From a virus: DNA of 61,186 bases. Each line of letters starts with the position of its first letter. Positions within the stretch are counted from its first letter, which is position 1. Below are positions 1 to 61,186 of the stretch, piece after piece. Both the position numbers and the translations under genes were made by a program. Where the stretch lies: positions 1 to 61,186 of IMG/VR virus record IMGVR_UViG_3300049347_000001; one strand, 5' to 3'. The notes beneath the pieces are model-generated. The model searched no databases and was not told the origin of the DNA. It worked only from the letters and a program-made list of their open reading frames with translations.

Positions 1-127
1 GGGGCGGTCCAGCCGCCGGCCACGGCGCGCAGCTGGGGTCCGGGCTGCGGGTCGGGCTCGTCGTCGTAGCAGCCCTTGTCGAGCCAGTTGGCCGGGTACT
101 TCGTGTACTTGGGGTCCTGGCCGAAGC
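1..127. repeat. Left copy of a 127-nt exact terminal duplication (overlap of a circular assembly)
   Basis: Read directly: nt 1-127 (ggggcggtccagccgccggcc...ggtcctggccgaagc) equal nt 61060-61186 without mismatch. Confidence 0.95.
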
Positions 128-917
128 GCTCGCGGGCGTAGGCCTGGGCGGCGTCGACGATGCGCTTGGGATCCACGCCGCGCTCGATGGCGGCGATCCA
201 GGCCTTCTTGGCCGCCTCGCGGTCGCGCTTCTTGGGGTAGTTGCTCCAGAAGGCACCGAAGGCTTCGAGGTGGTAATCCGTCTTCTCGCTGCTGCTCTTG
301 GTCTGGGCCGGGGCTGCGGATGCCTGGGGCTCGGTCGAGCCAGCTGCGGGAGAAGAGTCTTTTAGTAGTTGGTTGTCTGACGGTTGTTGGTGGTTAGGGC
401 GGCGTTCCGTCCGTGACGAACGGACTTTAAGTCCGTGACGAACGGACGCAGAGTCCGTGACATCGGCGGTCACGGACTCTGCGTCCGTGACTGTCACGCC
501 TTCTGAATCCGTGACGGTCACAGACTCTGCGTGCGTGACACGCTTCGAGCGGGACCGCCGTTTCCGCTCGGCAGCCGCGGCCCGGAAGTCGTCTTCCTCC
601 CGCTCGAGGTCGCTCCAGTCCGTTGCCGGCCGGAGCAGGTGCATGGCGAGCGTGTAGCGGGTCCGGCTCTCCGTCATGCCGTCCTTGGCGATGAGTCCGG
701 CTTTCTCCAGCCGCCGCAGGGCGCGCTGGACGGTGGTCCGGTCGTAGCCGGTGCGGTACTGGATGCGGAGCACGGAGGGGTGCGCGTTGGTGCCGGTGGA
801 ACTCGCATGCTCAGCAAGCGCCTGAAGGACGTGCCGGGCAGTGGTGTCCGGCTTCCCTTTCTCGGTGTGCGGCATGGGCGCGTGGTCCATGGCCCAGGCG
901 ACGGCCTCAGTACTCAC
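1..917 (-). CDS. Replication initiator / replisome-organiser-like protein, N-terminal two thirds (gene crosses the window junction and ends at 60981)
   Basis: Not in ORF track (runs off the edge). GTG 917 with GAAGGAAG RBS. Own translation: VSTEAVAWAMDHAPMPHTEKGKPDTTARHVLQALAEH..YDRTTVQRALRRLEKAGLIAKDG (winged HTH) ... FGAFWSNYPKKRDREAAKKAWIAAIERGVDPKRIV..YPANWLDKGCY. 917..128 (790 nt) + 61186..60981 (206 nt) = 996 nt, in frame. Confidence 0.7.
   Translation of the reverse strand, partial: MSTEAVAWAMDHAPMPHTEKGKPDTTARHVLQALAEHASSTGTNAHPSVLRIQYRTGYDRTTVQRALRRLEKAGLIAKDGMTESRTRYTLAMHLLRPATDWSDLEREEDDFRAAAAERKRRSRSKRVTHAESVTVTDSEGVTVTDAESVTADVTDSASVRHGLKVRSSRTERRPNHQQPSDNQLLKDSSPAAGSTEPQASAAPAQTKSSSEKTDYHLEAFGAFWSNYPKKRDREAAKKAWIAAIERGVDPKRIVDAAQAYARERFGQDPKYTKYPANWLDKGCYDDEPDPQPGPQLRAVAGGWTA
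351..398. other. AT-rich tract adjacent to iterons (candidate DNA-unwinding element)
   Basis: agaagagtcttttagtagttggttgtctgacggttgttggtggttagg is conspicuously AT-rich for this genome; lies inside the initiator ORF (encodes linker ..PNHQQPSDNQLLKDSS). Confidence 0.4.
409..539. repeat. Iteron-like array of GTCCGTGAC / GTCACGGAC (candidate origin of replication)
   Basis: Perfect 9-mers at 409, 431, 453, 483 (direct) and 469 (inverted); 8/9 variants at 507, 517 (inverted), 531. 17-bp unit GTCCGTGACGAACGGAC twice (409-425, 431-447) separated by TTTAA; 14-bp perfect inverted repeat 448-461 / 469-482. Confidence 0.6.
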
Positions 918-1129
918 GGGTTACTTCCTTCGGGAGGGTGTCTGTGCTGGTCACGGCTGGGTTTGGACAGCCCTCATGGAGGCTCGAACCGGCCTCGATC
1001 TCGCCGGTTGGCGTGCCGCCAGTCTACCCCTGGGTGGATAGTCACCCGCAACTCATTCGGCACACACAATGCCCGCTCGCCGAGGTTGGCGGGGTGTGTA
1101 GTCACTGCACAGTCGGCTACGCTGTCGAC

Positions 1130-1339
1130 ATGACGACGAAGGGGACGCCCGGCCGCATGGTCCGCATCGAGGACGACGTGTGGGCGGACTACGAGAAGGT
1201 GTGCAAGGAGAAGGGGCTCGCGCGCGCCGCAGACATTCGCATGTACGTCGTCCGTGAAGTCACCGCTTGGCGCAAGCAGCAGGCCCGCCAGAGCGCTCTC
1301 CAGCGTCGGTTCGACAATCTGCACGACTCCGAGTCCTGA
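1130..1339 (+). CDS. Small ribbon-helix-helix (CopG/Arc-like) DNA-binding protein, 69 aa
   Basis: ATG 1130 inside track ORF 938..1339; MTTKGTPGRMVRIEDDVWADYEKVCKEKGLARAADIRMYV fits strand-helix-helix; divergent from initiator gene; followed by hairpin 1366-1385. Confidence 0.6.
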   Translation: MTTKGTPGRMVRIEDDVWADYEKVCKEKGLARAADIRMYVVREVTAWRKQQARQSALQRRFDNLHDSES

Positions 1340-1365
1340 CATCCCTCTCCCCTCCTCTCCTCCGG

Positions 1366-1385
1366 GCCCCGCCTTTCGGCGGGGC
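1366..1385. terminator. Stem-loop terminator between convergent genes
   Basis: gccccgcc-tttc-ggcggggc followed by tttgt; lies between gene ends 1339 (+) and 1477 (-). Confidence 0.6.
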
Positions 1386-1476
1386 TTTGTCGTGTGCGGC
1401 TACTGGCCGACGGGTGCGGTGCATGCCCGGCAGTAGCCGGCGTCGGGCGGGACGGGCGCGGAGCAGTGGGGGCAGG

Positions 1477-1902
1477 TCACGCGGCGGCCCGGCTGCCGGT
1501 GAGGCGGTAACGGCGGTCGGCGGCGGCGTTGGCGGCCCGGCAGACCTCGCAGGACTCGCCGGCCTGCAGGTGGCGCCGGTACATGCGGGGCTCGCCGCAG
1601 ACGGGGGTGGACCGCGGCTGCGGCTTGCGCTTGCGGGCGCCGGCCTTCCAGCCGTTCTCCCGCCAGGCGGTGACGGTGGACCGGTCGATGTGGATCCGCT
1701 TGCCGATGGTGGTGTCGTCGTGGCCGTGGCCATGGAGGATGCGCGCGGCGTGCATCTTCTCGGCGGTCGTGAGGCGGACCGGCTGACCGTTGAGGGCGTA
1801 CTCGATGGCGATGTAGTCGAGGTCGGCGGCCTCGTCGTAGGTGGCGGTGGTGGAGGCGTAGAGGCGCTCGCGGGGGCCCGCGCCGACGCGGTTTCCGTTC
1901 AT
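1477..1902 (-). CDS. HTH DNA-binding protein, 141 aa
   Basis: Track ORF 1477..2466 trimmed to ATG 1902 (ATGA overlap with upstream stop 1899-1901). TTAEKMHAARILHGHGHDDTTIGKRIHIDRSTVTAWRENG = HTH; Cys-containing tail CGEP..CEVC. Confidence 0.7.
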   Translation of the reverse strand: MNGNRVGAGPRERLYASTTATYDEAADLDYIAIEYALNGQPVRLTTAEKMHAARILHGHGHDDTTIGKRIHIDRSTVTAWRENGWKAGARKRKPQPRSTPVCGEPRMYRRHLQAGESCEVCRAANAAADRRYRLTGSRAAA

Positions 1903-2870
1903 GCGGCGGCCTCCAGCGCCTCGGGGTGGCGCAGGAGTTCCTGCTGGATGTGGTTGGTGCTGACGCCGAGGCGTTCGGCGACCTGCTCGTAGCTGAGTCC
2001 GCTGATCCGCATGAGTTCGCGGGCGTCGGCGGCGATGTTGGCGCCGCGCTGGGATGCGGCCCCCTTGGCGAGGGCCAGCTGCCGGAAGCGTTCGGTCGGC
2101 GCGAGTTGCTTGCGGTCGGCGAGCCACGCGGTGTGGGCGGCCTGGCAGCGGGCGCAGACGGGGATGCCCTCGGTGGTGTGGGTCCACCAGCCGCGGTCGG
2201 TGCCGCAGTGCCCGGTCCAGTCCGGGTGGGCGTTCGGGTCGTCGATCTCGTCGTCGTTCCAGGCGCCGGGCGGTGCCCACTTGTTGCGGGCGGCGCGGGC
2301 CCGGACGCGAGCGGTGTTGCGGTCGACGGGTGCCGGCTTCGCGGCGAGGATCACGTAAGCGTTGCGGATCTTGTTCGCGAGGCCGTAGCGAATGGTCAGC
2401 TGTCCGTTGGCGATGAGCTGGACGCGGGCCTCGCTCGTGGCCGCCTGTTCGGCGATGACTCGGCACGACCAGCCGATGGCGCGAAGGGCCTGGATGCGGC
2501 GGCGGCTGCCGACGGCGTCGATGTACTGGCCGCCGCTGGGCTCGACGGACACCGTCATGATCTTGTCGTGGGTGGTGCGTCGGATGGGGTTGCGGCGGCC
2601 GAAGGCGATGTCTCGGAGGTTGGAGGCGGACCCGCCGACCGCTACAGCGAGGTCGTTCCAGCCGGTGGTCTGGTGGAGGAGCAGGAGCTGCTGGCGGGCC
2701 TGTGTGGCGTCGACCTTGGCGGGGCGGCCGAGCTGCCGCATGACGGTGTTGTGCTTCTTGTGCCGGCGCCGGACGGTGAGGCAGGGCTCGCAGCCGCAGG
2801 CCTTCCGGTAGCCGGGGCTGCCGTTGGCGCGGGCGTAGGTTCCGTGCGGCGGGATCGGGCGGCGGCTCAC
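1899..2870 (-). CDS. DNA-binding protein with C-terminal HTH, 323 aa
   Basis: Track ORF 1899..3227 trimmed to GTG 2870 (GGAAGGAG RBS; GTGA overlap with stop at 2867). C-terminus ARELMRISGLSYEQVAERLGVSTNHIQQ = HTH; N-terminal CGCEPC cluster. Confidence 0.7.
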   Translation of the reverse strand: MSRRPIPPHGTYARANGSPGYRKACGCEPCLTVRRRHKKHNTVMRQLGRPAKVDATQARQQLLLLHQTTGWNDLAVAVGGSASNLRDIAFGRRNPIRRTTHDKIMTVSVEPSGGQYIDAVGSRRRIQALRAIGWSCRVIAEQAATSEARVQLIANGQLTIRYGLANKIRNAYVILAAKPAPVDRNTARVRARAARNKWAPPGAWNDDEIDDPNAHPDWTGHCGTDRGWWTHTTEGIPVCARCQAAHTAWLADRKQLAPTERFRQLALAKGAASQRGANIAADARELMRISGLSYEQVAERLGVSTNHIQQELLRHPEALEAAA

Positions 2871-3055
2871 GGCGTCTCCTTCCGGGTCTGGCGGTCGATG
2901 TGCTGGCAGTCGGCGAGGAGGTGGTCGTCGCGGCCGGGCTGGTTGTCGGGTGCGGCGGGGATGCTGCGGCGGGCGGCGCGCCGGAGTTGGCGGTGCTGCC
3001 AGGCGACGGGGATGACCATGGCGGCCATGACGGCGAGGTAGGTGATGGCGCGCAT
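2867..3055 (-). CDS. Small membrane protein, 62 aa
   Basis: ATG 3055 in ATGA overlap with upstream stop; MRAITYLAVMAAMVIPVAW hydrophobic N-terminus. Confidence 0.5.
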   Translation of the reverse strand: MRAITYLAVMAAMVIPVAWQHRQLRRAARRSIPAAPDNQPGRDDHLLADCQHIDRQTRKETP

Positions 3056-3441
3056 CAGGCGGCCCTCCGCTGCTGGATGCGGGCGGCCTGCCGGGCCTGG
3101 ATATACGCCCGCCCCGCGCGGGTAAGGACGTAGACGTTGACCTTCTTGCCGTGCGCCTTCGGGTTGATCGACGTCTCCTCCCCGACCTTGCGGAGCAGGG
3201 CGGGCTCATTCGGGTGGAGGGCGTCATGGCCGGTCAGGGCGGCGAAGTACAGGCCGGCTTTGCGGCAGTCGTCCTCGGGGGCCAGGAGCCGTATGTCGTT
3301 CATTCCGAACGGGTGGCCGGAGTCGGCAAGGTGGAGGACGGCCTGGTCGAGCACGGCGGTCGTCCACTGGGACACAGTGGGCGCGAGGGCGGCGAGGATG
3401 CGGTCGGCGCGGGCCTTGGCTTGGGCGGGAGTCAGGTTCAC
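3055..3441 (-). CDS. Hypothetical protein, 128 aa
   Basis: Track ORF 3055..4551 trimmed to GTG 3441 (AAGGAG 5 nt upstream); the longer N-terminus is Arg/Pro-rich wrong-frame read-through over recT. Confidence 0.6.
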   Translation of the reverse strand: MNLTPAQAKARADRILAALAPTVSQWTTAVLDQAVLHLADSGHPFGMNDIRLLAPEDDCRKAGLYFAALTGHDALHPNEPALLRKVGEETSINPKAHGKKVNVYVLTRAGRAYIQARQAARIQQRRAA

Positions 3442-3460
3442 GTGTTCTCCTTGGAGTTGC

Positions 3461-3495
3461 CGGGGCCCGGCCCTCTTGGGGTGGGCCGGGCCCCG
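3461..3495 (-). terminator. 13-bp perfect stem-loop between recT and the next gene (terminator or attenuator)
   Basis: cggggcccggccc-tcttggggt-gggccgggccccg; no U-tract, so function is uncertain. Confidence 0.4.
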
Positions 3496-3506
3496 TCGGT
3501 GACTGA

Positions 3507-4334
3507 TCAGTCGACGAGTTCGCCCTCGATGGGCCCGTCGTCGTCGGTGGGGTCGGCGTCGTCCAGGGCGGACGGCTGCGGCATCTGCGGGGCGCCGACC
3601 ATGGACGGGGCGGCGGCCAGCTCTCCGGCGACAGCGGCCTGGGCGCGGAGCTGCTCGCGCATGTACTCGGCCGAGGTCGGCACCCACTTGGCGAGCTGGC
3701 GGACCGCGGACTTGAGCCACATGGATTCCTCGTTGGTGTTCCACGGGCTGTAGTCGGAGTCCTTGGAGTCGGACTTGGCCCGGATCTCCATGACGCGCTG
3801 CCGGTTGAGGACGACGACCTTGGAGACGGCGCCGTCCTTCATGACGGCGTAGGCGTACACGCCGACGAGGGGGCCGCGGTCGGCGCCGAACCAGTCGATC
3901 TCGTGGACGGGGCGGTCGTCGCGGCCGGGCACGTAGCGGAAGGTGTCGCGTTCGCGGACGGCTTCGACGATGACGGTGGAGACGGCGCCGGCCCGGTAGA
4001 TGAGTTCGACGATGCCCTGGTAGCCGACGATCCCCTTGATGATCAGCTTGTAGCCGTGGGCCTTGCTCTTGCGGGGGGTCAGGTAGAACTGCTCGGTGCC
4101 GGGCTCCAGGCCGAGGCGGGCGGCGGTCTTCAGCTCCCGCAGGAAGACGCCGACGTCGTTGCGGGCGGCCTGCTCGAGGTCCTTGTTGCCGCGGATGGCG
4201 CCGACGGCGAGGCGGATCCACTGGTCGGCGTTGACGTGTGAAGGGACGAGGGCGGCGTACTCGTCGCGGTACTGCTCGATCTGTGCGGCGGGCCCGTTGT
4301 CGCGCTTCTCGATGGCGTTGCTGATCTGGCTCAC
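3507..4334 (-). CDS. recT: RecT-family single-strand annealing recombinase
   Basis: 275 aa; FYLTPRKSKAHGYKLIIKGIVGYQGIVELIYRAG...YAYAVMKDGAVSKVVVLNRQRVMEIRAKS...SPWNT..ESMWLKSAVRQLAKWVP match RecT motifs; GTG 4334 in GTGA overlap with exonuclease stop. Confidence 0.85.
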   Translation of the reverse strand: MSQISNAIEKRDNGPAAQIEQYRDEYAALVPSHVNADQWIRLAVGAIRGNKDLEQAARNDVGVFLRELKTAARLGLEPGTEQFYLTPRKSKAHGYKLIIKGIVGYQGIVELIYRAGAVSTVIVEAVRERDTFRYVPGRDDRPVHEIDWFGADRGPLVGVYAYAVMKDGAVSKVVVLNRQRVMEIRAKSDSKDSDYSPWNTNEESMWLKSAVRQLAKWVPTSAEYMREQLRAQAAVAGELAAAPSMVGAPQMPQPSALDDADPTDDDGPIEGELVD

Positions 4335-5224
4335 GCTGCGTCCTTACTGCTGGTGTACGGGTTGAGGGAGTAGGTGTGGCCGTCGCGGACGATGCGGTAG
4401 GCGATGCGCCGGTCTCCGCAGACGGCCCGCTTGGCGTCGCCGATGAGGTCGAGGACTTCGCCGCGGACCTGGGTGAGGTCGGCGGATGCGGCGGCCAGGT
4501 CGGTGTAGGCGGCGTCCCAGCGGGCGACGAGGTCAGCGGGGATCTCGACATCGCGGTCCTCGAGACCGTCCGGCTGGACGCGGAGGGTCTGGTAGGTGTC
4601 CGTGGCTCCGTCGATGGGCGGTCGGTTGCCCTGGCGGACGTCGTCGAGGAAGCGTTCGGCGGCGTCGCGCAGGATGCGGGCCTCGGCCGGGTCGTACTCG
4701 ATGACGTACTCGCGGTAGTCGTAGGGCAGGATCAGGACCGCGAGCCGGGCCGGGGCGTGCAGGCCGAGGGTGTCCTGCTGCCACAGCACCTGGCACCGGT
4801 AGTGGATGGGGAGTTCGTCGCTTCCGTCCGGTCCCCAGCCGTCGGGGTGGGCGGCCGTCTTGATCTCGACGATGCTGTCGTCCCATAGGCGGTCGGGGGT
4901 GGCGCGCTGCCAGCCGCGGTCTTGGTGCTTCCAGGTGCCGGTGTGCAGGAGCGGGTGTTCGGGGTGGCGTTCGGCGAACTCCTCGGCGACGTCGTCCTCG
5001 AAGCGCACGCCCCACCGCATTTCCGGCGACGGCTCAAACGGGGCGGTGGGCAGGCCGGCTTTCTTGTGCCAGAGGGTGAAGCGGGACGTCCACGGGGAGA
5101 GGCCGACGACTGCGGCGATCTCGGTGGCGGTGATGCACAGGCCCTTGCGGGCCTCGTTCCACTCCGGGGTGCCGGGGGTGAAGCGCCCGAGGAGGATGCC
5201 GTCGGGGGCGGTTGCGGTCGTCAC
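4331..5224 (-). CDS. YqaJ/lambda-Exo-type recombination exonuclease
   Basis: 297 aa; TPEWNEARKGLCITATEIAAVVGLSPW.SRFTLWHKK ... IVEIKT typical of the YqaJ viral recombinase domain; directly upstream of recT. Confidence 0.8.
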   Translation of the reverse strand: MTTATAPDGILLGRFTPGTPEWNEARKGLCITATEIAAVVGLSPWTSRFTLWHKKAGLPTAPFEPSPEMRWGVRFEDDVAEEFAERHPEHPLLHTGTWKHQDRGWQRATPDRLWDDSIVEIKTAAHPDGWGPDGSDELPIHYRCQVLWQQDTLGLHAPARLAVLILPYDYREYVIEYDPAEARILRDAAERFLDDVRQGNRPPIDGATDTYQTLRVQPDGLEDRDVEIPADLVARWDAAYTDLAAASADLTQVRGEVLDLIGDAKRAVCGDRRIAYRIVRDGHTYSLNPYTSSKDAA

Positions 5225-5475
5225 GCTGCCGCCTCGCCCCGGACGATGCGCTGGAGGTGCTCGACGCCGGCGGGGTCGTACTGGATGGCGGTGACGGCGG
5301 CGACGTACTCGGGGAAGCTGGCGGCGAGCTTGTCGAGGTTGGCCTCGTCGGCGGTGCCCATTGCGCTGAGGAGGGCGGTGGTGAAGCTGCCCGCCTGGTA
5401 GCCGCCGGCGCGGCCGTAGTGGAAGAGGACGTGCGCGGCGACGTCCGGGGTGATGGTGGCGTTGCTGGTGCTCAT
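5221..5475 (-). CDS. Hypothetical protein, 84 aa
   Basis: ATG 5475 with CTGGAG RBS; stop overlaps the exonuclease start (GTGA); high GC3. Confidence 0.6.
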   Translation of the reverse strand: MSTSNATITPDVAAHVLFHYGRAGGYQAGSFTTALLSAMGTADEANLDKLAASFPEYVAAVTAIQYDPAGVEHLQRIVRGEAAA

Positions 5476-5506
5476 GTGGGGCTCCAGGAGGGTGCGAGGG
5501 ATGGGT

Positions 5507-5551
5507 GGGCCCGCCGTTCGGGCGAGGGGAGGTGCCGTGAACGGCGGGCCC
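5507..5551 (-). terminator. 13-bp perfect stem-loop downstream of the clamp-like gene
   Basis: gggcccgccgttc-(19 nt)-gaacggcgggccc in the 118-nt gap 5476-5593. Confidence 0.4.
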
Positions 5552-5593
5552 TGGGATGCCGCGGCGTGGGGGCGCGCGCGGCTGGCTGTGGGG

Positions 5594-6769
5594 TCAGGCG
5601 GTGGTCTCGGCCGGCTGCGGCTTGATGGCCTTCCACTCGTCGGCCTCGGCGTCGTAGACCACGAACGCGTTGTCGTCGACCCGGAAGTTGATCCCGGCCT
5701 GCTTCGCGTCGGTCAGCGCGCGGGCCAGGCGGACCGCCCACTTGCGGGGCTCCTCCGCCATCTGCTTGGCGACGCGCGCCTCATGGTCGTCCTGCCACTT
5801 CTGCGGGTTGAAGCCGGACTTCTCGGCGAGGTCCCACGCCCACTCGCCGAGCTCGCCGGAGTCGAGCTGCTCTGCCGTGTCGTCGACGACGGCCTGGGCG
5901 GCGCGCGGGTCGACCTGGGCGAGCGCATCCAGGTAGCGGTAGGCCTGCCAGTCAGAGACGCTCGCCTGGATATGGGCGAACCAGGCCTCGCGGTCGTCGT
6001 CGTAATCGGAGTTGAACGTGTCAGACGTCGACTTGAGGACGCCGCGGAGGAGTTCGGCGGCGGTCTCCTGCAAGTCCCGGGTGGCCTCGTAACGGGACGT
6101 CTCGGCCTGCGGCAGGTCCTCCATGGCGGCGCCCTTCGACCCGGCGGCGAGGGTCCAGCGCCAGGCGTCGAAGGCGGTCGCGAACGACTCCGTCTTGGCG
6201 GGTCCGAGTCCGGCGTAGCGGGCGGGCATCACGGCTCCGATGAAGTCCTCGCCGAAGAGGAGGGCGGCCTTCATGTCTGCGGTGAGGCGGACGCGGAGAA
6301 TGTCACCCGTGTCGAAGCGGGCGAGGTACCTGGAGTTCAGGCAGGGGAAGGGCTCGCCCTCGACGCTTTTCTCGGCGAGGGTACGGAGGATGCCCCGCCA
6401 GTCGGGGAAGTCGAGGGTCGCGTCCACGAGCACGTTGACCTCGGTCTTGTCGGCCTTGAAGGCGAGCCGCCCGTCGACGAGCTCAAGCCGGATCCAGTCG
6501 GCACCCTTCATGCCGCGGAGCCACTCGCGGACGGTTTCGACCTGGGCGGCGGGCAGGAGGGCGGCGAACGGCTCCTGGCTGAGGTCGTCGTGCAGGAGGC
6601 TGTAGCGGGCGACAGCGAGGGTGTACCGGTCGGACGCGAAAGCGTGCAGGTAGCGGGCGTCGACGTCGAAGCGGATGCCGTGGAGAACCTCCACGCGCTC
6701 GCTGGCCACGTGGCTGCTGGTCTTGTCGATGAGTCGACCGAGCTGGTGGGCGTTGATGGTGACGGACAA
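5594..6769 (-). CDS. DnaN (beta sliding clamp)-like domain protein with acidic C-terminal extension, 391 aa
   Basis: TTG 6769 with GGAGGA RBS 5 nt upstream. Residues about 30-190 (LHGIRFDVDARYLHAFASDRYTLAVARY ... LDFPDWRGIL ... FIGAVMPARY) follow the clamp pattern ATDGHRLA / FPDY / MPMR; the C-terminal 200 aa are unassigned. Confidence 0.55.
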   Translation of the reverse strand: MSVTINAHQLGRLIDKTSSHVASERVEVLHGIRFDVDARYLHAFASDRYTLAVARYSLLHDDLSQEPFAALLPAAQVETVREWLRGMKGADWIRLELVDGRLAFKADKTEVNVLVDATLDFPDWRGILRTLAEKSVEGEPFPCLNSRYLARFDTGDILRVRLTADMKAALLFGEDFIGAVMPARYAGLGPAKTESFATAFDAWRWTLAAGSKGAAMEDLPQAETSRYEATRDLQETAAELLRGVLKSTSDTFNSDYDDDREAWFAHIQASVSDWQAYRYLDALAQVDPRAAQAVVDDTAEQLDSGELGEWAWDLAEKSGFNPQKWQDDHEARVAKQMAEEPRKWAVRLARALTDAKQAGINFRVDDNAFVVYDAEADEWKAIKPQPAETTA

Positions 6770-6837
6770 GGTGATCCTCCGTGGGATGCTGGTGTCGGAT
6801 CCCCGGGCGTCTGTCGCGCTCGGGGCTTCGTTTTGGG

Positions 6838-6879
6838 CCGCCGCCTCGCCAGCCGGGCGGTCATCTGGCGAGGCGGCGG
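6838..6879 (-). terminator. 15-bp perfect stem-loop directly after stop of 6882..7274
   Basis: ccgccgcctcgccag-(12 nt)-ctggcgaggcggcgg; no U-tract on the minus strand. Confidence 0.4.
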
Positions 6880-6881
6880 GG

Positions 6882-7274
6882 TCAGGGCTGCACGGCCCAG
6901 GCGGGCACGTGCGCGGGGTTCGCCATCGGCAACTGGTGCAGCGGGACGGGCGTGGCGCACATCTGGCGGATCTGCTCGCCGGGGATCTCCTGCGTCTTCG
7001 CGACGACGTGCTCGGCGAGGACGCCGATGGTCAGGCGGTGTTCCAGGTCGGCGATCTGCTGCTCGAGCCCGCGGACTGTCTCCGCATGCCGCTCGTCGAT
7101 GCGGGCGACGGTGTCGGTGTGCTCGCGTTCCTGGTCGTCGAGCTGGACGCCGAGTCCCTTGATGAGGGCGTTGGCGCCGCCGAGGAGGAACTTGAGGCGC
7201 TCCACCTCGTCTGCCGCGCGGTGCTTGCGGGCGGGTCGGGTACGGCGGGTGGGCAGCCGGTCGATGATGCTCAC
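6882..7274 (-). CDS. Hypothetical coiled-coil protein, 130 aa
   Basis: Track ORF 6882..7334 trimmed to GTG 7274 (GTGA overlap with stop 7271-7273); heptad-like LEQQIADLEHRL. Confidence 0.6.
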   Translation of the reverse strand: MSIIDRLPTRRTRPARKHRAADEVERLKFLLGGANALIKGLGVQLDDQEREHTDTVARIDERHAETVRGLEQQIADLEHRLTIGVLAEHVVAKTQEIPGEQIRQMCATPVPLHQLPMANPAHVPAWAVQP

Positions 7275-7627
7275 GACGCGGCCCTCCGGTGCTCGCACTT
7301 TCCCGTCAGGCAGGGCTCGGCGCGCCGCCTCCACTGGTCGTGGCCGACGAGTTCGTGCCGGTAGCCCTCGGCTGCCTCACGGCGGCGGTCGCGGACTCGT
7401 GGGGTGAACTGCTTGTGGGCGTCCTCCACGAGCGGCCCGACGTACTCGCCGAGCGCCGAGCCCTCGACGCAGCCGGCCGGGTTGATGCGGATCCAGAACT
7501 TGCGGGCCGCGAGCTGCTCGGCGCGGATTGCCTTCACGCAGTCGTCGTGACCGATGGCGCGGAGCACCCAGGATCGGTTGGCGGCCATCTCTCGGCAGTC
7601 CACGCAGGCGGTCAGGTTGTCGCTCAC
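7271..7627 (-). CDS. Hypothetical Cys-containing protein, 118 aa
   Basis: GTG 7627 in GTGA overlap with stop at 7624; no domain recognised. Confidence 0.6.
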   Translation of the reverse strand: MSDNLTACVDCREMAANRSWVLRAIGHDDCVKAIRAEQLAARKFWIRINPAGCVEGSALGEYVGPLVEDAHKQFTPRVRDRRREAAEGYRHELVGHDQWRRRAEPCLTGKCEHRRAAS

Positions 7628-7836
7628 GGCCCCTCCAGTCCGGTGCGGTCGATGTAGCCGGCGGTGTCGCTGGCGCGGAAGCCGGCGGCGGTGCGGAGTC
7701 GGTGGTTGAGGTTGCGGGCCTCGTCGAGGGCGCGCTTCTGGGCGGTGATGTGGTGTCCGGCCCGGCGGATGTAGAGGCGGACAGCCGCGTTGAACAGGCC
7801 CGCGATCGGCGACAGGTACGGCGCCGGGGCGGTCAC
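7624..7836 (-). CDS. Hypothetical protein, 70 aa
   Basis: Track ORF 7624..8121 trimmed to GTG 7836 (GTGA overlap with stop 7833-7835). Confidence 0.5.
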   Translation of the reverse strand: MTAPAPYLSPIAGLFNAAVRLYIRRAGHHITAQKRALDEARNLNHRLRTAAGFRASDTAGYIDRTGLEGP

Positions 7837-7970
7837 GAGGCGGTCTCGCTGAGCTGGTTGAGGAACGTCTCGTACTCGTCGGGCTCGTCGGTGGCGGTCG
7901 GGCGGCCGAGCCAGGCGGCGATGCCGGGGACGACGAGGACCGGCGGCAGCGCGGCCATGTCGGCAGGCAT
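7833..7970 (-). CDS. Micro-ORF, 45 aa (below ORF-track cutoff)
   Basis: ATG 7970 in ATGA overlap with upstream stop; TGA 7833-7835 overlaps the next GTG. Own translation MPADMAALPPVLVVPGIAAWLGRPTATDEPDEYETFLNQLSETAS; high GC3. Confidence 0.4.
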   Translation of the reverse strand: MPADMAALPPVLVVPGIAAWLGRPTATDEPDEYETFLNQLSETAS

Positions 7971-8164
7971 CACGCCTCCTTCGGCGTGCATGCACAGGCT
8001 TCGGGGTGGGTGCAGGCGAGGAGGTCGAACACGGCCTCGTACCAGTCGCTGGTCTGCGGGACCGGGCTGTGGCCCATGGGCGGGGTGGCGAGGAGTTGCT
8101 GGAGGCGGGCGTCCGCCTCAACGACGGGGGCCGGGATGTCCAGGCGGGACAGGTCGGTGCTCAT
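7970..8164 (-). CDS. Hypothetical protein, 64 aa
   Basis: Track ORF 7970..8518 trimmed to ATG 8164 (ATGA overlap with stop at 8161); MSTDLSRLDIPAPVVEADARLQQLL... Confidence 0.5.
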   Translation of the reverse strand: MSTDLSRLDIPAPVVEADARLQQLLATPPMGHSPVPQTSDWYEAVFDLLACTHPEACACTPKEA

Positions 8165-8991
8165 CGGGTGGCGCCCTGGGCCGGAACGGTCGGGATGGCG
8201 ACGGCCGCTGTGCCACCGAGCCGCTTGTGGAGTTCGTGCAGGCCCTTCACCGTCACGCGCACCTGCGGGGCGTCCATGACGAGTTCGCCCGTGCGCGGGT
8301 GGTAGTGGGACTGCGGGATCTCGGACAGCCACAGCCGCTCGATCGCGGCCTGCATGACGCGCGGCCGGTCGTCGGCCAACTGCCGGTACGTCCACCGGTA
8401 ATCGTCGAGCAGCGTGAACAGCCGGTTCCTGCCCAGCTTGATTTCCGGGTCGCGGGCCAGGATCTTCGCTGCGTCGGCGACCGAGAAGTCTCCGTCGGCG
8501 GCGGCCAGGGTCTGCCACGAGGCGGCGGCCGGCTCCAGCTCGGCGACCCGGGCGGTCAGTGCCTTGGTCTCGCGGACCTGACCGAGGAGAGCGACCAGCG
8601 CCTCCTCGTAGTCCTGCGGGAGAGCGGGGGCCGCGGGCTCGATCGAGTACGAGCCGGTCGTCCGAAGGGACGGGACGACCTCTTCAGCGAGCCAGTCCTG
8701 GAAGCGCTCGGCGGCCGAGAGGTTGCTCCGCATGATGAGGCGGTAGACGCCGGACTCACGGATGAGGGTCTTATTCGGGTTGCCGGGAGTTCCGTCGGAG
8801 ATGACGACGGAACTCTTCATGCGCTCCGGGAGGCGGCCGACGGCGTCGCGGCCGTTCGCCAGGCCGAGCACATCGGTCACGTCCTTGGCGACGAACCAGG
8901 GCTCGCCGTCGATCATCACGGACCGCACGTGCTGGGCGGTCTCGGGGAAGGTGAACACCAGCGGGGTGCTTGGAGATGGGACAATGGACAC
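8161..8991 (-). CDS. Antirepressor (Bro-N domain + KilA-C/ANT-type C-terminal domain), 276 aa
   Basis: Track ORF 8161..9486 trimmed to GTG 8991. FTFPETAQHVRSVMIDGEPWFVAKDVTDVLGL..LIRESGVYRLIMRS = Bro-N; FSVADAAKILARDPEIKLGRNRLFTLL = KilA-C-like. Confidence 0.8.
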   Translation of the reverse strand: MSIVPSPSTPLVFTFPETAQHVRSVMIDGEPWFVAKDVTDVLGLANGRDAVGRLPERMKSSVVISDGTPGNPNKTLIRESGVYRLIMRSNLSAAERFQDWLAEEVVPSLRTTGSYSIEPAAPALPQDYEEALVALLGQVRETKALTARVAELEPAAASWQTLAAADGDFSVADAAKILARDPEIKLGRNRLFTLLDDYRWTYRQLADDRPRVMQAAIERLWLSEIPQSHYHPRTGELVMDAPQVRVTVKGLHELHKRLGGTAAVAIPTVPAQGATR

Positions 8992-9080
8992 GGCGGTCCC
9001 TTTCGCTTCTGCGTTCTGGATGGGGGATCGCGAGGTCGTCCCTGGCTTGGCGGTAAGGGGCGGCCTCTTTGCGTGCCGCG

Positions 9081-9365
9081 TCAGGCGGCGACGGGGGTCT
9101 TGCGGCGCGAGGTGCGCGGCTCCGGCGGGCGGGAGTCGCGGACGCGCTGGGCGTCGGTCTCGTCGTCCATCTCGGCCTTGAGCCAGGCGTCCAGCTCGGT
9201 GATCGAGTAGGCGAGCTTCCGGCCGATGGGCGTGGCCTTCGGGCCCTTGCCGAGGTGCCGGTAGTTCCAGAGGGTCTTGACGCTGAGGCCGATACGGCGG
9301 GCTGCTTCGGGGGTCCAGAGGTAGCCGGCGGGCGGCGGAGTCGGGACCTTGGCGAGCCTGGGCAC
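9081..9365 (-). CDS. Excisionase-family (MerR-like HTH_17) DNA-binding protein, 94 aa
   Basis: GTG 9365 with strong GGAAGGAGAGGA RBS; YLWTPEAARRIGLSVKTLWNYRHLGKGPKATPIGRKLAYSITELDAWL. Confidence 0.65.
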   Translation of the reverse strand: MPRLAKVPTPPPAGYLWTPEAARRIGLSVKTLWNYRHLGKGPKATPIGRKLAYSITELDAWLKAEMDDETDAQRVRDSRPPEPRTSRRKTPVAA

Positions 9366-9409
9366 GTCCTCTCCTTCCTGTGTGGGGGTGAAGTCTTGTC
9401 GGGGTGTCC

Positions 9410-9652
9410 CTAGTTCGGGGACGCGGGGGGCACGAAAAGCACCAGTACGGCGACACCGAGGGCCTCCGTGACTGCATGCGCGTCATTGACGTCGAGGTTG
9501 TTCAGATCGCCAGTGAGCAGACGCCCTATCTGGGACCGGGATACACCGGTTGCATCCGCCAGGTCGCGGACGGTGTAGGGGACCCCCCGACCTGGGCATT
9601 CCATGATCTTCTTGAAGGTTTCCAGGTCTCTCAAGGCGTAGCGCACACTCAA
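9410..9652 (-). CDS. Cro-like XRE-family HTH regulator, 80 aa
   Basis: TTG 9652 with GGGGAGA RBS (alternatives GTG 9646, ATG 9604); YTVRDLADATGVSRSQIGRLLTG = HTH; first gene of the leftward early operon, divergent from 9898..10329. Confidence 0.7.
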   Translation of the reverse strand: MSVRYALRDLETFKKIMECPGRGVPYTVRDLADATGVSRSQIGRLLTGDLNNLDVNDAHAVTEALGVAVLVLFVPPASPN

Positions 9653-9897
9653 TGGATCTCCCCCGTTGCAGAGGTGCCTTTCACTGCCCTTGAGTTAACC
9701 CCTCTCGGGACAACCTGTCAACAGAATCGGGACACACTACCGTCGAGTATCGGCAAAGTTCCTGGCTGGATAGCATGGATCTGTGGACGGACTGTCCCGG
9801 ATCCGAGAAGGTTGTACCGAGTGACCTGCTATTTTTCCCGCGCTATCCGTTATCCCTAGAGACAGCCGGTGCGACAGTGACGCGAGAGGAAGACGAA
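9653..9897. promoter_or_regulatory. Divergent immunity-switch region with candidate operators
   Basis: 245-bp lower-GC gap; CGGGACA at 9706-9712 and 9728-9734 (22-bp phasing) and inverted at 9793-9799; dyad GACAACCTGTC at 9709-9719. Confidence 0.5.
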
Positions 9898-10329
9898 ATG
9901 ACGGCAGCGGCCACCGCCCCTGACCAGGGATCGGCCGGTACCTCCCCTGTAGGCGCGCTCTCCCGACTCATCCAGGATGTCAACGACTCGGGAGTCACCT
10001 ATCAGGAGATGGCCGACCGAGGCATCGACCCGGACGGCAACCGCCTGCCCAGGCAGTGGTATCAGAAGCTCGTCAAGACTCCTCCCGTCAACCCGCCCTC
10101 CGTTGCCCAGATGCACGCCATCGCGCGCGCCATCGGCAAGCCGTTCCGTCGCATCCAGGAGGCCACCGCGGAGCAGTGGCTGATGTATGAGGCCACCGAG
10201 CTGGCGGGCTACGACGAAGAGGTCCGCATCATCGTCGGCCACCTCGCAGGCAAGACGAAGGCCGAAGTCATGCGCTGGCGCTACATGATTGAGGCCGAAG
10301 AGCGCGCCCGGCGCGAGGCCGGCCAGTAG
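9898..10329 (+). CDS. Putative immunity repressor (CI-like by position), 143 aa
   Basis: Track ORF 9775..10329 trimmed to ATG 9898 (GAGAGGAAG RBS). Divergent from the cro-like gene and same strand as int; helical N-half (GVTYQEMADRG); domain not firmly recognised. Confidence 0.5.
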   Translation: MTAAATAPDQGSAGTSPVGALSRLIQDVNDSGVTYQEMADRGIDPDGNRLPRQWYQKLVKTPPVNPPSVAQMHAIARAIGKPFRRIQEATAEQWLMYEATELAGYDEEVRIIVGHLAGKTKAEVMRWRYMIEAEERARREAGQ

Positions 10330-10485
10330 CGTCCGCTACAGGCCGGCAACTCGACCGATCACCAACGTCCGTAAGTAGACATTTCTTCAACTGATTGTCG
10401 ACGACTCTCGGTAGACGTACCCTTCACCAACCGTGCACTTCTGACCGAACTGGCTCGGAATGCACCGTTGTCACGGGGAGGATGC

Positions 10486-10935
10486 ATGCTGCACGTCGCC
10501 TACGAAGCCGTCGAGGACCTGCCGCCGGGCAGACTGGCCGACATCGACGAAGACCGCGGACGCATACGAATCCGCCTCGACAAAACACAGCCGCTCGCCG
10601 ACGTGGTGCGACAGCTGAACATAGAGATCGACCGGCTCATGTCCCACGCCCACTGGTTCCAGATGTGGGATACCGAGATCATCGGTCGCGACACCCCCGG
10701 CTGCCCGCTGCGAGTCGACTACATCCTCTGCCCGCGGATCCCGCCAGAGCTGGGCGCGGGCGTGGCCGAGGACCGTGGCACCGTCCACGTCTACATCTGC
10801 CCCGAGCAGCGCGTGGAGAGGTTCGCCGCCGTGATGAACAAGGTAATCCGCGACCTGCTCGCCGGAGGGCAGTGGTTCCAGCTGTACGCCGGGGAGATCA
10901 TCGACAATAGCCCCGAGCCGGTGAGCAGGGTCTGA
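10486..10935 (+). CDS. Hypothetical protein with internal domain duplication, 149 aa (between repressor and integrase)
   Basis: ATG 10486 after GGGGAGG; the two halves align by eye: RIRIRLDKTQPLADVVRQLNIEIDRLMSHAHWFQMWDTEII / TVHVYICPEQRVERFAAVMNKVIRDLLAGGQWFQLYAGEII. Confidence 0.6.
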   Translation: MLHVAYEAVEDLPPGRLADIDEDRGRIRIRLDKTQPLADVVRQLNIEIDRLMSHAHWFQMWDTEIIGRDTPGCPLRVDYILCPRIPPELGAGVAEDRGTVHVYICPEQRVERFAAVMNKVIRDLLAGGQWFQLYAGEIIDNSPEPVSRV

Positions 10936-10951
10936 GCGAACGGGGGCAGCG

Positions 10952-12313
10952 GTGCCGGGATATATCGAAGACCGCTGGTACAAGAAGGGCCCGGACGGCA
11001 AGCGCAACGTCCCTACGGACAGGCACGGCCAGGGTAAACGCTATAAGGCCACCGGCATTCCAGGCGTGCGCGCCCGGTCCTTCCCCGACGGCAAGCTGAC
11101 TGCGGCGAAGAAGTGGCTGGCCGACGCCCAGACCGACAGCACGCGCGGAGAGTTCTACGATCCGCGGGACGGCACCATCACCCTCGACGCCTACGTGCGC
11201 AATCACTGGTGGCCGACCACCCGTTACCCTCCCACGACGAAGGCCTCCGTCAAGTCCAAGGTCTTCAACCACATCCTCCCGCACGTCGGCGCGCTGTCCC
11301 TGAACCGCATCGGGTTCGAGGAGATCCGCGCCTGGCAGACGCGCGCCGAGCGGGACATCGACGTCGGCACACTCGTCGTGACGTGGGCCCACTTCTCCTC
11401 GATCATGCAAGCGGCGTTCAAGGCGAAACGCATCCCCGCAAATCCATTCCGTGACGACGAGCTGAGAGCCCCGCGGCTGCCCAAGTCGAAAGCCCTGGCG
11501 TGGCCGCAGGAAACTGTGCTCGCCATCAGGTCGGCTCTGCCCGAGCGGTACCGCATCTTCGTCGACCTGGCGGTCGGCGCCGGCCTGCGGCAAGGGGAGA
11601 CGTTCGCCTTCTCCCCCGATGATGTCGACGGCGAGGACATCAACGTCGTCCGGCAGATCGTGAAGGTGGGCGGCCGGTTCGCGTTCGCGCCGCCGAAGGG
11701 CAACAAGGAGCGCGTCGCGCCCTGCGCGCCAGAGCTGGCGAAGGCCGTCAAGGAGTACGCCAACCGCTTCCCGTCGGTGGCCGTGACGCTCCCGTGGGTG
11801 GATCCCGACCGGCCGAACCTCGCCTGGGACGAGCGGCCGAAGCGCACAGTCCGGCTGCTCGTCACCACACAGTTCACGGCAGGCGCCAACGGCGGAGCGG
11901 TCACGAGGGACACGTTCAACGACCGGCAGTGGAAGCCGGCTCTGCGGAACGCGGGGCTGATCGACGCCCCGGACGTCACGTGGCACGAGCCGACGAACGG
12001 GAAGCAGCCCTGGCGCAAGGAGGTGTGGGCGATGCCGCGGGAGTTCGGCTTCCACGTCCTGCGCCACACGTTCGCTAGCGTCGTCCTGGCCGAGGGTGAG
12101 ACCATTACCCAGCTGGCTGCCTGGCTGGGGCACGCGGATCCGGCGTTCACGCTGCGGACCTACGTGCACTTCATGCCGAAGTCAGGGAGCCGAGGGCGGG
12201 CGGCCATCGGCCGGTTCATGACCGGCGAGCCGGCTGAGCCCGTAGGACTCCCCGGAGATATCCCTGAAATGGATCTCCCCAGATCCTCCCCAGAGATCGT
12301 TACCCACGACTGA
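10952..12313 (+). CDS. int: Tyrosine integrase, 453 aa
   Basis: Catalytic signature readable: VGAGLRQGE (R), HVLRHTFAS (HxxR), LGHADPAFTLRTYVH (H..Y); long N-terminal arm-binding-type region; adjacent to a non-coding attP-like gap. Confidence 0.9.
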   Translation: MPGYIEDRWYKKGPDGKRNVPTDRHGQGKRYKATGIPGVRARSFPDGKLTAAKKWLADAQTDSTRGEFYDPRDGTITLDAYVRNHWWPTTRYPPTTKASVKSKVFNHILPHVGALSLNRIGFEEIRAWQTRAERDIDVGTLVVTWAHFSSIMQAAFKAKRIPANPFRDDELRAPRLPKSKALAWPQETVLAIRSALPERYRIFVDLAVGAGLRQGETFAFSPDDVDGEDINVVRQIVKVGGRFAFAPPKGNKERVAPCAPELAKAVKEYANRFPSVAVTLPWVDPDRPNLAWDERPKRTVRLLVTTQFTAGANGGAVTRDTFNDRQWKPALRNAGLIDAPDVTWHEPTNGKQPWRKEVWAMPREFGFHVLRHTFASVVLAEGETITQLAAWLGHADPAFTLRTYVHFMPKSGSRGRAAIGRFMTGEPAEPVGLPGDIPEMDLPRSSPEIVTHD

Positions 12314-12346
12314 GGCGGCCTCTCCGGTACTCCGGGAGGCCGCCTC
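12312..12346 (+). terminator. Terminator hairpin starting in the int stop codon
   Basis: gaggcggcctc-[tCCGGtactCCGG]-gaggccgcctc (11-bp outer stem plus inner CCGG pair), followed by ttcc. Confidence 0.65.
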
Positions 12347-12347
12347 T

Positions 12348-12676
12348 TCCGGTGTGCAGATGATGTCTTTTTGCAGGTCAGGGTGTGTAGACGGTGGGCC
12401 GGGGTGCGGTCGCCATGCCGTTGCCGATGAAGAAGCTCGGGTGGGGCGGCTGGTTGTAGGCGGTGTTCTGCCAGGCCAGTACTCCGTGAGCTGTCACGTT
12501 CACAGGCGCAAGCCGCTTGGCCTGTCCGACCTGCTGCCTTTCAGATCCCTGGCCATCCCTTCACTTCCCTTCACGTCCCGGATTCTCCCTCCCTGGACGC
12601 TCCCCCTCGTCCAGCCGCTCCCCAGATGCTCCCCACGGAAGGCGTCACCGCGACCCTCGCGACCTGCTGGGACGCT
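12348..12676. other. attP-like non-coding region next to int
   Basis: 329-bp gap with no credible ORF; direct repeats TCCCTTCAC x2 (12556-64, 12566-74) and GCTCCCC x3 (12599, 12617, 12628) as possible arm-type sites; contains the gene fragment 12378..12503. Confidence 0.45.
12378..12503 (-). pseudogene. Start-less 3'-terminal fragment of a cellular-type gene (candidate attP core / target-gene duplicate)
   Basis: Own translation: VNVTAHGVLAWQNTAYNQPPHPSFFIGNGMATAPRPTVYTP*; high GC3; no start or RBS; frame closed upstream by TGA at 12561-12563. From memory, AWQN(V/T)AYNQPPH(P/T)SF resembles the C-terminus of PL11 rhamnogalacturonan lyases. Confidence 0.35.
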
Positions 12677-12916
12677 TCATCCCGGACACCTCCCGAGGTG
12701 TCCCGGCTCGTAGTCCCGCCCCGCCCGCGCGGCGTCCTCGCGCCTTATGTCCTCCATGGCGATGACGCAGTCCTCGCAGCCGCGCACCTCGCGCTCGCCG
12801 TCGGCCCGAGGGTGGATGGCGCCTACGACTGCGGTCCGCACCAACCCCTTGGAGGGATGGCGGAAGCAGATCCCGTCTCTCCACTCGTACAGATCGAGGA
12901 TCTGCTGTCGGTCCAT
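12677..12916 (-). CDS. Hypothetical protein, 79 aa
   Basis: ATG 12916 with AGGAGA RBS; high GC3; MDRQQILDLYEWRDGICFRHPSKG..VRGCEDCVIAMEDI; no domain recognised. Confidence 0.6.
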   Translation of the reverse strand: MDRQQILDLYEWRDGICFRHPSKGLVRTAVVGAIHPRADGEREVRGCEDCVIAMEDIRREDAARAGRDYEPGHLGRCPG

Positions 12917-13166
12917 CTGTGTCTCCTGATGTGGCGGCCGGCAGGGGGATGCAGGGGGCGTGGGTCGAGTGCCCGGGTTGTGCGGCTGGATGCCGGGTGA
13001 GATGGTGGCTCACTCGAACGAGTGAACACACGTTCGAATCATGGACACTACATGGAGCCCTGCGGCATATGCCAGGTCGCTGCAGGGCGGGTGGCCAGAT
13101 CCAAGATCAAATAATGCCCGGTAAACCGGGCTGACTTATGATGATCTTCGTCAGAGCGTGTGACAG

Positions 13167-13409
13167 GTGCCCCGCCTGCCCGACAACGACGACTGGATCA
13201 CCCGCGAACGCCGCGCCATCGGCGACCGCATCCGCGTCAACAGGCTCCGGCAGAACCGCACCCAGGAGTCCGTCTTCCTTGAGGCCCGCATCGCTCGCTC
13301 CGCCTACCAGCAGATCGAAGCCGGCGCGGCCGACGCACGCATCGGCACGCTGCTGCGCATCGCGCACGTCCTGGGCCTGCATGTGGTCGACCTCCTTCGG
13401 GATCATTGA
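13167..13409 (+). CDS. XRE-family HTH regulator, 80 aa
   Basis: GTG 13167; IGDRIRVNRLRQNRTQESVFLEARIARSAYQQIEAG = XRE HTH; divergent from 12677..12916; dyads CACTCGAACGAGTG (13011-24) and GAACACACGTTC (13024-35) upstream. Confidence 0.7.
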   Translation: MPRLPDNDDWITRERRAIGDRIRVNRLRQNRTQESVFLEARIARSAYQQIEAGAADARIGTLLRIAHVLGLHVVDLLRDH

Positions 13410-13568
13410 CTTCTTGTCAACTCAACACGGCGCACACGATCTCCACAAGAGTGCAGCATGCATATATGGCGGTGGATTCTGCACGTCAGTTGTGAACCTA
13501 TGACCCGCTGTTGATCCTCTGGCCAGGGCTAATCCGCAAAATGGGTGTCAGAACCCATGACGTCGGCG

Positions 13569-13904
13569 TCAGTCGATGCACGCATCCAGGGCGCGCGCGG
13601 CCTGCCCGAGCGTCTGGACGTGCAGGGCGGCGGAGCGCAGGCCGCGGCCGAGGTCGCCGAACAGTGCACCCTGGGCGCCCAGGAGGGCCGCCTCGCACGC
13701 TTGCCAGGCGGCGCCTTCGCGCGGGAGCCGGTCCTGTCGGCGGCGGACAGCCTCGGCGAGCGGGCCTATGGCGGCCCGGAGTTCGGCCTCGATGCGCCGG
13801 CAGTCGTCGATGGTGGGCAGGATGCCGGTCGCGGCTTCGGCTTCAACGATGAGCGCCGCGTAGCGCTGGTGTGGCGCGATGGTCTGGTCCGTAGGCTGGG
13901 TCAT
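13569..13904 (-). CDS. Small all-helical protein, 111 aa (DUF6415-like, from memory)
   Basis: Track ORF 13569..13961 trimmed to ATG 13904 (GGAG RBS); CRRIEAELRAAIGPLAEAV...GLRSAALHVQTLGQAARALDACID; divergent from the GntR gene. Confidence 0.5.
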   Translation of the reverse strand: MTQPTDQTIAPHQRYAALIVEAEAATGILPTIDDCRRIEAELRAAIGPLAEAVRRRQDRLPREGAAWQACEAALLGAQGALFGDLGRGLRSAALHVQTLGQAARALDACID

Positions 13905-13973
13905 GCGACGCTCCGCTCGCCGGCCGGTCTCCCCGGCCGTGCCTGGTCGCGGGGGCTGCATAACAGCAGCTTA

Positions 13974-13991
13974 GCCATAGCATGCTATGGC
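13974..13991. promoter_or_regulatory. 18-bp perfect palindrome, candidate GntR operator
   Basis: GCCATAGCATGCTATGGC read directly, centred in the divergent gap between 13904 (-) and the GntR gene (+). Confidence 0.6.
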
Positions 13992-14045
13992 GTGCCACGT
14001 ATGCGACCGCTCGCGTGGTACACCCTGGCGTGTCACGTTGACCGA

Positions 14046-14294
14046 GTGATCGAATTCGAGGCGGATGTGCCTAGGTGGCGGCAGGTAGCGGAGGTGATCC
14101 GAGGGCGGATCACGGACGGCACGTACCCGCCTCGCACGCGCGTCCCGTCGGTCGTCCAGCTGGCCACCGAGTTCGGTATCGCGCAGGCCACCGCACAGAA
14201 AGTTCACCGCGGGTTGCGGGATGAAGGGCTCATCTACACGGAGCCGGGCCTGGGCTCCTTCGTCACGGAGTTGCCCCGGCCGGCCGGTTCATAG
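14046..14294 (+). CDS. Minimal GntR-family winged-HTH regulator (no effector domain), about 83-98 aa
   Basis: In frame within track ORF 13545..14294; GTG 14046 (alt ATG 14001). WRQVAEVIRGRITDGTYPPRTRVPSVVQLATEFGIAQATAQKVHRGLRDEGLIYTEPGLGSFV. Confidence 0.7.
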   Translation: MIEFEADVPRWRQVAEVIRGRITDGTYPPRTRVPSVVQLATEFGIAQATAQKVHRGLRDEGLIYTEPGLGSFVTELPRPAGS

Positions 14295-14328
14295 CCCGCT
14301 GTCGGACCCCGGATCTAGACTGATCGCC

Positions 14329-14508
14329 ATGTCTCCCACTCCCCCGGCCCCGGGTCCTGCGCGGTCTGCTGCGGCCGTGGATGCGGAGATTCGTGCGCTG
14401 CTGCTGTCGACGGGCGGCTGGCTGTGGGGGCCGACCCGGGAGCGGTACGAGCGGCTGCGGGACGAGTGGGTTGAGGCTGTGCGCGGCGAGATGATGACCG
14501 CGGCGTAG
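14329..14508 (+). CDS. Hypothetical protein, 59 aa
   Basis: ATG 14329 within track ORF 14221..14508; MSPTPPAPGPARSAAAVDAEIRALLLSTGGWLWGPTRERYERLRDEWVEAV..; weak RBS. Confidence 0.4.
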   Translation: MSPTPPAPGPARSAAAVDAEIRALLLSTGGWLWGPTRERYERLRDEWVEAVRGEMMTAA

Positions 14509-14639
14509 CGCCGCCCGGGTCCCGCCGTCGGACGGCCGCCACTGCGCCCCTGGTGTGGAGGCTAGGTGGCTACAAAGAAGCGGGCGCGTGCTGCGCAGTC
14601 ACGCACGGGACGCCCCTGCGTTCAGGATACGGTGCCAGC

Positions 14640-14890
14640 GTTGCAGCCCGCCCGGGGTTCCACGCTCGGGCGGGGCCTCAGCAACTCACTCAGCAAACCC
14701 GTGCTTGGCTAGTGCCTGCAACGGATTCCCTCAGGCTACGCGCCGCCACTGACAACGCCGGGCCAGTCGGCTGGCCGCGGGCAGCCGCATGCCTCCCGTG
14801 GGGAGCCGGGAGGCGCGGCGGGCCCTGCCGACGGCGACGCAGGCAGGGCCCGAGAGGGGATTCCACCCGGGGGTGGAGCGGGATCCCTCC
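14640..14890. other. Cluster of five GC-rich stem-loops in a 457-bp non-coding gap (candidate structured RNA or recombinase site)
   Basis: Stems read directly: 14647-54/14667-74 (8 bp), 14761-66/14771-76 (6 bp), 14792-98/14807-13 (7 bp), 14820-29/14842-51 (10 bp), nested 14857-61/14883-87 with 14863-67/14872-76. Track ORFs here have poor GC3. Confidence 0.3.
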
Positions 14891-14965
14891 CGCACACCAT
14901 GCACCAGAATCCAGCCAGCGGGATAGATCACGGCCGGAAGTCGTCGGGCCGAACTGTCGAGCGGA

Positions 14966-15166
14966 TCAGATGCAGCCGCGCTGTACCACGAACAGGGCGG
15001 CCCGGCTCGGGATGAGGCGCTGCGGCTCCTCTTGCGGCGAGATCGTGAAGCGCGCACCGCAGACGCAGGTGACGCGGGTCCGTCCGGTGGGCAGGTAGAC
15101 GACCTCACCGGACGGGTGGACGGCCGGACGAAGGTCTGGGGTGAAGGTGTATGCGTGAAGGGTCAT
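14966..15166 (-). CDS. Hypothetical protein, 66 aa (last gene of the recombinase mini-operon)
   Basis: ATG 15166; high GC3; MTLHAYTFTPDLRPAVHPSGEVVYLPTGRTRVTCVCGARFTISPQ... Confidence 0.5.
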   Translation of the reverse strand: MTLHAYTFTPDLRPAVHPSGEVVYLPTGRTRVTCVCGARFTISPQEEPQRLIPSRAALFVVQRGCI

Positions 15167-15220
15167 GGCCGCAGGGTTCCAGCATCCCGACGAAGATCAT
15201 TCCGGGCTGCGGGCGGGCGG

Positions 15221-16249
15221 TCACAGGCCGATGTCCTCGGACGCGGCGTCGGTCCACTTGTCGGCTTCGCGGATGTAGCCCCAGAAGGCGGGGCTGTTGT
15301 CTGCGTGTCCGGACTGGGCGCGGATCTTCTCTTCGCGCTTCCCGGCGACTCGGCTGGCGGTGATGAATCCGGCCCGCATCGAGTGTCCGGTGAGGCGGAC
15401 GGCGAGCCCGGCGCGTTCGGCGTTGCGGGCGATGATCTCGCGGACGGCTTCCGGGGAGAGGTGGCCGGTGCCGAGGTTGCCCCAGATGTCGATGGCGACG
15501 AAGGCGGGCCCGGTCTCGATCCCGGCTGCGGCTTTCCAGGTGAGCCATGCGCGGACGGGGCAGGTGTCGGGGTTCTTGCCGTAGGCGACGGCGACGTTGC
15601 GGGGCGGTCGGCCTTTGACGGCGGGCACGTCCACGGCGAGGCCCTTGCTGCCGACGATGATGCTGTCGGCGCGGAGGGCGGCGACTTCGGCGGAGCGTCC
15701 GGCGATACCGAAGGCGAGGAGCCAGAGTGCGCGGTCGCGAAGTCCGGCGAGCCCTGCGGGTACGGCGGCGGCCATCTGCCGGAGCTGTTCGGGGGTGACG
15801 GCGGCGGCCTTGCCCCGTCCGCGCGCCATGCGTTCGGGGTCGTGCTTGAGCGGCTTGAGTGCCTGCCGCGCGGCGACGGTTGCGGCCTTGGGGACTTCGA
15901 CCCCATGTTCGTTCCGCGCGGTGACGGTGACGCCGGTGATCCGGCGGTCGATGCTGTTGGGTGCGGCGAGCTTAATGGTGTCGAGCCAGACGACGAACCC
16001 GACGAGCGTGCCCTTGGTGACGGCGGTCGAGGCGATCCGCTTGCCGGTGCGTTCCCCCAGCCAGTCGTGGAACTCCTCCCAGAGTGCCCAGTCGTTGGCG
16101 TAGCCGCGCTTCGTGTTGTGGGGACGAATGGCGTCGAGGTGCTTCTCGGCTGCCTCTTCCATAGCGGCGAGGACGGCGAGCGTCGCAGCGTCGTAGACGA
16201 CGGGGGTGGCGTCCGGGGCCCGCGTGACGATGTCGGTCACTCCTCGCAC
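15221..16249 (-). CDS. Second tyrosine recombinase (Cre/Xer-like), 342 aa
   Basis: AFGIAGRSAEVAALR (R), GHSMRAGFITA (HxxR), SGHADNSPAFWGYI (H..Y); N-terminus NTKRGYANDWALWEEFHDWL resembles a Cre/Xer core-binding domain. Alternative start GTG 16240 (GTGA overlap with upstream stop). Confidence 0.85.
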   Translation of the reverse strand: MRGVTDIVTRAPDATPVVYDAATLAVLAAMEEAAEKHLDAIRPHNTKRGYANDWALWEEFHDWLGERTGKRIASTAVTKGTLVGFVVWLDTIKLAAPNSIDRRITGVTVTARNEHGVEVPKAATVAARQALKPLKHDPERMARGRGKAAAVTPEQLRQMAAAVPAGLAGLRDRALWLLAFGIAGRSAEVAALRADSIIVGSKGLAVDVPAVKGRPPRNVAVAYGKNPDTCPVRAWLTWKAAAGIETGPAFVAIDIWGNLGTGHLSPEAVREIIARNAERAGLAVRLTGHSMRAGFITASRVAGKREEKIRAQSGHADNSPAFWGYIREADKWTDAASEDIGL

Positions 16250-16482
16250 CCCAGGTTCTTCAGGTCAGGGTGATGCCGCCACATCAGGATCGCCTGGGTA
16301 TCAAGCACTGCCTGACCGGCGGGAGTCTGCTCGACCGGCTTGAAGCCGTTCGCATACTCACAGTCCGCGTCTTGGCAAGCGTGATCGTTTCCGCCGGGCC
16401 AGTAAATAAGGGGCGTCTGGTGGATTGGGCAGTGGCACCGATCGGTGCAGCAGTGGGGCCTTCCGTCAGGGCTTTGAGGCAT
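16237..16482 (-). CDS. Cys/His-rich small protein, 81 aa
   Basis: Track start 16488 is TTG; ATG 16482 preferred. MPQSPDGRPHCCTDRCHCPIHQ...HACQDADCEY; stop overlaps the recombinase start; GC3 lower than neighbours. Confidence 0.5.
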   Translation of the reverse strand: MPQSPDGRPHCCTDRCHCPIHQTPLIYWPGGNDHACQDADCEYANGFKPVEQTPAGQAVLDTQAILMWRHHPDLKNLGCEE

Positions 16483-16580
16483 GCCCAATCGTACCGTTTT
16501 GGCGCCCTCGATATGGCATGTTATCGAGAGCTGTAGCGCCCAACCGGGTTCATTAGACGACCGTTTGATGAATGCATGAA

Positions 16581-16622
16581 CCTGTAGACAGGTCTACAGG
16601 TCGTCTGTAGAGTGGTCTACAG
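16581..16622. promoter_or_regulatory. Two adjacent dyad operators (CTGTAGAC / GTCTACAG)
   Basis: CCTGTAGAC-AG-GTCTACAGG (16581-16600, perfect 9-bp arms) and CTGTAGAG-TG-GTCTACAG (16605-16622); centres about 23 bp apart; in the divergent gap between 16482 (-) and 16656 (+). Confidence 0.55.
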
Positions 16623-16655
16623 ATGGAGCGAGGGGCGCTCCAGGAGGGGACCACC

Positions 16656-17012
16656 ATGCAGCGCTACGAACTCGAAGCCTTCCTCGGCGACGACCACGGC
16701 CTCGATGAGGACCAGCTCGCCGAACTCCTCGCCAAGGCCGACGAGATCGAGGAGCGTTGCGACGCGGACCCGGACGAGATGGGCGAGGAGTTTGTCGCCG
16801 CCTACCGCCTGATGCGGGAGAACCCCAGCGAGGTCGTGAAGGAACTGGCTGAGCGGCGCCTCGCGGCAGTCCTCGCCGAGGCCAACGCCCTGGCTGCCCT
16901 CCGGCAGGCCGCCATCGTCCTCATCGAGCGCGGCGACTTCACGGAGTCCGGGTTCTCCAGGGCGGCCGGGGTGGACCGGATGACCGTCCGAAAGTGGCTC
17001 GGCAAACGCTGA
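16656..17012 (+). CDS. HTH regulator, 118 aa
   Basis: Track ORF 16623..17012 trimmed to ATG 16656 (AGGAGGGG RBS); acidic N-half; C-terminal SGFSRAAGVDRMTVRKWLGKR = HTH. Confidence 0.6.
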   Translation: MQRYELEAFLGDDHGLDEDQLAELLAKADEIEERCDADPDEMGEEFVAAYRLMRENPSEVVKELAERRLAAVLAEANALAALRQAAIVLIERGDFTESGFSRAAGVDRMTVRKWLGKR

Positions 17013-17020
17013 GTACGCGA

Positions 17021-17064
17021 AGCGCCCCCGCTCCCCTGCCGGTTGGCAGAGAAGCGGGGGCGCT
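17021..17064. terminator. Bidirectional terminator hairpin between convergent units
   Basis: agcgcccccgct-[..ctgcc ggtt ggcag..]-agcgggggcgct: 12-bp outer stem plus 5-bp inner stem. Confidence 0.65.
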
Positions 17065-17065
17065 G

Positions 17066-17155
17066 TCAGTCTTCGTCGTCGGGCGGGGGTATCGGTGGCG
17101 GTTCGAGGAACGGGCGTGGCGACAGCCAGAACGGCGGGTCAGGTTCGTCGTCCAC
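17066..17155 (-). CDS. Proline-rich micro-ORF, 29 aa (in frame with 17159..17302 across a TGA)
   Basis: Own translation from GTG 17155: VDDEPDPPFWLSPRPFLEPPPIPPPDDED*; below track cutoff. Confidence 0.3.
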   Translation of the reverse strand: MDDEPDPPFWLSPRPFLEPPPIPPPDDED

Positions 17156-17158
17156 AGG

Positions 17159-17302
17159 TCAGCCCGCCTCGACGGGCGGGGGCGGGGCGGCCGGCTCGGG
17201 GATCGGCGGCGGTTCCTCCAGGCCGAGAGCGACGAGGCTGCCGACGTCAGCCCCGCCGTCCTGACGGCGCGGCTCCATCGGCCGCGGGTCACGTGCAGGC
17301 AT
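17159..17302 (-). CDS. Proline-rich small ORF, 47 aa, at the end of the lysis cassette
   Basis: ATG 17302 with GGAG RBS 6 nt upstream; own translation MPARDPRPMEPRRQDGGADVGSLVALGLEEPPPIPEPAAPPPPVEAG*; high GC3. Confidence 0.35.
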   Translation of the reverse strand: MPARDPRPMEPRRQDGGADVGSLVALGLEEPPPIPEPAAPPPPVEAG

Positions 17303-17317
17303 ACCGCACTCCAGTTC

Positions 17318-17671
17318 TCACACGTCGATGTGGTGAATGTACTGGCGGGCCCGATCCGACATCGGCTCGGCCGGCGGCGCCTCAAGCCCGGCCTTCTTGA
17401 TGTGGGACACCAGAGAGCGGACCCGGTACAGGAGCCAGCCGATCGCCTCGTCCTGGTCGCCGATGCGCTTCCGCTGATCCTCCGCCTCAGTCTCCTGCCG
17501 CTGGACGCGGCCTTCCAGGCGCTCGATGGCCTTGCCCTGCTGGGTGGTGATGGCGAGGAAATCATCGCGGCTTTCCTGCCGCCTGGTCCTGCGCGCGGAC
17601 CGGGCCGCCACCACGCCGCCCGCCGTGCCCACCACAGCCAGACCTGCCTGGATCCAGGTGTCGACCGTCAT
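17318..17671 (-). CDS. Lysis-cassette protein with N-terminal TM helix and coiled coil, 117 aa
   Basis: ATG 17671 in ATGA overlap with upstream stop; WIQAGLAVVGTAGGVVAA TM, then charged heptads (RLEGRVQRQETEAEDQRKRI). Confidence 0.55.
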   Translation of the reverse strand: MTVDTWIQAGLAVVGTAGGVVAARSARRTRRQESRDDFLAITTQQGKAIERLEGRVQRQETEAEDQRKRIGDQDEAIGWLLYRVRSLVSHIKKAGLEAPPAEPMSDRARQYIHHIDV

Positions 17672-18093
17672 GTGTAGCTCACTCTCTTCATATGGTGCGG
17701 CTCACGCCATCCCGCCACGACCAGCACGGGAACGGCGATCACGCCCCACACGAGCGCGGCGACCCACCCCCTTGAGAAATCGCCCATCAGCCATGCGATG
17801 AGGTAGGAGCCGACCCATGGCAGGACCATCAACGGCAGGGCGAGGAAGGCGACCCAGTCGCGGCCCTGCGGCAGCCACGCCGACACGATCGCGACGAGGC
17901 CGGTGCCGATCCAGAGCCATCCCCACATCGACAGCGACGTGTGCTCCAGCAGTGGCTGGAGGCCGCGCTGGTCGGGCTGGGGGGTGGTGATCTGCGCGTA
18001 GCCGTAGAGGGACCAGACGATGCCGTAGCAGAGGAGGATTGCGCCGCGGCGGCCCAGCATCCTGCCCAGCCGCCGAGCCACCCGGCGCGGCAC
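17668..18093 (-). CDS. Polytopic membrane protein (about 4 TM), lysis cassette, 141 aa
   Basis: GTG 18093 abuts the TAG stop of the holin-like gene; Trp-rich hydrophobic segments (ILLCYGIVWSLYGY, WGWLWIGTGLVAIVSAWL, ...). Confidence 0.6.
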   Translation of the reverse strand: MPRRVARRLGRMLGRRGAILLCYGIVWSLYGYAQITTPQPDQRGLQPLLEHTSLSMWGWLWIGTGLVAIVSAWLPQGRDWVAFLALPLMVLPWVGSYLIAWLMGDFSRGWVAALVWGVIAVPVLVVAGWREPHHMKRVSYT

Positions 18094-18462
18094 CTACACG
18101 CCCCGGGGCGACTCAGCGGTCGCGGTCGGCGCCGTCGGCTTGGACGGGGTGACCTGCACGCGGGTCAGCAGGGTCAGTACGGCGAGGACGAGGACGTTGA
18201 TCGCGCCGACGGTCTCCTGGGAGACGTCGTAGCCGAAGGCGGCGACCGCCGTGGCGCCAGCGGCGACGAGGGCGGTGAAGGCCTGGGGGGCGATGGGGCG
18301 GGTCATGGCGGCGGCGATCGCACCGAGGACCGCGGAGACGGCGGCGACGATGACGCCGGCCTGCTCTGCGGTGAGGCTGGTGATGCCGAGGGAGACGACG
18401 AGGCCGAGCGCGGCGGCCAGGGCGTTCATGGCGACGACCGGTTCTCTTCCGAAGATGCGCAT
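18094..18462 (-). CDS. Holin-like membrane protein, 122 aa
   Basis: Immediately downstream of the endolysin; 3-4 Ala/Val-rich TM segments (LAAALGLVVSLGITSL, GVIVAAVSAVLGAIAAAM, ...). Confidence 0.6.
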   Translation of the reverse strand: MRIFGREPVVAMNALAAALGLVVSLGITSLTAEQAGVIVAAVSAVLGAIAAAMTRPIAPQAFTALVAAGATAVAAFGYDVSQETVGAINVLVLAVLTLLTRVQVTPSKPTAPTATAESPRGV

Positions 18463-18480
18463 GTGGGTTCTCGATTCTGG

Positions 18481-19497
18481 TCAGTCGGTGACGGTGAAGC
18501 CGCGCCGGGCGCCGAGCAGTTTGAGGGAGGCCTTGCCGGGGATTCCGTCGGCGGCGGCGCCGGTGTAGCCGCCGCCGGCCGGGGAGCGCTGCCAGCGCGC
18601 GTAGGCCGCGATGGTCTTCGAGCCGAAGGAGCCGTCGACGTACTCGGCGGGGAGGAGACCCTCCGCCTTCAGCGCCTTCTCGAGGATGAGGACTTCGGCC
18701 TTGTAGGTGGTGTGGCCCTGCGCGGCGGGCGGGTCCTTGCGGGCCGCGGCGGCGACGTGAGCAACGGACACCCGGGGCTTGGCCGCGGGCTGCGCCGGCG
18801 CGGTCGGAGTTGCCGGCGCCTCGCTGTCCTTGGCGAGCTGGATGACGCGGGCGAAGTTCATGTTGCCCGGGTCGCCGTGGTCGTTCTCGGGGACGTGCTG
18901 ATGTCCGCACCATCCCTTGAACGCCTGCCATTCGGCGAAGGACATCCGCGCCGGAGACGCACCGTAGGAGGCGGGGGTGATGCCGGGCCGGCGAGTGTCC
19001 TGGCCGTAGGCGAGCCAGTCCTTGACGCAGCTGAGCGAGACGCCGTGGTTGGCGTTCAGCCAGCGCACCAGCCAAGCCACCTCAGCGAGCGCCCAGTCGG
19101 GGGCGGTCGGCCAGTGCAGGTAGTCGACGCCCGCCTTCTTACCGTCCCAGCTGGTCTTCTTCGAGTCGTCGCAGGTACCTACGAGTTCGATCTGGAAGGC
19201 GTTCGCCGTGTTCGTCTGGACGCCGCCCAGCTTGTTGGCGAGGGCGCGGGCGGACTCGTCGACGTCGTAGTGCTGATGCCAACGGATGCGCTTGGCGGCG
19301 ATGTCGGGGACGCCGGTCACGGTGGGGGCCATTGCGCCGCGGCGGCCCTGGCTGTCGGCGTAGGTCGGCAGCGTGCGCCCTTCGGTGGTGTGTACGACGC
19401 CGCAGTTGACCTCCATGTCGGAGCCGGAGAACGTGCCGGTTCCGTAGAAGTAGGTCTGCGATGCGCCGGGGATTTTCTGCGGGCCCGTTCTGGTCAT
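18481..19497 (-). CDS. Endolysin (amidase-type catalytic domain + PG_binding_1-type C-terminal domain), 338 aa
   Basis: ATG 19497 with GAGGAGGG RBS; GHQHVPENDHGDPG amidase-like motif; C-terminus YKAEVLILEKALKAEGLLPAEYVDGSFGSKTIAAYARWQR = peptidoglycan-binding repeat. Confidence 0.85.
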   Translation of the reverse strand: MTRTGPQKIPGASQTYFYGTGTFSGSDMEVNCGVVHTTEGRTLPTYADSQGRRGAMAPTVTGVPDIAAKRIRWHQHYDVDESARALANKLGGVQTNTANAFQIELVGTCDDSKKTSWDGKKAGVDYLHWPTAPDWALAEVAWLVRWLNANHGVSLSCVKDWLAYGQDTRRPGITPASYGASPARMSFAEWQAFKGWCGHQHVPENDHGDPGNMNFARVIQLAKDSEAPATPTAPAQPAAKPRVSVAHVAAAARKDPPAAQGHTTYKAEVLILEKALKAEGLLPAEYVDGSFGSKTIAAYARWQRSPAGGGYTGAAADGIPGKASLKLLGARRGFTVTD

Positions 19498-19562
19498 GAG
19501 CCCTCCTCAGGGCATGAAAAAGGCCCCGGCCGGGCGGGCTCAGGGCTGCTGTTGCGGAGTGG

Positions 19563-20123
19563 TCAGGCGGCGGCCGGTGCGGTCCAGTGGCGGACGATGA
19601 GCTGCCCGTATCCGGCGTCGACGTCGAGGGTGTCGCTGCCGCCGTTGTAGTTCCAGGCGGTGGAGTGGGCGTCGGCGCGCAGCACGATGACGGGGCGGTC
19701 TCCTGCCGGCCAGTCGTCGGGCATCCGGTACAGGGTGGAGATGTGCAGCGGCATGTGGTGCATGTCGACGGTGACGTTCTCGCCGGAGAAGGCGCTGATC
19801 CGCCACCAGGGGCCCTGGGTTTTGAGGGGGTTGGTGTACGAGTAGATCCACAGGTGCCAGCCGACACCGACCGTGTAGCGGCGGCCGTCGGGGTAGCCGC
19901 AGTTGTTGGTGACCCGGGCGTCCGCGTCGACGTCGAGGAGGTCGCCCGGGTTCACCGCGCCGAGGACGACCCGGTACAGCGTTCGGTAGCTGGACGTCGA
20001 CAGGTCGACGGGAATGTCCGTCGTCTCCAGCGCGCCGAGGGCCATCGAGGTGGTGGCGGGCTGGAGCGGGTCGGTGGCCATGATGCCCGCCAGCTGCAGG
20101 CCGGCGGTGGTCAGGTACGGCAT
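19563..20123 (-). CDS. Tail-tip associated hypothetical protein, 186 aa
   Basis: Track ORF 19563..20423 trimmed to ATG 20123 (AAGGAGA RBS); last gene of the tail module. Confidence 0.6.
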   Translation of the reverse strand: MPYLTTAGLQLAGIMATDPLQPATTSMALGALETTDIPVDLSTSSYRTLYRVVLGAVNPGDLLDVDADARVTNNCGYPDGRRYTVGVGWHLWIYSYTNPLKTQGPWWRISAFSGENVTVDMHHMPLHISTLYRMPDDWPAGDRPVIVLRADAHSTAWNYNGGSDTLDVDAGYGQLIVRHWTAPAAA

Positions 20124-20127
20124 CAGG

Positions 20128-20763
20128 TCAGATCTCCTTGACGGTGAGCGTGGCGGGGAAGGCCGCGGACGCGGTGAGGTCGACGAGGCCGCTCCCGACG
20201 CCGTTGATGGTGGCGACCCAGGTAGTGGATCCGGCGCCGGGCGTGTCCCAGCCGACCGCGGTGATGGACTCGCCTGTCGCGCCAGCGTTGGAGAAGTGGA
20301 CGCCGCCGCCGATCTGCGTGCCGGCCGTGGTGGTGCCGCGGCGGATGAGGACGTCAATGCGGTCGTCGGCGAGGGTGGAGCGCACCAGGCCCTTGGCTTC
20401 GAGCCGGTAGCTGGCGCCGGCACGGGTGGTGAGGGTGACGGACAGGCCGGTGAGGATCTCGCTGGACGTCTGCGCGGTGCTGGACGTCAGAACAGCGGAC
20501 GCTTCCTGCCGGGTGCTGATCTCGACCCAGGCGGAGCCGGTGTAGACGTACAGGCGGTCGGTGTCCTGGAGGTAGGTCACCATGCCCTCGACGGGCGCGG
20601 TCAGGCCGGTGAGGGTGGCGGTGCGGGCGGACGCGGATGCGAACCGCATCACGCCGCGGGGTGCGATCCCGTTGGCGATGTTCGCCGCCAGGGTCTGGGC
20701 GTTGGGGGCGTCGGCGAGGGCCGCGATGGATACGCCCTGCCCGTAGTCGTCGGTGGTGGCCAC
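20128..20763 (-). CDS. Minor tail / fibre-like protein, 211 aa
   Basis: GTG 20763 with GGGAGG RBS; Thr/Ser/Gly-rich beta-type sequence; position in the tail module. Confidence 0.6.
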   Translation of the reverse strand: MATTDDYGQGVSIAALADAPNAQTLAANIANGIAPRGVMRFASASARTATLTGLTAPVEGMVTYLQDTDRLYVYTGSAWVEISTRQEASAVLTSSTAQTSSEILTGLSVTLTTRAGASYRLEAKGLVRSTLADDRIDVLIRRGTTTAGTQIGGGVHFSNAGATGESITAVGWDTPGAGSTTWVATINGVGSGLVDLTASAAFPATLTVKEI

Positions 20764-20778
20764 AGGGCCTCCCGTCCG

Positions 20779-21384
20779 TCAGAGGGTGGAGAAGCGGCAG
20801 TTGAGGGTGATGAAGGTGACGGCCCCGGCGGGGAGGTTCACGAACCTCACCTGGCCCAGGTTGTTGATCGTGAGCTGGCGGACGGCATTGCCGTTCATGA
20901 CCTGTGCGGTCATCACCGTCTCGGCGGGCCGGTATCCGGCGGGCAGTGTGAACAGGGCGCTGGTGCCGGAGACGGAGGTTGCGCCGGTACCGACGACGCC
21001 CTCGATGCCGACGTCGCCGCTGGCGTAGAGCCGGTAGCGGGCGGCCTGGAAGCCGCCGCCGAAGGTCGCCCAGGGGGCGGTCAGGGTGGGGGCCACCCAG
21101 GCGTCGCCGGCTGTCGGCGTCTGGCGGCCGACGGCCATCCAGTTGCCGGTCGAGGAGCGGGTGATGCGGATCAGGTCGCCGATCAGCGGGCCCTCGTAGG
21201 TGGCTTGGCGGCGGATGCTGGTGATGCCGTCCGCGTCGACGGTGCCATCCGCGTTGACGGCGGTGACGGTCGCGGTGTGCCAGTCGGAGCCGCGGACCGC
21301 GGGCGTCGACTGCCCGGTCCGGACCGTCTTGCGCTCGACGGCGGCGGCGAGGTCGCGGTGGATGCCCTGCGCCGACTGGGTCAC
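20779..21384 (-). CDS. Minor tail protein, 201 aa
   Basis: Track ORF 20779..21945 trimmed to GTG 21384 (AAGGAGGA RBS; GTGA overlap with stop at 21381). Confidence 0.6.
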   Translation of the reverse strand: MTQSAQGIHRDLAAAVERKTVRTGQSTPAVRGSDWHTATVTAVNADGTVDADGITSIRRQATYEGPLIGDLIRITRSSTGNWMAVGRQTPTAGDAWVAPTLTAPWATFGGGFQAARYRLYASGDVGIEGVVGTGATSVSGTSALFTLPAGYRPAETVMTAQVMNGNAVRQLTINNLGQVRFVNLPAGAVTFITLNCRFSTL

Positions 21385-22472
21385 GCGTCCTCCTTCGCCG
21401 AGATCGTGCTGATCGGGAAGTCGCCGTCGACGGACAGCGGGACGGTGAAGCTGGCCGCTTGGTGGAGTTCGCGGGTGCCGTCCGGGTGGATGGTTCGCAG
21501 CACGTCGTAGGCCTCGAGGGCTGGGTTTGGCAGAGAGCTGATGTCGCCGGAGGCGTTCGGCGCCTTCGCCTGCACCAGTTTGAGCGTGGCCGCGTTCGTG
21601 CACGCCCCGGTCGTGATGAGCGTCGGCGAGCTGTAGAACATCGGCCGCCTGCCGTACTGCCCGCTCCAGTACGTCGGGGAGGTCGGGTCGTTGTCGACGA
21701 CCAGCGCGCTGACGGGGGCGACGTTGTCGGCGGTGTTCTCGCCGCGTGCCAGAACCCCGTTGAACACGTTGCCGCTGGACATGGCGCGGCTGGCGCGGAT
21801 GTAGGCGCCGCCCTCCCCCGCCGCGACGTCCCAGACCGGGTCGGCCGTTGAGATGTCGGGTGGGACCGCGATGGTGGCGGTGCCGTCCGGGCTGAAGTGC
21901 ACGACGGCCCCGGCGGCGGCGGCGATCTCCTGGCAGGCCGCCCACGGGTCAGCCTCGATGTCGTAGGTCTTCTGCCCGATGGGGATGTCGACGATCGTTG
22001 AGACGACCTGGGCGTCGGCAAGGGAGCGCTGCACCAGCGCGGTGACCGCGGAGACGACCGTTCCGGACGCCTTGTAGGGCGCGGTGAACTTGTCGTCGGC
22101 GATGCACACCGACAAGTCCTTGCCGCCGAGCGTGACGGGCCCGTCATTTACGTCGCCGCCCACCTCGTCGAGGCGGAACACTCCGAGCGGCACCAGCTCG
22201 CTGGACCCGTCGCCGTAGTAGACGCCGCGGCTGATCCGCAGCCGGGCCCCGTAGGTGGCGAGCTGATCCGTCGGCGTGCGCGGGATCAGCGCCGGGTCGG
22301 CGATCGTCACAGTGCAGGTGCGGCGGATCGTCGCCGCACCGTCCACCTGCACCGACCCGCCCGTGTGCTCCAGCGGCAGGACCCGCCCGTCGGTGAGGAA
22401 CAGCAGCACCTCGGTGGCCACCTGGTGCGACTCGGCGAGCCGGGCCAGGAAGCGGTCGGAGACGGGATACAT
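21381..22472 (-). CDS. Minor tail protein (tail-tip/baseplate type), 363 aa
   Basis: Second gene after the tape measure; MYPVSDRFLARLAESHQVATEVLLF.. N-terminus typical of actinophage/prophage minor tail proteins (recalled, unverified). Confidence 0.7.
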   Translation of the reverse strand: MYPVSDRFLARLAESHQVATEVLLFLTDGRVLPLEHTGGSVQVDGAATIRRTCTVTIADPALIPRTPTDQLATYGARLRISRGVYYGDGSSELVPLGVFRLDEVGGDVNDGPVTLGGKDLSVCIADDKFTAPYKASGTVVSAVTALVQRSLADAQVVSTIVDIPIGQKTYDIEADPWAACQEIAAAAGAVVHFSPDGTATIAVPPDISTADPVWDVAAGEGGAYIRASRAMSSGNVFNGVLARGENTADNVAPVSALVVDNDPTSPTYWSGQYGRRPMFYSSPTLITTGACTNAATLKLVQAKAPNASGDISSLPNPALEAYDVLRTIHPDGTRELHQAASFTVPLSVDGDFPISTISAKEDA

Positions 22473-22481
22473 GCGCGCCCC

Positions 22482-24713
22482 CTACTTCCGCTGGTCGAGG
22501 AGCACGTCCTCCCAGGTGGCGTAGGAGTCCAGCACCTGCTGCCATGTGGAGAAACTGCTGAGGACGTCCTGCCAGGTGCGGGAAGCCGAGCCGTTCACGC
22601 TGACCGCGACGGGCATGTCCGCTTCGACGAGCGGCAGCGTCCACTCTCGCCATTCCTCCTGCGCGAGCGGGCTCACCCGCGGGCGGGCGACCGGGCCGAC
22701 GTTGACGTACACGTCGTCCTCGCCCATCCCCGGCGCCGCCTGCCACAGCAGCACGTTGCCCGAACTGAGAAGCCGGCGGAGCGCCTTGCGTTCGTCGTCG
22801 GACTGGGTCCACACGACGAGATCGCCCTCCTGGCCGCCGCGGCTGTCGCTCAGCACGACCTTGTTCTGCCGGCCGCGGACCTTGTGGGCGGCCTGCTCGA
22901 TCGGGTCGGACCAGTCCGGCGCTCGCGCCGCCATGACCAGCATGTTCCGCTGGGGGTTGCCTGGGTCCTTCAGCCAGACGTAGTTGGGGTCGTCGTGGTC
23001 GAGGGTGACCGGCGTCGAGCTGCGGGTGTAGGAGAGGACGCCGGCCGCCGTATACACCTCGATGAAGTAGTAGACGGGCACGGCCAGCGGCGCCTCGTGG
23101 TCCTCGACGATGAGGAGATCGGAGGTGATGACGTCGCGGTCGATGAGGCCGCTGCCGCCGCGGACGAGGGTGCGGGTGCCGTCCTGCGTCACCCGGTAGA
23201 CAGTGATCAGGCCATCCACGGTCAGCTCGCGCAGCGTCAGCGTGACGTAGGCGTCGTCGTCATGATCGGTGACAGCGACGAGCGGCAGCGCCTGCCACAG
23301 CGCGACCGCGTCCACCCACAGGCTGGATGGCGCCGTCCCGGCGACGCCGACAACCTCGACGGCCGCCTTCGCCGCGTTGGCGGGCGCGATCGCGTCATGC
23401 GCCAGGGCGTAATAGCTGCCCGCGGGCAGAGCGAAGACGGCGCCGGCGCTGACGCCGAGGTCGACGTTACTGGCGTCGTACCAGCGGATTTTCAGGGTGA
23501 CCGTCGGCCAGGTCCCCGCGTTCACCTTGAGGATGATCTGCGAACGCCAGCTCAGGCCCGGCGCGTTCGGCACCGCGAACATGCCGCTTCGCCAGGTCGA
23601 CGACGTAGCTGTCGCCGACGACACCGCCAGGCTGTAATAGCCGCCCCACGACGCCACGTTCCACGGGGTGGAGCGGGCCAGCGTCGCCACGCCGGACGCC
23701 ACCGTCCAGCCGCCCGTCGACTGCTCGAAGCTCCCGTTGGCGTAGGGGATGACCGACCCAGCCATGATCTTCGTGGCGGGCTGGATCACAGCGGTGTCCA
23801 CGCGCAGCACCTGGCCGGCCGTGGCACTGTCGATACCGACCGCGAGCGCGCACGATGCCGCGAGAGCAGGCGCAACGTCGGACACGATCTGCCGGTAGAA
23901 GCCAGTGCCTGGCGCCGCCAACTGTGAGCGCGTCGCCTGGATCTGCGTGCCGCCCGCATCGTAGAACCGCAGATCCACCCACGTCACGCTGCCGGACGTG
24001 GGTGGGCTGAGGTAGATGTATCCCAGGTACTCGGTGCCGGGCGTCACTACGGGGCGTGCCGTCATCCGCATCGCAGCGTTCGCGGATGCGGTTGCCGTCA
24101 TGGCCATGGTGTGGCCGCCTGCGTAGTACCAGGTCACATCCCACGTGACGGCCGGCACTTGGCGGCCGATCGTGCAGTTCGTCTCGACCGTCCACCCGGA
24201 GGCGTCCACCTCCGTCGACTCCGAGGCGAAGTCGAACAGGTTGCCGGGCGTCCGGATCGGCAGGCCCAGGTAGACGTTCTCGTAGAAGCTGTTGACGGCT
24301 CCGGCGGCCGGGGTGGACGACAGCAGCACCTGCGCCTGCGTCGCCCCCGCCGGCGCCGTACCCGCCACGCTGATCCGGTGCCACGACGCCGACGCCGCCG
24401 ACGTTGTCAGCGACCAGGTGATGCTGACCTCGGTGCCGGTGGAGGTCAGCCAGCGGATACCGATCCGCTCCGGCACCGTCGCGCCGCTGGCGTCGGCGAA
24501 CGTCTCGTACAGCGTGCCCGCGGCGACCGGGTACGAGGACAGGGTGCGGGCCTGCATCTCGCCCGCGGCCACCGACCGCACCGTGAGGACACCGTCGCCC
24601 GACCGGCCGCCCGTGCCCTTCGACAAGGTGCAGTTGAGCTTGGCCGTCCACCCGGAGATGGACGGATCCATGGACTCCGTCGCCGAGCTGAGGAGATTCC
24701 CGGAAATCGCCAA
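22482..24713 (-). CDS. Distal-tail (Dit-like) protein with three N-terminal carbohydrate-binding-like repeats, 743 aa
   Basis: TTG 24713 with GAGGAGGTG RBS; first gene after the tape measure; three ~150-aa modules each opening with ..SGWT/GGWT..; C-terminal third resembles siphovirus tail-family (Dit) proteins. Confidence 0.7.
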   Translation of the reverse strand: MAISGNLLSSATESMDPSISGWTAKLNCTLSKGTGGRSGDGVLTVRSVAAGEMQARTLSSYPVAAGTLYETFADASGATVPERIGIRWLTSTGTEVSITWSLTTSAASASWHRISVAGTAPAGATQAQVLLSSTPAAGAVNSFYENVYLGLPIRTPGNLFDFASESTEVDASGWTVETNCTIGRQVPAVTWDVTWYYAGGHTMAMTATASANAAMRMTARPVVTPGTEYLGYIYLSPPTSGSVTWVDLRFYDAGGTQIQATRSQLAAPGTGFYRQIVSDVAPALAASCALAVGIDSATAGQVLRVDTAVIQPATKIMAGSVIPYANGSFEQSTGGWTVASGVATLARSTPWNVASWGGYYSLAVSSATATSSTWRSGMFAVPNAPGLSWRSQIILKVNAGTWPTVTLKIRWYDASNVDLGVSAGAVFALPAGSYYALAHDAIAPANAAKAAVEVVGVAGTAPSSLWVDAVALWQALPLVAVTDHDDDAYVTLTLRELTVDGLITVYRVTQDGTRTLVRGGSGLIDRDVITSDLLIVEDHEAPLAVPVYYFIEVYTAAGVLSYTRSSTPVTLDHDDPNYVWLKDPGNPQRNMLVMAARAPDWSDPIEQAAHKVRGRQNKVVLSDSRGGQEGDLVVWTQSDDERKALRRLLSSGNVLLWQAAPGMGEDDVYVNVGPVARPRVSPLAQEEWREWTLPLVEADMPVAVSVNGSASRTWQDVLSSFSTWQQVLDSYATWEDVLLDQRK

Positions 24714-24724
24714 GAGGCACCTCC

Positions 24725-27700
24725 TCAGCTCGCGTTGATGACGGAGATCAGCTCACGGTTGCTCTGGTGGACGCGCACATCGATGAACTCGGCGAGCGCC
24801 TGGTCCCGCGTGTGGATCTCCACAACGACCGGTGCCCCGCCTCCGGCAGCTGCCGTCGACATGACCCGCCACTGGCTGGCCGTGAGGACGGCCTCCGGCT
24901 GCCCGGTGGCGTTGACGGCCGTTGTGACGCCCGGCCGCAGCCATCCGCCCGAGTCGTACTTGCTGGGCTGCAATCCCCATCGGGAGGTGAACAGAGACGA
25001 GTTGGAGCCGCGGGCGCTCTTGCCGATGACCACGCCGTCTCCGCCGCGGGACTCGACGTTGACGCCGTTCAGCGTGCCGGCCGTGTGGCCGACGCCGGCG
25101 TTCGTGATGCCGATCGTGAACGGGGAGCGTGCACCCCTCACCCACCCGGCAGGCCCTGAGGCGCCGAACGCTCCCGTGGCCCAGCGTCGGACATTAGGCG
25201 CCTGCCCGCGGATGACGTTCTCGATTGCCCCCATGAAGCCGCTGCAGTCGAAGCCCGTGGGCCCGGCGCCGCCCCAGATGTACGGCTTGCCGTTCTGGGC
25301 GCGCGCCCAGGTCAGCGCCCGCTGATAGCCGCCACCTCCGATGCCCGCCGCAGTGAACTTCTTGTCGGCCGTCCCCGAGAAGTCGACGATTGCTTTGATC
25401 ATCCGCTTCGGAATGCCGGAGATCATGTCCCGGTACGCCGAGGCGGATCCGGAGATCCTGGCGATGAGCGGCTGCACGACCTTGTTGAGGCCGGCGACCG
25501 CGGACGCCTTGATGCCGTCCTTCAGCCACGACACCCCGGACTTGGCCAGGTCGACACCCTTCGACGCGGCACTCTTCACCCATCCGAAGATGCCGCCGTC
25601 CGCGAACGCAGGCATTCCGCCCGCCACCATGCGGCGGATCGCGGACACGCCACCACTGCGCGCGGCAGCGTTCATCGTGTTCACGTAGCCCGGCCCCATG
25701 GCGCGCGTCCACTCCGGCCGCATCACCGCCTCGCCGCCCGACAGGGCAGCCATGTGCACATCCCGGCCCGGCGTGTAGCCCGGAAGGACGCCGCCGCGCG
25801 CGAAGTTGAAGGTGGACAGCTTCGGCGCCCCGAAGGTGCCCGCCACCTTGTTCCACACGCCGACGATGCCCTTGTTGTAGACGGTGTCGACGATGAACTG
25901 GACGGGCGCCTTGGCTATGCCCTTCACCTTGTCCCAGGCCAGCTTGATGGCGTTCTTTGCTGACTCGAACGCCTTCCCGACCTGGCCGACCGCCGACTTC
26001 AGGGTGCTGAAGGCGGGCTTGATCCCGGAGTTGTAGACCGTCGAGATCGTGTTACGGATACCGTTCAGAGCGGGCTTCACGCCGTTGGTCCACAGCCACT
26101 GGAACCAGCCGCCTACCGCCTTCAGGCCGCCCGTCACCAGACCGAAGTAGAGCTTCACTCCGGTCCACCACAGCTTGGCCGCCGAGATGATCCACCCGAA
26201 GACGGGGGCGACGGCCTTGTCGTACAGCCAGCGGACCCAGCCGCCGACTGTCTGGAGTCCGGTCGTGACGAGGCTGAAGTACAGCTTGACGCCGCTCCAC
26301 CACAGCTTGAAGCCCGCCACGATCCACCCCAGCACGGGCGAGATCGCCTTCTCCCACAGCCAGACGGCCGCGTCTCCGACAGCACGGAGCGCGGTCATGA
26401 CCAGACCGGCGTACAGCTTCACGCCGGTCCACCAGACCTTGAATGCGACCAGGAAGACGACGCCGTAGATCGTGGCGACGATGCGGGCCGCGGCGCCGAT
26501 GAACCCGAAGACAGGCTTCAGCACCGTGTTCCACAGCCACAGCGCACCGGCCGCGACAGCTTTCCAGCCGGTGACGAGGCCGTCGATGGTCGGTTTGAGG
26601 ACGTTGTCCCACGCCCACATGGCCGCCGTCTGGATGCCCTGCCAGGCGCCCATCACGATGGACTTGAAGGTCTCTGACTTCTTCCAGGCGATGACGAGGG
26701 CAGCGCCCAGGGCGATGACCGCGATGGCGATCAGCACGAACGGGTTCAGCGCCATCACCGCATTGAGGACGGCCTGCGCGGCAGCGAAACCGGACGTGAC
26801 CGCGGTGCCCACCAGGATCGCGGCGCGATACACGCTGAACACCGCGGTGACAATCCCGGTGGCTATGGCCTGCGCGTTCAGGGCGAGCGTCACCCCGCCG
26901 ATCAGGATGGCCAGCGGCGCCAGCCAGACGCCCCACTCGCGCAGCCAGTTGACGGTGCCGGACACGACGCTGCTAGTCAGCTTGATCGCGGGGACCAGGC
27001 TGGCGTTGAGGATGTGCGCCAGCAAGGCCACGATCGGCAGCACCTCGCGGGCGATGAATCCGACGAAGCCCTGCTTCAAGGTGCGGGTGAAAACCTCGAG
27101 GTCGTGGCTCGGACCCGAGTGGAGCGTCTTCCCAAGCTCGGCTGCAGCGCCGGTCACGTCGCCGAATCCCTTCGCTGCGGCTGCCGGGTCGAGCTTGAAC
27201 AAGGCGGTGCCGAGTTCCTCCGCCTGGGTACCGAAGAGGCCGACGGCGGCCGCGTTCTGCGTGACCGGGTCCTTGACGCCGCGCAGCTTGTCCAGCACGA
27301 GTTGCAGTCCGGCGGTGGCACCCTTCCCACCCTTGGCGATCTGCAGGGACATGTCCTCGGCGGAAAGGCCGAGCAGCTTGTAGGCGTCCTGCGAACTCTG
27401 CGACATGTCGATCGCGCGGATCGAGAACTCCTTGAGCGAGTCCGCGATGATGTCGGTGTCTCGCGCACCCCCTTGCAGGCCCTGCTGAAAAAGCCCGAGT
27501 GCCTGCTTCGAGTCGATGCCCAGCTTCCTCAGCTGGACCGGGTATTCCTGGAACGTCTCCAGCAGATCCTCGGCGTTCGGCCCGAGCTTCTGCATGCCGA
27601 CCGTGATGACGTCCAGCGCGCTCTTGGCGTTCGGGGCGAGGCCGTTCTTCATCAGCGCCGACACGGCCTGCGTCTGCAAGGACATGTCCGTGCCGAACGT

Positions 27701-28144
27701 GGTGGACACGTCCGCCATCTGCGCGGCGATCGATTTCAGCTGCTTGTTCGTCGCGTCCGGCGGGACAAGGCCCGCGTTGACGATAGAGCGGATGACCTCC
27801 GCGCCCTGCGCAATGTCCTCGGTGATGCCCTTGGCGTACAGCTGCCCGGCGATCTTCCCGTAGCGGCCGGCGTCCTTGCTGCTCGCGCCGAGCTGAGCCT
27901 GGAGCGTAGAGGTGATGTTCGCCTGCTCCATCGCCTCGCTGATACCGGCGACGAGCAACGCTCCTGCGGCAGCGCCTGCTACGGCGGCGCCGGCAATCAG
28001 TTTGCCCTTCAGGCCGTCGCCAGCCGCCTCGCCGGCATCGCCGCCCGCATCACCAGAAGGTCCCACGAGCTGGCGGCGCAGCTCGTCGGATATGCCGCGC
28101 ACCGAGGGGATGATCTGGATCGTGGCATATCCGACGTTCGGCAT
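24725..28144 (-). CDS. Tape measure protein with C-terminal NlpC/P60-type peptidase domain, 1139 aa
   Basis: Length, position after the chaperones, repeated W-rich TM-like central repeats (WWTGVKLYxGLV x4); C-terminus ALTWARAQNGKPYIWGGAGPTGFDCSGFMGAIENV...GHTAGTL = NlpC/P60 Cys-His core. Confidence 0.9.
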   Translation of the reverse strand: MPNVGYATIQIIPSVRGISDELRRQLVGPSGDAGGDAGEAAGDGLKGKLIAGAAVAGAAAGALLVAGISEAMEQANITSTLQAQLGASSKDAGRYGKIAGQLYAKGITEDIAQGAEVIRSIVNAGLVPPDATNKQLKSIAAQMADVSTTFGTDMSLQTQAVSALMKNGLAPNAKSALDVITVGMQKLGPNAEDLLETFQEYPVQLRKLGIDSKQALGLFQQGLQGGARDTDIIADSLKEFSIRAIDMSQSSQDAYKLLGLSAEDMSLQIAKGGKGATAGLQLVLDKLRGVKDPVTQNAAAVGLFGTQAEELGTALFKLDPAAAAKGFGDVTGAAAELGKTLHSGPSHDLEVFTRTLKQGFVGFIAREVLPIVALLAHILNASLVPAIKLTSSVVSGTVNWLREWGVWLAPLAILIGGVTLALNAQAIATGIVTAVFSVYRAAILVGTAVTSGFAAAQAVLNAVMALNPFVLIAIAVIALGAALVIAWKKSETFKSIVMGAWQGIQTAAMWAWDNVLKPTIDGLVTGWKAVAAGALWLWNTVLKPVFGFIGAAARIVATIYGVVFLVAFKVWWTGVKLYAGLVMTALRAVGDAAVWLWEKAISPVLGWIVAGFKLWWSGVKLYFSLVTTGLQTVGGWVRWLYDKAVAPVFGWIISAAKLWWTGVKLYFGLVTGGLKAVGGWFQWLWTNGVKPALNGIRNTISTVYNSGIKPAFSTLKSAVGQVGKAFESAKNAIKLAWDKVKGIAKAPVQFIVDTVYNKGIVGVWNKVAGTFGAPKLSTFNFARGGVLPGYTPGRDVHMAALSGGEAVMRPEWTRAMGPGYVNTMNAAARSGGVSAIRRMVAGGMPAFADGGIFGWVKSAASKGVDLAKSGVSWLKDGIKASAVAGLNKVVQPLIARISGSASAYRDMISGIPKRMIKAIVDFSGTADKKFTAAGIGGGGYQRALTWARAQNGKPYIWGGAGPTGFDCSGFMGAIENVIRGQAPNVRRWATGAFGASGPAGWVRGARSPFTIGITNAGVGHTAGTLNGVNVESRGGDGVVIGKSARGSNSSLFTSRWGLQPSKYDSGGWLRPGVTTAVNATGQPEAVLTASQWRVMSTAAAGGGAPVVVEIHTRDQALAEFIDVRVHQSNRELISVINAS

Positions 28145-28165
28145 GACGCACCTCCTGCTGGTCCG

Positions 28166-28923
28166 TCACGCGATGCGCCCTTCGGCGATCGCCTGCTCGC
28201 GCTCTTGCCTGCGGCGTCGGGCGTCCTCGAGCTTCGCCGTGCGTTTCTCGGTCTTGCCGTCCTCGGCCTGCTGCAGCCAGCGGCGCGGATACGGCTTGGG
28301 CGGCTTGACCTGCCCGGCCTTCTTCTCGTCGGTGTTGGCCGAGACGAAGTGGTAGTCCAGAGTGGTCAGCGCATCGAACACGTCGGCCAGCGCGACCTCT
28401 TCGTGCGATGGCTCGACGACGCCGCCGCTGATGGCGGTGCGTGTCGCCGACGTCGGCGAGAGGCCGCGCACGAGGCTGGCCAGTTCCCGCCAGGTGAGGC
28501 CGCCGGTGAACAGGTCGCGCAGGCGGACGCCGTACTCGCGCCGCAGGTCCGCTTCGAGGGCTCTGCCGTGCCTCCGGATCAGCTCTCGGAGGCCGAGGAT
28601 TCCCCCGGCTCCACTCCGCAGTGCTGCTGCCAGGCCTTGAAGAGAGGCATCATCTTGTACTGCGGCAGGCGCACCTTGCGGAAGTCGTCGTAGTGTTCGC
28701 CGAGCGCCAGCTTGAAGGCGCCGATGACAGCCTTCATGTCACCACCGTCGGCGGCCTCGACGAGGTCCCAGATGTCCAAGCCGTTCAGGTGGGCGAACTC
28801 CCAGCGGCGTCCGTCGAAGTGGACCCGGAACGGGCTGAGTTCGACCTCGGACTTGACGGCGTCGAGGTTGAAGTCGAACGGCTGGTCGTCGGCCGTCTTG
28901 CCGGTCGCGGTTCGGGTGGTCAT
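28166..28923 (-). CDS. Tail assembly chaperone G-T-like fusion made by programmed -1 frameshift
   Basis: The -1 frame is open from above 28620 to TGA 28166. Own translation across the join: ..SGAGGILGLRELIRRHGRALEADLRREYGVRLRDLFTGGLTWRELASLVRGLSPTS.. (typical T-part motif). Slip site GGGGGAA at 28606..28600. Coordinates mod 3 fit a -1 shift. Confidence 0.65.
28579..28923 (-). CDS. Tail assembly chaperone (G-like, short product), 114 aa
   Basis: Position between major tail protein and tape measure; ends 20 nt after a GGGGGAA run. Confidence 0.75.
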   Translation of the reverse strand: MTTRTATGKTADDQPFDFNLDAVKSEVELSPFRVHFDGRRWEFAHLNGLDIWDLVEAADGGDMKAVIGAFKLALGEHYDDFRKVRLPQYKMMPLFKAWQQHCGVEPGESSASES

Positions 28924-28926
28924 GGA

Positions 28927-29280
28927 TCACTCGCTCTCTTGGCGCGGTTCGGGCTTGATGATCTGGACGGCGCCGGCCATCAGCGTGAGCCGGACGGTGC
29001 TGATGCCGTCGGGGTCGAGGCCGATCTCCATGGGCTGTTTGGCAACGAGCCAGGGGAACGGTTCGCCGTCGACGAGGATCGCCCCGCCGGGCTGGATGAC
29101 GATCTCCTTCGCCAGCTCCGGCTCGCGTTCCGTCTTCCTCGGCGAAGCGGTTGCGGCCTCCTGCAGCAGGACTGCCGCCACCTTGCTGCGCTGATGCCGT
29201 GGCAGTTCGTCCCCGTCCCTGATGAGTCCGAGTTCCACAGCCTTTGCGCGGATGTCGAGCTCAGTGAACTGGACCTGCAT
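28927..29280 (-). CDS. Hypothetical protein between major tail and chaperone genes, 117 aa
   Basis: Track ORF 28927..30099 trimmed to ATG 29280 (GAGGAG RBS). Confidence 0.6.
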   Translation of the reverse strand: MQVQFTELDIRAKAVELGLIRDGDELPRHQRSKVAAVLLQEAATASPRKTEREPELAKEIVIQPGGAILVDGEPFPWLVAKQPMEIGLDPDGISTVRLTLMAGAVQIIKPEPRQESE

Positions 29281-29357
29281 GTCGCGGCTCCTCGCGGTTC
29301 GAAGTCGTGCACCGGGGCGCGGCCGAACCGCGACGAACACCCGCGCCCCGGCGGTCG

Positions 29358-30128
29358 TCAGGCGGTGACGGTGACCGCACAGGTGTCGGACTGCCCGTTG
29401 TAGGTGGCCGTCACAGTGGACGTGCCGGGGTCGACGCCGGTCACGAAGCCGGCGGAGACGGTGGCGTCCGCCGGGGACGACGAGGTCCACGACGCCAGGG
29501 CTGTGACGTCCTGCGTGGACGCGTCGTCGAAGGTTGCGGTCGCGGTCAGCGCACCGATCTCGCCGTCGGCGATCGTCAGGGTCGACGGAGCGACCGACAG
29601 GCTGGTCAGGATCGGCGTGGTCTGCCGGTTGAACAGAACACCGCCGCCCGTGGGGTAGATCGTGGCAGCGAACGTCATCGACTCGAGGTCGGCCTCGTTC
29701 TCGCCGTGGTCGCCGTCGAGGCTGACCTCCGCGTAGTTCGCGGTGCTCAGGCGGCGGACCTTGTCGCCCTCGCGGGTCTCGAAGGCGACCAGCACCTTCG
29801 CCGGCCGGGGCACGACGATCTGCGTCGCAGAGGATCCGGGCCACAGGAGTGAGTAGGTGGTCTCGTTGTCCTCGAGCGCAGTGAAGCTCTTGGTCAGCTT
29901 GAAGTGGTTCCGCGACGTCTTGACGAGGATGCCGCCCCAGGCGAACTTGTCGTCGGTGTCCTCGTCCCTGCTCTCCGGGAATCCCTCGTCGCCGTCGAGC
30001 AGGCCGACGAGATCCCAGTCCACGCCGAACGCCGTGTTCGCGTCGGCGGGCAGGGTCGCGGACAGGTTGGTCGAGATGTAGACGTCCGCGTCCGTCCACA
30101 GATTTGCCTTCAGCGGGTCGCCGGCCAC
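29358..30128 (-). CDS. Major tail protein with C-terminal Ig-like (Big_2-type) domain, 256 aa
   Basis: Track ORF 29358..30311 trimmed to GTG 30128 (GAGGAGGA RBS); C-terminus SLSVAPSTLTIADGEIGALTATATFDDASTQDVTALASWTSSSPADATVS..GTSTVTATYNG = Ig-like fold pattern. Confidence 0.75.
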   Translation of the reverse strand: MAGDPLKANLWTDADVYISTNLSATLPADANTAFGVDWDLVGLLDGDEGFPESRDEDTDDKFAWGGILVKTSRNHFKLTKSFTALEDNETTYSLLWPGSSATQIVVPRPAKVLVAFETREGDKVRRLSTANYAEVSLDGDHGENEADLESMTFAATIYPTGGGVLFNRQTTPILTSLSVAPSTLTIADGEIGALTATATFDDASTQDVTALASWTSSSPADATVSAGFVTGVDPGTSTVTATYNGQSDTCAVTVTA

Positions 30129-30183
30129 GGCGTCCTCCTCGTCTAGGTACAGGGGGTAGTCGTCGCGATTCGGCGTGCTGGGG

Positions 30184-30624
30184 TCAGGCCGACAGGGGCT
30201 GCGGCTTGATGTTGGCGATGACGGTGAACGTCGACAGGTCGATGCCCGAGCCGCTGCGGTCCGGACCCGAGTCGACAGCGGGCAGCGGGCCAGTAGCCGG
30301 TCGGACGCCACGGATCACCGGACCGGAGTGGACCAGCAGCAGGGCCTGGCAGAGCATCGCCAGGTCGTGAGCCTTGTCAGGGTCCTCGTGCCACACGGTC
30401 ACGCGCAGCGTGCAGCGGGAGTTCGCCATCGAAGGATGCGGCAGATCCGTGTCCTTGCGGACCAGAACGTATGGCAGGTGCGGCGTCTCCGGAGACCGGT
30501 CACCCGGCACGCGTGTGCCGACCTCGACCCCTCCTGCGTGGGGCTCCGGCCGCCCCGCCAGAGCCACACGCAGCACCTCCGCCCCCGAGGACTGCACATC
30601 CCCGAAGATCACCAGTGGCTTCAC
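30184..30624 (-). CDS. Tail terminator-like protein (by position), 146 aa
   Basis: Trimmed to GTG 30624 (GTGA overlap with stop at 30621); immediately upstream of the major tail gene. Confidence 0.5.
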   Translation of the reverse strand: MKPLVIFGDVQSSGAEVLRVALAGRPEPHAGGVEVGTRVPGDRSPETPHLPYVLVRKDTDLPHPSMANSRCTLRVTVWHEDPDKAHDLAMLCQALLLVHSGPVIRGVRPATGPLPAVDSGPDRSGSGIDLSTFTVIANIKPQPLSA

Positions 30625-30902
30625 CGCTGCCACGCCCTGACCTCAAGGCCGGCGAACCCGGCCGCCCGGGTCAGGATGCCGTCGCGGGCCTGCCACGCCA
30701 TGGCGCGCACGTCGGCAACCACGACCGTGGCCGCACCGCGGTCCGTCGTGTACTTGCGGACCTCGATCGGCGTGCCGCCCGGGACGAGCGCCTTGACGTT
30801 GTCGGCGACCTCTTGCGCCTTGCCGTCGATGAGGGTGCGCACCTCGGGACCGCGGAGAACCTCCCGCACCCCGGCCGCGTCGAGACGGAAGTCCTGCAGC
30901 AT
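30621..30902 (-). CDS. Head-tail joining protein (HK97 gp10-like by position), 93 aa
   Basis: ATG 30902 with AGGAGG RBS; synteny in the connector block. Confidence 0.5.
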   Translation of the reverse strand: MLQDFRLDAAGVREVLRGPEVRTLIDGKAQEVADNVKALVPGGTPIEVRKYTTDRGAATVVVADVRAMAWQARDGILTRAAGFAGLEVRAWQR

Positions 30903-30911
30903 GGCGGCCTC

Positions 30912-31259
30912 CTATCCGGTAGCGCGCTTCATCTCGAACTCGATGTGGTGCACGGCGTCGACGAACAGCTCCGGCCAGCGAGCGACTTCGCCGTCCACCT
31001 CGAGCGTCATGCCGTCCCACTCGATACGGTCGTCGAAACGGATGTCCGGGTTGGTGCCCTCGGCGGACTGCACGTGCCAGCCGGTGACGACGGCGTTGCG
31101 CTGCTCGTTGACGGCTTCCTGCTGGATGCTGGGCTGGATGTTCACCTGGTCCACCGTCAGCCGGGACACCGCCGTCGGCGACCAGTCCTTGACGGTGTTG
31201 CCGCCACGGTCCGTGCGCTCACCCGCGCGCACCCGCACGAGAGACTGGTTGAACATCAT
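30912..31259 (-). CDS. Head closure / head-tail adaptor protein, 115 aa
   Basis: Track ORF 30912..31625 trimmed to ATG 31259 (1-nt overlap with upstream TGA); MMFNQSLVRVRAGERTDRGGNTVKDWS.. resembles head-closure proteins. Confidence 0.55.
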   Translation of the reverse strand: MMFNQSLVRVRAGERTDRGGNTVKDWSPTAVSRLTVDQVNIQPSIQQEAVNEQRNAVVTGWHVQSAEGTNPDIRFDDRIEWDGMTLEVDGEVARWPELFVDAVHHIEFEMKRATG

Positions 31260-31822
31260 CAGAGGTCGCTCCCCGTGCGGACCTTGTAGCGGGCCACGGC
31301 CTTCGACCACTGGTCCGATACGCCGACCGCGGCCGTCGCCCCGAACGTCACCGACTGTCCGCCCACCGCCCGCGACTGGACGCCGGGCACGACGGTGAAC
31401 ATCGTGCGCGCCTGGTCGATGACCGCCTCCTGGACGTCCTGCGGAATGTCCTCCAGAGCCGGGCCGAAGCCGTGGCTGTAGACCACGTCGACGCAGCGCA
31501 GGCGATCCGGCCAGCATGCGTAGCCGAGGCGGCGCAGCATGCCCGCCTCCGACCACGAGTAGTCCATGCCCTCGACCAGGACCTCGCCGTCCACCGCGAC
31601 CGACGTCACAGTTGTCGTCGGCCATACCGGCAGGAGCAGGGACTCGCGGCCGTTGCCGTCCAGCGTCACCTCGTCGTCGATGACGAGATCCATGGGGTGG
31701 CCGACCGCTCCTCGGAAGCGGCGGGTCGCTGCCTTGAGTGCAGCCAGGAGCTTCGGAGTGTCGGCCGGCACGCCCAGCCAGACCGCCAGTTCATTCGGGT
31801 CGGCCAGGTAGTCAGTCGCCAC
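31259..31822 (-). CDS. Head-tail connector protein (gp6-like), 187 aa
   Basis: GTG 31822; LADPNELAVWLGVPADTPKLLAALKAATRRF.. typical connector N-terminus; synteny. Confidence 0.6.
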   Translation of the reverse strand: MATDYLADPNELAVWLGVPADTPKLLAALKAATRRFRGAVGHPMDLVIDDEVTLDGNGRESLLLPVWPTTTVTSVAVDGEVLVEGMDYSWSEAGMLRRLGYACWPDRLRCVDVVYSHGFGPALEDIPQDVQEAVIDQARTMFTVVPGVQSRAVGGQSVTFGATAAVGVSDQWSKAVARYKVRTGSDL

Positions 31823-32165
31823 CGCCCTCGCCGCCCTTACCGCGCGGCGCGCGGGCCTTGTTGGACGACGTGGCGCGCGCCTTGTTCGGGGCCGCCGCGA
31901 TGGCCTTCTCCTCGCCCGCGGGCGCCTCGTCGGCGAGGTCGTCGTCCGTGAGGCCGCGCAGTTCGGCGTCGGCAGGGTTGAGCTTGAGGACCGTCTCGTG
32001 TCCGGCCTCGGTCTTGAAGCGGTACTTCTTCAGCGGACCGCCCACAGCGGCCACCTCCTGATCAGGGATGTCGACAGGTGTGACGGTCGAGGGCGGTCCG
32101 CACGCCGCGTGCTCGGCGCCGCACGGGCACCGCCCTCGAGTCGTCTGCCGGATGAACAGGCTCAC
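31812..32165 (-). CDS. Hypothetical head-module protein, 117 aa
   Basis: GTG 32165 in GTGA overlap with stop at 32162; Ala/Lys-rich tail. Confidence 0.5.
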   Translation of the reverse strand: MSLFIRQTTRGRCPCGAEHAACGPPSTVTPVDIPDQEVAAVGGPLKKYRFKTEAGHETVLKLNPADAELRGLTDDDLADEAPAGEEKAIAAAPNKARATSSNKARAPRGKGGEGGGD

Positions 32166-32374
32166 GGCGCGAGCAGGCCTGCGGTCCGCAGCGCCGCCAG
32201 AAGAGCATTCAACTTCGTGCGCAGCGCCAGATAGTCCGTGCGCAGCGCGTCGTACTCGGCCTTGGTGGGGGTGGCACCGGCCGCGACAACCGAGGTGGCG
32301 GCAGCCGCGTCGGCGACCGCAGCTGCCTGCTTGCCCTCGCGGGCCGCTCCCGCGCCCGGGTTCAGGTACGGCAT
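32162..32374 (-). CDS. Hypothetical small protein after the capsid gene, 70 aa
   Basis: ATG 32374 with GAGGAGG RBS; Ala-rich, C-terminal helix EYDALRTDYLALRTKLNALLAALR. Confidence 0.5.
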   Translation of the reverse strand: MPYLNPGAGAAREGKQAAAVADAAAATSVVAAGATPTKAEYDALRTDYLALRTKLNALLAALRTAGLLAP

Positions 32375-32384
32375 GTCAGCCTCC

Positions 32385-33710
32385 TCAGGCGGTCAGGTCG
32401 ATCTCGACGAAGGCGTTCGGCTGGATCACGCCGAAGGCCGCGCGCATCTCGGCGAGGATCGCGACGAGGTTGCGGACGAAGAAGTCCAGATGACTGTCGG
32501 TCATCTGGATCGTGGCCTGCTCGCGGTCCCACAGGATCGCCTTGCGGAAGTCGCCGACATAGCCGGTGCCCGCAGGGACGGCCTCGGTCTCGATGACCGG
32601 GAGGCCCCACAGGGTGCCTGCGCCGCCGGTCCCGGCCGGACCGCCGAAGTAGTAGCGGGCCTCGTTGTCCTGGAGAAGGTCCAGGGTCTCGAGGTCGGTG
32701 GGGTTGAGCAGGTAGGCGTTGGCCACCGAGCGGCCGACCGTGCGGACCTTGGTCTTGGCCTTGCGGGTGGTGGTCAGGGCGTTGGTGTCCCAGGCCTGCG
32801 CCTGCACGCCAGACACGGTGCCGAGTCCCTCGAAGTTCTCGCCCGTGTTGTCGCCCTGGACCATCTGATCCTCGAGCTCTTCCTCCAGGCCGTAGCGGAG
32901 GAAGGCGTCGATCAGGGTGCGGATCTGCGCGGCGTCCGACAGAGCCCGCTTGGTGACCGGCATCCAGTGCGCGATCGTCTTCACCGCGGCCGTGACCTTC
33001 GCCAGGGCGAGGCCGGACTCCGGCTTGTAGCCACCGCCCGCGTTGTTCACCAGCGCACCGGCACCACCCGGGGCGGTCGGGGCCGCCGAGCTGGTGGCCT
33101 CCGCGACCGGCGCCGCGTTGTTCGTCACCGACGTGACACGCACGTACTCCACCGTGTCCGAGGCGGTCGTGCCGTTGGTGACGACGTCCCGCATCCGCAG
33201 CGGGCGCTGGAACACGTCGATGCCGACCTGCAGCCCGCGGTAGTCGTTCTGCACGAACGCGCCGCCGGAGGTGTCCGAGCCGCCTGTGACCAGGCTCTTG
33301 ACGCCGAACATCTCCGACTGCACGCGCTGCTTCGCACCGAACGTGCCGCCGCGTGCCTGCGACAGGAGGCCCTTGTACTCGGCGGACTCGGTGAACTGCT
33401 CACCCAGGGACTTGCCGCGCTTCGGCAGCTCGAACCCGGAAGCCGTGCGCCGCTGCCCGTCCTCGTCGGTCTTGGCGTTCAGGGCGATGTCGTCGCCGAG
33501 GTCGGCGAGCGTCTTCTTCAGCTCGTCGTTGCCCCGGAGGCGTTCGATCTCCGACTTCGCCTCTGTGGCCTTGGCCATGTGCTCGCGCAGCTGGCCGGCC
33601 TCGTCGGGCGTGAAGTCGCGGTCGCCGTCCTCCTCGGCCGCCTTGGTGATCTGCCGGGCCTCGAGGAGGTGGTGCTTCATGAGTTCCTTGAACTCATCGA
33701 TCTTGGGCAT
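32385..33710 (-). CDS. Major capsid protein (HK97 fold), 441 aa
   Basis: Follows the protease; N-terminal coiled-coil delta-like region (EFKELMKHHLLEARQITKAAEED..), then typical capsid core; size and synteny. Confidence 0.85.
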   Translation of the reverse strand: MPKIDEFKELMKHHLLEARQITKAAEEDGDRDFTPDEAGQLREHMAKATEAKSEIERLRGNDELKKTLADLGDDIALNAKTDEDGQRRTASGFELPKRGKSLGEQFTESAEYKGLLSQARGGTFGAKQRVQSEMFGVKSLVTGGSDTSGGAFVQNDYRGLQVGIDVFQRPLRMRDVVTNGTTASDTVEYVRVTSVTNNAAPVAEATSSAAPTAPGGAGALVNNAGGGYKPESGLALAKVTAAVKTIAHWMPVTKRALSDAAQIRTLIDAFLRYGLEEELEDQMVQGDNTGENFEGLGTVSGVQAQAWDTNALTTTRKAKTKVRTVGRSVANAYLLNPTDLETLDLLQDNEARYYFGGPAGTGGAGTLWGLPVIETEAVPAGTGYVGDFRKAILWDREQATIQMTDSHLDFFVRNLVAILAEMRAAFGVIQPNAFVEIDLTA

Positions 33711-33716
33711 GGGTCC

Positions 33717-34601
33717 TCATTCCGTGAGCGAGAGTTCCAGCTCGTTCAGCTGTAGCTCGGTGCGCAGACGGGCAGAGGCGGCGGCGGCCTTGGCGGCACC
33801 CTCGTCAGGGGTGGCTTCGCGGGGGTCCGGCGTGGTCTCGTCCTCGGTGCTGCTGATGGGTTCGTCCGTGGGCTCCTGGGCGGGCGGGGTCGCCTCGGGC
33901 TGAGCGGAAGGCGTTGCGCCGTCGGCTGCCTCGGCGCCCGGCTGGCCGGGCTCGTCGGACGTCTTGCGGTCGGCAGCCTTCTCGGGCTGCGCGGTATCGA
34001 GCACTTCACCGATCGCCGTGTAGGCGGCGGTGAGCGACTCGAAGTTCTTCTGTGACAGGACTCGGCCGGCCTTCGCGCCGCGCGCCAGACCGGCAGCTTT
34101 GGCGGCCAGGAGTTCGGTCTCCTGGTTCGCGCCGACCAGGCAGGGGCCCACCTCGTGGAGCTTGAGGCGGCGCAGCTCGTAGTAGCCGCCCCACGAGTGC
34201 TGGTCATCCTCGACCCAGGCGCCTTCCTTGACGTCGTAGGCGAAGGAGAACTGCGTGACGCGCCGCCCCTTCAGCAGGCGGTATACCTGCGCCGAGGTCG
34301 GGTTGCTGTCGAGGTCGTCGATCTGGCCCGTGACTTCCAGTCCCTGCAGCGTCTCGACCGCCTTGATGACGGTGCCGACGTGGGCGAACGGGTCGCCCCA
34401 GGCGTGCGCCCAGATCACCGGGATCGGGTCGCCCTTCGCCTCCCACTCCGACAGCGTCTCCGTGAACGCGCCCGGCCGGACCACGTCGCCGACGCTGTCC
34501 TCGTTGCCGAACACGCTGACCACCGCGACGAACTGCCCCTCGGCCAGCCCGTCGGCGACGCCCGCCGCCTTCACACGAGCCGTGAAGTCTTTCGTGCGCA
34601 C
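33717..34601 (-). CDS. Prohead protease (HK97/S78 family), 294 aa
   Basis: Trimmed to GTG 34601 (AAGGAGGA RBS, 1 nt after portal stop); FVAVVSVFGNEDSVGDVVRPGAFTETL...PVIWAHAWGDPFAHVG matches the protease core. Confidence 0.8.
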   Translation of the reverse strand: MRTKDFTARVKAAGVADGLAEGQFVAVVSVFGNEDSVGDVVRPGAFTETLSEWEAKGDPIPVIWAHAWGDPFAHVGTVIKAVETLQGLEVTGQIDDLDSNPTSAQVYRLLKGRRVTQFSFAYDVKEGAWVEDDQHSWGGYYELRRLKLHEVGPCLVGANQETELLAAKAAGLARGAKAGRVLSQKNFESLTAAYTAIGEVLDTAQPEKAADRKTSDEPGQPGAEAADGATPSAQPEATPPAQEPTDEPISSTEDETTPDPREATPDEGAAKAAAASARLRTELQLNELELSLTE

Positions 34602-34602
34602 G

Positions 34603-36537
34603 TCAGTCCTCCTTCGCATAGTCGAGAGTGCAGTTGCAGTTGACGAGCTCGGCCGTCTTGCCGGAGCCGTCTCCGGGCCAGCGCAGACCGTTGGAGAAGA
34701 CGTCGTCGAGGCTGACCGCCTCGCCGTCCTGCGCCTTGTGCGACGGGCGCGGGTTACGGCCGCCGGTCCGCCAGATCTTCTTCAACAGGCCCGAGGCCGA
34801 CGCGGCGTCATGGCCGCCGAAGCTGCGCAGTTCCGTCGAGGCGGTCGCCGCCCGCGTCACCGCGGCGGAAGACCAGGCGAGCGCAGCCCCCTTGAGCGCC
34901 TCGCGCCACCCGTCGCCGCCTTCCTCCTGAACGCGGGTGACCGCCTTCAGGCCGGCGTCCTCGTGCTGCTCCGCGTGGGTCTGCGCGGCGGCCAGGATCC
35001 AGGCCAGCATCACTTCGGCCGACCAGTTCTCGGCGTCCGGGTTGTGGATCTCCAGGACTTCCCACGCACCCAGTTGAGCGATCTGGTAGCCGTGATCGGC
35101 CAGCAGCGCGGAGAGCTGCGCGATCCGGTCGTCCGAACCGGCCGCCCACAGTTCGAGCAGGTCCGGCATGCCGTCCGCCTTCACGCCAGCCGCGGTCAGC
35201 AGACGAGTCGAGGCTCGCTCGGTGAACTTCACCAGCGCAGTCTCGAGCGCATCCCGCTGCCCATCGACCGTCCCGAGTTCAGCCGGCCTGCCGCTCTTGA
35301 CCAGCGCCAGGCCGCGCGCTTTTGGGAGCGCCTCCGGCGTTGGGGCCGTATCCCGCGGCGAGGCAAGCCCGCCCTCGGTGACGTTCATCGGGGTGATCAG
35401 CGAATCGCCGCCCTCGATGGACGGCAGGTTGTTGCGGGCACGGGTTTCGTTCACCGTCATCCACGGCCGGCCCGTCGCTGTCGACGCCGCGACCGCCTGC
35501 TCCTCGAACGAACCCCGCAGCTTCGAGTCGATGTTGAACTCGCAGTACACGTCCGCGTTATTGCCCGGCAGGTCCGGCAGGATCTGTGCGGCGATCTCCT
35601 GCTGGAGCATCACCATCCAGGGCCCGAGCGTGTCCTGGTACAGGTGGGCGTGCTGCTCCTTGATGTTGGAGTAGGTCGCGTGGTCGAGGATCCCGATCAG
35701 CGGCGGCGGGATGAAGTAGGCCGCCGACACCTCCTCACGGGTCAGCTTTCGCGCCTCGATGTACTGCGCCTGCTCCGGGTTGAAGCCGACGGCCTTGTAG
35801 TCCATGCCGTCCTCGAGGATCGGCGTGCCACCCTCGGCGCCGCCCCCGGAGGAGAACGTGCGCCACATCTCCCGGAACCGCGCCTTGTCTTTGGCGTTCC
35901 AGTCCGGCGCGGTGTCTGGTCGAACGATGACACCCGTAAGCCGGGCCCCGCTCTTCCACATCTGCGCCCGCTGCTTCGCTGCTTCCGACGACTCCAGGAG
36001 CAGCTCCCGCAGGGACTCGATCGGCGACGAGCCGACAGCCAGATTGTCCGGCGTATAGCCGTGGATGTGGACGACCTCGTCCACGGCGAAGTCCCGGCCG
36101 CCTGCCGTCTCGTAGTGCTCGGGCCTGATCCAGTTCCCCCCGTAAGGGCGGATCAGCGAAGGAGGCACCGGGAGGATCCGAAGCTGCCCGTTCAGCCTGA
36201 GCTTGATCCCGAACCAGTCGTCATACAGAGCGACGTCGGAGACGATCCGCTCGACGAACCGGTACTGCGTCATGCCCGGCATCGGCTCCGCCAGCAGCCG
36301 CGGCAGCGGGTGATCCGTCAGCCGCTCCCGGTCCGTGTCGCTCACCCGGCTGAACGTGTGGATGCCGAGCTGCGCGATGTTCCGCGACAGAAAGCCGATG
36401 ACCGTCCGCACCTGCGGCTGCGTGCGCCAGATCGTCTCGTACTCCCATGGTGCCGCCGGCAGCGGCATCGCCGCATACCCGGGCGTGACCCCGGCCCCGG
36501 TCACGGCCAGCTCGCCCGATGAGACCACGAACGCCAT
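34603..36537 (-). CDS. Portal protein, 644 aa
   Basis: ATG 36537 in ATGA overlap with upstream stop; size and position between terminase and protease; HK97-type portal-like central region. Confidence 0.85.
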   Translation of the reverse strand: MAFVVSSGELAVTGAGVTPGYAAMPLPAAPWEYETIWRTQPQVRTVIGFLSRNIAQLGIHTFSRVSDTDRERLTDHPLPRLLAEPMPGMTQYRFVERIVSDVALYDDWFGIKLRLNGQLRILPVPPSLIRPYGGNWIRPEHYETAGGRDFAVDEVVHIHGYTPDNLAVGSSPIESLRELLLESSEAAKQRAQMWKSGARLTGVIVRPDTAPDWNAKDKARFREMWRTFSSGGGAEGGTPILEDGMDYKAVGFNPEQAQYIEARKLTREEVSAAYFIPPPLIGILDHATYSNIKEQHAHLYQDTLGPWMVMLQQEIAAQILPDLPGNNADVYCEFNIDSKLRGSFEEQAVAASTATGRPWMTVNETRARNNLPSIEGGDSLITPMNVTEGGLASPRDTAPTPEALPKARGLALVKSGRPAELGTVDGQRDALETALVKFTERASTRLLTAAGVKADGMPDLLELWAAGSDDRIAQLSALLADHGYQIAQLGAWEVLEIHNPDAENWSAEVMLAWILAAAQTHAEQHEDAGLKAVTRVQEEGGDGWREALKGAALAWSSAAVTRAATASTELRSFGGHDAASASGLLKKIWRTGGRNPRPSHKAQDGEAVSLDDVFSNGLRWPGDGSGKTAELVNCNCTLDYAKED

Positions 36538-36755
36538 CACCCACCACCCGCCAGCACCTGGGTGAACTCGACCTTCGCCCGCTCGATGACGACCTCGCCG
36601 TCCACGCGCTGTGGCTGCCTGCCGGCCTCCAGCAGCTCGACGTCACGCAGCACCAGCAGCGGGCCGCGCTTCGCCCACAGCACTCCGGTGAAGGCCTTGT
36701 CTGCGAGGTTGACGACGACCCGCTTACGCACCGCCGTGCGACGCCAGGCGAACAT
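36537..36755 (-). CDS. Hypothetical protein between terminase and portal, 72 aa
   Basis: ATG 36755 with GGAGGGAGG RBS. Confidence 0.55.
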   Translation of the reverse strand: MFAWRRTAVRKRVVVNLADKAFTGVLWAKRGPLLVLRDVELLEAGRQPQRVDGEVVIERAKVEFTQVLAGGG

Positions 36756-36773
36756 GCGGCCTCCCTCCGGCCG

Positions 36774-38495
36774 CTACACGACCATGATTTCGTCCTCGTC
36801 CGCGTACCGGGATTTCCGCCGCGGGGGCCGCGCCACGACCTCGGCCATCGCCGTCGCCAGCGCCGACACCCCGTCGATCTTGTCTCCGCTGTTCGCCTTG
36901 TCCGGCTTCACGTTCCCGGCCGGGTCCATCGCCACAGCCAAGTTGTCAACACACCACCGCACCACCGGATGCCCGCCGTGCCGAATCGCCGGAGCCTCCG
37001 GCGTGCCACCGAGAACCAGGCGCTGAATCTCCTTCAGGACTGGCGACATCGTCGCGAAGCCCTGCCGGACCTTCACCATCGGGGCCCGCTCGCTGACCAG
37101 ATCGTTCGTCAGCTGCGACGCGTTCCACGGGTCGTAACCGATCGACTTGACCTTGAAGAAGTCGCGGTCCCGGCGGATCTGCTCCTTGATGAAGTCGTAG
37201 TCCGCGACGTTCCCCGGCGTCGCCACCAGGAAGCCCTCACGCACCCAGCGGGAAGCCGCCCCAGCCGTCCGCTTGTCCAGCGCCTTGAGGTTGTCCTCCG
37301 GCGTCCAGAACCGCCACAGCGCATCCAGCGTGCCGGTCCGGTCATCGGGGAACAGCCAGCACAGCGCGCACAGGTCCGAGGTGCTCGCCAAGTCGAGTCC
37401 GCCATACGCCTCCCGCCCCTTCAGCGCCTGCTCGTCGACCAGGCCCGCGTTGTCGTCCCAGTCCTCCAGCCGAAGGAACCGCGTCGACTGCTTCGTCCGG
37501 ATCCCCAGGTGCAGGCGCAGGTACTTCGCCAGGTCCGCCGGGGACTGCTGCGCCTCGGCTGCCGCCCCCTTCAGGTAGGCCGCGCTCGGGCTCACGCCGT
37601 ATCCCGGGTTCGCCTTGCGCTGCGTCTCCACCGAGAAGGGATCGTCGCTCTCATCCGCGCCCCACACCACGCCGTAGGTGTCCACGTCGTGCAACGCGCC
37701 GCGCGCCAGCTGCTCCACATACTGGCGCTTGCGGTCATAGATCGATTCCTGCTTGCCCTCGTCCGCGGTCGTGATGATGACGACCAGCGGCTGGCGGCGC
37801 GAGCCGGTCCCCGTCTCGATCGTCTCCACCAGGTCCGGGCTCTTGTGGACGTGCAGCTCGTCGATGATCCCGCCGTGCACGTTCGCGCCATGCAGCGCCT
37901 CCGCCACCGAGGAGACGACCGTGAAGTACGAGCCCGACGCCGGATGCGTGATCTTCTTGGTGAACGCCTTGACGTTCCCCTTCAGCGCGGGCGCCCGCTC
38001 GGCGATCGTCTTGATCGGGTCGAACGTGTAGCGGGCCTGCTTCTCCGAGGTGGCCGCCGCGTACACCTGCGCGCCCGGCTCATTGTCCGCCGCCATCAGA
38101 TACACGGCGATGCCGCCCGACAGCGTCGTCTTGCCGTTGCGTCGAGGGACGTCCACGTACAGCTTGCGGACGATCCTCACGTAGCCCTCGGCCTCGTCGT
38201 CCCAGCGCACCCATCCGAACACCGGGGCGATGATGTACGCCACCTGCCACGGGTCCGGGTCCAGCGGCTTGCCCGCCCACTTGCCCTGCGTGTGCCGCAG
38301 CAGATGGAAGCTCTTCAGTACCCGGTCCACCTTGGCCGGATCGAAGACCGCTCCCGGCGCCTCACCCGGGCTCGGGGTCTGCACCTTGGGCCGGCAGTCC
38401 GGGAGGGGAATCCCGCGGGACTTCATGTACCAGGCGACCTCGGCGCAGATGCCCAGCTCAGCCGGAGCCGGCGAACGGGTTCTCCGCGTCCCCAT
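36774..38495 (-). CDS. Terminase large subunit, 573 aa
   Basis: Walker-A-like VDVPRRNGKTTLSGGIAVY, later nuclease-half acidic motifs; size and synteny. Alternative start ATG 38426. Confidence 0.9.
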   Translation of the reverse strand: MGTRRTRSPAPAELGICAEVAWYMKSRGIPLPDCRPKVQTPSPGEAPGAVFDPAKVDRVLKSFHLLRHTQGKWAGKPLDPDPWQVAYIIAPVFGWVRWDDEAEGYVRIVRKLYVDVPRRNGKTTLSGGIAVYLMAADNEPGAQVYAAATSEKQARYTFDPIKTIAERAPALKGNVKAFTKKITHPASGSYFTVVSSVAEALHGANVHGGIIDELHVHKSPDLVETIETGTGSRRQPLVVIITTADEGKQESIYDRKRQYVEQLARGALHDVDTYGVVWGADESDDPFSVETQRKANPGYGVSPSAAYLKGAAAEAQQSPADLAKYLRLHLGIRTKQSTRFLRLEDWDDNAGLVDEQALKGREAYGGLDLASTSDLCALCWLFPDDRTGTLDALWRFWTPEDNLKALDKRTAGAASRWVREGFLVATPGNVADYDFIKEQIRRDRDFFKVKSIGYDPWNASQLTNDLVSERAPMVKVRQGFATMSPVLKEIQRLVLGGTPEAPAIRHGGHPVVRWCVDNLAVAMDPAGNVKPDKANSGDKIDGVSALATAMAEVVARPPRRKSRYADEDEIMVV

Positions 38496-38922
38496 CGTCG
38501 CCCCCGCTTCGAGCCAGAGCCTGCTCCGTCGACGGCGTCAGGCCGAAGTGCCCGGCCCACGAACGGACTTCCCGTCCGGCCGCGCGCGCGATCGCCACCG
38601 CAGGATGGGCCAACGTGCCCTGGCGCGCCTCGATCGTCAGGCCGTCCCGCTGCACCGTCTGCGTCGCCTCGACGAAGGTGGCCCACGCCTCGCAGTACGA
38701 AGCCAGCGCCGCACGGTCCGACTCCTTCACCAGGTCCAGGCGCGAGAGTTCCGGCAGTACGCGGTGCCACTCGGCGGCGGCCTCCTCGGACAGCCACTCG
38801 GGTGGCTCCGGCGGGACGCGCTTGAAGTCGGGGCCGGTGTTGACCTTGCGGCCACCGGAGTCACGGCCCGGCGCACGGCCGTCGATCAGCTTCAGGCCCG
38901 CGGGCTTCGAGGTACGGGGCAC
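38458..38922 (-). CDS. Terminase small subunit (P27 family-like), 154 aa
   Basis: GTG 38922 with GGGGGTGA RBS; PEWLSEEAAAEWHRVLPELSRLDLVKESDRAALASYCEAWATFVEA typical of P27-type TerS. Confidence 0.8.
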   Translation of the reverse strand: MPRTSKPAGLKLIDGRAPGRDSGGRKVNTGPDFKRVPPEPPEWLSEEAAAEWHRVLPELSRLDLVKESDRAALASYCEAWATFVEATQTVQRDGLTIEARQGTLAHPAVAIARAAGREVRSWAGHFGLTPSTEQALARSGGDDGDAENPFAGSG

Positions 38923-39126
38923 GGATGATCACCCCCACCAGTCACTCGGAGTTATCGCAGGTCAGAGGCCTATCCCCTGGTCAGGGTAGTGAGCGCGCGC
39001 CTTCCGAGTTAACCGCGGCGGGGCCCGTGGAAAAAGATCTGGTGATTTTGACTCCCCTCCCCCTCGGGGAGGTCGGAAGCCAGAAAAGGCGGATCATCAA
39101 AGGCGAATTCGGACCCAAAATTGCCC
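38923..39126. other. Candidate cos region
   Basis: 204-bp lower-GC gap between HNH and TerS genes; hairpin CCTCCCC-ctc-GGGGAGG (39056-39072); A/T runs (ggaaaaagatctggtgattttgac). Confidence 0.4.
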
Positions 39127-39534
39127 TCAGAAAGCCCTTTTCGCGCTCCCTTTTCGAGCCCGATTGGCCCGCGCGGCCTCCGCTTTGCTCTTCTCCTCGT
39201 CGCACGGAGGGCACAGGAGGCCGAGGTTGTCGAGATCCTTGCGCGATCCGCCTTCGAAGATCGGCACGATGTGGTCCAGGACGAAGCGTTCAGCCTCTGG
39301 ATCATCAGCCATGACGTCCTCTTGGTCTGCTCCGCACCTGTAGCAGCATCCGTGATCGCGCTTGGTCACCCTGCGCTTGAGCTTGCGCCATTCACCTGAC
39401 GTGATCCCGTAGCGCGCCGCCTTGTCGTCCCTGCCTCGCCATGGAACGGGCTTGTGCTCGTCGCATCGCGAGCCCACCGTGGCGATCTCATGGCATCCAC
39501 CCTCGGTACACCGAGAAGGAGGAGAGGTAGGCAT
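39127..39534 (-). CDS. HNH endonuclease, 135 aa
   Basis: ATG 39534 with GGGGAGGGAGGG RBS; HGCCYRCG...LDHIVPIFEGGSRKDLDNLGLLCPPCDEEK = HNH/zinc-finger core; adjacent to the terminase. Confidence 0.85.
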   Translation of the reverse strand: MPTSPPSRCTEGGCHEIATVGSRCDEHKPVPWRGRDDKAARYGITSGEWRKLKRRVTKRDHGCCYRCGADQEDVMADDPEAERFVLDHIVPIFEGGSRKDLDNLGLLCPPCDEEKSKAEAARANRARKGSAKRAF

Positions 39535-39572
39535 CCCTCCCTCCCCTCTCCCCCTGGACGTTCCCCTGGCCC

Positions 39573-39953
39573 CTACTCGCCCTTCCCTACCCCTGTGGCT
39601 TCCCCATTGACCAGGGTGGCCAGGGTTCGCGCCTGGGCTTCCTTGCGAGCAGGTACAGGGCAGAGCATGACCTTGTCACCGTTCTCGATGGTGATGAACA
39701 GCTGGTTCATGTCCTTCTTCAGTGCGAGCGCGAACAGCCCTGTGAGGAGTACCCGGGTCGCTGTGACGCGCTTCCCAGCCTCTTCACCGCGCTCGATGGT
39801 GATACGGGCCCCTTCAGCAGGCACGGGATCCTGGTTGGGGGCCCTGAACTGGCCTCCCATGACGGTCAGACCGGCCGACGCGGCTGCTGCGGTGATCTGC
39901 CGCTGCCTTCTGGCCGCGGCCTTCTCTTCGTCACTCTTCTTGCTGCCGAACAT
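39573..39953 (-). CDS. Hypothetical protein, 126 aa
   Basis: ATG 39953; one hydrophobic helix (VLLTGLFALAL); no domain recognised. Confidence 0.6.
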   Translation of the reverse strand: MFGSKKSDEEKAAARRQRQITAAAASAGLTVMGGQFRAPNQDPVPAEGARITIERGEEAGKRVTATRVLLTGLFALALKKDMNQLFITIENGDKVMLCPVPARKEAQARTLATLVNGEATGVGKGE

Positions 39954-40014
39954 GCCCTGCCCCCACTGGTTGCGCGGTTGGAGCGTCCATCCTCGCGCGC
40001 GGGCGGGCCGTAGG

Positions 40015-40161
40015 TCAGCTGTTGGCGAGCCTGTAGGCCGTGAGTTTGAGTTCGGCGTTGTCGACGTCGATCTCCAGCGTGGTCCCGTAGTAGCGCACAG
40101 GGAAGGGCCCGATGCGGCGGACCTCCAGCCAGACGGCGGTGGTCTGGTCGTCGGTCGCTGG
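40015..40161 (-). other. 48-codon coding-like extension in frame behind the TGA stop of the fibre gene
   Basis: Own translation PATDDQTTAVWLEVRRIGPFPVRYYGTTLEIDVDNAELKLTAYRLANS*; 44 of 48 third positions are G/C; no ATG/TTG, only an internal GTG at 40088. Confidence 0.35.
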
Positions 40162-41367
40162 TCAGGTCCAAGTGCCGGGCGTGCCGGGCGCAGTGCACAG
40201 GTGCCAGGCCCCTGCCGAGTCGAGGACTACGTCGCCGGTGGTCCACGCGCCGGTCGTCGGCGCCCCGGCCGAGTTCTTGAAACCGGCAAGGCGGATGTTC
40301 GCCAGCCCGTTCTTCTTCCCGAGTTCAGCTACGCCCGTGCTGGCGTCGAGGGCGTGGACCACGTCGAAGCCGCCGGTGCCGAAAATACTGCGGCCCATGA
40401 GGTGCGGTCCGTCGGCAGCGAGCCTCAGGAGAGTGACCTGGGTGCCGTCGAATCCTGCGCCGGAGAAGCGGCTGAGGTAGAGGTCTTTCCCGCCGACCTC
40501 GAAGTCGAATTCGCCGCCGTCAGAGCGGAGCCGGAACCCGCCGGCGTCGTCGCCGCGGAGGACGGTGAGGTTGCCGCCGTCGATGACGAGGCTTCCGGTG
40601 AGGGTGCCGCCGGCGAGGGACAGTAGGGCTGCGAGGGCTGCGGCGAGACCGGCCACCTGGTCCTGGGTCACGGTGATTTCGTCGCTGCTGCCGTCGCCGT
40701 GGGATGCGGCGTGTGGGCTGGGGGTGCGCGCGTTGGTGAGCCGCGGGTCGGTGGTGGCGACGAGGGCCCCGGTGTCGGGGATGCCGTGGACGCCGGTGGT
40801 GTCGGCGGCGTGGGTGGTCACTGCGGTGTCGGTGTACGCCTCGGCGTCCGCGGTCGATCCGTCGGCTCCGGGCGGGCCTTGCAATCCGGTCGGCCCGGTG
40901 TCGCCCGGGGGTCCTTCGGGCCCGACGAGAGAGGCCAGCCATTCGGTGACCGTGCCGGTGTAGCCCTCGTCGACGGCCACCTCGTAGGCGGACTGGCCGG
41001 GCTGCCCGGTGGTGCCACCGCCCGGGGCCTGCGCGGGGACGAGGCTGTCGAGGTGGATGGTGGCGCCGTCGGCGCCGAGGATGTCGGCCCAGAACGCTGT
41101 GCGCCGGCCCCTGTTGGGCTGGATGTCGACGTACCAGCGCCAGCCTGCCGGTTCGATGCCAGCCGCGTTGTTGGGGATGAGGTCGACCTCGAACGCGCCG
41201 TCGACAATGTCCGTCTTGCCGCCGCCGGGATAGATGGCGTGCCGGGCCTCGTCGGTGAGCAGCGCGGACGGGGTGAGGACGACCTGCCCGCCGAACCCGG
41301 TACCGGCAACGGCGGAGGGCAACGTGCCGGTCAGGGTGACAACAGGGGTTCCTGCGGGGAACGCCAT
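40162..41367 (-). CDS. Collagen-repeat tail-fibre-like protein, 401 aa
   Basis: ATG 41367 after GGAGGTG; Gly-X-Y run GPEGPPGDTGPTGLQGPPGADG; Gly/Thr-rich beta C-terminus. Located upstream of the packaging genes, not in the tail module. Confidence 0.7.
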   Translation of the reverse strand: MAFPAGTPVVTLTGTLPSAVAGTGFGGQVVLTPSALLTDEARHAIYPGGGKTDIVDGAFEVDLIPNNAAGIEPAGWRWYVDIQPNRGRRTAFWADILGADGATIHLDSLVPAQAPGGGTTGQPGQSAYEVAVDEGYTGTVTEWLASLVGPEGPPGDTGPTGLQGPPGADGSTADAEAYTDTAVTTHAADTTGVHGIPDTGALVATTDPRLTNARTPSPHAASHGDGSSDEITVTQDQVAGLAAALAALLSLAGGTLTGSLVIDGGNLTVLRGDDAGGFRLRSDGGEFDFEVGGKDLYLSRFSGAGFDGTQVTLLRLAADGPHLMGRSIFGTGGFDVVHALDASTGVAELGKKNGLANIRLAGFKNSAGAPTTGAWTTGDVVLDSAGAWHLCTAPGTPGTWT

Positions 41368-41427
41368 GAACACCTCCCGGCAGGACGAGCCCCGCCGCCC
41401 GGACAGGGTGAACGGACGACGGGACGA

Positions 41428-41655
41428 TCAGGCGGCCTTGGCGCCGGACGGCAGCGCGGGAGGCTTGCCGGTCTCGAGCAGTTCACGTGTGTACTCGTCG
41501 CGGCGCCCGTGGGGAAGGTCGTGCACGAGGTAGCGGGCCTGCTTGCCCTTGCCGGTCTTCGAGATGCGCCCTTCGGAGGCCCAGCGCCAGATGGTGCCGA
41601 CGGGAACGCCCGCGTACCAGGCGGCATCCGAGGCCGTGACGTAGCCGGGAGGCAT
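41428..41655 (-). CDS. Excisionase-family (HTH_17) DNA-binding protein, 75 aa
   Basis: ATG 41655 with GGGGGAGGTGA RBS; YVTASDAAWYAGVPVGTIWRWASEGRI. Confidence 0.65.
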   Translation of the reverse strand: MPPGYVTASDAAWYAGVPVGTIWRWASEGRISKTGKGKQARYLVHDLPHGRRDEYTRELLETGKPPALPSGAKAA

Positions 41656-41680
41656 CGCTCACCTCCCCCAGGAATGGCGA

Positions 41681-41705
41681 GAGGCCCACCAGTGTGGCGG
41701 GCCTC
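41681..41705 (-). other. Stem-loop upstream of the 41655 start
   Basis: gaggccc-a-cc-agtgt-gg-c-gggcctc; too close to the next start to be a simple terminator-plus-promoter. Confidence 0.3.
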
Positions 41706-41723
41706 AAAGCGCACGAAGGCTAG

Positions 41724-41754
41724 TTGAGCAGAGCATGACTTCGGTGGTGCTCAA
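41724..41754. promoter_or_regulatory. Inverted repeat TTGAGCA-N17-TGCTCAA (same motif family as the 43.1-43.3 kb array)
   Basis: Read directly at 41724-41730 and 41748-41754, in the gap between 41788 and 41655. Confidence 0.4.
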
Positions 41755-41787
41755 GTGTCAAGTTGCGGTCGAGGGTTCGCGTGTCGC

Positions 41788-42294
41788 CTACTGCCGGTCG
41801 TCGTGGGCGAGTCCGGCGGCCTGGTCGAGGTAGCGGGTGGCGGTGCGGGCGGTGCCGTGTGCGTCGTTCCAGGCGGGCACGGAGACGGCGTCCGGGAAGT
41901 CGCGGCGGATGGCTTCGAGGAGCACGGTCATTGCCGTGTCGATGTGGCTGCCGCCGGCGCCTGCGGTTCGGAGGGCGCCGTACAGGCAGAGTTGGCGGTC
42001 CTCGCCGTGCATGGAGCCGGCGCACCAGCCGCGCTCCTCCAGCAGCACGCGGGCGTCGTGCAGGAGGGCGGCCACGGGATTGGTGTACGGGCAGGCCGCG
42101 GGCGGCAGGATCGGCGCTGCGGTGATGTGGGGGATGGCGCCGGTGTCGGGGAGGTGGGCGGTGTTGACCTCGAAGGCGACGGCGGCCTCGTCGAGGCGGA
42201 CGGTCATGGCGGCGTCGACGAGGGCGAGGCGCGCGTCGAGGTCGAGGGCGACTCGGGTGGGCCGGCTTGCTGTCGCCGCGGTGGTCGTGGTCAT
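41788..42294 (-). CDS. Hypothetical protein, 168 aa (DUF6197-like, from memory)
   Basis: Track ORF 41788..42426 trimmed to ATG 42294; ..LLEERGWCAGSMHGEDRQLCLYGALRTAG... Confidence 0.55.
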   Translation of the reverse strand: MTTTTAATASRPTRVALDLDARLALVDAAMTVRLDEAAVAFEVNTAHLPDTGAIPHITAAPILPPAACPYTNPVAALLHDARVLLEERGWCAGSMHGEDRQLCLYGALRTAGAGGSHIDTAMTVLLEAIRRDFPDAVSVPAWNDAHGTARTATRYLDQAAGLAHDDRQ

Positions 42295-42382
42295 GTGGGT
42301 GCTGCCTTCTGCGCGTTGGCGCGTGGTGGGTGGAAGGGGCGCCCCTGGTCGCTGCCAGGCATTCGAGGGGCGCCCCGGCGAA

Positions 42383-42628
42383 TCACCTCTCGCGCAGCGA
42401 GTAGCGCACGAGGGTGACGTCGGCAACGGGGATGCCCTTGCTCTGCGCGTACCAAGCGGTGAGCCCTGCGAGGAGGGATCCCACGGTGGCGCCGGGCTGC
42501 GTGTCGTAGGTGCCGGTGCAGTCCTGGGAGGGGTTGTTTCCGTTGCGCAGGGGTCCGCGTGTGAACGTGACGTTCCACGCGTAGCGGCTAGCGGTGAGCC
42601 GGGTGGCCGAGTTGCTGTAGTCGGTCAT
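42383..42628 (-). CDS. Hypothetical protein, 81 aa
   Basis: ATG 42628 with AGGAGAA RBS. Confidence 0.6.
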   Translation of the reverse strand: MTDYSNSATRLTASRYAWNVTFTRGPLRNGNNPSQDCTGTYDTQPGATVGSLLAGLTAWYAQSKGIPVADVTLVRYSLRER

Positions 42629-42662
42629 GGTTTTCTCCTAGTGGTGGGCTGGTGCGGGGTGG

Positions 42663-43067
42663 TCAGACGCGCCAGCCGCCGAGGCGGGGACGCTTCTTCG
42701 GGTCGGAGCTGTCGCGGACCTGCTTGTCGAGGCCGCGGAGTTCGGCGTGGTCGAGGATGGCCTCGTAGCCGGCCGGGAGCGGTCCGGCGACCTGGGGGGC
42801 GGCGTCGGCGATGTTGCGGATGCCGCGGGGCTTCTCCTCGTGGACGGGGCCGAAGTTCTGGCAGAGGGTTTCGGCGGAGTAGCCGGTTGCGGTGCAGGGG
42901 GTGCCGGTGAACGGCAGGTGGCCGGTGAACGTGTAGGCGCTGGCGAGCTGGGCGTCCTCGTAGGGGGCGCGGCGGCGATCGATGTTCATGACGATCCAGT
43001 AGGTCTTTCCGAGCTGCAGTTGGCGGGCGAACTTGCGGGCGTCGCCGCGGTTCCAGGTCTTGGGCAT
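42663..43067 (-). CDS. Hypothetical protein, 134 aa (first gene after the TGAGCAG array)
   Basis: ATG 43067 with GGAGCC RBS. Confidence 0.6.
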   Translation of the reverse strand: MPKTWNRGDARKFARQLQLGKTYWIVMNIDRRRAPYEDAQLASAYTFTGHLPFTGTPCTATGYSAETLCQNFGPVHEEKPRGIRNIADAAPQVAGPLPAGYEAILDHAELRGLDKQVRDSSDPKKRPRLGGWRV

Positions 43068-43104
43068 GGGTGTGGCTCCGATTCGTTTTTGTGGTGGTTT
43101 GTTC

Positions 43105-43260
43105 CTGCTGCTCAGCCCCGCTCAGCAGGAAAAGGTGCAGGCCAGGGCTGCTCACAGGTCTGCTCGGGTGCTGCTCTGAGCAGATGTTGAGCAGGCTGTG
43201 AGCAGCGGACTGAGAGGCTGTGACCTGCGTGTTCTCTTCCTGAGCAGAGCTGAGCAGGCT
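43105..43260. repeat. Dyad-symmetric array of TGAGCAG / CTGCTCA heptamers
   Basis: TGAGCAG at 43177, 43188, 43199, 43241, 43251 (variant TGAGAGG 43211); CTGCTCA at 43108, 43148 (variants CTGCTCG 43160, CTGCTCT 43171, TCAGCAG 43122); 10-12 bp phasing; orientation switches at 43177. Confidence 0.7.
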
Positions 43261-43290
43261 CTAATCAGGGGTGCATTCTTCGCGTACCGG

Positions 43291-45564
43291 TCACAGTAGG
43301 TGGCGGAGACGATCACGCTTGAAGCCCCGCGGGCTCTTCTCCTCGCCGATCGGCCCGAGCGTGATCGGCGACCCGGCGCCCGCCTTCTTCATCAGCGCCT
43401 TGAACGCATCGACGTCCATCTCGCCGTAGGCGTCGGGGTCGTACTCCTGCAGGGCGGCGAGCAGCGGCTCCGTCTTCATCCGGTCGACGTCCGCCTTGAG
43501 CATCACGTCCACCGCGCCCTGGACCGCAGCCCGCGCCGGACCGTCCGTCAACTCCGAACCGGCCGGCGGCTCGGCGCCGCACAGGCGCAGCAGATGCTCC
43601 CAGGTGAGGAGTTCGACCGGGGCCGGCTTCTTGATCACGCCGTCCTTGTCGTACTCGGGCTCGACGTACTCGGGCAGGTCAACGCCCCGCATCCCGTCGA
43701 GACTGTCCTGGTCCGGGTCGAGGAGCCCCGCTTCGAAGCGCTCCTCGGCGAGCTTGCGCAGCACGTCGGACGGCGTCTCGTGTACGGCGTACTCGATCGG
43801 CTCGTCAGGCCGTCCCGGCACGCCCTGCAGGTAGATGTGGCCCGCGTCCTTGGCGTCGGTGTCGGTGGCCGGGGACAGCCGGTGCGGGAGGTAGCCCTCC
43901 TTCACCGAGCCGTCGCCGAACACTGCGCGGGTGTCGCCGACCTTGCAGGGGCCAACCGCTTTGAGGGCCACCATCTGGGCGAAGTTCTCGCCGAGGTAGC
44001 CCTTCTGGCCGCCCTGCGAGGCGATCTCCAGCTCGATGAGTTCCTTGCGGCCGACGAGCAGCAGGTCGAACGCCAACTGCTTGGCGAGCGCGGTGCCCTT
44101 CGGGAACTCGTCGAAGAAGATCGTGACTGCCGGGTGGGTGGGGCTGGCTTTCCACTTCTTTCCCATGCCGAGCTTCTGCCGCAGCCGGGCTCGCGCCTTG
44201 GACATGACGAGGAAGAACAGCAGGACGGCTTCGATCTGTTCGTTGGTGCGGGCGGTGATCCGTACCGCGGCGCCGAGGTCTTCGAGGCCGTCGCCGTGCG
44301 GATCGAGGTCGATGGTGATGTTGTCGCGGCAGGCGGTGGTGCCTTCGGCGAGGGCTTGGAGGATGCCGGTCTTGCCGCCGCCGGAGGCAGCGACCCACAG
44401 GCCCATGACGCCGGCGAGGGACAGTTCGAGGGGGTCGCCGCCGACGCTGGTGCCGATGCGGAACCGGTCGGTGATCGACAGGGACTTGGGGGCGCGGTAC
44501 GGGAGGCTGGGAGCGGTGGCGAACGGGTCGCCGGACACGAGGCGCAGGATGGCGCAGGCGCGTCGGGCTTGGAGGGGCTGGGGTCGGACGCCGTTGGTGG
44601 GCAGGTCGAACTTCGTCTCGAGGTCACCACTCTTCTCGATGATCGCCTCGGGAGTGCCGTCGGAGACGCGGACGACGCACTGCCAGCCCCACGGCTGCCG
44701 AACCACGTCCGACACCTCGACGATCGGCACGTTCTCGGCGCGGACGGCGAGGAGGACGCACTGGGCGAGCTGGTCAGGCGTGTGCGCGTTCCGCAGAGGG
44801 AACGGCTTGGCGTCGGCGGCGAGCTGCTCGACGTTCATGACGACGCCGCTCATTCCGGGCATCACCGCTCCCCCGGCCGGGCCCGCCTGGAACGTGGCGG
44901 GCAGGCTGCCGGTCGGGGTCGTCACGAAAGGGATCTCCACCCCCTCGGCGGTACGCGCCGTGAAGGGGCGGCTGATCAGGTACCAGCCGTACCCGGCAGC
45001 AGCTCCGAGCGCGGCAAGAAGCACCGGCTGCCCAGTGGCGGCCTGTTCGATGGCCGCACCGAGGGCGGGAACGGCGGCGATGCCTCCACCGGCGACGATG
45101 GCGGCCCGGCTGGCCTTCTTCCCCGTTCGTGCGGCGTTGATCTCGCGGTCGGTGGGCGGGAGAAGCGGTGTTGCCTGCATCCCGGCGAGTCGGGCCTCCT
45201 CGGCGGCGACCCTGCCGCCGAGCGAGGCGAGCGCCCCGGCGTTGCCGCCGGTCTCGCCGGCCTCGGCGTGGGCCTTGGCCACGGCGAACCGGGCGTGGGC
45301 TTCGGCGACGAGCCGCTGCTGTTGAGCGATCCGCTCGGTGTATTTGCGGGTCTTGGTGTCGGTGGCGAGCTGGATGGCGGTGACCTGGTCTATGTCTCCG
45401 GTGGCGAGCCAGTTCCGCATCCGGGCGCCGACGTGGCCGCGCTGCTCAGTGAAGGCGACCTTGGCCTGCTTGCTGCGGCTCGGCGTTGATGCGGTCGGCG
45501 GCTCGGCGGGCATGGGCGGGACTGCTGGCTTCTCGACGGGGGTGGGTCCGGTCTCGGTGGCCAC
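43291..45564 (-). CDS. FtsK/SpoIIIE-family (TraB/TraSA-like) membrane-anchored DNA translocase, 757 aa
   Basis: Track ORF 43291..46245 trimmed to GTG 45564 (the upstream 227 codons are Arg-rich and overlap the next gene; hairpin 45592-45613 in the gap). Two TM helices, Walker A LWVAASGGGKTG, Walker B VTIFFDEFP. Confidence 0.8.
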   Translation of the reverse strand: MATETGPTPVEKPAVPPMPAEPPTASTPSRSKQAKVAFTEQRGHVGARMRNWLATGDIDQVTAIQLATDTKTRKYTERIAQQQRLVAEAHARFAVAKAHAEAGETGGNAGALASLGGRVAAEEARLAGMQATPLLPPTDREINAARTGKKASRAAIVAGGGIAAVPALGAAIEQAATGQPVLLAALGAAAGYGWYLISRPFTARTAEGVEIPFVTTPTGSLPATFQAGPAGGAVMPGMSGVVMNVEQLAADAKPFPLRNAHTPDQLAQCVLLAVRAENVPIVEVSDVVRQPWGWQCVVRVSDGTPEAIIEKSGDLETKFDLPTNGVRPQPLQARRACAILRLVSGDPFATAPSLPYRAPKSLSITDRFRIGTSVGGDPLELSLAGVMGLWVAASGGGKTGILQALAEGTTACRDNITIDLDPHGDGLEDLGAAVRITARTNEQIEAVLLFFLVMSKARARLRQKLGMGKKWKASPTHPAVTIFFDEFPKGTALAKQLAFDLLLVGRKELIELEIASQGGQKGYLGENFAQMVALKAVGPCKVGDTRAVFGDGSVKEGYLPHRLSPATDTDAKDAGHIYLQGVPGRPDEPIEYAVHETPSDVLRKLAEERFEAGLLDPDQDSLDGMRGVDLPEYVEPEYDKDGVIKKPAPVELLTWEHLLRLCGAEPPAGSELTDGPARAAVQGAVDVMLKADVDRMKTEPLLAALQEYDPDAYGEMDVDAFKALMKKAGAGSPITLGPIGEEKSPRGFKRDRLRHLL

Positions 45565-45623
45565 GGGAGCGTGTCCTTCCAGGGGTTGGGTGCGGGGCCC
45601 GGGTTGGCCCCGCCGGGGTGTGG

Positions 45624-46079
45624 CTACAGGCCGCCGAGGACGTTGCCGAGGGAGCTGACGACGGAGGCGGTGAGCTGGTCGCCCATAGCGCCGACGACGG
45701 TGCCGGACAGGGCGATGCCGAACAGGCCGACGAGGACGGCGTCCCCGGGCTTGATGTCGCGGTGCTTGACCCGGACGAACACGATGATCCCGAGGACGAG
45801 AATCGCTACAACGCCGGCTCCGATCACCCCTCCCGAGGCCTGGGTCTGGACCTGGTCGCCGTAGCCGGCCGGGGCCTGCTGCGGTGCCTGCAAGGGGGCG
45901 CCCTGACCGCCGTTGGGGGTGAGGCCGTTGCCGATGCCGGGCTGGGTGTCGGTGCGGGCGATTGCGATGACGGTCGTCTCGTGCTCGACGGCGTCGGCGG
46001 TGGCGATCGTGGCGGCGCTCCCGACGAGGGCGACAGCGGCGGCGGTCGAGACGGCGGCGCGGCGAAGAGTGGAGTTCAT
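45624..46079 (-). CDS. Secreted/membrane protein (signal peptide + C-terminal TM segments), 151 aa
   Basis: ATG 46079 with AGGAGA RBS; MNSTLRRAAVSTAAAVALVGSAATIATA signal-like; later GVIGAGVVAILVLGIIVFV. Confidence 0.65.
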   Translation of the reverse strand: MNSTLRRAAVSTAAAVALVGSAATIATADAVEHETTVIAIARTDTQPGIGNGLTPNGGQGAPLQAPQQAPAGYGDQVQTQASGGVIGAGVVAILVLGIIVFVRVKHRDIKPGDAVLVGLFGIALSGTVVGAMGDQLTASVVSSLGNVLGGL

Positions 46080-46102
46080 GGCGGGTATCTCCTGAGGGTG
46101 GG

Positions 46103-47473
46103 TTAGCTGGCGCTCGGGCGGGAGTTGTTGCGGCGCAGAAGCTCTGCGTGGGCGCGGCCGGCGGCGCGGGTGTAGCGGGGCGTGTCACCGGCTTTACGGA
46201 CGGGCGGAACGGGCTTGTACGAGGACCGGGGTGTTTGGATCGCACGCTGGGCGTTCGTGTTCTTGCTGAGGGTGTTCACGCGGGTGCCGGTGAGGGCGGA
46301 TTCGACGCGCTTTTCGGCAGCCCGGCGGGCAGTGATGGACTCGATGGACTCGCCGGGTTCGCAGCCGTGGATGTTCCGGTATGCGCGCGGCCACACGGCC
46401 GGGTCGTCGGGCTCCTTGCCGAGAGCGGCGCCGATCTTCACGGCCTCTTCCCACACCGTCTTGAACACGGTCTGTCGGATGCCGCGCAGTTCCTGCCGCG
46501 CTTTCTCGGCGGCCTGGTCCGCGGCCTCCTTCTCCGCCCGCTTCTCCTTGGCCTCAGCGGCTTGCCGCTTGGCCTCCTTGTCAGCCTGTTTCTGGGCGGC
46601 ACGCTGCTGCCGCCACGACAGCTTCCCGTCCAGCTTGCGGATGCGACCGTGCTCGTGGAGGTCCCACATGCCGGGGCCGGCGACCGAGGCCAGGGCCGTT
46701 CCGAAGGCGGTCGCCGGGTCGAAGGCGCCGAGCCCGTGAACGATGTTGATCGACGCGGCGGTCAGGGCGCCGACCCAGGCGACGAGGCGGTAGTGCCACT
46801 GCGGGCGCCCGTCCGTCACCGCGGCGGCAGCACCGACGAGAGCGACCAGCGCGATCACCTCGATGAAGAGCGGGGCGACGAGCAGGTACTTTGCGGTCGG
46901 GTCGTAGAACGCGGCCATCTGCACAGGGAGGGCGACCGCAGCGCACAGGGCGTAGAAGGCGAGGGCGACGTTCCGCCAGCGCGTGCCGGACTTCTCGACG
47001 GCCTCCGCCTGCTCGGCCTCGGTCTGCTGTTCCTCCTCGGCGTCCCGGGCGGCTTGCTCGCGGGCGCGGTCGGCTTCCTCACGGCGCCGCTGATGCTCGG
47101 CGATCCGTGCGTCGGACGCGGCCTTCTCTTCTGCGGCCTTGCGTTCGGTCCGGTCGTTGGCGAGGCGCTGCTTGCGGGCGTCCTCCTCGGCCTTGACGCG
47201 AATCGCCTCAGCTTCGGCTTCCGCCTTGATGCGGCGCTCTTCCTTCTCCGCTTCGGCGGCGAGCCGCTTCTTCTCCGACTCGGCCCACGCCTGGGCGCGG
47301 ATCGCTTCGGCCTTGGCCTGGGCGACGAGGTCGTTGTCGCCCGCCTCGGCGGGCGACGCCGGAGCGGTGGTGGCTTCGGCCAGTGTGGTGGGGGCGGCCT
47401 GTATGGGCTGCCAGTCACCCAGCACGGGCGGGACGGGCCTAGCGTGGCCGTTCACCTGCGGGCTGGCAGTCAT
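46103..47473 (-). CDS. Coiled-coil + polytopic membrane protein (DUF2637-like, from memory), 456 aa
   Basis: Trimmed to ATG 47473; EKEERRIKAEAEAEAIRVKAEEDARKQR coiled coil, then 4 TM (VALAFYALCAAVALPVQMAAF.., LLVAPLFIEVIALVALVGAAAAV, ..), basic C-terminus. Confidence 0.6.
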   Translation of the reverse strand: MTASPQVNGHARPVPPVLGDWQPIQAAPTTLAEATTAPASPAEAGDNDLVAQAKAEAIRAQAWAESEKKRLAAEAEKEERRIKAEAEAEAIRVKAEEDARKQRLANDRTERKAAEEKAASDARIAEHQRRREEADRAREQAARDAEEEQQTEAEQAEAVEKSGTRWRNVALAFYALCAAVALPVQMAAFYDPTAKYLLVAPLFIEVIALVALVGAAAAVTDGRPQWHYRLVAWVGALTAASINIVHGLGAFDPATAFGTALASVAGPGMWDLHEHGRIRKLDGKLSWRQQRAAQKQADKEAKRQAAEAKEKRAEKEAADQAAEKARQELRGIRQTVFKTVWEEAVKIGAALGKEPDDPAVWPRAYRNIHGCEPGESIESITARRAAEKRVESALTGTRVNTLSKNTNAQRAIQTPRSSYKPVPPVRKAGDTPRYTRAAGRAHAELLRRNNSRPSAS

Positions 47474-47527
47474 GGCGGATCGGTGTCCTCTCAAGTGGTG
47501 GGGTAGTGCTGCGCCAGTTCTCCACGA

Positions 47528-47576
47528 GCCCCGTGCGAGACGGGGCCCGCAGTCAGCCGGTCAGCGGTTGCGGATC
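47528..47576. repeat. Intergenic repeat cassette, copy A
   Basis: Hairpin gccccgt-gcgag-acggggc (47528-46), then cagccggtcag and ggttgcggatc (47566-76); shares blocks with 47851-47888 and 48080-48104. Confidence 0.5.
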
Positions 47577-47601
47577 CAGCGGCTTAGTGCGGGGTCGCCG
47601 T

Positions 47602-47799
47602 TCACCGACGACCGGGCTTCCAGCCGGAGCCCTGCGTCCAGCCACGGTCCTGGGCCTCGCTGACCATGGCGTTGAGGTCGTTGTGGAAAGCGGCCTCTCG
47701 CTTCCGATCGCCATTACGGCGGGCCTCCGCCGCAGCTTCGGTGGCGAGCTCCATGCTCTGCTGAAGGTCGGCGTCGCTCGTCTTCTTGAACAGGGGCAT
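47602..47799 (-). CDS. Hypothetical protein, 65 aa
   Basis: ATG 47799 with GAGAGGAC RBS. Confidence 0.55.
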   Translation of the reverse strand: MPLFKKTSDADLQQSMELATEAAAEARRNGDRKREAAFHNDLNAMVSEAQDRGWTQGSGWKPGRR

Positions 47800-47850
47800 T
47801 TGGGGTCCTCTCGGTTGGGGTTGGAAGCGCTGACGCGGTTCCCCTCAACC

Positions 47851-47888
47851 GGGTCCGTGCGAGACGGGCCCGGCGGGCAGCCGGTCAG
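47851..47888. repeat. Intergenic repeat cassette, copy B
   Basis: gggtccgt-gcgag-acgggccc hairpin, then gcagccggtcag; 14-nt (ccgtgcgagacggg) and 11-nt (cagccggtcag) blocks identical to copy A. Confidence 0.5.
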
Positions 47889-48064
47889 TCGCCGTAGTTC
47901 TCAGGGAGTCCGTGGCGGCGCAGCCACTCGCTCTCGTAGTCGCGGCGGCCGACCGCCTCGAAGGTGCCGCGGGCGTCATTCACCTCGTCGTCGGTCATCT
48001 CCGGCGCGGTCTTGTGTGCCCAGGTCTTGCCGGTCAGGTCGGGCCAGCGGTCTGCGGATCCCAT
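47885..48064 (-). CDS. Hypothetical protein, 59 aa (below track cutoff)
   Basis: ATG 48064 with GAGAGGACAC RBS; own translation MGSADRWPDLTGKTWAHKTAPEMTDDEVNDARGTFEAVGRRDYESEWLRRHGLPENYGD*. Confidence 0.5.
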   Translation of the reverse strand: MGSADRWPDLTGKTWAHKTAPEMTDDEVNDARGTFEAVGRRDYESEWLRRHGLPENYGD

Positions 48065-48100
48065 GCGGGTGTCCTCTCGGGTTGCGGATCGGGCGGCCGG

Positions 48101-48283
48101 TCAGCGCTCGTCGGTGTTGATGAAGCAGAAAGACGTGAAGGCGTGGGCACGGGGGTTGGTGGTGGCGTTGACGATGCGCTCGGCGTCGGCGACGTCGCCG
48201 CGGTTGATGGCCTCACCGGCCCGGCGGGCGACGTCCATGTCGACGGGGGCGGTGGGCTCGTGCTTGCGGCTGAACAGGTTCAC
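48101..48283 (-). CDS. Hypothetical protein, 60 aa
   Basis: GTG 48283 with GAGAGGAC RBS. Confidence 0.5.
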   Translation of the reverse strand: MNLFSRKHEPTAPVDMDVARRAGEAINRGDVADAERIVNATTNPRAHAFTSFCFINTDER

Positions 48284-48323
48284 GTCGGGTCCTCTCGGTC
48301 GATTCGAACGGGACAGGGGCAGT

Positions 48324-48500
48324 TCAGGCGGCGGCGGGGAGGTGCAGGCCGCGGATCTCGTCCATGAGGGAGGTCTCGTCGGGGTGGTTGGCGTCGTACT
48401 CGATGGCGGCGAGGCCGATCTCCATGGCGCGGTCGTAGTCGCCGGAGGCTCGGGCGGACCGGTACTCGGCGAGGAAGGCGGAACGGGTCTGACTGGACAT
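48324..48500 (-). CDS. Hypothetical protein, 58 aa
   Basis: Track ORF 48324..48581 trimmed to ATG 48500 (GAAAGG RBS); MSSQTRSAFLAEYRSARASGDYDRAMEIGL... Confidence 0.45.
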   Translation of the reverse strand: MSSQTRSAFLAEYRSARASGDYDRAMEIGLAAIEYDANHPDETSLMDEIRGLHLPAAA

Positions 48501-48667
48501 GGCGGGGCCTTTCGGGCGTGGTGTGAGGTGGGAGCCGTGCCGGCGGGGGCCGCGGGGGATTCGGAACTTCCCCGCCGACACGGCGATCAGGGGTTAGCGC
48601 GGGCGGTTTTCGCTGCGCTCGTTGGCCTCACGGACCTTGCGGAGGAGTTCGGCACGCTCGGAGTCCG

Positions 48668-48886
48668 TCACGACGGGCCTCCCGCATGCCGGGCCTCTTC
48701 TTCACGGAGCTTCCGGCGCAGGTACTCGGCGTGCCATTCGGGGTCACCCTCGTCGAGGAAGCCCTTCAGGGTGGCGCGCACCCAGCCGGCCCGGTCGGCC
48801 AGCCGCCGCTCGTAGCGGTCGACGCTGTACGGCACGGTCAGCGCCTCCTGCACGGCGACGAGAAGCTCACGCTCGGCCGGGCTCAC
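48668..48886 (-). CDS. Hypothetical protein, 72 aa
   Basis: Track ORF 48668..48985 trimmed to GTG 48886 (GTGA overlap with the micro-ORF stop); the longer N-terminus has poor GC3. Confidence 0.5.
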   Translation of the reverse strand: MSPAERELLVAVQEALTVPYSVDRYERRLADRAGWVRATLKGFLDEGDPEWHAEYLRRKLREEEARHAGGPS

Positions 48887-48969
48887 GACGCCACCACCGT
48901 CGGGTACGGGTGCGGGCCGCGGGGGCGTCGAGGAAGCTCGTCCTTCGTCTTGCCGTGGTCCTCGGCCAT
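48883..48969 (-). CDS. Micro-ORF, 28 aa
   Basis: ATG 48969 in ATGA overlap with upstream stop; own translation MAEDHGKTKDELPRRPRGPHPYPTVVAS*; high GC3; bridges two coupled genes. Confidence 0.3.
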   Translation of the reverse strand: MAEDHGKTKDELPRRPRGPHPYPTVVAS

Positions 48970-49523
48970 CACTCGGCCACCTCAATCAGGTCCAGGCGGC
49001 CGGCGGCGGCGAGCTGGCAGCGGCACATCGCCATCTCGTCCTGCGCGGCCAGGCAACCGTCGAAGTCGGCGGACTCGGCCAGAGCGCGGCAGTGCTCGGA
49101 AGCCGCCCGGTAGCGGGCCACGGCGACGACGGGCACGTCGGTGCGGTAGCCGGTCTCGGGGTCGTCCTCGATGTCGGTGACGACTTCGACGGAGCCGACG
49201 CCGGGAACCTGCACGGTGAGGGTGATCTCGGTGGCCGTCCAGGTGGCGGAGCCGTCGGAGGCGGAGTGCTGGACCTGGCGGGTGGTGACGGTGCCGCCAA
49301 CCCGCTCGAAGATGTCGTTCAGCTCCATCTGCGACCAGGCCGTCAGGTACGTGGCCGTCTCGCCGAGGTGAGCGTTCGGCTTCCATCCGTGATCGAAGCC
49401 GAGGGCGGCCCGAACCTTCTCGATCGTCGCAGCGTCCGGCGTGGTGAGCGCCAACTCCAGACGGCGCACGACGTGCTCGGCGAGGGACGACAGTGGAGCG
49501 ATGGGAAGGGTCGAGGTGCTCAT
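48969..49523 (-). CDS. Hypothetical protein, 184 aa
   Basis: Track ORF trimmed to ATG 49523 (ATGA overlap with stop at 49520). Confidence 0.6.
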   Translation of the reverse strand: MSTSTLPIAPLSSLAEHVVRRLELALTTPDAATIEKVRAALGFDHGWKPNAHLGETATYLTAWSQMELNDIFERVGGTVTTRQVQHSASDGSATWTATEITLTVQVPGVGSVEVVTDIEDDPETGYRTDVPVVAVARYRAASEHCRALAESADFDGCLAAQDEMAMCRCQLAAAGRLDLIEVAE

Positions 49524-49960
49524 GCCGCACCGCCCATCTTCGCGATGCGGTCGCGGACGATGGCCAAGCGCAGCACCGGGTCCTGGCCGACGGGAACCGT
49601 CACCAGACGCGTGCCGTCCTCGCAGACCATCGAGAAGGCCTCGAAGTGCTCTCGCAGCATCGGGTCCAGCGTGGCCGGGTTCCACTCCTCCAGCTCGACG
49701 TCGTGCTCGGCAACCAGGGCGGCCAGCGTGTCGCGGGCCTCCTGCTCGTCGGCGAGCCGCTCGATGTCGGCGAGGCGGGCCCGGGTCGCGGCGACCATGT
49801 CGCGCAGACGGGCCGGCGTCACGTCACCGAAGTCGGCGAGCTGCGGGTCGGTCGAGGCGACGAGGGACAGACGGCCGGTGTCGGCGTCCGTCATCACCTC
49901 GGCCTCGAGGGTCAGGCTCACAGCGCGCACCACGGGGTGCGATAGGTTGGCGTTAGCCAT
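49520..49960 (-). CDS. Hypothetical protein, 146 aa (first gene of this leftward unit)
   Basis: Track ORF 49520..50080 trimmed to ATG 49960 (GGGAGA RBS). Confidence 0.6.
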   Translation of the reverse strand: MANANLSHPVVRAVSLTLEAEVMTDADTGRLSLVASTDPQLADFGDVTPARLRDMVAATRARLADIERLADEQEARDTLAALVAEHDVELEEWNPATLDPMLREHFEAFSMVCEDGTRLVTVPVGQDPVLRLAIVRDRIAKMGGAA

Positions 49961-50109
49961 CAGGGTCTCCCTAGCAGGTACCTGATCGGTTAGGGCCGGC
50001 CTGCGATGTAGGAGTCGCGGTGTCCGGCCCGATCTTCTTTTGTGCAGCGCCCGCGGACTGGGTCCGGTAGGAGTGGGCACAGCGAGTAGGCCGCGAAGCC
50101 GGGGGCTTT

Positions 50110-50197
50110 GCGTCTACTTTGTTGCAGGACCAGCATGGCACGGGGTCACCCCGAGCCGCAAGAACTGACGCCATGAAAGACGCAACAAAGTAGACGC
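50110..50197. promoter_or_regulatory. 16-bp perfect inverted repeats flanking a 56-bp spacer in a divergent control region
   Basis: GCGTCTACTTTGTTGC (50110-50125) and GCAACAAAGTAGACGC (50182-50197), read directly. Confidence 0.5.
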
Positions 50198-50231
50198 GGA
50201 ATCTGGTCGGGCAGCGCCCTCGCGTGAGAAC

Positions 50232-50504
50232 ATGCAGGACATGGCAGCGAAGACCCCGACACCAACCGCAGAGATGGCAGCCGCGCTCCGAAAGGTCGAC
50301 AGGGCCGCCGCTGCCCACGAGAAGACGCGCCACCGTCTCGAAGAGGCCGTGGCTGAAGCGCGCGAGCTCGGCTGCTCGTTGACGATCGTCTCGGAGCATG
50401 CTCGCTACAGCAGGGAATGGGTACGCAAGGCGACTGCCAGGTTCCACGACCAGCAGGGTGCCGCGACCCGAGTGGGCGACGAGTTGGACCATGCCACTGA
50501 GTGA
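50232..50504 (+). CDS. Small HTH-like protein, 90 aa
   Basis: ATG 50232 (alt 50241); AVAEARELGCSLTIVSEHARYSREWVRKATARF HTH-like; first gene of the plus-strand island. Confidence 0.55.
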   Translation: MQDMAAKTPTPTAEMAAALRKVDRAAAAHEKTRHRLEEAVAEARELGCSLTIVSEHARYSREWVRKATARFHDQQGAATRVGDELDHATE

Positions 50505-50609
50505 ATCGCGCGCTTCGAACCGTGACCACGTGAGCCCGGTGCAGCGCCGATGCAGCAGGAGTGCAGTCGCAGTGCAGTACGCCCGAAACGATCAGGCAAG
50601 GGGCGCAAA

Positions 50610-51245
50610 GTGGACGTCGTAACGTGGACCGGCCGCGACGCATGCGCCTTGCAGCAGGCCCTCCGCATGACGAACGACGACTTCGCCGACCACCTCGGCG
50701 TCGCCGTGCGCACGGTGGCGAACTGGCACTCCTCCCCCGGCACCGTGCCACGAACCGAGATCCAATCCGCCCTGGACACCGCTTACGAGAGGTCGACCGC
50801 ATCGGTGCAACGACGCTTCAGTCTTCTAACCCGCCCCGGCCCTGGTGCCGTCGAGGCGCAGGCCCTGCGGGTAGCGATCGCCGTAGTCCTGCGCGGAGAT
50901 GACGTGCTCCTCGTCTGCCGTCGCGGGGACGGCGAGATCCGCTGGCAGTTCCCCGCCGGCATGGTCAAGCCCGGCGCAGACCCTGCCGCCGTGGCCGCGC
51001 AGGAGACGCACGGCGAGACGGGCGTGCACTGCCGGGTCCGCGAGCAGCTGGGCGAGCGCGTACACCCGGTCACGGGCGTCGTGGCCACGTACTACCTGGC
51101 CGAGCACCTCGCGGGCGAGGCGGCCAACCGGGACCCGCTGGAGAACATCGACGTCACCTGGGCGCCCCGCTCGACCCTGACCCGCTTCATCCCCGCCGAC
51201 CAGATCTTCCCGCCCATCCTGAGCGCCTTGGAGGTTGCCGCATGA
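50610..51245 (+). CDS. XRE-type HTH fused to a degenerate Nudix domain, 211 aa
   Basis: Track ORF 50550..51245 trimmed to GTG 50610 (AAGGGG RBS). WTGRDACALQQALRMTNDDFADHLGVAVRTVANWHS = HTH; Nudix-box region GMVKPGADPAAVAAQETHGETGV lacks the first E, the R of RE and one E of EE. Confidence 0.7.
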   Translation: MDVVTWTGRDACALQQALRMTNDDFADHLGVAVRTVANWHSSPGTVPRTEIQSALDTAYERSTASVQRRFSLLTRPGPGAVEAQALRVAIAVVLRGDDVLLVCRRGDGEIRWQFPAGMVKPGADPAAVAAQETHGETGVHCRVREQLGERVHPVTGVVATYYLAEHLAGEAANRDPLENIDVTWAPRSTLTRFIPADQIFPPILSALEVAA

Positions 51246-51658
51246 CGACCGAGACGAAGACCGAGAAGCCCGGCATCTCCGCGGCCATCATCGTGGACCA
51301 GGGCTGCGTGCTCATGGTCAGGCGGGCCGTGAAGGAGGGCGAACTCTCCTGGCAGTTTCCGGCCGGCGCGATCGAGGCCGGGGAGGCGGCCGACGAGGCG
51401 GCGGTGCGGGAGACGCTCGAGGAGACTGGCCTGACAGTCAAGGCGATCCGGCAGATCGGCTACCTGGAATCCCACCCGAAGTCCGGCCGGGAGATGTTCT
51501 ACACGGCCTGCGAGGTTCTCCAGGGCGAGGCCAAGGTCGCCGACGCTGACGAGCTGGACGCGGTCGCCTGGGTGACGCTGGAGGAGATCCCGCAGTACGT
51601 GCCCTACGGGCTGTTCGGGCCGGTGCAGGAGTACCTCGACGCCACCCTCGGTCGTTGA
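51242..51658 (+). CDS. Nudix hydrolase with canonical Nudix box, 138 aa
   Basis: ATGA overlap with the previous gene; GAIEAGEAADEAAVRETLEETGL fits GX5EX7REUXEEXGU exactly. Confidence 0.85.
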   Translation: MTTETKTEKPGISAAIIVDQGCVLMVRRAVKEGELSWQFPAGAIEAGEAADEAAVRETLEETGLTVKAIRQIGYLESHPKSGREMFYTACEVLQGEAKVADADELDAVAWVTLEEIPQYVPYGLFGPVQEYLDATLGR

Positions 51659-51665
51659 GGCGGTC

Positions 51666-51824
51666 ATGAACGAGGAACCGACCCCCGGCCTGGCGGACAC
51701 CGAGACACGGACGGCCACGTTGCCCGACGGTACAACGATGGTGATCGCCGTGAAGCGCGGCCTGTCGCAGGATGAAGTGGATCTACTGGCGGCGCGGCTG
51801 TGGCAGGAGACACCCGGCACCTGA
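51666..51824 (+). CDS. Hypothetical small protein, 52 aa (below track cutoff)
   Basis: Own translation MNEEPTPGLADTETRTATLPDGTTMVIAVKRGLSQDEVDLLAARLWQETPGT*; followed by a strong terminator. Confidence 0.4.
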   Translation: MNEEPTPGLADTETRTATLPDGTTMVIAVKRGLSQDEVDLLAARLWQETPGT

Positions 51825-51834
51825 CGGCACGGCA

Positions 51835-51871
51835 GAAGGCCCCCGCTCGCGGTGTGCGAGCGGGGGCCTTC
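51835..51871 (+). terminator. Terminator hairpin closing the Nudix island
   Basis: gaaggcccccgctcgc-ggtgt-gcgagcgggggccttc: 16-bp perfect stem. Confidence 0.75.
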
Positions 51872-52086
51872 GTCATGCTCACCGTCGTCTGGCGGGCGGC
51901 CCGTAGGGGCTCTGCCAGGCGGGCCGGTCGCGGCGCTGTGAGGCCGCCGCACGGGTGGCCCGTGAGCGCGGGCGGACTCGCCGACGCCTGAACGGAGTAC
52001 CGACATTCCACAGGTCACACACAAACCGGGAAGTAACAACGAGGCTCTGTCTACCAGCACCAGCCCACCCTCGTTCTGGAGTCCGT

Positions 52087-52461
52087 ATGCTCACCGACGT
52101 CTGCCTCATCTGCCTCATCGTGTGTGAGAGCGCAGCAACGCTTGCGCTCCTGGTCGGGCGCATCGCGCCATGGCGCTGCCATGGCGCGATGGCCTTCCTC
52201 AAGGGTCTCGGCACCGTGCTGGCCGTCTGGGCCCATTGGACGGTCTTGGCCTACGTCTGCGCCGGCTTCACGGCGTTGGGTGCGTGGAAATGGTGGAACA
52301 GCGGGGGCGGTGACGGTACCCGACGCCGGCTTAAGTCCTGGGCGCGCCGCTTCCAGGGAACCCGCCGCACCGCCCCCTCCCTTGTAGCGTCCGTCCGCGG
52401 GTCAGCGCGCCGAGGGTCTGGACTTCGGCGGCCGGTGCGGACCGCATGGCGTCGTCGCTGA
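52087..52461 (+). CDS. Small membrane protein (about 3 TM), up to 124 aa
   Basis: ATG 52087 with GGAG RBS within track ORF 51955..52461; LICLIVCESAATLALLVG, GLGTVLAVWAHWTVLAYVCAGFTALGAW; the 3' end overlaps the convergent ORF 52331..52519, so the true stop is uncertain. Confidence 0.45.
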   Translation: MLTDVCLICLIVCESAATLALLVGRIAPWRCHGAMAFLKGLGTVLAVWAHWTVLAYVCAGFTALGAWKWWNSGGGDGTRRRLKSWARRFQGTRRTAPSLVASVRGSARRGSGLRRPVRTAWRRR

Positions 52462-52519
52462 CGGCGTAGTCGGTCAGGGCGTTGTCGATCTGGTCGAGGA
52501 TGTGGTCGGCGGTGCTCAC
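52331..52519 (-). CDS. Hypothetical protein, 62 aa (last gene of the long leftward early operon)
   Basis: GTG 52519 in GTGA overlap with stop at 52516; first about 40 codons have high GC3; ends in a rare TAA. Confidence 0.4.
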   Translation of the reverse strand: MSTADHILDQIDNALTDYAVSDDAMRSAPAAEVQTLGALTRGRTLQGRGRCGGFPGSGAPRT

Positions 52520-52755
52520 GGCCGGGCCTCCTTGGGCGGGTTGCTGGTTCTCATGATGGCCAAGCAGTCGAGGTTGTCGGCCTCCTGGTCGATGGCGGCT
52601 GCCGCGGTTTCAAGGTCGCAGTCGGAGTCGTCGGCAAGAGTCCGGCAGGACTCGGCAATGGCGCGGAGCAACGCGACGACGGCGTCGGCGCCGAGGTAGG
52701 CGTGCCCGTCGGCGAAGGTGACGATGGGGAGGCGGTCGGTGGCGTGGCCGGTCAC
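52516..52755 (-). CDS. Hypothetical protein, 79 aa
   Basis: Track ORF 52516..52929 trimmed to GTG 52755 (GTGA overlap with stop at 52752). Confidence 0.5.
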   Translation of the reverse strand: MTGHATDRLPIVTFADGHAYLGADAVVALLRAIAESCRTLADDSDCDLETAAAAIDQEADNLDCLAIMRTSNPPKEARP

Positions 52756-53369
52756 GCCGCCCGCCTCTCTGCGAGCGGTAGCTGGAGCGCCTCGGAGTGC
52801 CCGTACTGGGTCGAGCAGCCGGGGCAGCGGACGCCAGCCGTGTCGAGGGTGATGCGGAGAACGTGTCCGCAGATGCAGGTGACGGGGACGCGGCGGGGCG
52901 GCTTTTCGCCGCCGGTCGCGGTCACGCACTGGAAGCGGATCCTCGACACCTCGCCCGCGAACTCGTCGAAGGCGCCGTGAGCTTCAGCCGCCCACGGCAG
53001 GAGGACGCGAAGCCGGTGGACGACCTGGTCGCACTGCTGCTGGAGGTCGCCGTCCCAGCGGGGGTACCGGTAGCCGAGGGTCTCGTGCCAGTCGACGAGC
53101 CACGTCTGGAGGATGGTGATCACGCCGCCGCGGGCTGCCAGGGAGAGCGGGTCGAGGCGCAGCGGGAGGGGTGCGGTGCGGCTTCCGGAGACGGCGGGGC
53201 CGGCCATGCCTGCGCCGGGCTGGAGGCTGTCGGACAGCTTGGCGTACAGGCCGTCGGGCCCGGCGAGGGCGGCCAGGTTGGAGCCGACCCTTTCGGTGCA
53301 CGGCTGGCAGGCCTGGTGTCCGAGTTCGTCGGCGTAGAGGTCGCGGTGGCAGACGGTGCAGGCGTTCAC
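52752..53369 (-). CDS. Zinc-ribbon protein, 205 aa
   Basis: GTG 53369 with AAGGAG RBS; CTVCHRD..CQPC at the N-terminus and CICGH..CPGC at the C-terminus. Confidence 0.6.
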   Translation of the reverse strand: MNACTVCHRDLYADELGHQACQPCTERVGSNLAALAGPDGLYAKLSDSLQPGAGMAGPAVSGSRTAPLPLRLDPLSLAARGGVITILQTWLVDWHETLGYRYPRWDGDLQQQCDQVVHRLRVLLPWAAEAHGAFDEFAGEVSRIRFQCVTATGGEKPPRRVPVTCICGHVLRITLDTAGVRCPGCSTQYGHSEALQLPLAERRAA

Positions 53370-53406
53370 GGCGTGCTCCTTGCGGGCGTGCGGGCGGGGC
53401 GGTGGT

Positions 53407-53583
53407 TCAGGCGCGGTACAGCGGTTCGTTGCGCAGGTGCGGGGCGAGGATGGCGAGGGCGCGTTCGGCGGGGGTGGGTTCTGGCGGCGGGATGGGGAGG
53501 CCGTTGTCGAGGTACCACCAGTCGCCGGGGTAGATCGGCCAGCTGGCGTGGATGACCTTGAGGGGAAGTTCGGGCGCGGCCAT
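53407..53583 (-). CDS. Hypothetical protein, 58 aa
   Basis: Track ORF trimmed to ATG 53583 (ATGA overlap with upstream stop). Confidence 0.45.
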   Translation of the reverse strand: MAAPELPLKVIHASWPIYPGDWWYLDNGLPIPPPEPTPAERALAILAPHLRNEPLYRA

Positions 53584-54278
53584 CACTCGCCCTCCTTCTC
53601 GAGCGGCCAGCGCCGATCGTTGCCGGCGCATTCGGCAACGCTCGGGCCGGCTTCGGGCCCGTACCACTGATAGCTGTCCGTGTAGCGGGCCACGTTCTTG
53701 GCGGCTTGCACGAGACGCATGTCGTCGGTCGCTTGGGTCGCTGCCGGGCCGGGCGTGGTGTGCTGGCAGTGGACGCCCGTGAACTTGTTGTTGATCCTGC
53801 ATCGCTGCCGTTGCCGGTCCTCCCACATTCGGAGTTCGGCGGCGTGCTCAGGGCGCCGGGTGGCTGCGGCGGCGAGGAGTTCGGCGGTCTCGCAGGCGGT
53901 CGACGTGTACGCGGGGATGTCGAGCAGGGCGAGGATGTGATCGGGGAGTTGTTCCCGCCGGTCGCCGGGTGGGGGTGGCGTCCAGGCTGTCGGGCCGGGT
54001 GCGGGCTGGTCGAGGGCGCGGATGGTGTCGCAGGGCCAGGTGGTGTCGTAGCCGAGGCGCTGTCCGTGCGCGCAGTAGACGCAGGTGTCGCCGTGGCTGG
54101 CCTTCCGGTGGAGGGCGCGGACGCGGGTGAGGGCGGCTTCGGCGCGTTCCAGGTCGGGGACGATGAGTTGGACGTGGCGTTTGTTCCCGGCGGCGACGTG
54201 TTCGAGGGTGGCGATCCGCGCGTACAGGGCGTCGAGTTGGTCGCTGGTGAGGTTGTCCAGCGGGATGCGGTCCGTCAT
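53583..54278 (-). CDS. Hypothetical Cys-containing protein, 231 aa
   Basis: Track ORF 53583..54329 trimmed to ATG 54278 (ATGA overlap with stop at 54275). Confidence 0.6.
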   Translation of the reverse strand: MTDRIPLDNLTSDQLDALYARIATLEHVAAGNKRHVQLIVPDLERAEAALTRVRALHRKASHGDTCVYCAHGQRLGYDTTWPCDTIRALDQPAPGPTAWTPPPPGDRREQLPDHILALLDIPAYTSTACETAELLAAAATRRPEHAAELRMWEDRQRQRCRINNKFTGVHCQHTTPGPAATQATDDMRLVQAAKNVARYTDSYQWYGPEAGPSVAECAGNDRRWPLEKEGE

Positions 54279-54508
54279 GTGGCGTCCTGGTCGTCGGGGC
54301 GTATGCCGATCGTGAGGGTGTGTCCGCAAAGGCCGAGGATGCCCTCGGCCCAGGTGAGGGTGAGCGTGGCGCGGCCGGTGAGCATTTGGTTCATGTGCTT
54401 GGTGGAGCAGCCGAATTGGCGGCAGGCCTCGGCTTGGCTGATGCCGGCGGCTTGGAGTGCGGCGCGGACGTGGGCGCGGAGTCGGTCCTCGGCGGTGGCC
54501 TCGGTCAT
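54275..54508 (-). CDS. XRE-type HTH protein, 77 aa
   Basis: Trimmed to ATG 54508 (ATGA overlap); AGISQAEACRQFGCSTKHMNQMLTGRA = HTH. Confidence 0.6.
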   Translation of the reverse strand: MTEATAEDRLRAHVRAALQAAGISQAEACRQFGCSTKHMNQMLTGRATLTLTWAEGILGLCGHTLTIGIRPDDQDAT

Positions 54509-54726
54509 GGGGTGGCCTCGTTCCAGTGGCGGATCATCTCGTCGAACGTCGCGTTGACGGCGGCTTGGTCGGCGAGTTGGTCCCAGTCGGGCGTGGGTGC
54601 GGGGTCGGGGAAGGGGCGGGCGAGGCGTTCGGCGGTGACGGCCGCGCGGCGGAGGCTGGTTCGGATGCGCCGGCCGATGCACCAGCTGGCGGCGAGGGCG
54701 AGGACGGCGATCAGGGCGGCGGTCAC
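54505..54726 (-). CDS. Small membrane-anchored protein, 73 aa
   Basis: Trimmed to GTG 54726 (GGAGGAAA RBS); VTAALIAVLALAASWCIG TM. Confidence 0.5.
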   Translation of the reverse strand: MTAALIAVLALAASWCIGRRIRTSLRRAAVTAERLARPFPDPAPTPDWDQLADQAAVNATFDEMIRHWNEATP

Positions 54727-54824
54727 GGTTTCCTCCGGTTCCAGATGGCGTGGATGGCGAGTGTGAGTGCGGCGAGGGCGCTGATGCCGGGGCATGCGAG
54801 GCCGACAGCGGTGGCGGCGGTCAT
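54723..54824 (-). CDS. Micro-ORF, 33 aa, single TM
   Basis: ATG 54824 in ATGA overlap, stop in GTGA overlap; own translation MTAATAVGLACPGISALAALTLAIHAIWNRRKP*. Confidence 0.3.
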   Translation of the reverse strand: MTAATAVGLACPGISALAALTLAIHAIWNRRKP

Positions 54825-55027
54825 GGGGTGGCCTCGGGGTCGATGAGGTTGGCGGCCCACTGGGTGCCGTTGTCGAACATGTCGACGTGGATCGCCGGCA
54901 GATCGGTGGTGCGGATCTGCTCGGCGAGTTCGTGCGCGAAGGCGTCGAGGTTGGCTTCGGCGCGCGCTGTGCTGAGGCCGCCCTGCTGGAGGTAGGCGAT
55001 CAGGCGGGCTCGGACGGTGATGGTCAT
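54821..55027 (-). CDS. Hypothetical protein, 68 aa
   Basis: Trimmed to ATG 55027 (GAAAGGA RBS). Confidence 0.5.
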   Translation of the reverse strand: MTITVRARLIAYLQQGGLSTARAEANLDAFAHELAEQIRTTDLPAIHVDMFDNGTQWAANLIDPEATP

Positions 55028-55082
55028 GCCGGTCCTTTCGGTGGGTGGCCGCCCCGGGGTGGGCGGCGGCCGACGGGCACGG

Positions 55083-55364
55083 TCAGGCGAGGGTTGCGGC
55101 GCGGCGTTCGGCTGCGATCCGGCGGAGGGTTGCTCGGACTTCGCCGGTGGCGACCGCGATGGCGATGTCGGCGATGCAGTCGACGCACACCCAGTCGGCG
55201 GCGTTCTCCAGGTGGAAGGCGGTGGCTCCGTCATGGAAGACGCGGAACTGCATGCGGCTGCTGGTGAAGGAGCAGGTGCCGATCGTCTGGCCGCGTCCGC
55301 AGTCGCAGTCGCCGCCGAGTTCGCCGATGACGGGCGTGGCTTCGGGGGTGAGGTTGTACTTCAC
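55083..55364 (-). CDS. Cys-rich small protein, 93 aa
   Basis: GTG 55364 with GAAAGGAAG RBS; GGDCDCGRGQTIGTCS..WVCVDC. Confidence 0.55.
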   Translation of the reverse strand: MKYNLTPEATPVIGELGGDCDCGRGQTIGTCSFTSSRMQFRVFHDGATAFHLENAADWVCVDCIADIAIAVATGEVRATLRRIAAERRAATLA

Positions 55365-55627
55365 GGGGCTTCCTTTCGCATTGGCGGCCCTGAGGGCCTC
55401 TCTGTCACTTCTGGCACCACGGGGACCCGGGAGGGGAGTTCGACGCTCCTAGACCCCGCCAGGGCCCGTCTCGGGCCTCTCCCGGTCCGTGCGGAGATCT
55501 GCCGCCACGCCCACACCCCCGCGTTCCCGGCGGCCGCACCCAGCAGCCCGGCCAGCACCACGCCGGCGGTGAGTGCGAGGAGCAGGCCGGTGATGACGAG
55601 GTCACCGACCTCCCACGCCGACGTCAC
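55361..55627 (-). CDS. Small membrane protein, 88 aa
   Basis: Trimmed to GTG 55627 (GTGA overlap); GDLVITGLLLALTAGVVLAGLLGAAAG TM. Confidence 0.5.
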   Translation of the reverse strand: MTSAWEVGDLVITGLLLALTAGVVLAGLLGAAAGNAGVWAWRQISARTGRGPRRALAGSRSVELPSRVPVVPEVTERPSGPPMRKEAP

Positions 55628-55977
55628 GGCCGGGCCTCGGCGCGGGCGACGGGCCAGGACCAGCCCATCCGCGACCGGTGATTCTTCCCGCCGTGCCCGG
55701 CCGGGAGATTGCACGGACGGGGCTCGTACCGGGAGGGCGTCAGGTGAGCCGGGCCGCCCATCGACCCGCACTCCGGTTCGCCGGGGTTGGCGAAGTCCTT
55801 GAAGTGATCGAGGTGCCGCAGGGTGCTGGCGTCGTCGCGGTAGTAGCAGATGTGCGCCGTGCAGCTGCCGCAGAAGTCGCACTCGCCGCATTCGTCGAGG
55901 AGCCAGGGGTCGACGAGGATTCCGAAGTGGGCGGTGTAGCGGCGGTTCGCGCAGGGCGTCTTCCAGGAGCGGGTCAC
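55624..55977 (-). CDS. Cys-rich protein, 117 aa
   Basis: Trimmed to GTG 55977 (GTGA overlap); DECGECDFCGSCTAHIC. Confidence 0.5.
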   Translation of the reverse strand: MTRSWKTPCANRRYTAHFGILVDPWLLDECGECDFCGSCTAHICYYRDDASTLRHLDHFKDFANPGEPECGSMGGPAHLTPSRYEPRPCNLPAGHGGKNHRSRMGWSWPVARAEARP

Positions 55978-56810
55978 GGCTGGGCCTCCTTCGGCTGCTG
56001 CGCCCCGGTGCCGGGGCAGTGCCGGGTGGGGCCGTCGGGTCGCTGCGTCCAGTCGTGTGGGGCGTGGGGCTGCCGAGTTGAGATCGCGATGTCGCAGCGG
56101 ATCACCTTCGGCTGCTGCGGGTTGACGGCGGCAGGCGGGTCGGCGTCCGTGCCGCGCTGCCCGCCGAGGAGGGCGCGGGCCTCTGCCTGCGCCGCCCGGT
56201 AGCCCTCGCCGTAGGCGCCCTTGCCGATCTCGGACCATGACCAGATGAGCGTGCGGCCGATGCGTGCCGAGTCGCTCTGCCATGGCTTGGGCGTCGTCTC
56301 GTCGGCCGCCCGACCCGACACGACGGCAGCGGCGTCGGCCATGCGGCGGAGTTCGGTGGCGGCGTCCTCGCGGGCATCGCAGGAGGCGCACGGCTTGCGG
56401 CCACCGCAGCCCTCGTTCATCGCCTCAACGAACACGGCGGCTTCCCGCAGCACTGCCGTCCGGACGGTCTCCGGCGTGGGCTCGATCCCCATCCGCAGGG
56501 CGAGCGCGCCCGTCAGGTGCTCGGCGAGGTGCTGCCGGATCTGAGCGTGCTGAAGGCTGGCGAGCCGGGCGGTGCGCTGGAAGTCGGCGAGCGCGTCGTA
56601 GATGGCGGTGGTCAGTGCGGCCGTCCGGTTGGGGGTGGGCGCCTGCCCGACAGACGAGACGGCGGACAGTGCGGCGGCGATCTTGTCGCGGAGTTCACAT
56701 CCCGCACAGCCGTAGTTCGCAGCGAGGTTGTCGTGGCGGGCGACGGAGCCGTGCAGGGCGGAAAGGTAGTTCTCGGCGTCGCGGAGGAGCCGGGCGGTCT
56801 GGTCGGTCAT
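55974..56810 (-). CDS. Hypothetical protein, 278 aa
   Basis: ATG 56810 with GGAGAC RBS; no domain recognised. Confidence 0.6.
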   Translation of the reverse strand: MTDQTARLLRDAENYLSALHGSVARHDNLAANYGCAGCELRDKIAAALSAVSSVGQAPTPNRTAALTTAIYDALADFQRTARLASLQHAQIRQHLAEHLTGALALRMGIEPTPETVRTAVLREAAVFVEAMNEGCGGRKPCASCDAREDAATELRRMADAAAVVSGRAADETTPKPWQSDSARIGRTLIWSWSEIGKGAYGEGYRAAQAEARALLGGQRGTDADPPAAVNPQQPKVIRCDIAISTRQPHAPHDWTQRPDGPTRHCPGTGAQQPKEAQP

Positions 56811-56916
56811 CGGGTCTCCAGGGGCAGGGCCGGAACAGCCGGCGGCAGGTGGGTACGGTGGGTGCCAGGCCCGGCGGTGGTAACGACACCGCCGGGCTGC
56901 TCCACGGAATGGGTGG

Positions 56917-57261
56917 TCACGGAATCAGCGCGTCCTGCACGGCCTCGACAACCGGCACCGACTCGGACTCCTCGTCAGGCAGCGGCGGCGGGTTCACCTC
57001 GAAGTGCGCGCCCGCCCAGTTCCGCTCGCACATGTCGGTGAAGCTCAGCCAGTTCCGGCGGACCTCGCGGCCTACGACCGTGGTGAGCGTGCCGTCCGGG
57101 TGGAGCGTGCAGTCGAACGGCGGCAGGCCCTCGGTGTGCACTCGGATCGGGGTCGGTACGGCGGGCAGCTCAGGTGGGGCGGGAGCCTCGACTGGCCCGG
57201 CCGCTGCGTCGAAGCCGGCGTTGCCCCGGCAGTGCGGGCACATCTCCTCATGCCGGCTCAC
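56917..57261 (-). CDS. Hypothetical protein, 114 aa
   Basis: Trimmed to GTG 57261 (GTGA overlap with stop at 57258). Confidence 0.5.
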   Translation of the reverse strand: MSRHEEMCPHCRGNAGFDAAAGPVEAPAPPELPAVPTPIRVHTEGLPPFDCTLHPDGTLTTVVGREVRRNWLSFTDMCERNWAGAHFEVNPPPLPDEESESVPVVEAVQDALIP

Positions 57262-57860
57262 GCCGCACGCTCCGTCCGGCGCTTCGTCAGCCCGTTGCGC
57301 TGACAGATCCACCACGCGTGGCGCAGCGTGCACTTCGTCCGCTGGGAGATCAGTTCGTAGGTCAGCCCATGCAGACGTAGTTGGATCACCGCGGCTTCCA
57401 GCTCGGCGGCACTGACCCGCTCCGGCCGGTCGCCGCCCGCGGTGCGCTCTATGGCCATCTCGTCGATGTCGTGGTCGCCGCGGTTGCAGGTGCGGCAGTA
57501 GCGGCGCCCGTCCGTGGTGGGGATCACGTCGTGTCCGTTGTGGCGGTACGTGAACTGCTTCTCGTTGTACGTCATCTCGGTGACGTACCGGCATGCGCGG
57601 CAGTAGCGGGCGCCACGCCGGTCGCAGCGCAGGTTCGTTGCGTCCAGCGTGTGGCCGTGCTTGCACGTGGCCGGGATGACACGGGGGCGGGGTTGGCGCG
57701 GCTTGGCCTGTGTGGCGTGCGGATTGGGTGGTCCGTCTTCCGGTCGGCCGTGGTAGATCCAGCGGGTGTAGCAGGCGACGCAGTAGCCGTGGCCTCGGTG
57801 GGCGGCGGTTTCTCTGCAGCAGGCGCAGACGATGGTTCGGCGTCGGGTGCGGTCGTTCAC
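57258..57860 (-). CDS. Multi-zinc-ribbon protein with C-terminal HTH, 200 aa
   Basis: Trimmed to GTG 57860 (AGGAGA RBS); CACC..CVAC, CKHGH..CRAC, CRTC clusters; ELEAAVIQLRLHGLTYELISQRTKCTLRHA = HTH. Confidence 0.6.
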   Translation of the reverse strand: MNDRTRRRTIVCACCRETAAHRGHGYCVACYTRWIYHGRPEDGPPNPHATQAKPRQPRPRVIPATCKHGHTLDATNLRCDRRGARYCRACRYVTEMTYNEKQFTYRHNGHDVIPTTDGRRYCRTCNRGDHDIDEMAIERTAGGDRPERVSAAELEAAVIQLRLHGLTYELISQRTKCTLRHAWWICQRNGLTKRRTERAA

Positions 57861-57934
57861 GGTTGTCTCCTGGTGGGATGCTGGTGGTGCACCCACGCCC
57901 CTTCGCCGGGCGTGGGTGTCTGCATGCGGGACGA

Positions 57935-58177
57935 TCACGGGGCAGGCGGGGCGGCGTTGATGGCGCGGGCGGCGCCCAGTGCCGGGGCCAGCCAGTGCGC
58001 CGTCTGGTCGACTTCCACGCCGTGCCGGGTGACGGCGTCGCAGGTTTCCGCCGTGGTGCGCAGCAGGTACGCGTAGCAGGCGTCGAGGTCGGGGTACTGG
58101 CCGGTGAGCGTCGGCGGGGTGGTCGAGGGCGGGGAGAGTTTGTCGGCGGCGGTGCGGAGTTCGTCGGCGGGTGTCAT
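57935..58177 (-). CDS. Hypothetical protein, 80 aa
   Basis: Track ORF 57935..58864 trimmed to ATG 58177 (GAGGAG RBS). Confidence 0.5.
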   Translation of the reverse strand: MTPADELRTAADKLSPPSTTPPTLTGQYPDLDACYAYLLRTTAETCDAVTRHGVEVDQTAHWLAPALGAARAINAAPPAP

Positions 58178-58260
58178 GTCCGCTCCTCGGGCGAGACGGT
58201 CCGTCTCGTGTTGTGATGGGCGTCTGTGTGTCGGGGTGTGGGCGGGGCTCGCGGTAGTGA

Positions 58261-58518
58261 TCACGGGCGGGCGGGGGTGTCGTCGGGGGCGGCGTCGGCG
58301 TCGGCCGTGAGGAACTCCTGCAGCGCTGTGTCGCCGCGTCCGGACTCGGCGTTCTGCTTGGCGAGCTGGGCGATCAGGTACTTGCGCTGCGTCTGGAGGC
58401 GGCCGATCTCGGCGACGAGGGCCAGGACGGCTTTCGGGTCGACCTTGTCGCCGATGTGGTCTGCGGTTGCGGCGAGGACCGCGTATTCGTCGATCTGCTG
58501 GACGGTGAGCTGGGTCAT
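58261..58518 (-). CDS. Hypothetical protein, 85 aa
   Basis: ATG 58518 with GGAGAC RBS; helical (LALVAEIGRLQTQRKYLIAQLAKQ). Confidence 0.55.
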   Translation of the reverse strand: MTQLTVQQIDEYAVLAATADHIGDKVDPKAVLALVAEIGRLQTQRKYLIAQLAKQNAESGRGDTALQEFLTADADAAPDDTPARP

Positions 58519-58548
58519 GGTGTCTCCGGTGTGGTGGGTGGACGGCGG

Positions 58549-58764
58549 TCAGGCGGGGGTGGGGCGCTCTGTCGCGTAGCAGCGGCATGGGCTGGCTGGC
58601 TCGCAGTTGTGGAAGACGCCGCGCTTTGCCGCCCAGTCCATGGGCAGCTCTCCGGATTGCTGGCGTTGCCCGCAGCGGCAGTAGGTGCGGTTCAGGGAGG
58701 AGTTGAAGGTGACGAAGGGGTGTCCCCTTGCCGCGCACCATTCCTTGGTCGCTTCGCTGGTCAC
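58549..58764 (-). CDS. Cys-rich small protein, 71 aa
   Basis: GTG 58764 with GAAAGG RBS; CRCGQ..CEPASPCRC. Confidence 0.5.
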   Translation of the reverse strand: MTSEATKEWCAARGHPFVTFNSSLNRTYCRCGQRQQSGELPMDWAAKRGVFHNCEPASPCRCYATERPTPA

Positions 58765-58818
58765 GGTGTGGCCTTTCGGGTCGCGGTGTCAGGCGGCGGT
58801 GGGGGTGGGGTGGGTCGG

Positions 58819-59001
58819 TTAGGCGGCGGCCTCTTCGTCCTGCGCGGCCCAGCCGCAGATCCACGTGTCGCGGCAGGTGGGGCAGCGGTACGTGGCGAGG
58901 ACGGATCCAGGTCCGTTGGGGGTCACGGCGACGGGCGGTATGGCCGGGCTGTCGGCGGTGAGGCAGCGGTCGCAGGTGTCGAGGTAACGGGCGGCGCTCA
59001 T
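58819..59001 (-). CDS. Zinc-ribbon small protein, 60 aa
   Basis: Trimmed to ATG 59001 (GAGAGGAAAA RBS); CDRC...CPTC. Confidence 0.5.
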   Translation of the reverse strand: MSAARYLDTCDRCLTADSPAIPPVAVTPNGPGSVLATYRCPTCRDTWICGWAAQDEEAAA

Positions 59002-59017
59002 GGGGTTTTCCTCTCGG

Positions 59018-60397
59018 TCAGGTCTTGGCCATATCGACGAATCGGGCATAGTGCCCCTGGAAGGCGACGGTGATGGTGGCCGTGGGCCCGTTGCGGTGCT
59101 TGGCGACGATCAGGTCGGCCTCGCCGGCGCGCGGGGAGTCCTTCTCATAGGCGTCCTCGCGGTGAAGCAGGATCACGATGTCGGCGTCCTGCTCCAGGGA
59201 TCCGGACTCGCGCAGGTCGGACAGCAGCGGCTTCTTGTCCTGCCGCTGTTCGGGCCCGCGGTTCAGCTGGGACAGGGCGACGACCGGTACCTGCAGATCC
59301 ATGGCGAGGGTCTTGAGGCCACGGCTGATCCGGGAGACCTCCTGCTGCCGGTTGTCGTTGCGCCCGCCGCCCTCCCCGCCCATCAGCTGCAGGTAGTCGA
59401 TGACCACCAGGCCGAGGCCGTGCTGGCGCTGGACGCGACGGCAGTGGGATCGGATCTTCGCGAGGGTGACGCCGGTGTCGGCAACGATGAACAAGGGCGA
59501 CGCCTGCATGTCCTTGCCGGCCTCGACCAGCTTCATGATCTTGGCGTCGTCGAGCGGACCCTTGTGCTTCATCCAGTGCAGCGGATAGCGAGCCTGCGCG
59601 GACAGGAACCGCTTCTCGAGTTCCTTGCGGCCCATCTCCAGCGAGAAGAACAGCGTCGGAATGTCGTTGCGGATAGCGGTGTTGCGGGCGAAGTCTCCGG
59701 CGAGGACGGACTTGCCCATCGCGGGCCGGGCGGCGATGAGGACGAACTGGCCGGGCTGCAGGCCGCCGGTGAGGTCGTCGAAGTCGATGAAGCCGGTCTG
59801 CAGCCCCTCCTTGGGGCCGTTCTCCCGGATGTCGACGACCTCGGCGACGGTGTCCATGATGTCGGTGCCGACGGCCAGGTCGTCGTCGCGGCCGTCGGTG
59901 AGGCCGGTGAGTCCTTCGAGGGTGTCGTAGGCGTCCTGGACGATCTCGTCGGGGGTGCGCTCGCGGCCGTGGACGCTGTGGGCCATGCCGTTGGCGGCTT
60001 CGAGGATCTTCCGCAGTGCGGCTTTCTCCCGGACGATCTCGGCGTGGGTCTCGGCGTTGCCGACGGTGACGACGGCGTTGACGAGTTCGAACGGGTAGGT
60101 ATGGCCGCCGCAGCGGGTCAGCTCTCCGTCCCTCTCGAGCCGGTTGGTGAGGGCGATCGGGTCCCGTGCCTCGCCGGAGGCGTGAAGGTCGACGAGCGTG
60201 CGGTAGATCACCTCGTGGGCCGGCCGGTAGAAGTCGGCAGGCTCGAGGATCTCGATGACTTCTTCGGTGGCCCGGTCGGACAGGATCATCGCGCCGAGGA
60301 CGGACTTCTCGGCGGCCACGTCGACCGGCGGCAGCTCCTTGGCGAGCGGCTGCCCGTAGGGGTCGTCGGTGGGCGGCTCGTCGTAATCGTGGGTCAC
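59018..60397 (-). CDS. dnaB: Replicative DNA helicase DnaB, 459 aa
   Basis: Track ORF 59018..60577 trimmed to GTG 60397 (GGAGGA RBS; GTGA overlap). AEKSVLGAMIL.., Walker A ARPAMGKSVLAGDFA, LFFSLEM, VVIDYLQLM, SQLNRGPEQR, LRESGSLEQDADIV = full DnaB motif set. Confidence 0.9.
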   Translation of the reverse strand: MTHDYDEPPTDDPYGQPLAKELPPVDVAAEKSVLGAMILSDRATEEVIEILEPADFYRPAHEVIYRTLVDLHASGEARDPIALTNRLERDGELTRCGGHTYPFELVNAVVTVGNAETHAEIVREKAALRKILEAANGMAHSVHGRERTPDEIVQDAYDTLEGLTGLTDGRDDDLAVGTDIMDTVAEVVDIRENGPKEGLQTGFIDFDDLTGGLQPGQFVLIAARPAMGKSVLAGDFARNTAIRNDIPTLFFSLEMGRKELEKRFLSAQARYPLHWMKHKGPLDDAKIMKLVEAGKDMQASPLFIVADTGVTLAKIRSHCRRVQRQHGLGLVVIDYLQLMGGEGGGRNDNRQQEVSRISRGLKTLAMDLQVPVVALSQLNRGPEQRQDKKPLLSDLRESGSLEQDADIVILLHREDAYEKDSPRAGEADLIVAKHRNGPTATITVAFQGHYARFVDMAKT

Positions 60398-60981
60398 GCG
60401 TGGGTCCTCCTGTGGTCTGCGCCGGTGAATCTGGCGGCGGTGGAGCCGCCGTCGGCGAAGCGGGACATGGTTCGGGGGCCGAGCGGGTCGAGCGTGGGCA
60501 GGTTGGTGGAGATGAGGGTGGGGAGCTGGTTCTGCCAGCGGGCGTCGATCAGTTGGGCGATCGCGTCGACGGTCCACGGGTACAGCTGGGTGGCGCCGAG
60601 GTCGTCGAGGGCGAGCAGTGGCGCCTCGGCCCAGGTGCGGAGCTTTTCGCGGTCGACGGGCCGGTCCGCGGCGGCCTTGAACTCGAAGTCGCTGACGAGG
60701 TAGTAGCGGCCGAACCAGCCGCGGCGGATCAGCAGCTCACCGGTTTTCCACAGGTGCCAGGTCTTGCCGGTGCCGGGCTCTCCGAGGAGCAGCAGCGAGG
60801 CGTGGGATCCAGTGAGGTAGTTCTCGATCCACTGGCTGACTTCGGGGCGGACGGTGCCGTCGGCGACGAATGCTTTGGGCCGGCGGGCGAGGTAGCGGTC
60901 GAGGGTCTGGTCGCGGATCTCGGCGCGGGCGGCGGCCTGTTCGGCATCGTGGCGGGCTCGCCGCCCGTCGGGGGTGGTCAT
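60394..60981 (-). CDS. DnaC/IstB-like AAA+ ATPase (helicase-loader candidate), 195 aa
   Basis: Walker A LLLLGEPGTGKTW, Walker B LLALDDLG, LISTN; between the initiator and dnaB; ATG 60981 in ATGA overlap with the initiator stop. Confidence 0.8.
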   Translation of the reverse strand: MTTPDGRRARHDAEQAAARAEIRDQTLDRYLARRPKAFVADGTVRPEVSQWIENYLTGSHASLLLLGEPGTGKTWHLWKTGELLIRRGWFGRYYLVSDFEFKAAADRPVDREKLRTWAEAPLLALDDLGATQLYPWTVDAIAQLIDARWQNQLPTLISTNLPTLDPLGPRTMSRFADGGSTAARFTGADHRRTHA

Positions 60982-61186
60982 CAGAAGGGCCTCGAGTTCT
61001 CGTAGTCCTCTTTGGTGGGCACGGGCGCGGCGGCACCGGTGGCGGGGTGGGGGCGGTTCGGGGCGGTCCAGCCGCCGGCCACGGCGCGCAGCTGGGGTCC
61101 GGGCTGCGGGTCGGGCTCGTCGTCGTAGCAGCCCTTGTCGAGCCAGTTGGCCGGGTACTTCGTGTACTTGGGGTCCTGGCCGAAGC
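60981..61186 (-). CDS. Replication initiator-like protein, C-terminal part (continues from 1..917 across the junction)
   Basis: Own translation of the end: ..GGWTAPNRPHPATGAAAPVPTKEDYENSRPF*; TGA at 60983..60981. Confidence 0.7.
   Translation of the reverse strand, partial: FGQDPKYTKYPANWLDKGCYDDEPDPQPGPQLRAVAGGWTAPNRPHPATGAAAPVPTKEDYENSRPF
61060..61186. repeat. Right copy of the 127-nt exact terminal duplication
   Basis: Identical to nt 1-127. Confidence 0.95.

What the first reader, a model, noticed from the sequence alone, without database searches (positions are those of the whole stretch)
1..61186. Phage genome carrying the hallmark gene set of actinomycete integrative conjugative elements
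On top of a full virion and lysis programme, the element encodes gene families that define Streptomyces AICEs such as pSAM2:
- a tyrosine Int plus excisionase-family HTH;
- a GntR regulator (KorSA-like);
- a single FtsK/SpoIIIE-type translocase (TraSA/TraB-like) with neighbouring polytopic membrane proteins (Spd-like);
- Nudix hydrolases (Pif-like).

These genes are dispersed at 14, 43-47 and 50-52 kb rather than forming one inserted block. That argues for an old mosaic, not a recent AICE insertion. If functional, the element could move dsDNA between mycelial compartments or cells as well as by virions.
Basis: inference. Interest (0 to 1): 0.7.

Follow-up and report, generated by a model that had tools for sequence, protein, structure and literature searches.

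The report
Streptomyces phage with plasmid-type DNA-transfer module
This is the complete genome of a temperate Streptomyces phage that, besides its virus-particle genes, carries a conserved gene module like the one Streptomyces plasmids use to pump double-stranded DNA from cell to cell, so it may also spread without particles.

Summary
The window is a circularly assembled ~61.06-kb temperate Streptomyces siphovirus genome with a full virion and lysis programme. It also encodes two tyrosine recombinases, two HTH_17 proteins, a 97-aa GntR wHTH, two NUDIX proteins and one FtsK-type translocase (g60) flanked by membrane proteins.

"AICE hallmark set" is only partly right:
- g60 fails PF01580 and NCBIfam plasmid_TraB.
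- No AICE-type Rep is present.
- The GntR lacks an effector domain.
- pSAM2 was unavailable for direct comparison.

The g60 model nevertheless matches the FtsK motor (Foldseek E~1e-14), and g60 is homologous and syntenic to the translocase of pFP1-type Streptomyces plasmids.

New here: a 223-bp palindromic array of CTGCTCA/TGAGCAG sits directly 3' of g60, where plasmid clt sites lie. It is the strongest k-mer cluster in the genome and is conserved in most of 45 related (pro)phage loci. Homologous plasmids carry analogous arrays with other motifs.

The module g62-g61-g60-array-g59...g57 is core to a widespread mosaic prophage family. The NUDIX pair occurs in about 40% of loci, and head genes vary.

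Best reading (inferred, ~0.45): a TraB/Spd/clt-like system moves phage dsDNA across hyphal septa. The plasmid-phage pZL12 is a precedent. I rate it a new variant of a known kind.

The parts
43291..45564 (-). g60, 757 aa: divergent FtsK/TraB-like dsDNA translocase. Layout: N-terminal helical region, two hydrophobic helices (~154-198), alpha/beta motor with Walker A AASGGGKT (392) and Walker B IFFDE (482), and a C-terminal winged-helix-like domain (~670-757).
   Evidence: phrog_12531 E=2e-67. AF2 model of aa 235-757: pLDDT 86.7. Foldseek to FtsK motor 6T8O/2IUT/2IUS: E 1e-14 to 1e-12, TM ~0.68. BLASTP to plasmid 'DNA translocase FtsK': E=9e-59. Family HMM hits a PF01580+PF09397 protein at E=4e-54. 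No PF01580 or NF041214 hit for g60 itself.
43068..43290 (.). clt-like non-coding array directly 3' of g60. It holds at least 9 copies of CTGCTC(A)/(T)GAGCAG, direct on one half and inverted on the other. It is framed by GCAGGTCA...GGCCTGC in the window (TGACCTGC in relatives and plasmids) and forms a long imperfect palindrome.
   Evidence: Sequence and repeats. 7 of the genome's 14 CTGCTCA/TGAGCAG sites lie within 43108-43251. Scan statistic log10p = -11.1 against a best of -4.45 in 60 simulations. Fold z = -5.0. No sigma-70 promoter or intrinsic terminator. Conserved in relatives. Analogous arrays follow the plasmid homologs.
45624..46079 (-). g61, 151 aa: small membrane protein (signal/TM segment plus 2 TM) between g62 and g60.
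   Evidence: Hydropathy. Conserved in 26 of 45 related loci. No family hit.
46103..47473 (-). g62, 456 aa: SpdB2-like by architecture. It has a charged helical N-terminal arm, 3-4 TM helices (168-270) and a charged C-terminal arm.
   Evidence: Hydropathy and composition. Weak BLASTP (E=1e-6) to the plasmid protein upstream of the translocase, which is annotated or scored as DUF2637. 10 of 40 family members give weak DUF2637 hits, and source names include 'SpdB2 protein' and 'DUF2637'. Present in 36 of 45 loci.
42663..43067 (-). g59, 134 aa: conserved protein of unknown function, the first gene after the array.
   Evidence: Present in 41 of 45 related loci. No family hit.
41788..42294 (-). g57, DUF6197 protein: a conserved member of the module neighbourhood.
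   Evidence: PF19698 E=5e-18. Present in 41 of 45 loci.
50610..51245 (+). g70, 211 aa: N-terminal HTH plus a NUDIX fold with a degenerate Nudix box (likely regulatory). It lies on the strand opposite to the flanking genes.
   Evidence: PF00293 E=1e-12. Box GMVKPGADPAAVAAQETHGETGV. PADLOC PDC-S07 E=6e-8. Present in 17 of 45 loci.
51242..51658 (+). g71, 138 aa: NUDIX hydrolase with a canonical Nudix box.
   Evidence: PF00293 E=4e-23. Box GAIEAGEAADEAAVRETLEETGL. PDC-S07 E=3e-16. No tblastn hit in 50,697 phage records. Present in 18 of 45 loci.
14001..14294 (+). Short GntR-family winged-helix protein (97 aa, no effector domain) in the lysogeny region.
   Evidence: PF00392, 41.3 bits, E=1.2e-10. 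Best NCBIfam match is the HutC N-terminus.
10952..12313 (+). g21, 453 aa: tyrosine integrase.
   Evidence: PF00589. phrog_1 integrase E=1e-34.
15221..16240 (-). g26, 339 aa: second tyrosine recombinase.
   Evidence: PF00589. phrog_216 and phrog_1.
9081..9365 (-). g17: HTH_17 (excisionase/MerR-type) protein.
   Evidence: PF12728 E=1e-8.
41428..41655 (-). g56: second HTH_17 protein.
   Evidence: PF12728 E=3e-6.
17318..39534 (-). Packaging, head, tail and lysis programme: HNH, TerS, TerL, portal, protease, capsid, connectors, tail, TMP, tail tip, endolysin and holin-like proteins.
   Evidence: Pfam. TerL is 63% identical to Arthrobacter phage RootBeer.
3..917 (-). g1: replication initiator (HTH_36 / phage O-like) with internal iteron-like repeats at 408-540. 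The gene wraps the assembly junction.
   Evidence: phrog_270 E=9e-26. Repeats. Junction.
59018..60981 (-). DnaB helicase (59018-60397) and an IstB/DnaC-like loader (60394-60981).
   Evidence: PF03796 E=5e-92 and PF01695.

Best explanation
The window is the whole genome of an integrase-type temperate Streptomyces siphovirus. It belongs to a widespread, mosaic family of Streptomyces prophages.

The family shares a conserved module with these parts, in order:
- g62, a SpdB2-like membrane protein;
- g61, a small membrane protein;
- g60, a membrane-anchored FtsK-fold dsDNA translocase with a C-terminal winged helix;
- a clt-like array of short repeats directly after g60;
- g59 and a DUF6197 protein (g57).

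The module is homologous and syntenic to the DUF2637 protein - translocase - repeat array module of pFP1-type Streptomyces plasmids.

Proposed mechanism (inferred): after excision or infection, g60 hexamers load on the array of the circular phage DNA through their C-terminal domain. With g61 and g62 forming the membrane or septal conduit, they pump the double-stranded phage genome across hyphal cross-walls, and possibly between touching hyphae. The phage would then occupy neighbouring compartments without virions, as TraB/Spd/clt do for plasmids and AICEs.

The NUDIX pair and the GntR-type regulators are separate, frequently associated accessory or regulatory genes. They probably act in immunity, exclusion or control, analogous to Pif and KorSA.

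Shown here: homology, fold, synteny, the array and its conservation. Inferred: DNA binding to the array and DNA transfer.
For: - Complete phage: virion, lysis, RecT/YqaJ and DnaB genes plus integrases; circular assembly.
- g60 has an FtsK motor fold: E=1.7e-14, TM 0.68. It has N-terminal hydrophobic helices and a confident C-terminal helix/strand domain resembling winged helices.
- Homology to plasmid translocases: E=9e-59. That branch carries the PF09397 FtsK gamma wHTH, with intermediates carrying PF01580.
- Plasmid synteny: GntR ... DUF2637 protein - small protein - translocase. g62 relates weakly to the DUF2637 protein.
- The array is the strongest k-mer cluster in the genome. At least 8 CTGNTCA-family sites occur in 33 of 45 related loci, and the frame occurs in 41-44 of 45.
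- Plasmid homologs have arrays at the same place with different motifs: CTCTAC in pFP1 and GCCGATCA in BB1-1-1.
- This matches proven tra-clt layouts. pWTY27 clt comprises 16 bp inside the traA 3' end plus 159 bp, with 7-bp direct and inverted repeats bound by TraA (PMC3583192). In pSVH1, 8-bp repeats are bound by the TraB wHTH (PMC4447253).
- The module is conserved as a unit while head genes vary.
- Precedents: plasmid-phage pZL12 needs a tra gene plus two adjacent genes for conjugal transfer (cited in PMC3583192) and has an FtsK-like gene in the same relative position. Thoma 2015 proposed that SpdB2 homologues in phiC31 and VWB may spread phage DNA (PMC4447253).
Against: - No experiment was possible; binding of g60 to the array and any transfer are inferred.
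- g60 fails PF01580 and NF041214, so it is not a canonical TraB.
- g62 and g61 have no significant family assignment of their own.
- Covariation between motif variant and the C-terminal domain is only suggestive. L006, L021 and L027 carry different or degenerate motifs with ~80-86% identical C-termini. Physical linkage would also confound such a test.
- Virulent ~133-kb Streptomyces phages carry a homolog with no adjacent array. The protein family therefore need not serve conjugation-like transfer.
- The module lies in the same orientation as the replication and late genes. Lytic growth in the receiving compartment might make transfer pointless, or it might be exactly the point.
Confidence: 0.45

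Rival explanations
1. Segregation or dimer resolution. The FtsK-like motor and the converging repeat array work like FtsK/KOPS/dif. The motor would load on oriented motifs that point to the array centre, and would either activate a Xer-like recombinase (for example g26) to resolve replicating phage circles or pump phage genomes into prespore compartments. It would not transfer DNA between cells.
For: - The motifs are direct on one half and inverted on the other, converging on a dyad centre, as KOPS converge on dif (established FtsK biology).
- A second, XerC/D-sized tyrosine recombinase is present.
- The plasmid homolog branch has an FtsK gamma domain.
Against: - g26 is not part of the conserved module; it did not co-occur within +/-10 kb.
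- Proven plasmid clt sites also combine direct and inverted repeats (PMC3583192).
- The membrane partners g61 and g62, and the DUF2637 synteny with plasmid modules, fit a trans-envelope conduit better.
Confidence: 0.2
2. Host manipulation. The FtsK-like protein is a phage 'development-manipulating' or replication accessory gene that acts on host DNA or septation, as the literature generally assumes. The array would be merely a regulatory palindrome (operator or attenuator) for the downstream g59 operon.
For: - FtsK-like genes are common in virulent Streptomyces phages. They are discussed as host-development or replication genes.
- The Jay2Jay homolog has no adjacent array.
- The array sits just upstream of g59's RBS.
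Against: - There is no sigma-70-like promoter or intrinsic terminator in the array.
- The same array position and frame occurs after plasmid translocase genes whose downstream genes are unrelated.
- Co-conserved membrane partners are present.
Confidence: 0.15
3. Exclusion or defence. The module and/or the NUDIX pair are prophage-encoded superinfection-exclusion or anti-MGE functions, for example blocking incoming conjugative elements or phages.
For: - Both NUDIX proteins match the PADLOC candidate defence family PDC-S07.
- The NUDIX genes lie on the opposite strand, like lysogen-expressed morons.
- Pif of pSAM2 is a Nudix conjugal-immunity factor (PMC2440964).
Against: - PADLOC finds nothing for g57, g59, g60, g61 or g62.
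- The NUDIX pair is present in only about 40% of loci carrying the module, so the two are separable.
- This reading does not explain the array.
Confidence: 0.1
4. Recent capture of an AICE or plasmid fragment by a phage, carried as a non-functional passenger.
For: The closest non-phage homologs of g60 are on Streptomyces plasmids at up to 45% identity.
Against: - The module is conserved at 66-82% protein identity in more than 120 protein clusters and 45 sampled loci with intact ORFs.
- Composition is uniform with the rest of the genome.
- Identity to plasmid genes is only 31-45%.
- The AICE-like genes are dispersed.
Confidence: 0.05

Closest known systems
Streptomyces conjugative-plasmid transfer modules of the pFP1 type (GntR - DUF2637 protein - small protein - 'DNA translocase FtsK' - repeat array)
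   Same: - g60 is homologous to the plasmid translocase over ~520 aa (E=9e-59).
- The gene order is the same: a membrane protein (weak homology, DUF2637-like) and a small protein lie upstream.
- A palindromic short-repeat array follows the stop codon, framed by GCAGGTCA...TGACCTGC on the plasmids. The window has GCAGGTCA on the left and GGCCTGC on the right.
   Different: - Identity is only 31-45%.
- The plasmid proteins carry a recognisable FtsK gamma domain (PF09397), whereas g60's C-terminal domain is unrecognised by Pfam.
- The repeat motif differs (CTCTAC or GCCGATCA against CTGCTCA).
- The host replicon here is a virion-forming integrative phage, not a plasmid.
TraB/clt/Spd system of pSVH1, pIJ101, pWTY27 and AICEs such as pSAM2 (TraSA)
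   Same: - A single membrane-anchored FtsK-like hexameric motor with a C-terminal wHTH.
- A clt of 7-9-bp repeats at or after the 3' end of tra.
- A partner with SpdB2-like architecture: coiled coil, about 4 TM segments and a C-terminal arm (PMC4447253, PMC3583192).
   Different: - g60 has no hit to NCBIfam plasmid_TraB or PF01580.
- There is no AICE-type Rep.
- The element is 61 kb and has virion genes.
- The GntR lacks an effector domain.
- Function is untested.
Streptomyces plasmid-phage pZL12 / phiZL12 (GQ919031)
   Same: - It is a Streptomyces phage genome that also carries an FtsK/SpoIIIE-like tra gene with two adjacent genes, one encoding a membrane protein. These lie next to the packaging genes, with a GntR regulator nearby.
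- Conjugal transfer requiring the tra gene and its two neighbours is reported (cited in PMC3583192).
   Different: - pZL12 is an extrachromosomal ParAB plasmid-prophage of 90 kb. The window has integrases and no ParAB.
- The translocases share only the Walker A region (E=7e-6).
- No repeat array is evident after pZL12.71c.
- pZL12 is a singleton (PMC7157519), whereas this module is widespread.
FtsK-like DNA translocase of large virulent Streptomyces phages (Jay2Jay gp111 and relatives; phrog_12531)
   Same: Same protein family: 36-37% identity over the motor; phrog_12531 E=2e-67.
   Different: - Those phages are ~133 kb.
- Their gene is followed by a 74-aa membrane protein and tRNAs, with no array.
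- They have no g62-like or g59-like partners detectable by tblastn.

Membership tests
AICE (operational definition of Ghinet et al. 2011, PMC3218068: Int + Rep + Tra) | Site-specific recombinase (PF00589 or PF07508) | tested here: met
   Two PF00589 proteins, g21 and g26.
AICE (operational definition of Ghinet et al. 2011, PMC3218068: Int + Rep + Tra) | Tra protein detected by the FtsK_SpoIIIE HMM PF01580 | tested here: not met
   g60 has no Pfam hit even at E<=5. The fold is nevertheless FtsK-like.
AICE (operational definition of Ghinet et al. 2011, PMC3218068: Int + Rep + Tra) | Rep of RepSA, RepAM (PF12307) or Prim-Pol (PF09250) type | tested here: not met
   A whole-proteome Pfam scan found neither PF12307 nor PF09250; no RepSA model was held, so RepSA was not scanned. 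Replication genes are an HTH_36/phage O-like initiator, DnaB and an IstB/DnaC-like loader.
AICE (te Poele 2008, PMC2440964) | GntR (KorSA-type) or XRE regulator | tested here: inconclusive
   A GntR wHTH is present, but it is 97 aa with no UTRA/FCD domain. KorSA was not available for comparison. An S. canus relative has a full GntR+UTRA protein next to NUDIX.
AICE (te Poele 2008, PMC2440964) | Nudix hydrolase (Pif-type conjugal immunity factor) | tested here: inconclusive
   The NUDIX domain is present twice, with a canonical box only in g71. Orthology to Pif and any immunity function are not testable here.
AICE (te Poele 2008, PMC2440964) | Small (about 9-24 kb) element without virion genes, integrated in a tRNA gene | tested here: not met
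   The element is 61 kb with a full virion module. There is no tRNA. The att region carries a fragment of a protein-coding gene.
Streptomyces TraB/clt dsDNA transfer system | FtsK-like alpha/beta motor with Walker A and B motifs | tested here: met
   Foldseek to the FtsK motor: E=1.7e-14, TM 0.68. Walker motifs present.
Streptomyces TraB/clt dsDNA transfer system | N-terminal membrane anchor | tested here: met
   Hydrophobic helices at ~154-198.
Streptomyces TraB/clt dsDNA transfer system | C-terminal winged-helix domain that recognises clt | tested here: inconclusive
   A confident C-terminal domain (pLDDT 82-91) has a helix/strand pattern and weak Foldseek similarity to winged helices. Plasmid homologs have PF09397. 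g60 has no HMM hit, and binding is untested.
Streptomyces TraB/clt dsDNA transfer system | cis-acting clt: short direct/inverted repeats at or after the 3' end of tra | tested here: met
   The array at 43068-43290 is statistically exceptional and conserved. Its function as a clt is not testable here.
Streptomyces TraB/clt dsDNA transfer system | Sequence membership in NCBIfam NF041214 plasmid_TraB | tested here: not met
   g60 has no hit at E<=1. Its plasmid and phage homologs score 25-27 bits against a cut-off of 800.
Streptomyces TraB/clt dsDNA transfer system | SpdB2-type spread protein (coiled coil + 4 TM; DUF2637) | tested here: inconclusive
   The architecture of g62 fits. g62 itself has no DUF2637 hit, while 10 of 40 family members hit weakly. 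BLASTP to a plasmid DUF2637-like protein gives E=1e-6.
Streptomyces TraB/clt dsDNA transfer system | Virion-independent dsDNA transfer or pock formation | not testable with these tools
   Requires mating and pock assays.
Temperate tailed phage (Caudoviricetes, HK97-type siphovirus) | Terminase, portal, prohead protease, HK97-fold capsid, tape measure, lysis genes and integrase | tested here: met
   Pfam hits. TerL is 59-63% identical to actinophage TerL.
Plasmid-prophage of the pZL12 type | ParA/ParB partition system and extrachromosomal maintenance | tested here: not met
   The Pfam scan found no ParA or ParB. Two integrases are present instead.

The most novel reading that the evidence does not exclude
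A widespread family of integrative temperate Streptomyces phages is dual-mode. Besides virions, these phages would use their own TraB/SpdB2/clt-type apparatus to pump the circular phage genome through septal cross-walls, and possibly between mating hyphae. That would give virion-independent, DNase-resistant spread. It would explain the long-unexplained FtsK-like genes of actinophages and blur the line between prophages and AICEs.
Probability: 0.35. Interest if true: 0.8.

Novelty: new variant of a known kind. Interest (0 to 1): 0.6.

Why it matters
**The open question.** FtsK-like genes are repeatedly noted in Streptomyces and other actinophages, but no function has been tested. They are usually filed under 'host development manipulation'.

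**What this analysis adds.**
- One large prophage family carries a complete plasmid-type translocation module: motor, membrane partners and a candidate recognition site.
- This turns a vague annotation into a directly testable hypothesis, with defined parts for EMSA on a 223-bp fragment, deletions and mobilisation assays.

**If true.**
- Phages of mycelial bacteria could overcome hyphal compartmentalisation by conjugation-like spread.
- That would bear on plaque and pock biology, prophage dissemination, and horizontal gene transfer. TraB systems mobilise chromosomal DNA through clt-like sites.
- It would also bear on the evolutionary relation between AICEs, plasmids and phages.

**If false.**
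- The array and module remain a conserved, unexplained cis/trans pair worth characterising.

Tried and rejected
- **DNA similarity to known phages:** essentially none, only a 73-bp endolysin stretch.
- **phmmer of g60 against PDB sequences:** no FtsK hit. A family profile gave only marginal TrwB, HerA and EccC hits.
- **First AF2 model (full length, shallow MSA):** unusable, with pLDDT 51. Its Foldseek hits were non-significant. It was replaced by a model of aa 235-757 built on a diverse MSA.
- **Naive 'largest 7-mer/8-mer cluster' statistic:** not discriminating, because frequent GC-rich self-overlapping k-mers dominate the shuffles. It was replaced by a count-aware scan statistic.
- **Covariation of motif variant with the C-terminal domain:** suggestive only, and confounded by linkage. 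It is not used as evidence.
- **pSAM2 (AJ005260):** not in the collections, so Pif, KorSA and TraSA comparisons were impossible. The pZL12 paper (PMC2897331) is not held.
- **g62 against phages:** no match. Against plasmids: 2 matches. I could not show a link between g62 and the SpdB2-like genes of phiC31 and VWB.
- **Defence-system reading of the translocase module:** no PADLOC hits.
- **Terminator or sigma-70 promoter reading of the array:** no matches.
- **Recent-insertion reading:** rejected by the conservation data.
- **Source record of the window's own protein:** look-up failed.

Full report
**What the window is.**
- The 61,186-bp window has ~70% G+C throughout, no tRNA and essentially no DNA similarity to isolated phages.
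- Its first and last 127 bases are identical. This is the signature of a circular assembly, so the unique element is 61,059 bp with no host flanks.
- A self-trained codon-usage gene caller gave 89 genes, mostly on the minus strand. Two genes it missed, a short GntR and an HNH endonuclease, were recovered from the gaps.
- Every homolog of the diagnostic genes comes from Streptomyces or Kitasatospora. The host is therefore a Streptomyces.

**The phage programme is complete.** Pfam and PHROG scans identify the following.
- Packaging and head: HNH endonuclease, TerS, TerL, portal, S78 prohead protease, HK97-type capsid.
- Tail: a Big_2-bearing tail protein, a tape measure with an NlpC/P60 start, and a DUF5047 tail protein.
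- Lysis: an amidase/PG-binding endolysin and two small TM proteins.
- Recombination and replication: RecT/YqaJ, a beta-clamp-like protein, a Bro-N/ANT antirepressor, an O-like replication initiator, DnaB and a DnaC/IstB-like loader.
- TerL is 59-63% identical to that of Arthrobacter and Gordonia phages. The structural module is ordinary, but the phage has no close isolated relative.

- Two tyrosine recombinases are present at 10952-12313 and 15221-16240, and two HTH_17 proteins at 9081-9365 and 41428-41655.
- The GntR is real (14001-14294; PF00392, 41 bits). It is a 97-aa winged helix without an effector domain.
- Two NUDIX proteins lie on the plus strand at 50.6-51.7 kb. g71 has a canonical Nudix box. 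g70 is an HTH fused to a NUDIX fold with a degenerate box.
It also fails NCBIfam plasmid_TraB. It does belong to phrog_12531, 'FtsK/SpoIIIE-like' (E=2e-67).
- The neighbours g61 and g62 are membrane proteins. g62 itself does not hit DUF2637.

**Is g60 an FtsK-type motor? Yes.**
- The g60 family HMM hits a protein carrying PF01580+PF09397 at E=4e-54 across the motor region.
- A first full-length AlphaFold model was poor. A model of residues 235-757 built on a diverse alignment reached pLDDT 86.7 and pTM 0.76.
- That model matches the FtsK motor domain (6T8O, 2IUT, 2IUS) at E 1e-14 to 1e-12 and TM ~0.68 over ~410 columns. The next matches are the TcpA coupling protein and EccC/EssC.
- Upstream of the motor are a helical region and two hydrophobic helices. 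Downstream is a confident ~85-aa helix/strand domain that resembles winged helices.
- This is the TraB architecture described for pSVH1 (PMC4447253).

**Relation to plasmids.**
- g60 has homologs on 46 Streptomyces/Kitasatospora plasmids at 31-45% identity.
- In a 46-kb plasmid, in pFP1 and in a 25-kb plasmid the gene order is: GntR regulator(s) ... DUF2637 protein - small protein - translocase. This is the same order as g62-g61-g60.
- g60 aligns with the plasmid translocase over ~520 residues (E=9e-59).
- g62's TM region aligns weakly with the plasmid DUF2637-like protein (E=1e-6).
- Ten of 40 g62-family members give weak DUF2637 hits, and two carry the source names 'SpdB2 protein' and 'DUF2637'.
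- g62's layout (charged helical arm, 3-4 TM helices, charged C-terminal arm) is that reported for SpdB2 (PMC4447253).

- The 223 bp between g60's stop codon and g59 contain at least 9 copies of CTGCTC(A)/(T)GAGCAG. They are direct on one half and inverted on the other, and are framed by GCAGGTCA...GGCCTGC (TGACCTGC in relatives and plasmids).
- Only 14 CTGCTCA/TGAGCAG sites exist in the genome, and 7 of them fall within ~150 bp here.
- A count-aware scan statistic makes this the strongest k-mer cluster in the genome: log10p -11.1, against a best of -4.45 in 60 Markov-2 simulations. A naive statistic was not discriminating.
- The stretch folds as one long imperfect palindrome (z=-5.0). It has no sigma-70-like promoter or intrinsic terminator.
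- The element is conserved in relatives. 33 of 45 loci have at least 8 CTGNTCA-family sites in the same place, and the frame is present in 41-44 of 45. Some loci carry variant motifs: CTGATCA, CTGGTCA or CGAGCAG.
- The plasmid homologs have arrays at the same position with other motifs: CTCTAC/GTAGAG x6-7 in pFP1 and GCCGATCA x6-8 in BB1-1-1.
- Proven clt sites have this layout. pWTY27 clt comprises 16 bp inside the traA 3' end plus 159 bp, with 7-bp direct and inverted repeats bound by TraA (PMC3583192). In pSVH1, 8-bp repeats are read by the TraB wHTH (PMC4447253).
- Covariation between motif variant and the C-terminal domain is only suggestive and is confounded by linkage.

**How common is it?**
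- g60 has more than 120 listed protein clusters at 66-82% identity in Streptomyces chromosomes and metagenomes. Relatives were found in 14 loci from the species-representative genome collection and in 27 IMG/VR viral contigs.
- Across 45 loci (+/-10 kb), the counts are: g60 45, g59 41, g57 (DUF6197) 41, g62 36, g61 26, NUDIX 17-18 and a GntR wHTH 13. TerL, portal and capsid match in only 2-3 loci (contexts).
- The translocase module is therefore the conserved core of a mosaic prophage family, not a recent AICE insertion.
- The NUDIX pair is a frequent but separable companion. It is absent from isolated phages and matches the PADLOC candidate family PDC-S07.
- In one relative a full GntR+UTRA regulator sits beside NUDIX, reminiscent of the KorSA and Pif functions described for pSAM2 (PMC2440964).

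**What is already known.**
- FtsK-like genes are routine in ~133-kb virulent Streptomyces phages (89 records). Papers mention them only as curiosities or as putative development or replication genes.
- Thoma et al. speculated that SpdB2 homologues in phiC31 and VWB might spread phage DNA.
- The plasmid-phage pZL12 is a functional precedent. It carries an FtsK-like gene with two neighbours next to its packaging genes, and a GntR nearby. Its conjugal transfer is reported to need these genes (PMC3583192).
- However, pZL12 is a ParAB plasmid-prophage and a singleton (PMC7157519). Its translocase shares only the Walker A region with g60.
- I found no description of a conserved translocase + SpdB2-like + clt-like module in integrative prophages. 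The library is not exhaustive.

**Verdict.**
- The label 'AICE hallmark set' is only partly apt. The formal AICE criteria (PF01580 Tra, AICE-type Rep, small size) are not met, and the KorSA, Pif and Spd labels are unverified.
- The functional idea behind it is strengthened by fold, plasmid homology and synteny, lineage-wide conservation and the newly found clt-like array.
- I commit to intramycelial and/or intercellular translocation of phage dsDNA as the most likely function (~0.45). Rivals are FtsK/KOPS/dif-like segregation or resolution (~0.2), host manipulation with a regulatory palindrome (~0.15), exclusion or defence (~0.1) and passenger DNA (~0.05).
- Novelty: a new variant of a known kind. 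Interest: 0.6.

Noticed in passing
window 1-127 and 61060-61186: There is an exact 127-bp terminal direct repeat. This is a circular-assembly overlap (k-mer sized), so the contig is a complete circular or circularly permuted element of 61,059 bp. The replication-initiator gene g1 wraps the junction.
   Followed up: yes
window 408-540 (inside g1, 3-917, minus strand): Five to six iteron-like repeats (GTCACGGAC / GTCCGTGAC, spaced 22-30 bp) lie inside the replication-initiator gene. They form the second strongest k-mer cluster in the genome. This is probably the origin embedded in the initiator gene, as in lambda O.
   Followed up: partly
window 12378-12503 (minus strand), just 3' of int (10952-12313): A 41-aa ORF matches the last 29 residues of Pfam RGL11_C (rhamnogalacturonan lyase family 11 C-terminus; E~8e-9). 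The phage probably carries a replacement 3' end of a host protein-coding gene. If so, attP lies in a lyase gene rather than a tRNA gene, unlike most AICEs.
   Followed up: no
window 15221-16240 (minus strand), with 13569-13904 and 14001-14294: A second, XerC/D-sized tyrosine recombinase sits beside a DUF6415 protein and the short GntR. Its role is unknown; possibilities include dimer resolution or a second integration system.
   Followed up: no
window 50610-51658 (plus strand): The two-gene NUDIX operon is oriented against its neighbours. g70 is an HTH fused to a NUDIX fold with a degenerate catalytic box, and g71 is canonical. Both match the PADLOC candidate defence family PDC-S07. g71 has no tblastn match in 50,697 phage records.
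   Followed up: partly
window 40162-41367 (minus strand): g55 (401 aa) contains a collagen-like stretch (GPEGPPGDTGPTGLQGPPGADG). It lies between the translocase module and the HNH/terminase genes, outside the tail module. It recurs in a few relatives at 42% identity.
   Followed up: no
window 39127-39534 (minus strand): An HNH endonuclease lies immediately upstream of TerS, the HNH-terminase arrangement typical of cos phages. The self-trained gene caller missed it.
   Followed up: partly
L009 (Streptomyces lancefieldiae), around 12000-12223: The C-terminus of the FtsK-like gene appears frameshifted relative to all other relatives, which suggests a pseudogene or a sequencing error. The downstream array is intact.
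   Followed up: no
L003 (Streptomyces canus prophage), 1830-4966: This relative has NUDIX next to a GIY-YIG/GntR protein, a full GntR+UTRA regulator (253 aa) and a UTRA-only protein. This GntR-NUDIX neighbourhood is more KorSA/Pif-like than the one in the window.
   Followed up: no
L050 (plasmid NZ_CP134204), L051 (pFP1) and L001, downstream of the translocase genes: Each plasmid has its own short motif arrayed palindromically directly after the FtsK-like gene: GCCGATCA, CTCTAC and CTCTAC respectively. The GCAGGTCA...TGACCTGC frame is seen in full in pFP1 and L001. These are candidate, apparently undescribed clt sites of pFP1-type plasmids.
   Followed up: partly

Follow-up and report, generated by a model that had tools for sequence, protein, structure and literature searches.

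A temperate Streptomyces phage of about 61 kb, whose genome is the window analyzed here (a complete IMG/VR virus record of 61,186 bp with a 127-bp terminal repeat), encodes a second tyrosine recombinase which, judged by its family profile and modelled fold, is of the Cre type. Upstream of its gene lies a 34-bp dyad that is probably its cognate target. On balance we favor a role of this pair in the resolution of phage genome multimers into monomers.

The recombinase and its kinship with Cre

An earlier note on this DNA had described a complete tyrosine recombinase of 342 aa besides the canonical 453-aa phage integrase (10952..12313, + strand; PHROG 1), which is the phage's other tyrosine recombinase. 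The second enzyme stands, but its length probably has to be corrected. Delineated from its ORF, homologues, profile and fold, the gene occupies 15221..16240 (339 aa, from GTG 16240) or 15221..16249 (342 aa, from GTG 16249) on the - strand. The 339-aa product is likelier because homologues have 338-340 aa and the fourth codon of the longer frame, GTG 16240, overlaps the stop of the upstream ORF in GTGA. R185, K212, R292 and Y325 (342-aa numbering) are invariant in 69 homologues and H289 is nearly so, while H315 falls at the GH of the family consensus; the catalytic signatures that the note had read are thus borne out. By its sequence the recombinase is complete and has intact catalytic residues, the predicted active set being R-K-H-R-(W/H)-Y. 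In the order R185, K212, H289, R292, H315 and Y325, these positions align with the catalytic residues R173, K201, H289, R292, W315 and Y324 of Cre (PMC10250229).

The recombinase barely clears Pfam PF00589 (29.3 bits against a cut-off of 27.1), its PHROG integrase score is weak (1.9e-10, compared with 1.2e-34 for the 453-aa integrase) and a search with its single sequence does not reach Cre. The profile of the 69 homologues matches Cre with E=8e-31 over Cre residues 38-332, which span both domains, followed by Xer-like proteins (2e-20), XerD (4e-15) and IntI4 (1e-11). The AlphaFold2 model (pLDDT 96) consists, as in Cre, of two domains, five N-terminal helices and a catalytic domain, with no arm-binding domain, and when it was submitted to Foldseek at least the top 19 matches were all Cre chains (TM 0.65-0.74; the best ones 0.68-0.74 over 310-325 columns). 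Both profile and fold are therefore best matched by P1 Cre/loxP and the Cre-type systems (Dre/rox, VCre, Vika). The length is also close, 339 aa as against 343 aa in Cre, although the two enzymes share only about 16% identity and a histidine occupies the position of Cre's Trp315.

The enzyme had been called Cre/Xer-like, with an HMM classification suggested as a check; the simple architecture was rightly seen, and the family profile places the recombinase with Cre and not with Xer. XerC/XerD-dif and archaeal XerA are likewise simple enzymes with no arm-binding domain, which serve dimer resolution at a single site per replicon. However, the family profile's E-value for Xer exceeds that for Cre by 10-16 orders of magnitude, and NCBIfam Xer equivalog models give the window recombinase 17-30 bits against cut-offs of 220-335 (29.6 against 335 for TIGR02224 and 17.2 against 330 for TIGR02225, the XerC/XerD test). 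Furthermore, the element encodes one recombinase of this kind and not a XerC/XerD pair, and the conserved spacer of the dyad is 8 bp in all clades, not 6 bp as in dif (11-6-11). In four Streptomyces genomes no XerD rose above the NCBIfam cut-off, which is a weak test since only 4 of 14 control genomes did. Lambda-type integrases, such as the 453-aa integrase of the window, have the catalytic superfamily PF00589 in common with the enzyme, but unlike them it has no arm-binding N-domain, and its site is internal in the one prophage traced to a host junction (L003), not at the ends. Sequence and model thus indicate a Cre-type recombinase which is neither a Xer, an integron integrase nor a lambda-type integrase. 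In many records it is annotated as 'integrase', otherwise usually as 'XerD' or 'hypothetical protein'.

The predicted lox-like site and its operon

The predicted lox-like core site lies about 250 bp upstream of the recombinase gene, at 16501..16534 (+ strand: GGCGCCCTCGATA-TGGCATGT-TATCGAGAGCTGT), and has a 13-8-13 layout with inner arms CGATA-N8-TATCG and an asymmetric 8-bp spacer (16514-16521). It shares with loxP this layout, the ATA/TAT ends of the inner arms, the position beside the gene and the single occurrence per genome, no second copy being present in the 61-kb window even when mismatches are allowed. Unlike loxP, its arms are less symmetric (9/13; 9/10 in the inner 10 bp, with 8/10 for the inner arms of the family consensus).

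Near the gene, the only non-coding sequence to be conserved is the surrounding stretch of about 45 nt, whose core shows at least 90% conservation. Among the loci searched the site was found in 63, once per locus and always upstream of the gene, on its strand and at a distance of 0.3-2.3 kb; in every related locus that was read, site and gene adjoin without interruption and keep one relative orientation. The core, spacer included, is almost invariant in about 60 otherwise mosaic prophages, and neighboring proteins are 30-80% identical among relatives as against 76-91% for the recombinase. Changes in the arms within the main clade preserve symmetry (10/10 in one relative, L013, and 9/10 in the window). 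A dyad-pattern scan of 760 kb of related loci returned 58 matches that are this dyad, three that are true P1 loxP (all in one locus, L057) and no others. It is probable from these patterns that the dyad is the cognate target of the recombinase. In a comparison by eye, none of the host regulator boxes considered (LexA, BldD, AdpA, WhiG-type) fits the dyad.

The same design recurs in distant clades, where a GATA-N8-TATC dyad with 8-12/13 arm symmetry (seven loci) stands 20-60 nt before the operon start; between clades the arms differ and the 8-bp spacer length is constant. Homologues accompanied by such a dyad are found in ZL12 (42% identity), an 80-kb phage (44%) and Streptomyces plasmids (58%, 43% and 45%), and the dyads of a Nocardiopsis plasmid and of record PP395638 are 12/13 and 11/13 symmetric. 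The closest homologue in an isolated phage is pZL12.36c, an 'integrase/recombinase' of the Streptomyces plasmid-phage ZL12 (41.7% identity over 90%), for which our literature search found no function. Like the window gene, it is placed after tail and lysis genes, and the ZL12 dyad, GCGATA-AGCTCACA-TATCGC, lies 49 nt before it. It is the sole tyrosine recombinase in the 90 kb of ZL12, whereas the window phage also has an integrase; for ZL12, maintenance in the form of a circular plasmid that encodes ParAB was reported (PMC4487206), and the window phage has no ParAB.

The recombinase is the second gene of an operon that begins with an overlapping 81-aa Cys/His-rich ORF (16237..16482, - strand, from an ATG; 83 aa if from TTG 16488). 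This ORF has no Pfam, PHROG or NCBIfam family (Atlas scores <0.9) and it occupies a variable 'cargo' slot, with unrelated ORFs in its place in related loci. Upstream of it we infer a leaderless promoter (16482..16493, - strand), formed by a -10-like TACGAT (16488-16493), 5 nt and the ATG (16482-16480), with the dyad, centred about 35 nt 5' of this ATG, taking the -35 position. TACAAT-N5-ATG is kept in relatives and the layout is equal in distant clades. The overlap of the site with the operon promoter and the translationally coupled variable ORF upstream are features that Cre/loxP does not have.

The mini-operon proposed earlier holds for the 81-aa ORF but not for the 66-aa ORF (14966..15166, - strand). 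The latter is coding-like (GC3 0.84) and starts 55 nt past the recombinase stop, but it is outside the conserved unit: a homologue was found in one related locus only, and it lies outside the segment exchanged in a metagenomic relative, in which the entire 15211-17198 is replaced. The 457-bp spacer beyond it (14509..14965) is indeed non-coding, since it has no frame bias. It had been put forward as a possible location of the site, which did not hold up: it contains no lox-like dyad, and it is not a constant neighbor, the distance from the gene to orf95 being about 0.35-6 kb in relatives. Within it, at about 14770-14850, lies a conserved double hairpin that is GC-rich and has a loop rich in C; 16 related loci have it as well, 3' of the recombinase. 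The dyad operator which had been thought to drive the recombinase belongs elsewhere as well. Two 18-bp palindromes CTGTAGAC-NN-GTCTACAG (16582-16599 and 16605-16622, + strand, 23 bp apart) overlap a rightward sigma-70-like promoter (TAGACA-17-TAGAGT) aimed at a divergent gene for an HTH DNA-binding protein (16623..17012, + strand; PHROG 2311; true start probably ATG 16656). They have no counterpart at related loci, the HTH gene is absent from the related loci searched, and the palindromes are probably its operator, outside the recombinase unit. An Rfam scan of 14300-17100 gave no meaningful match, the phage collection contains no megablast match to 14000-17500, and no contig on record was found to encode the window's own recombinase protein.

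Proposed multimer resolution and competing explanations

The computed results are the relatedness to Cre, an intact catalytic set, one conserved dyad per genome and the reappearance of such dyads in distant clades; from them we infer binding, catalysis, a role in resolution and autoregulation. By analogy with Cre, two recombinase monomers would bind the two arms of the dyad, two sites would synapse and strands would be exchanged inside the 8-bp spacer via Tyr325. Since there is only one site per genome, the natural substrates would be two phage genome copies, perhaps joined in dimers or multimers that arise from replication and phage RecT/RusA recombination, or else terminally redundant ends. 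RecT-like and RusA-like proteins are encoded by the phage along with a DnaB-like helicase, and we counted these as a possible source of multimers. The products would be monomeric circles, which the 453-aa integrase could then integrate or which could be replicated and packaged in an orderly way. As the dyad lies over the -35 region of the leaderless promoter, occupancy of the site should also autoregulate the operon. This function, a Cre-type recombinase with its cognate dyad resolving multimers under its own control, we regard as somewhat better than evenly probable.

Multimer resolution fits best among the four options which the earlier note had listed; the episomal prophage that was coupled to it has no support, because no ParA/ParB was found in the window's phage and the L003 relative is a prophage in a 9.2-Mb chromosome. 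A 61.3-kb contig of S. sabulosicollis, looked at as a possible episome, carries an 88% homologue; it shows no terminal repeat and has little DNA in common with the window. The lone tyrosine recombinase of ZL12 and the 183 plasmid records with homologues were counted in favor of a resolver. Several observations weigh against it. The homologues and the dyad occur on linear plasmids of 279-428 kb, for which dimer resolution is not needed, and the homologues are not restricted to circular plasmids, as all five plasmids checked (279-685 kb) are recorded as linear. In an integrative phage family with no ParA/ParB a need for plasmid maintenance is not evident. On the same side we counted the low symmetry of the window's arms, the presence of the dyad core in genomes without the recombinase (see below) and the absence of a joint at the dyad from the Logan contigs of the source sample and of three other soil metagenomes, although contigs cannot reveal rare products. 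Low-depth 'joints' in the source sample proved to be noise, 20-25-nt matches of 151-nt contigs.

A second specificity of integration, with the dyad as a further attP for a host attB, would agree with the 'integrase' annotation in many records and with the suggestion that some homologue-carrying plasmids integrate (PMC4487206). We nevertheless hold it very improbable. The L003 prophage ends at the integrase/HTH side with the dyad intact beside the gene; host genes start beyond the HTH gene, which places the module inside the prophage, and site and gene are contiguous at all other related loci too. The modelled enzyme has no arm-binding domain, and a search of 185,579 species genomes with a 20-mer (spacer and inner arms) gave just 27 stretches, nearly all adjoining a recombinase gene. 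In addition, simple Cre-type reactions favor excision. A switch acting by inversion of a promoter or gene segment could be suspected because the gene sits between the lysis/tail and immunity modules, a position occupied by invertases in some other phages, but it is the least credible of the explanations, with hardly any probability left to it. Fim/Rci tyrosine invertases act on two inverted sites, whereas there is one dyad in 61 kb; their model NF007370 gives 13 bits (cut-off 221), and the relative orientation of site and gene is identical at all loci. A 15-nt perfect inverted repeat (12924-12938/16275-16289) is at chance level, as 65 of 300 random sequences (22%) have one, and its right arm is inside a non-conserved ORF. 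One site per genome and contiguity of site and gene argue against inversion or integration and for recombination between genome copies.

Such recombination need not be confined to copies of one genome. The enzyme might fuse co-resident or incoming relatives at the shared site, serving module exchange or as a trap for superinfecting genomes, which we consider unlikely. The near-invariance of the core and spacer in mosaic phages would be in accordance with this, as would the variable sequence on either side of the site and the metagenomic relative with its replaced segment. Orphan copies would accord with it too: a core 100% identical to the dyad is also found in genomes and contigs without this recombinase, where the next feature is a hairpin, beyond which lie small serine recombinases or a Xer-like tyrosine recombinase that is unrelated. 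The site therefore does not depend on the Cre-type enzyme for its survival and may have another role. However, no cointegrate or hybrid junction was seen, spacer invariance is explicable by conserved enzyme specificity, and the mosaic junctions fall outside the spacer, either past the right arm of the site or at the ATG. With an equally small chance, the near-invariant site could be a 'docking' sequence shared by a whole population of Streptomyces prophages and plasmids of mosaic make-up, with the orphan copies in the same network.

Alternatively, the dyad might serve mainly as a promoter or operator to which the recombinase binds as a repressor, or to which a host factor binds, any true crossover site being elsewhere or lost. 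Its position before a leaderless ATG with TACAAT/TACGAT -10 in several clades, and its survival beside other recombinases where the Cre-type enzyme is absent, would suit this explanation, yet we find it rather improbable. Orphan copies have a hairpin in place of the -10 and ATG; what is conserved there is thus not a promoter function. A pair of arms around a constant 8-bp spacer is precisely the form of a Cre-type core site, real loxP is likewise recovered by the dyad scan, every catalytic residue is under selection, and near the gene there is no second conserved non-coding element.

Implications for Streptomyces phages and plasmids

Homologues form more than 120 clusters 66-93% identical in Streptomyces and about 100 more clusters at E<=1e-30, and the module is common to more than 100 related prophages and plasmids. 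They make up a large group of Cre-type recombinases at home in high-GC actinomycetes, apparently not characterized before, and Cre-type is the annotation that should replace the usual 'integrase', 'XerD' or 'hypothetical protein' for this gene. Each clade has its own predicted 34-bp target and could yield recombinase/site pairs for Streptomyces genome engineering, which would be orthogonal to Cre/loxP and Dre/rox. Unlike P1, the window phage lacks partition genes and relies on a separate integrase for its integration; a temperate phage with its own integrase still keeps a Cre/lox-type system under strong purifying selection, while the same site is found beside interchangeable recombinases of other families. 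If the docking role were true, the module would drive phage mosaicism by site-specific recombination, or trap superinfecting relatives, rather than act as a housekeeping resolver.

The recombinase gene and its protein

The phage genome (61,186 bp, a complete IMG/VR record with a GC content of about 70% and a terminal overlap of 127 bp) carries on its minus strand, read leftwards, first a DnaB-like helicase with RecT-like and RusA-like genes, next the small and large terminase, portal and major head protein, then an ORF of tape-measure size, an ORF whose homologue from a related locus has a LysM domain, and two small ORFs. The recombinase region follows and precedes the immunity region, with its GntR-type and XRE-type HTH genes, after which comes the 453-aa integrase on the plus strand. 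Its close relatives were all found in Streptomyces genomes or in metagenomes of soil. The stretch separating the integrase from the XRE gene, which had been read as the attP region, holds a 79-aa ORF (12677-12916, minus strand) with a coding-like GC3 of 0.85 and an AGGAG ribosome-binding site. For the 249-aa ORF at 13545-14294 (plus strand), whose C-terminus has a GntR HTH, the true gene probably spans about 87 aa and begins near 14031. A 130-aa ORF on the minus strand (13569-13961) overlaps the 5' part of the 249-aa ORF; it has homologues in five related loci, and a homologue from a related locus has a weak DUF6415 match.

The earlier note described a complete 342-aa tyrosine recombinase, and this was confirmed: the ORF at 15221-16249 (minus strand) is open and its catalytic residues are conserved. 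A GTG at 16240, overlapping the upstream ORF's stop in GTGA, gives 339 aa, which fits the homologues' length (338-340 aa). The Pfam model PF00589 is passed narrowly (29.3 bits vs a cut-off of 27.1). Among 69 aligned homologues, with identity down to 28%, R185, K212, R292 and Y325 are invariant, H289 is nearly invariant and H315 falls in the family consensus GH. The catalytic positions align with Cre R173, K201, H289, R292, W315 and Y324, the catalytic residues of Cre according to PMC10250229.

Of the proposed Cre/Xer-like class only the Cre part stood when the HMM check was run. NCBIfam models for Xer, integron and invertase proteins scored 13-30 bits vs cut-offs of 220-335, so these identities were rejected. 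A single-sequence search of PDB chains gave marginal matches only; a profile of the 69 homologues matched P1 Cre over both domains (E=8e-31), ahead of an archaeal Xer-like chain (2e-20), XerD (4e-15) and IntI4 (1e-11). The AlphaFold2 model (pLDDT 96, pTM 0.87) consists of five N-terminal helices and the catalytic domain, without an arm-binding domain. Cre chains take the top Foldseek ranks (TM 0.68-0.74 over 310-325 columns, about 16% identity), with IntI4, XerA, lambda Int and XerH behind them.

A word-indexed search found more than 120 homologue clusters at 66-93% identity, nearly all of 337-345 aa, in Streptomyces genomes and metagenomes; the exhaustive search yielded 103 representative clusters at E<=1e-30, rising to 2,984 at E<=1e-10. 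Across the 68 related IMG/VR loci, recombinases share 76-91% identity with the query, flanking proteins share 30-80% or are missing, and the gene invariably has the lysis cassette on one side and the immunity genes on the other. The closest homologue in an isolated phage, the Streptomyces plasmid-phage ZL12 (41.7% identity), has the same genome position; it is the sole tyrosine recombinase in ZL12's 90 kb, whereas our phage also has the 453-aa integrase. Homologues were further found on 183 plasmid records (36-59% identity), and those checked for topology are circular at 33-199 kb and linear at 279-685 kb.

A predicted lox-like dyad upstream of the gene

The 81-aa Cys/His ORF upstream, the 66-aa ORF downstream, the pair of palindromes and the 457 bp of non-coding DNA were each present as previously described. 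The ORF directly upstream of the recombinase varies between loci, nearly always with a 4-nt overlap with the recombinase start, and none of the related loci encodes a homologue of the 81-aa protein. A DNA block common to the loci first came to light in stop-to-stop translations of the upstream regions. A BLAST search with 16480-16560 located it in 63 loci, once each, always upstream, on the gene's strand and 0.3-2.3 kb away. Its aligned consensus is CTCTCGATAACATGCCATATCGCGGGCG, then an A-run, then CGGTACAAT; the first 28 nt are conserved at 90% or more and the flanks are not conserved. A k-mer census revealed no further conserved non-coding element upstream of the recombinase, and downstream terminator-like hairpins only, in subsets of loci. 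The predicted dyad, at 16501-16534, reads GGCGCCCTCGATA / TGGCATGT / TATCGAGAGCTGT on the plus strand and is the sole match in the 61-kb window, where no second copy was found even with mismatches allowed. This search follows the logic used for targets of new Cre-type enzymes, which looks for palindromes no more than 1 kb from the gene (PMC10250229).

When 760 kb of main-clade loci were scanned for ATA-N8-TAT with arms at least 7/10 symmetric, all 58 matches lay at the dyad site, besides P1 loxP in one locus; ten are variant sites, with changes in the arms that leave symmetry intact or raise it. The three genuine P1 loxP sites, all in that locus, are an accidental positive control for the pattern. 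They lie at 6910-7125 of L057, a prophage locus of an isolate genome, two one way and one opposite, and are inserted with short spacer fragments and a 24-nt duplication inside the recombinase homologue; the insertion looks like a laboratory engineering scar.

The dyad stands just upstream of TACGAT-N5-ATG, the ATG being the start of the 81-aa ORF, and the relatives have TACAAT-N5-ATG. To judge from the sequence, this looks like a leaderless promoter with the predicted dyad over its -35 region. The dyad-operator region thought to drive the recombinase has to be reassigned: the two 18-bp palindromes (16582-16622, 23 bp apart, CTGTAGAC-NN-GTCTACAG, unique in the genome) are probably the operator of the divergent HTH gene (16623-17012, plus strand), because they overlap a plus-strand sigma-70-like promoter directed at it and have no counterparts in relatives. 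Nor does the 457-bp spacer appear to hold the recombinase's site. It is non-coding, as stated, and has instead of a dyad a conserved double hairpin that is GC-rich and has a C-rich loop (14770-14850; CCTCCCGG-CTCCCCA-CGGGAGG on the minus strand; predicted folding energy about -54 kcal/mol). In 16 related loci it is found again, at varying distances downstream of the recombinase. This hairpin has no Rfam match; a terminator and a small RNA are both possible.

Dyads of distant homologues and orphan dyads

Were the dyad the site of the enzyme, one would expect distant homologues to have the same design in different letters, and they do. Written as inner 10-bp arm, spacer and inner 10-bp arm, the dyads are GTTCGCGATA-AGCTCACA-TATCGCCAGG in ZL12 (recombinase 42% identical), ACCCCGGATA-TGTATGTG-TATCCGGGGC in an 80-kb metagenomic phage (44%), GCCTTGGATA-AGATGCGA-TATCCGAGGC in circular and linear Streptomyces plasmids (58%), ACTCACGATA-AGCTCACA-TATCGTGAGT in a Nocardiopsis plasmid (42%; 12/13 symmetric with 13-bp arms), ACTCCCGATA-AGCTCACA-TATCGTGAGT in an S. 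cellulosae plasmid (45%; 9/13) and ACCGTTGATA-ATGTTTCT-TATCAACGGT in record PP395638 (31%; 11/13). Each is the single such element within 3.4-19 kb and lies 20-90 nt ahead of the recombinase operon's first gene. A clean dyad was absent from ten other loci looked at: in three (L164, L165, L173) the operon start is outside the DNA examined, in two (L167, L182) the gene is directly preceded by a looser GGATA-AGCTCCCC dyad, and in the remaining five none was seen. We consider it quite probable that the recombinase is a Cre-type enzyme with the dyad at 16501-16534 as its site.

The dyad of PP395638.1 (L174), recorded as 'Microcystis phage Mwe-JY05', is perfect as 10-8-10. The 5.9 kb around its recombinase homologue have 74% GC, apparently more than one would expect of a Microcystis phage, and the assigned host may therefore be doubtful.

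The dyad core is also found, 100% identical, in three Streptomyces genomes without the recombinase and in several IMG/VR contigs. After these orphan cores comes first a GC hairpin and, at a distance of 0.3-1.5 kb, a different recombinase: a small serine recombinase of about 190 aa (loci L097, L099, L112, L117 and L141), another serine recombinase (L093) or an unrelated Xer-like tyrosine recombinase (L075, L081, L096 and L145). L097 and L099 lie 90 kb apart on one S. acidicola contig, and at one Xer-like locus a dif-like GATAA-N6-TTATC of its own lies close by. In a close relative from an independent soil metagenome (contig depth about 19), the segment 15211-17198, holding the recombinase, upstream ORF, dyad and HTH gene, is replaced by about 1.76 kb of other DNA between flanks (434 and about 2,750 bases) of at least 90% identity that contain few mismatches. 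The module was apparently swapped as a unit. Orphan cores and this replacement indicate that its position seems to be a slot for interchangeable site-specific recombinases, and that the dyad can persist when its enzyme is gone. Linear plasmids, too, have homologues with dyads, and because of these observations it is possible that the dyad serves as a docking site between elements or that its role is mainly regulatory.

Possible function of the module

The earlier note offered four options for the recombinase. An inversion switch is very unlikely because there is one dyad per genome. A second integration system is disfavoured: L003, a prophage integrated in a 9.2-Mb chromosome, ends beyond the HTH gene and the recombinase is therefore internal to it, site and gene have stayed contiguous in all loci read, and the dyad 20-mer occurs in only 27 stretches among 185,579 species genomes, nearly all beside a recombinase gene. 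The episomal, plasmid-like prophage state found no support, since the window has no ParA or ParB family match. With these disfavoured, what remains is recombination between two genome copies, with which the multimer resolution option agrees. The two copies would be the substrates, and their recombination would resolve replication or recombination multimers or cyclise redundant ends; occupancy of the dyad by the enzyme would also repress the operon. We lean, by a little, towards this combination of recombination between genome copies and operon repression. Cre carries out the same recombination between genome copies for P1. The family, mis-annotated in public records, would represent a sizeable new clade of a known type of system, Cre/lox.
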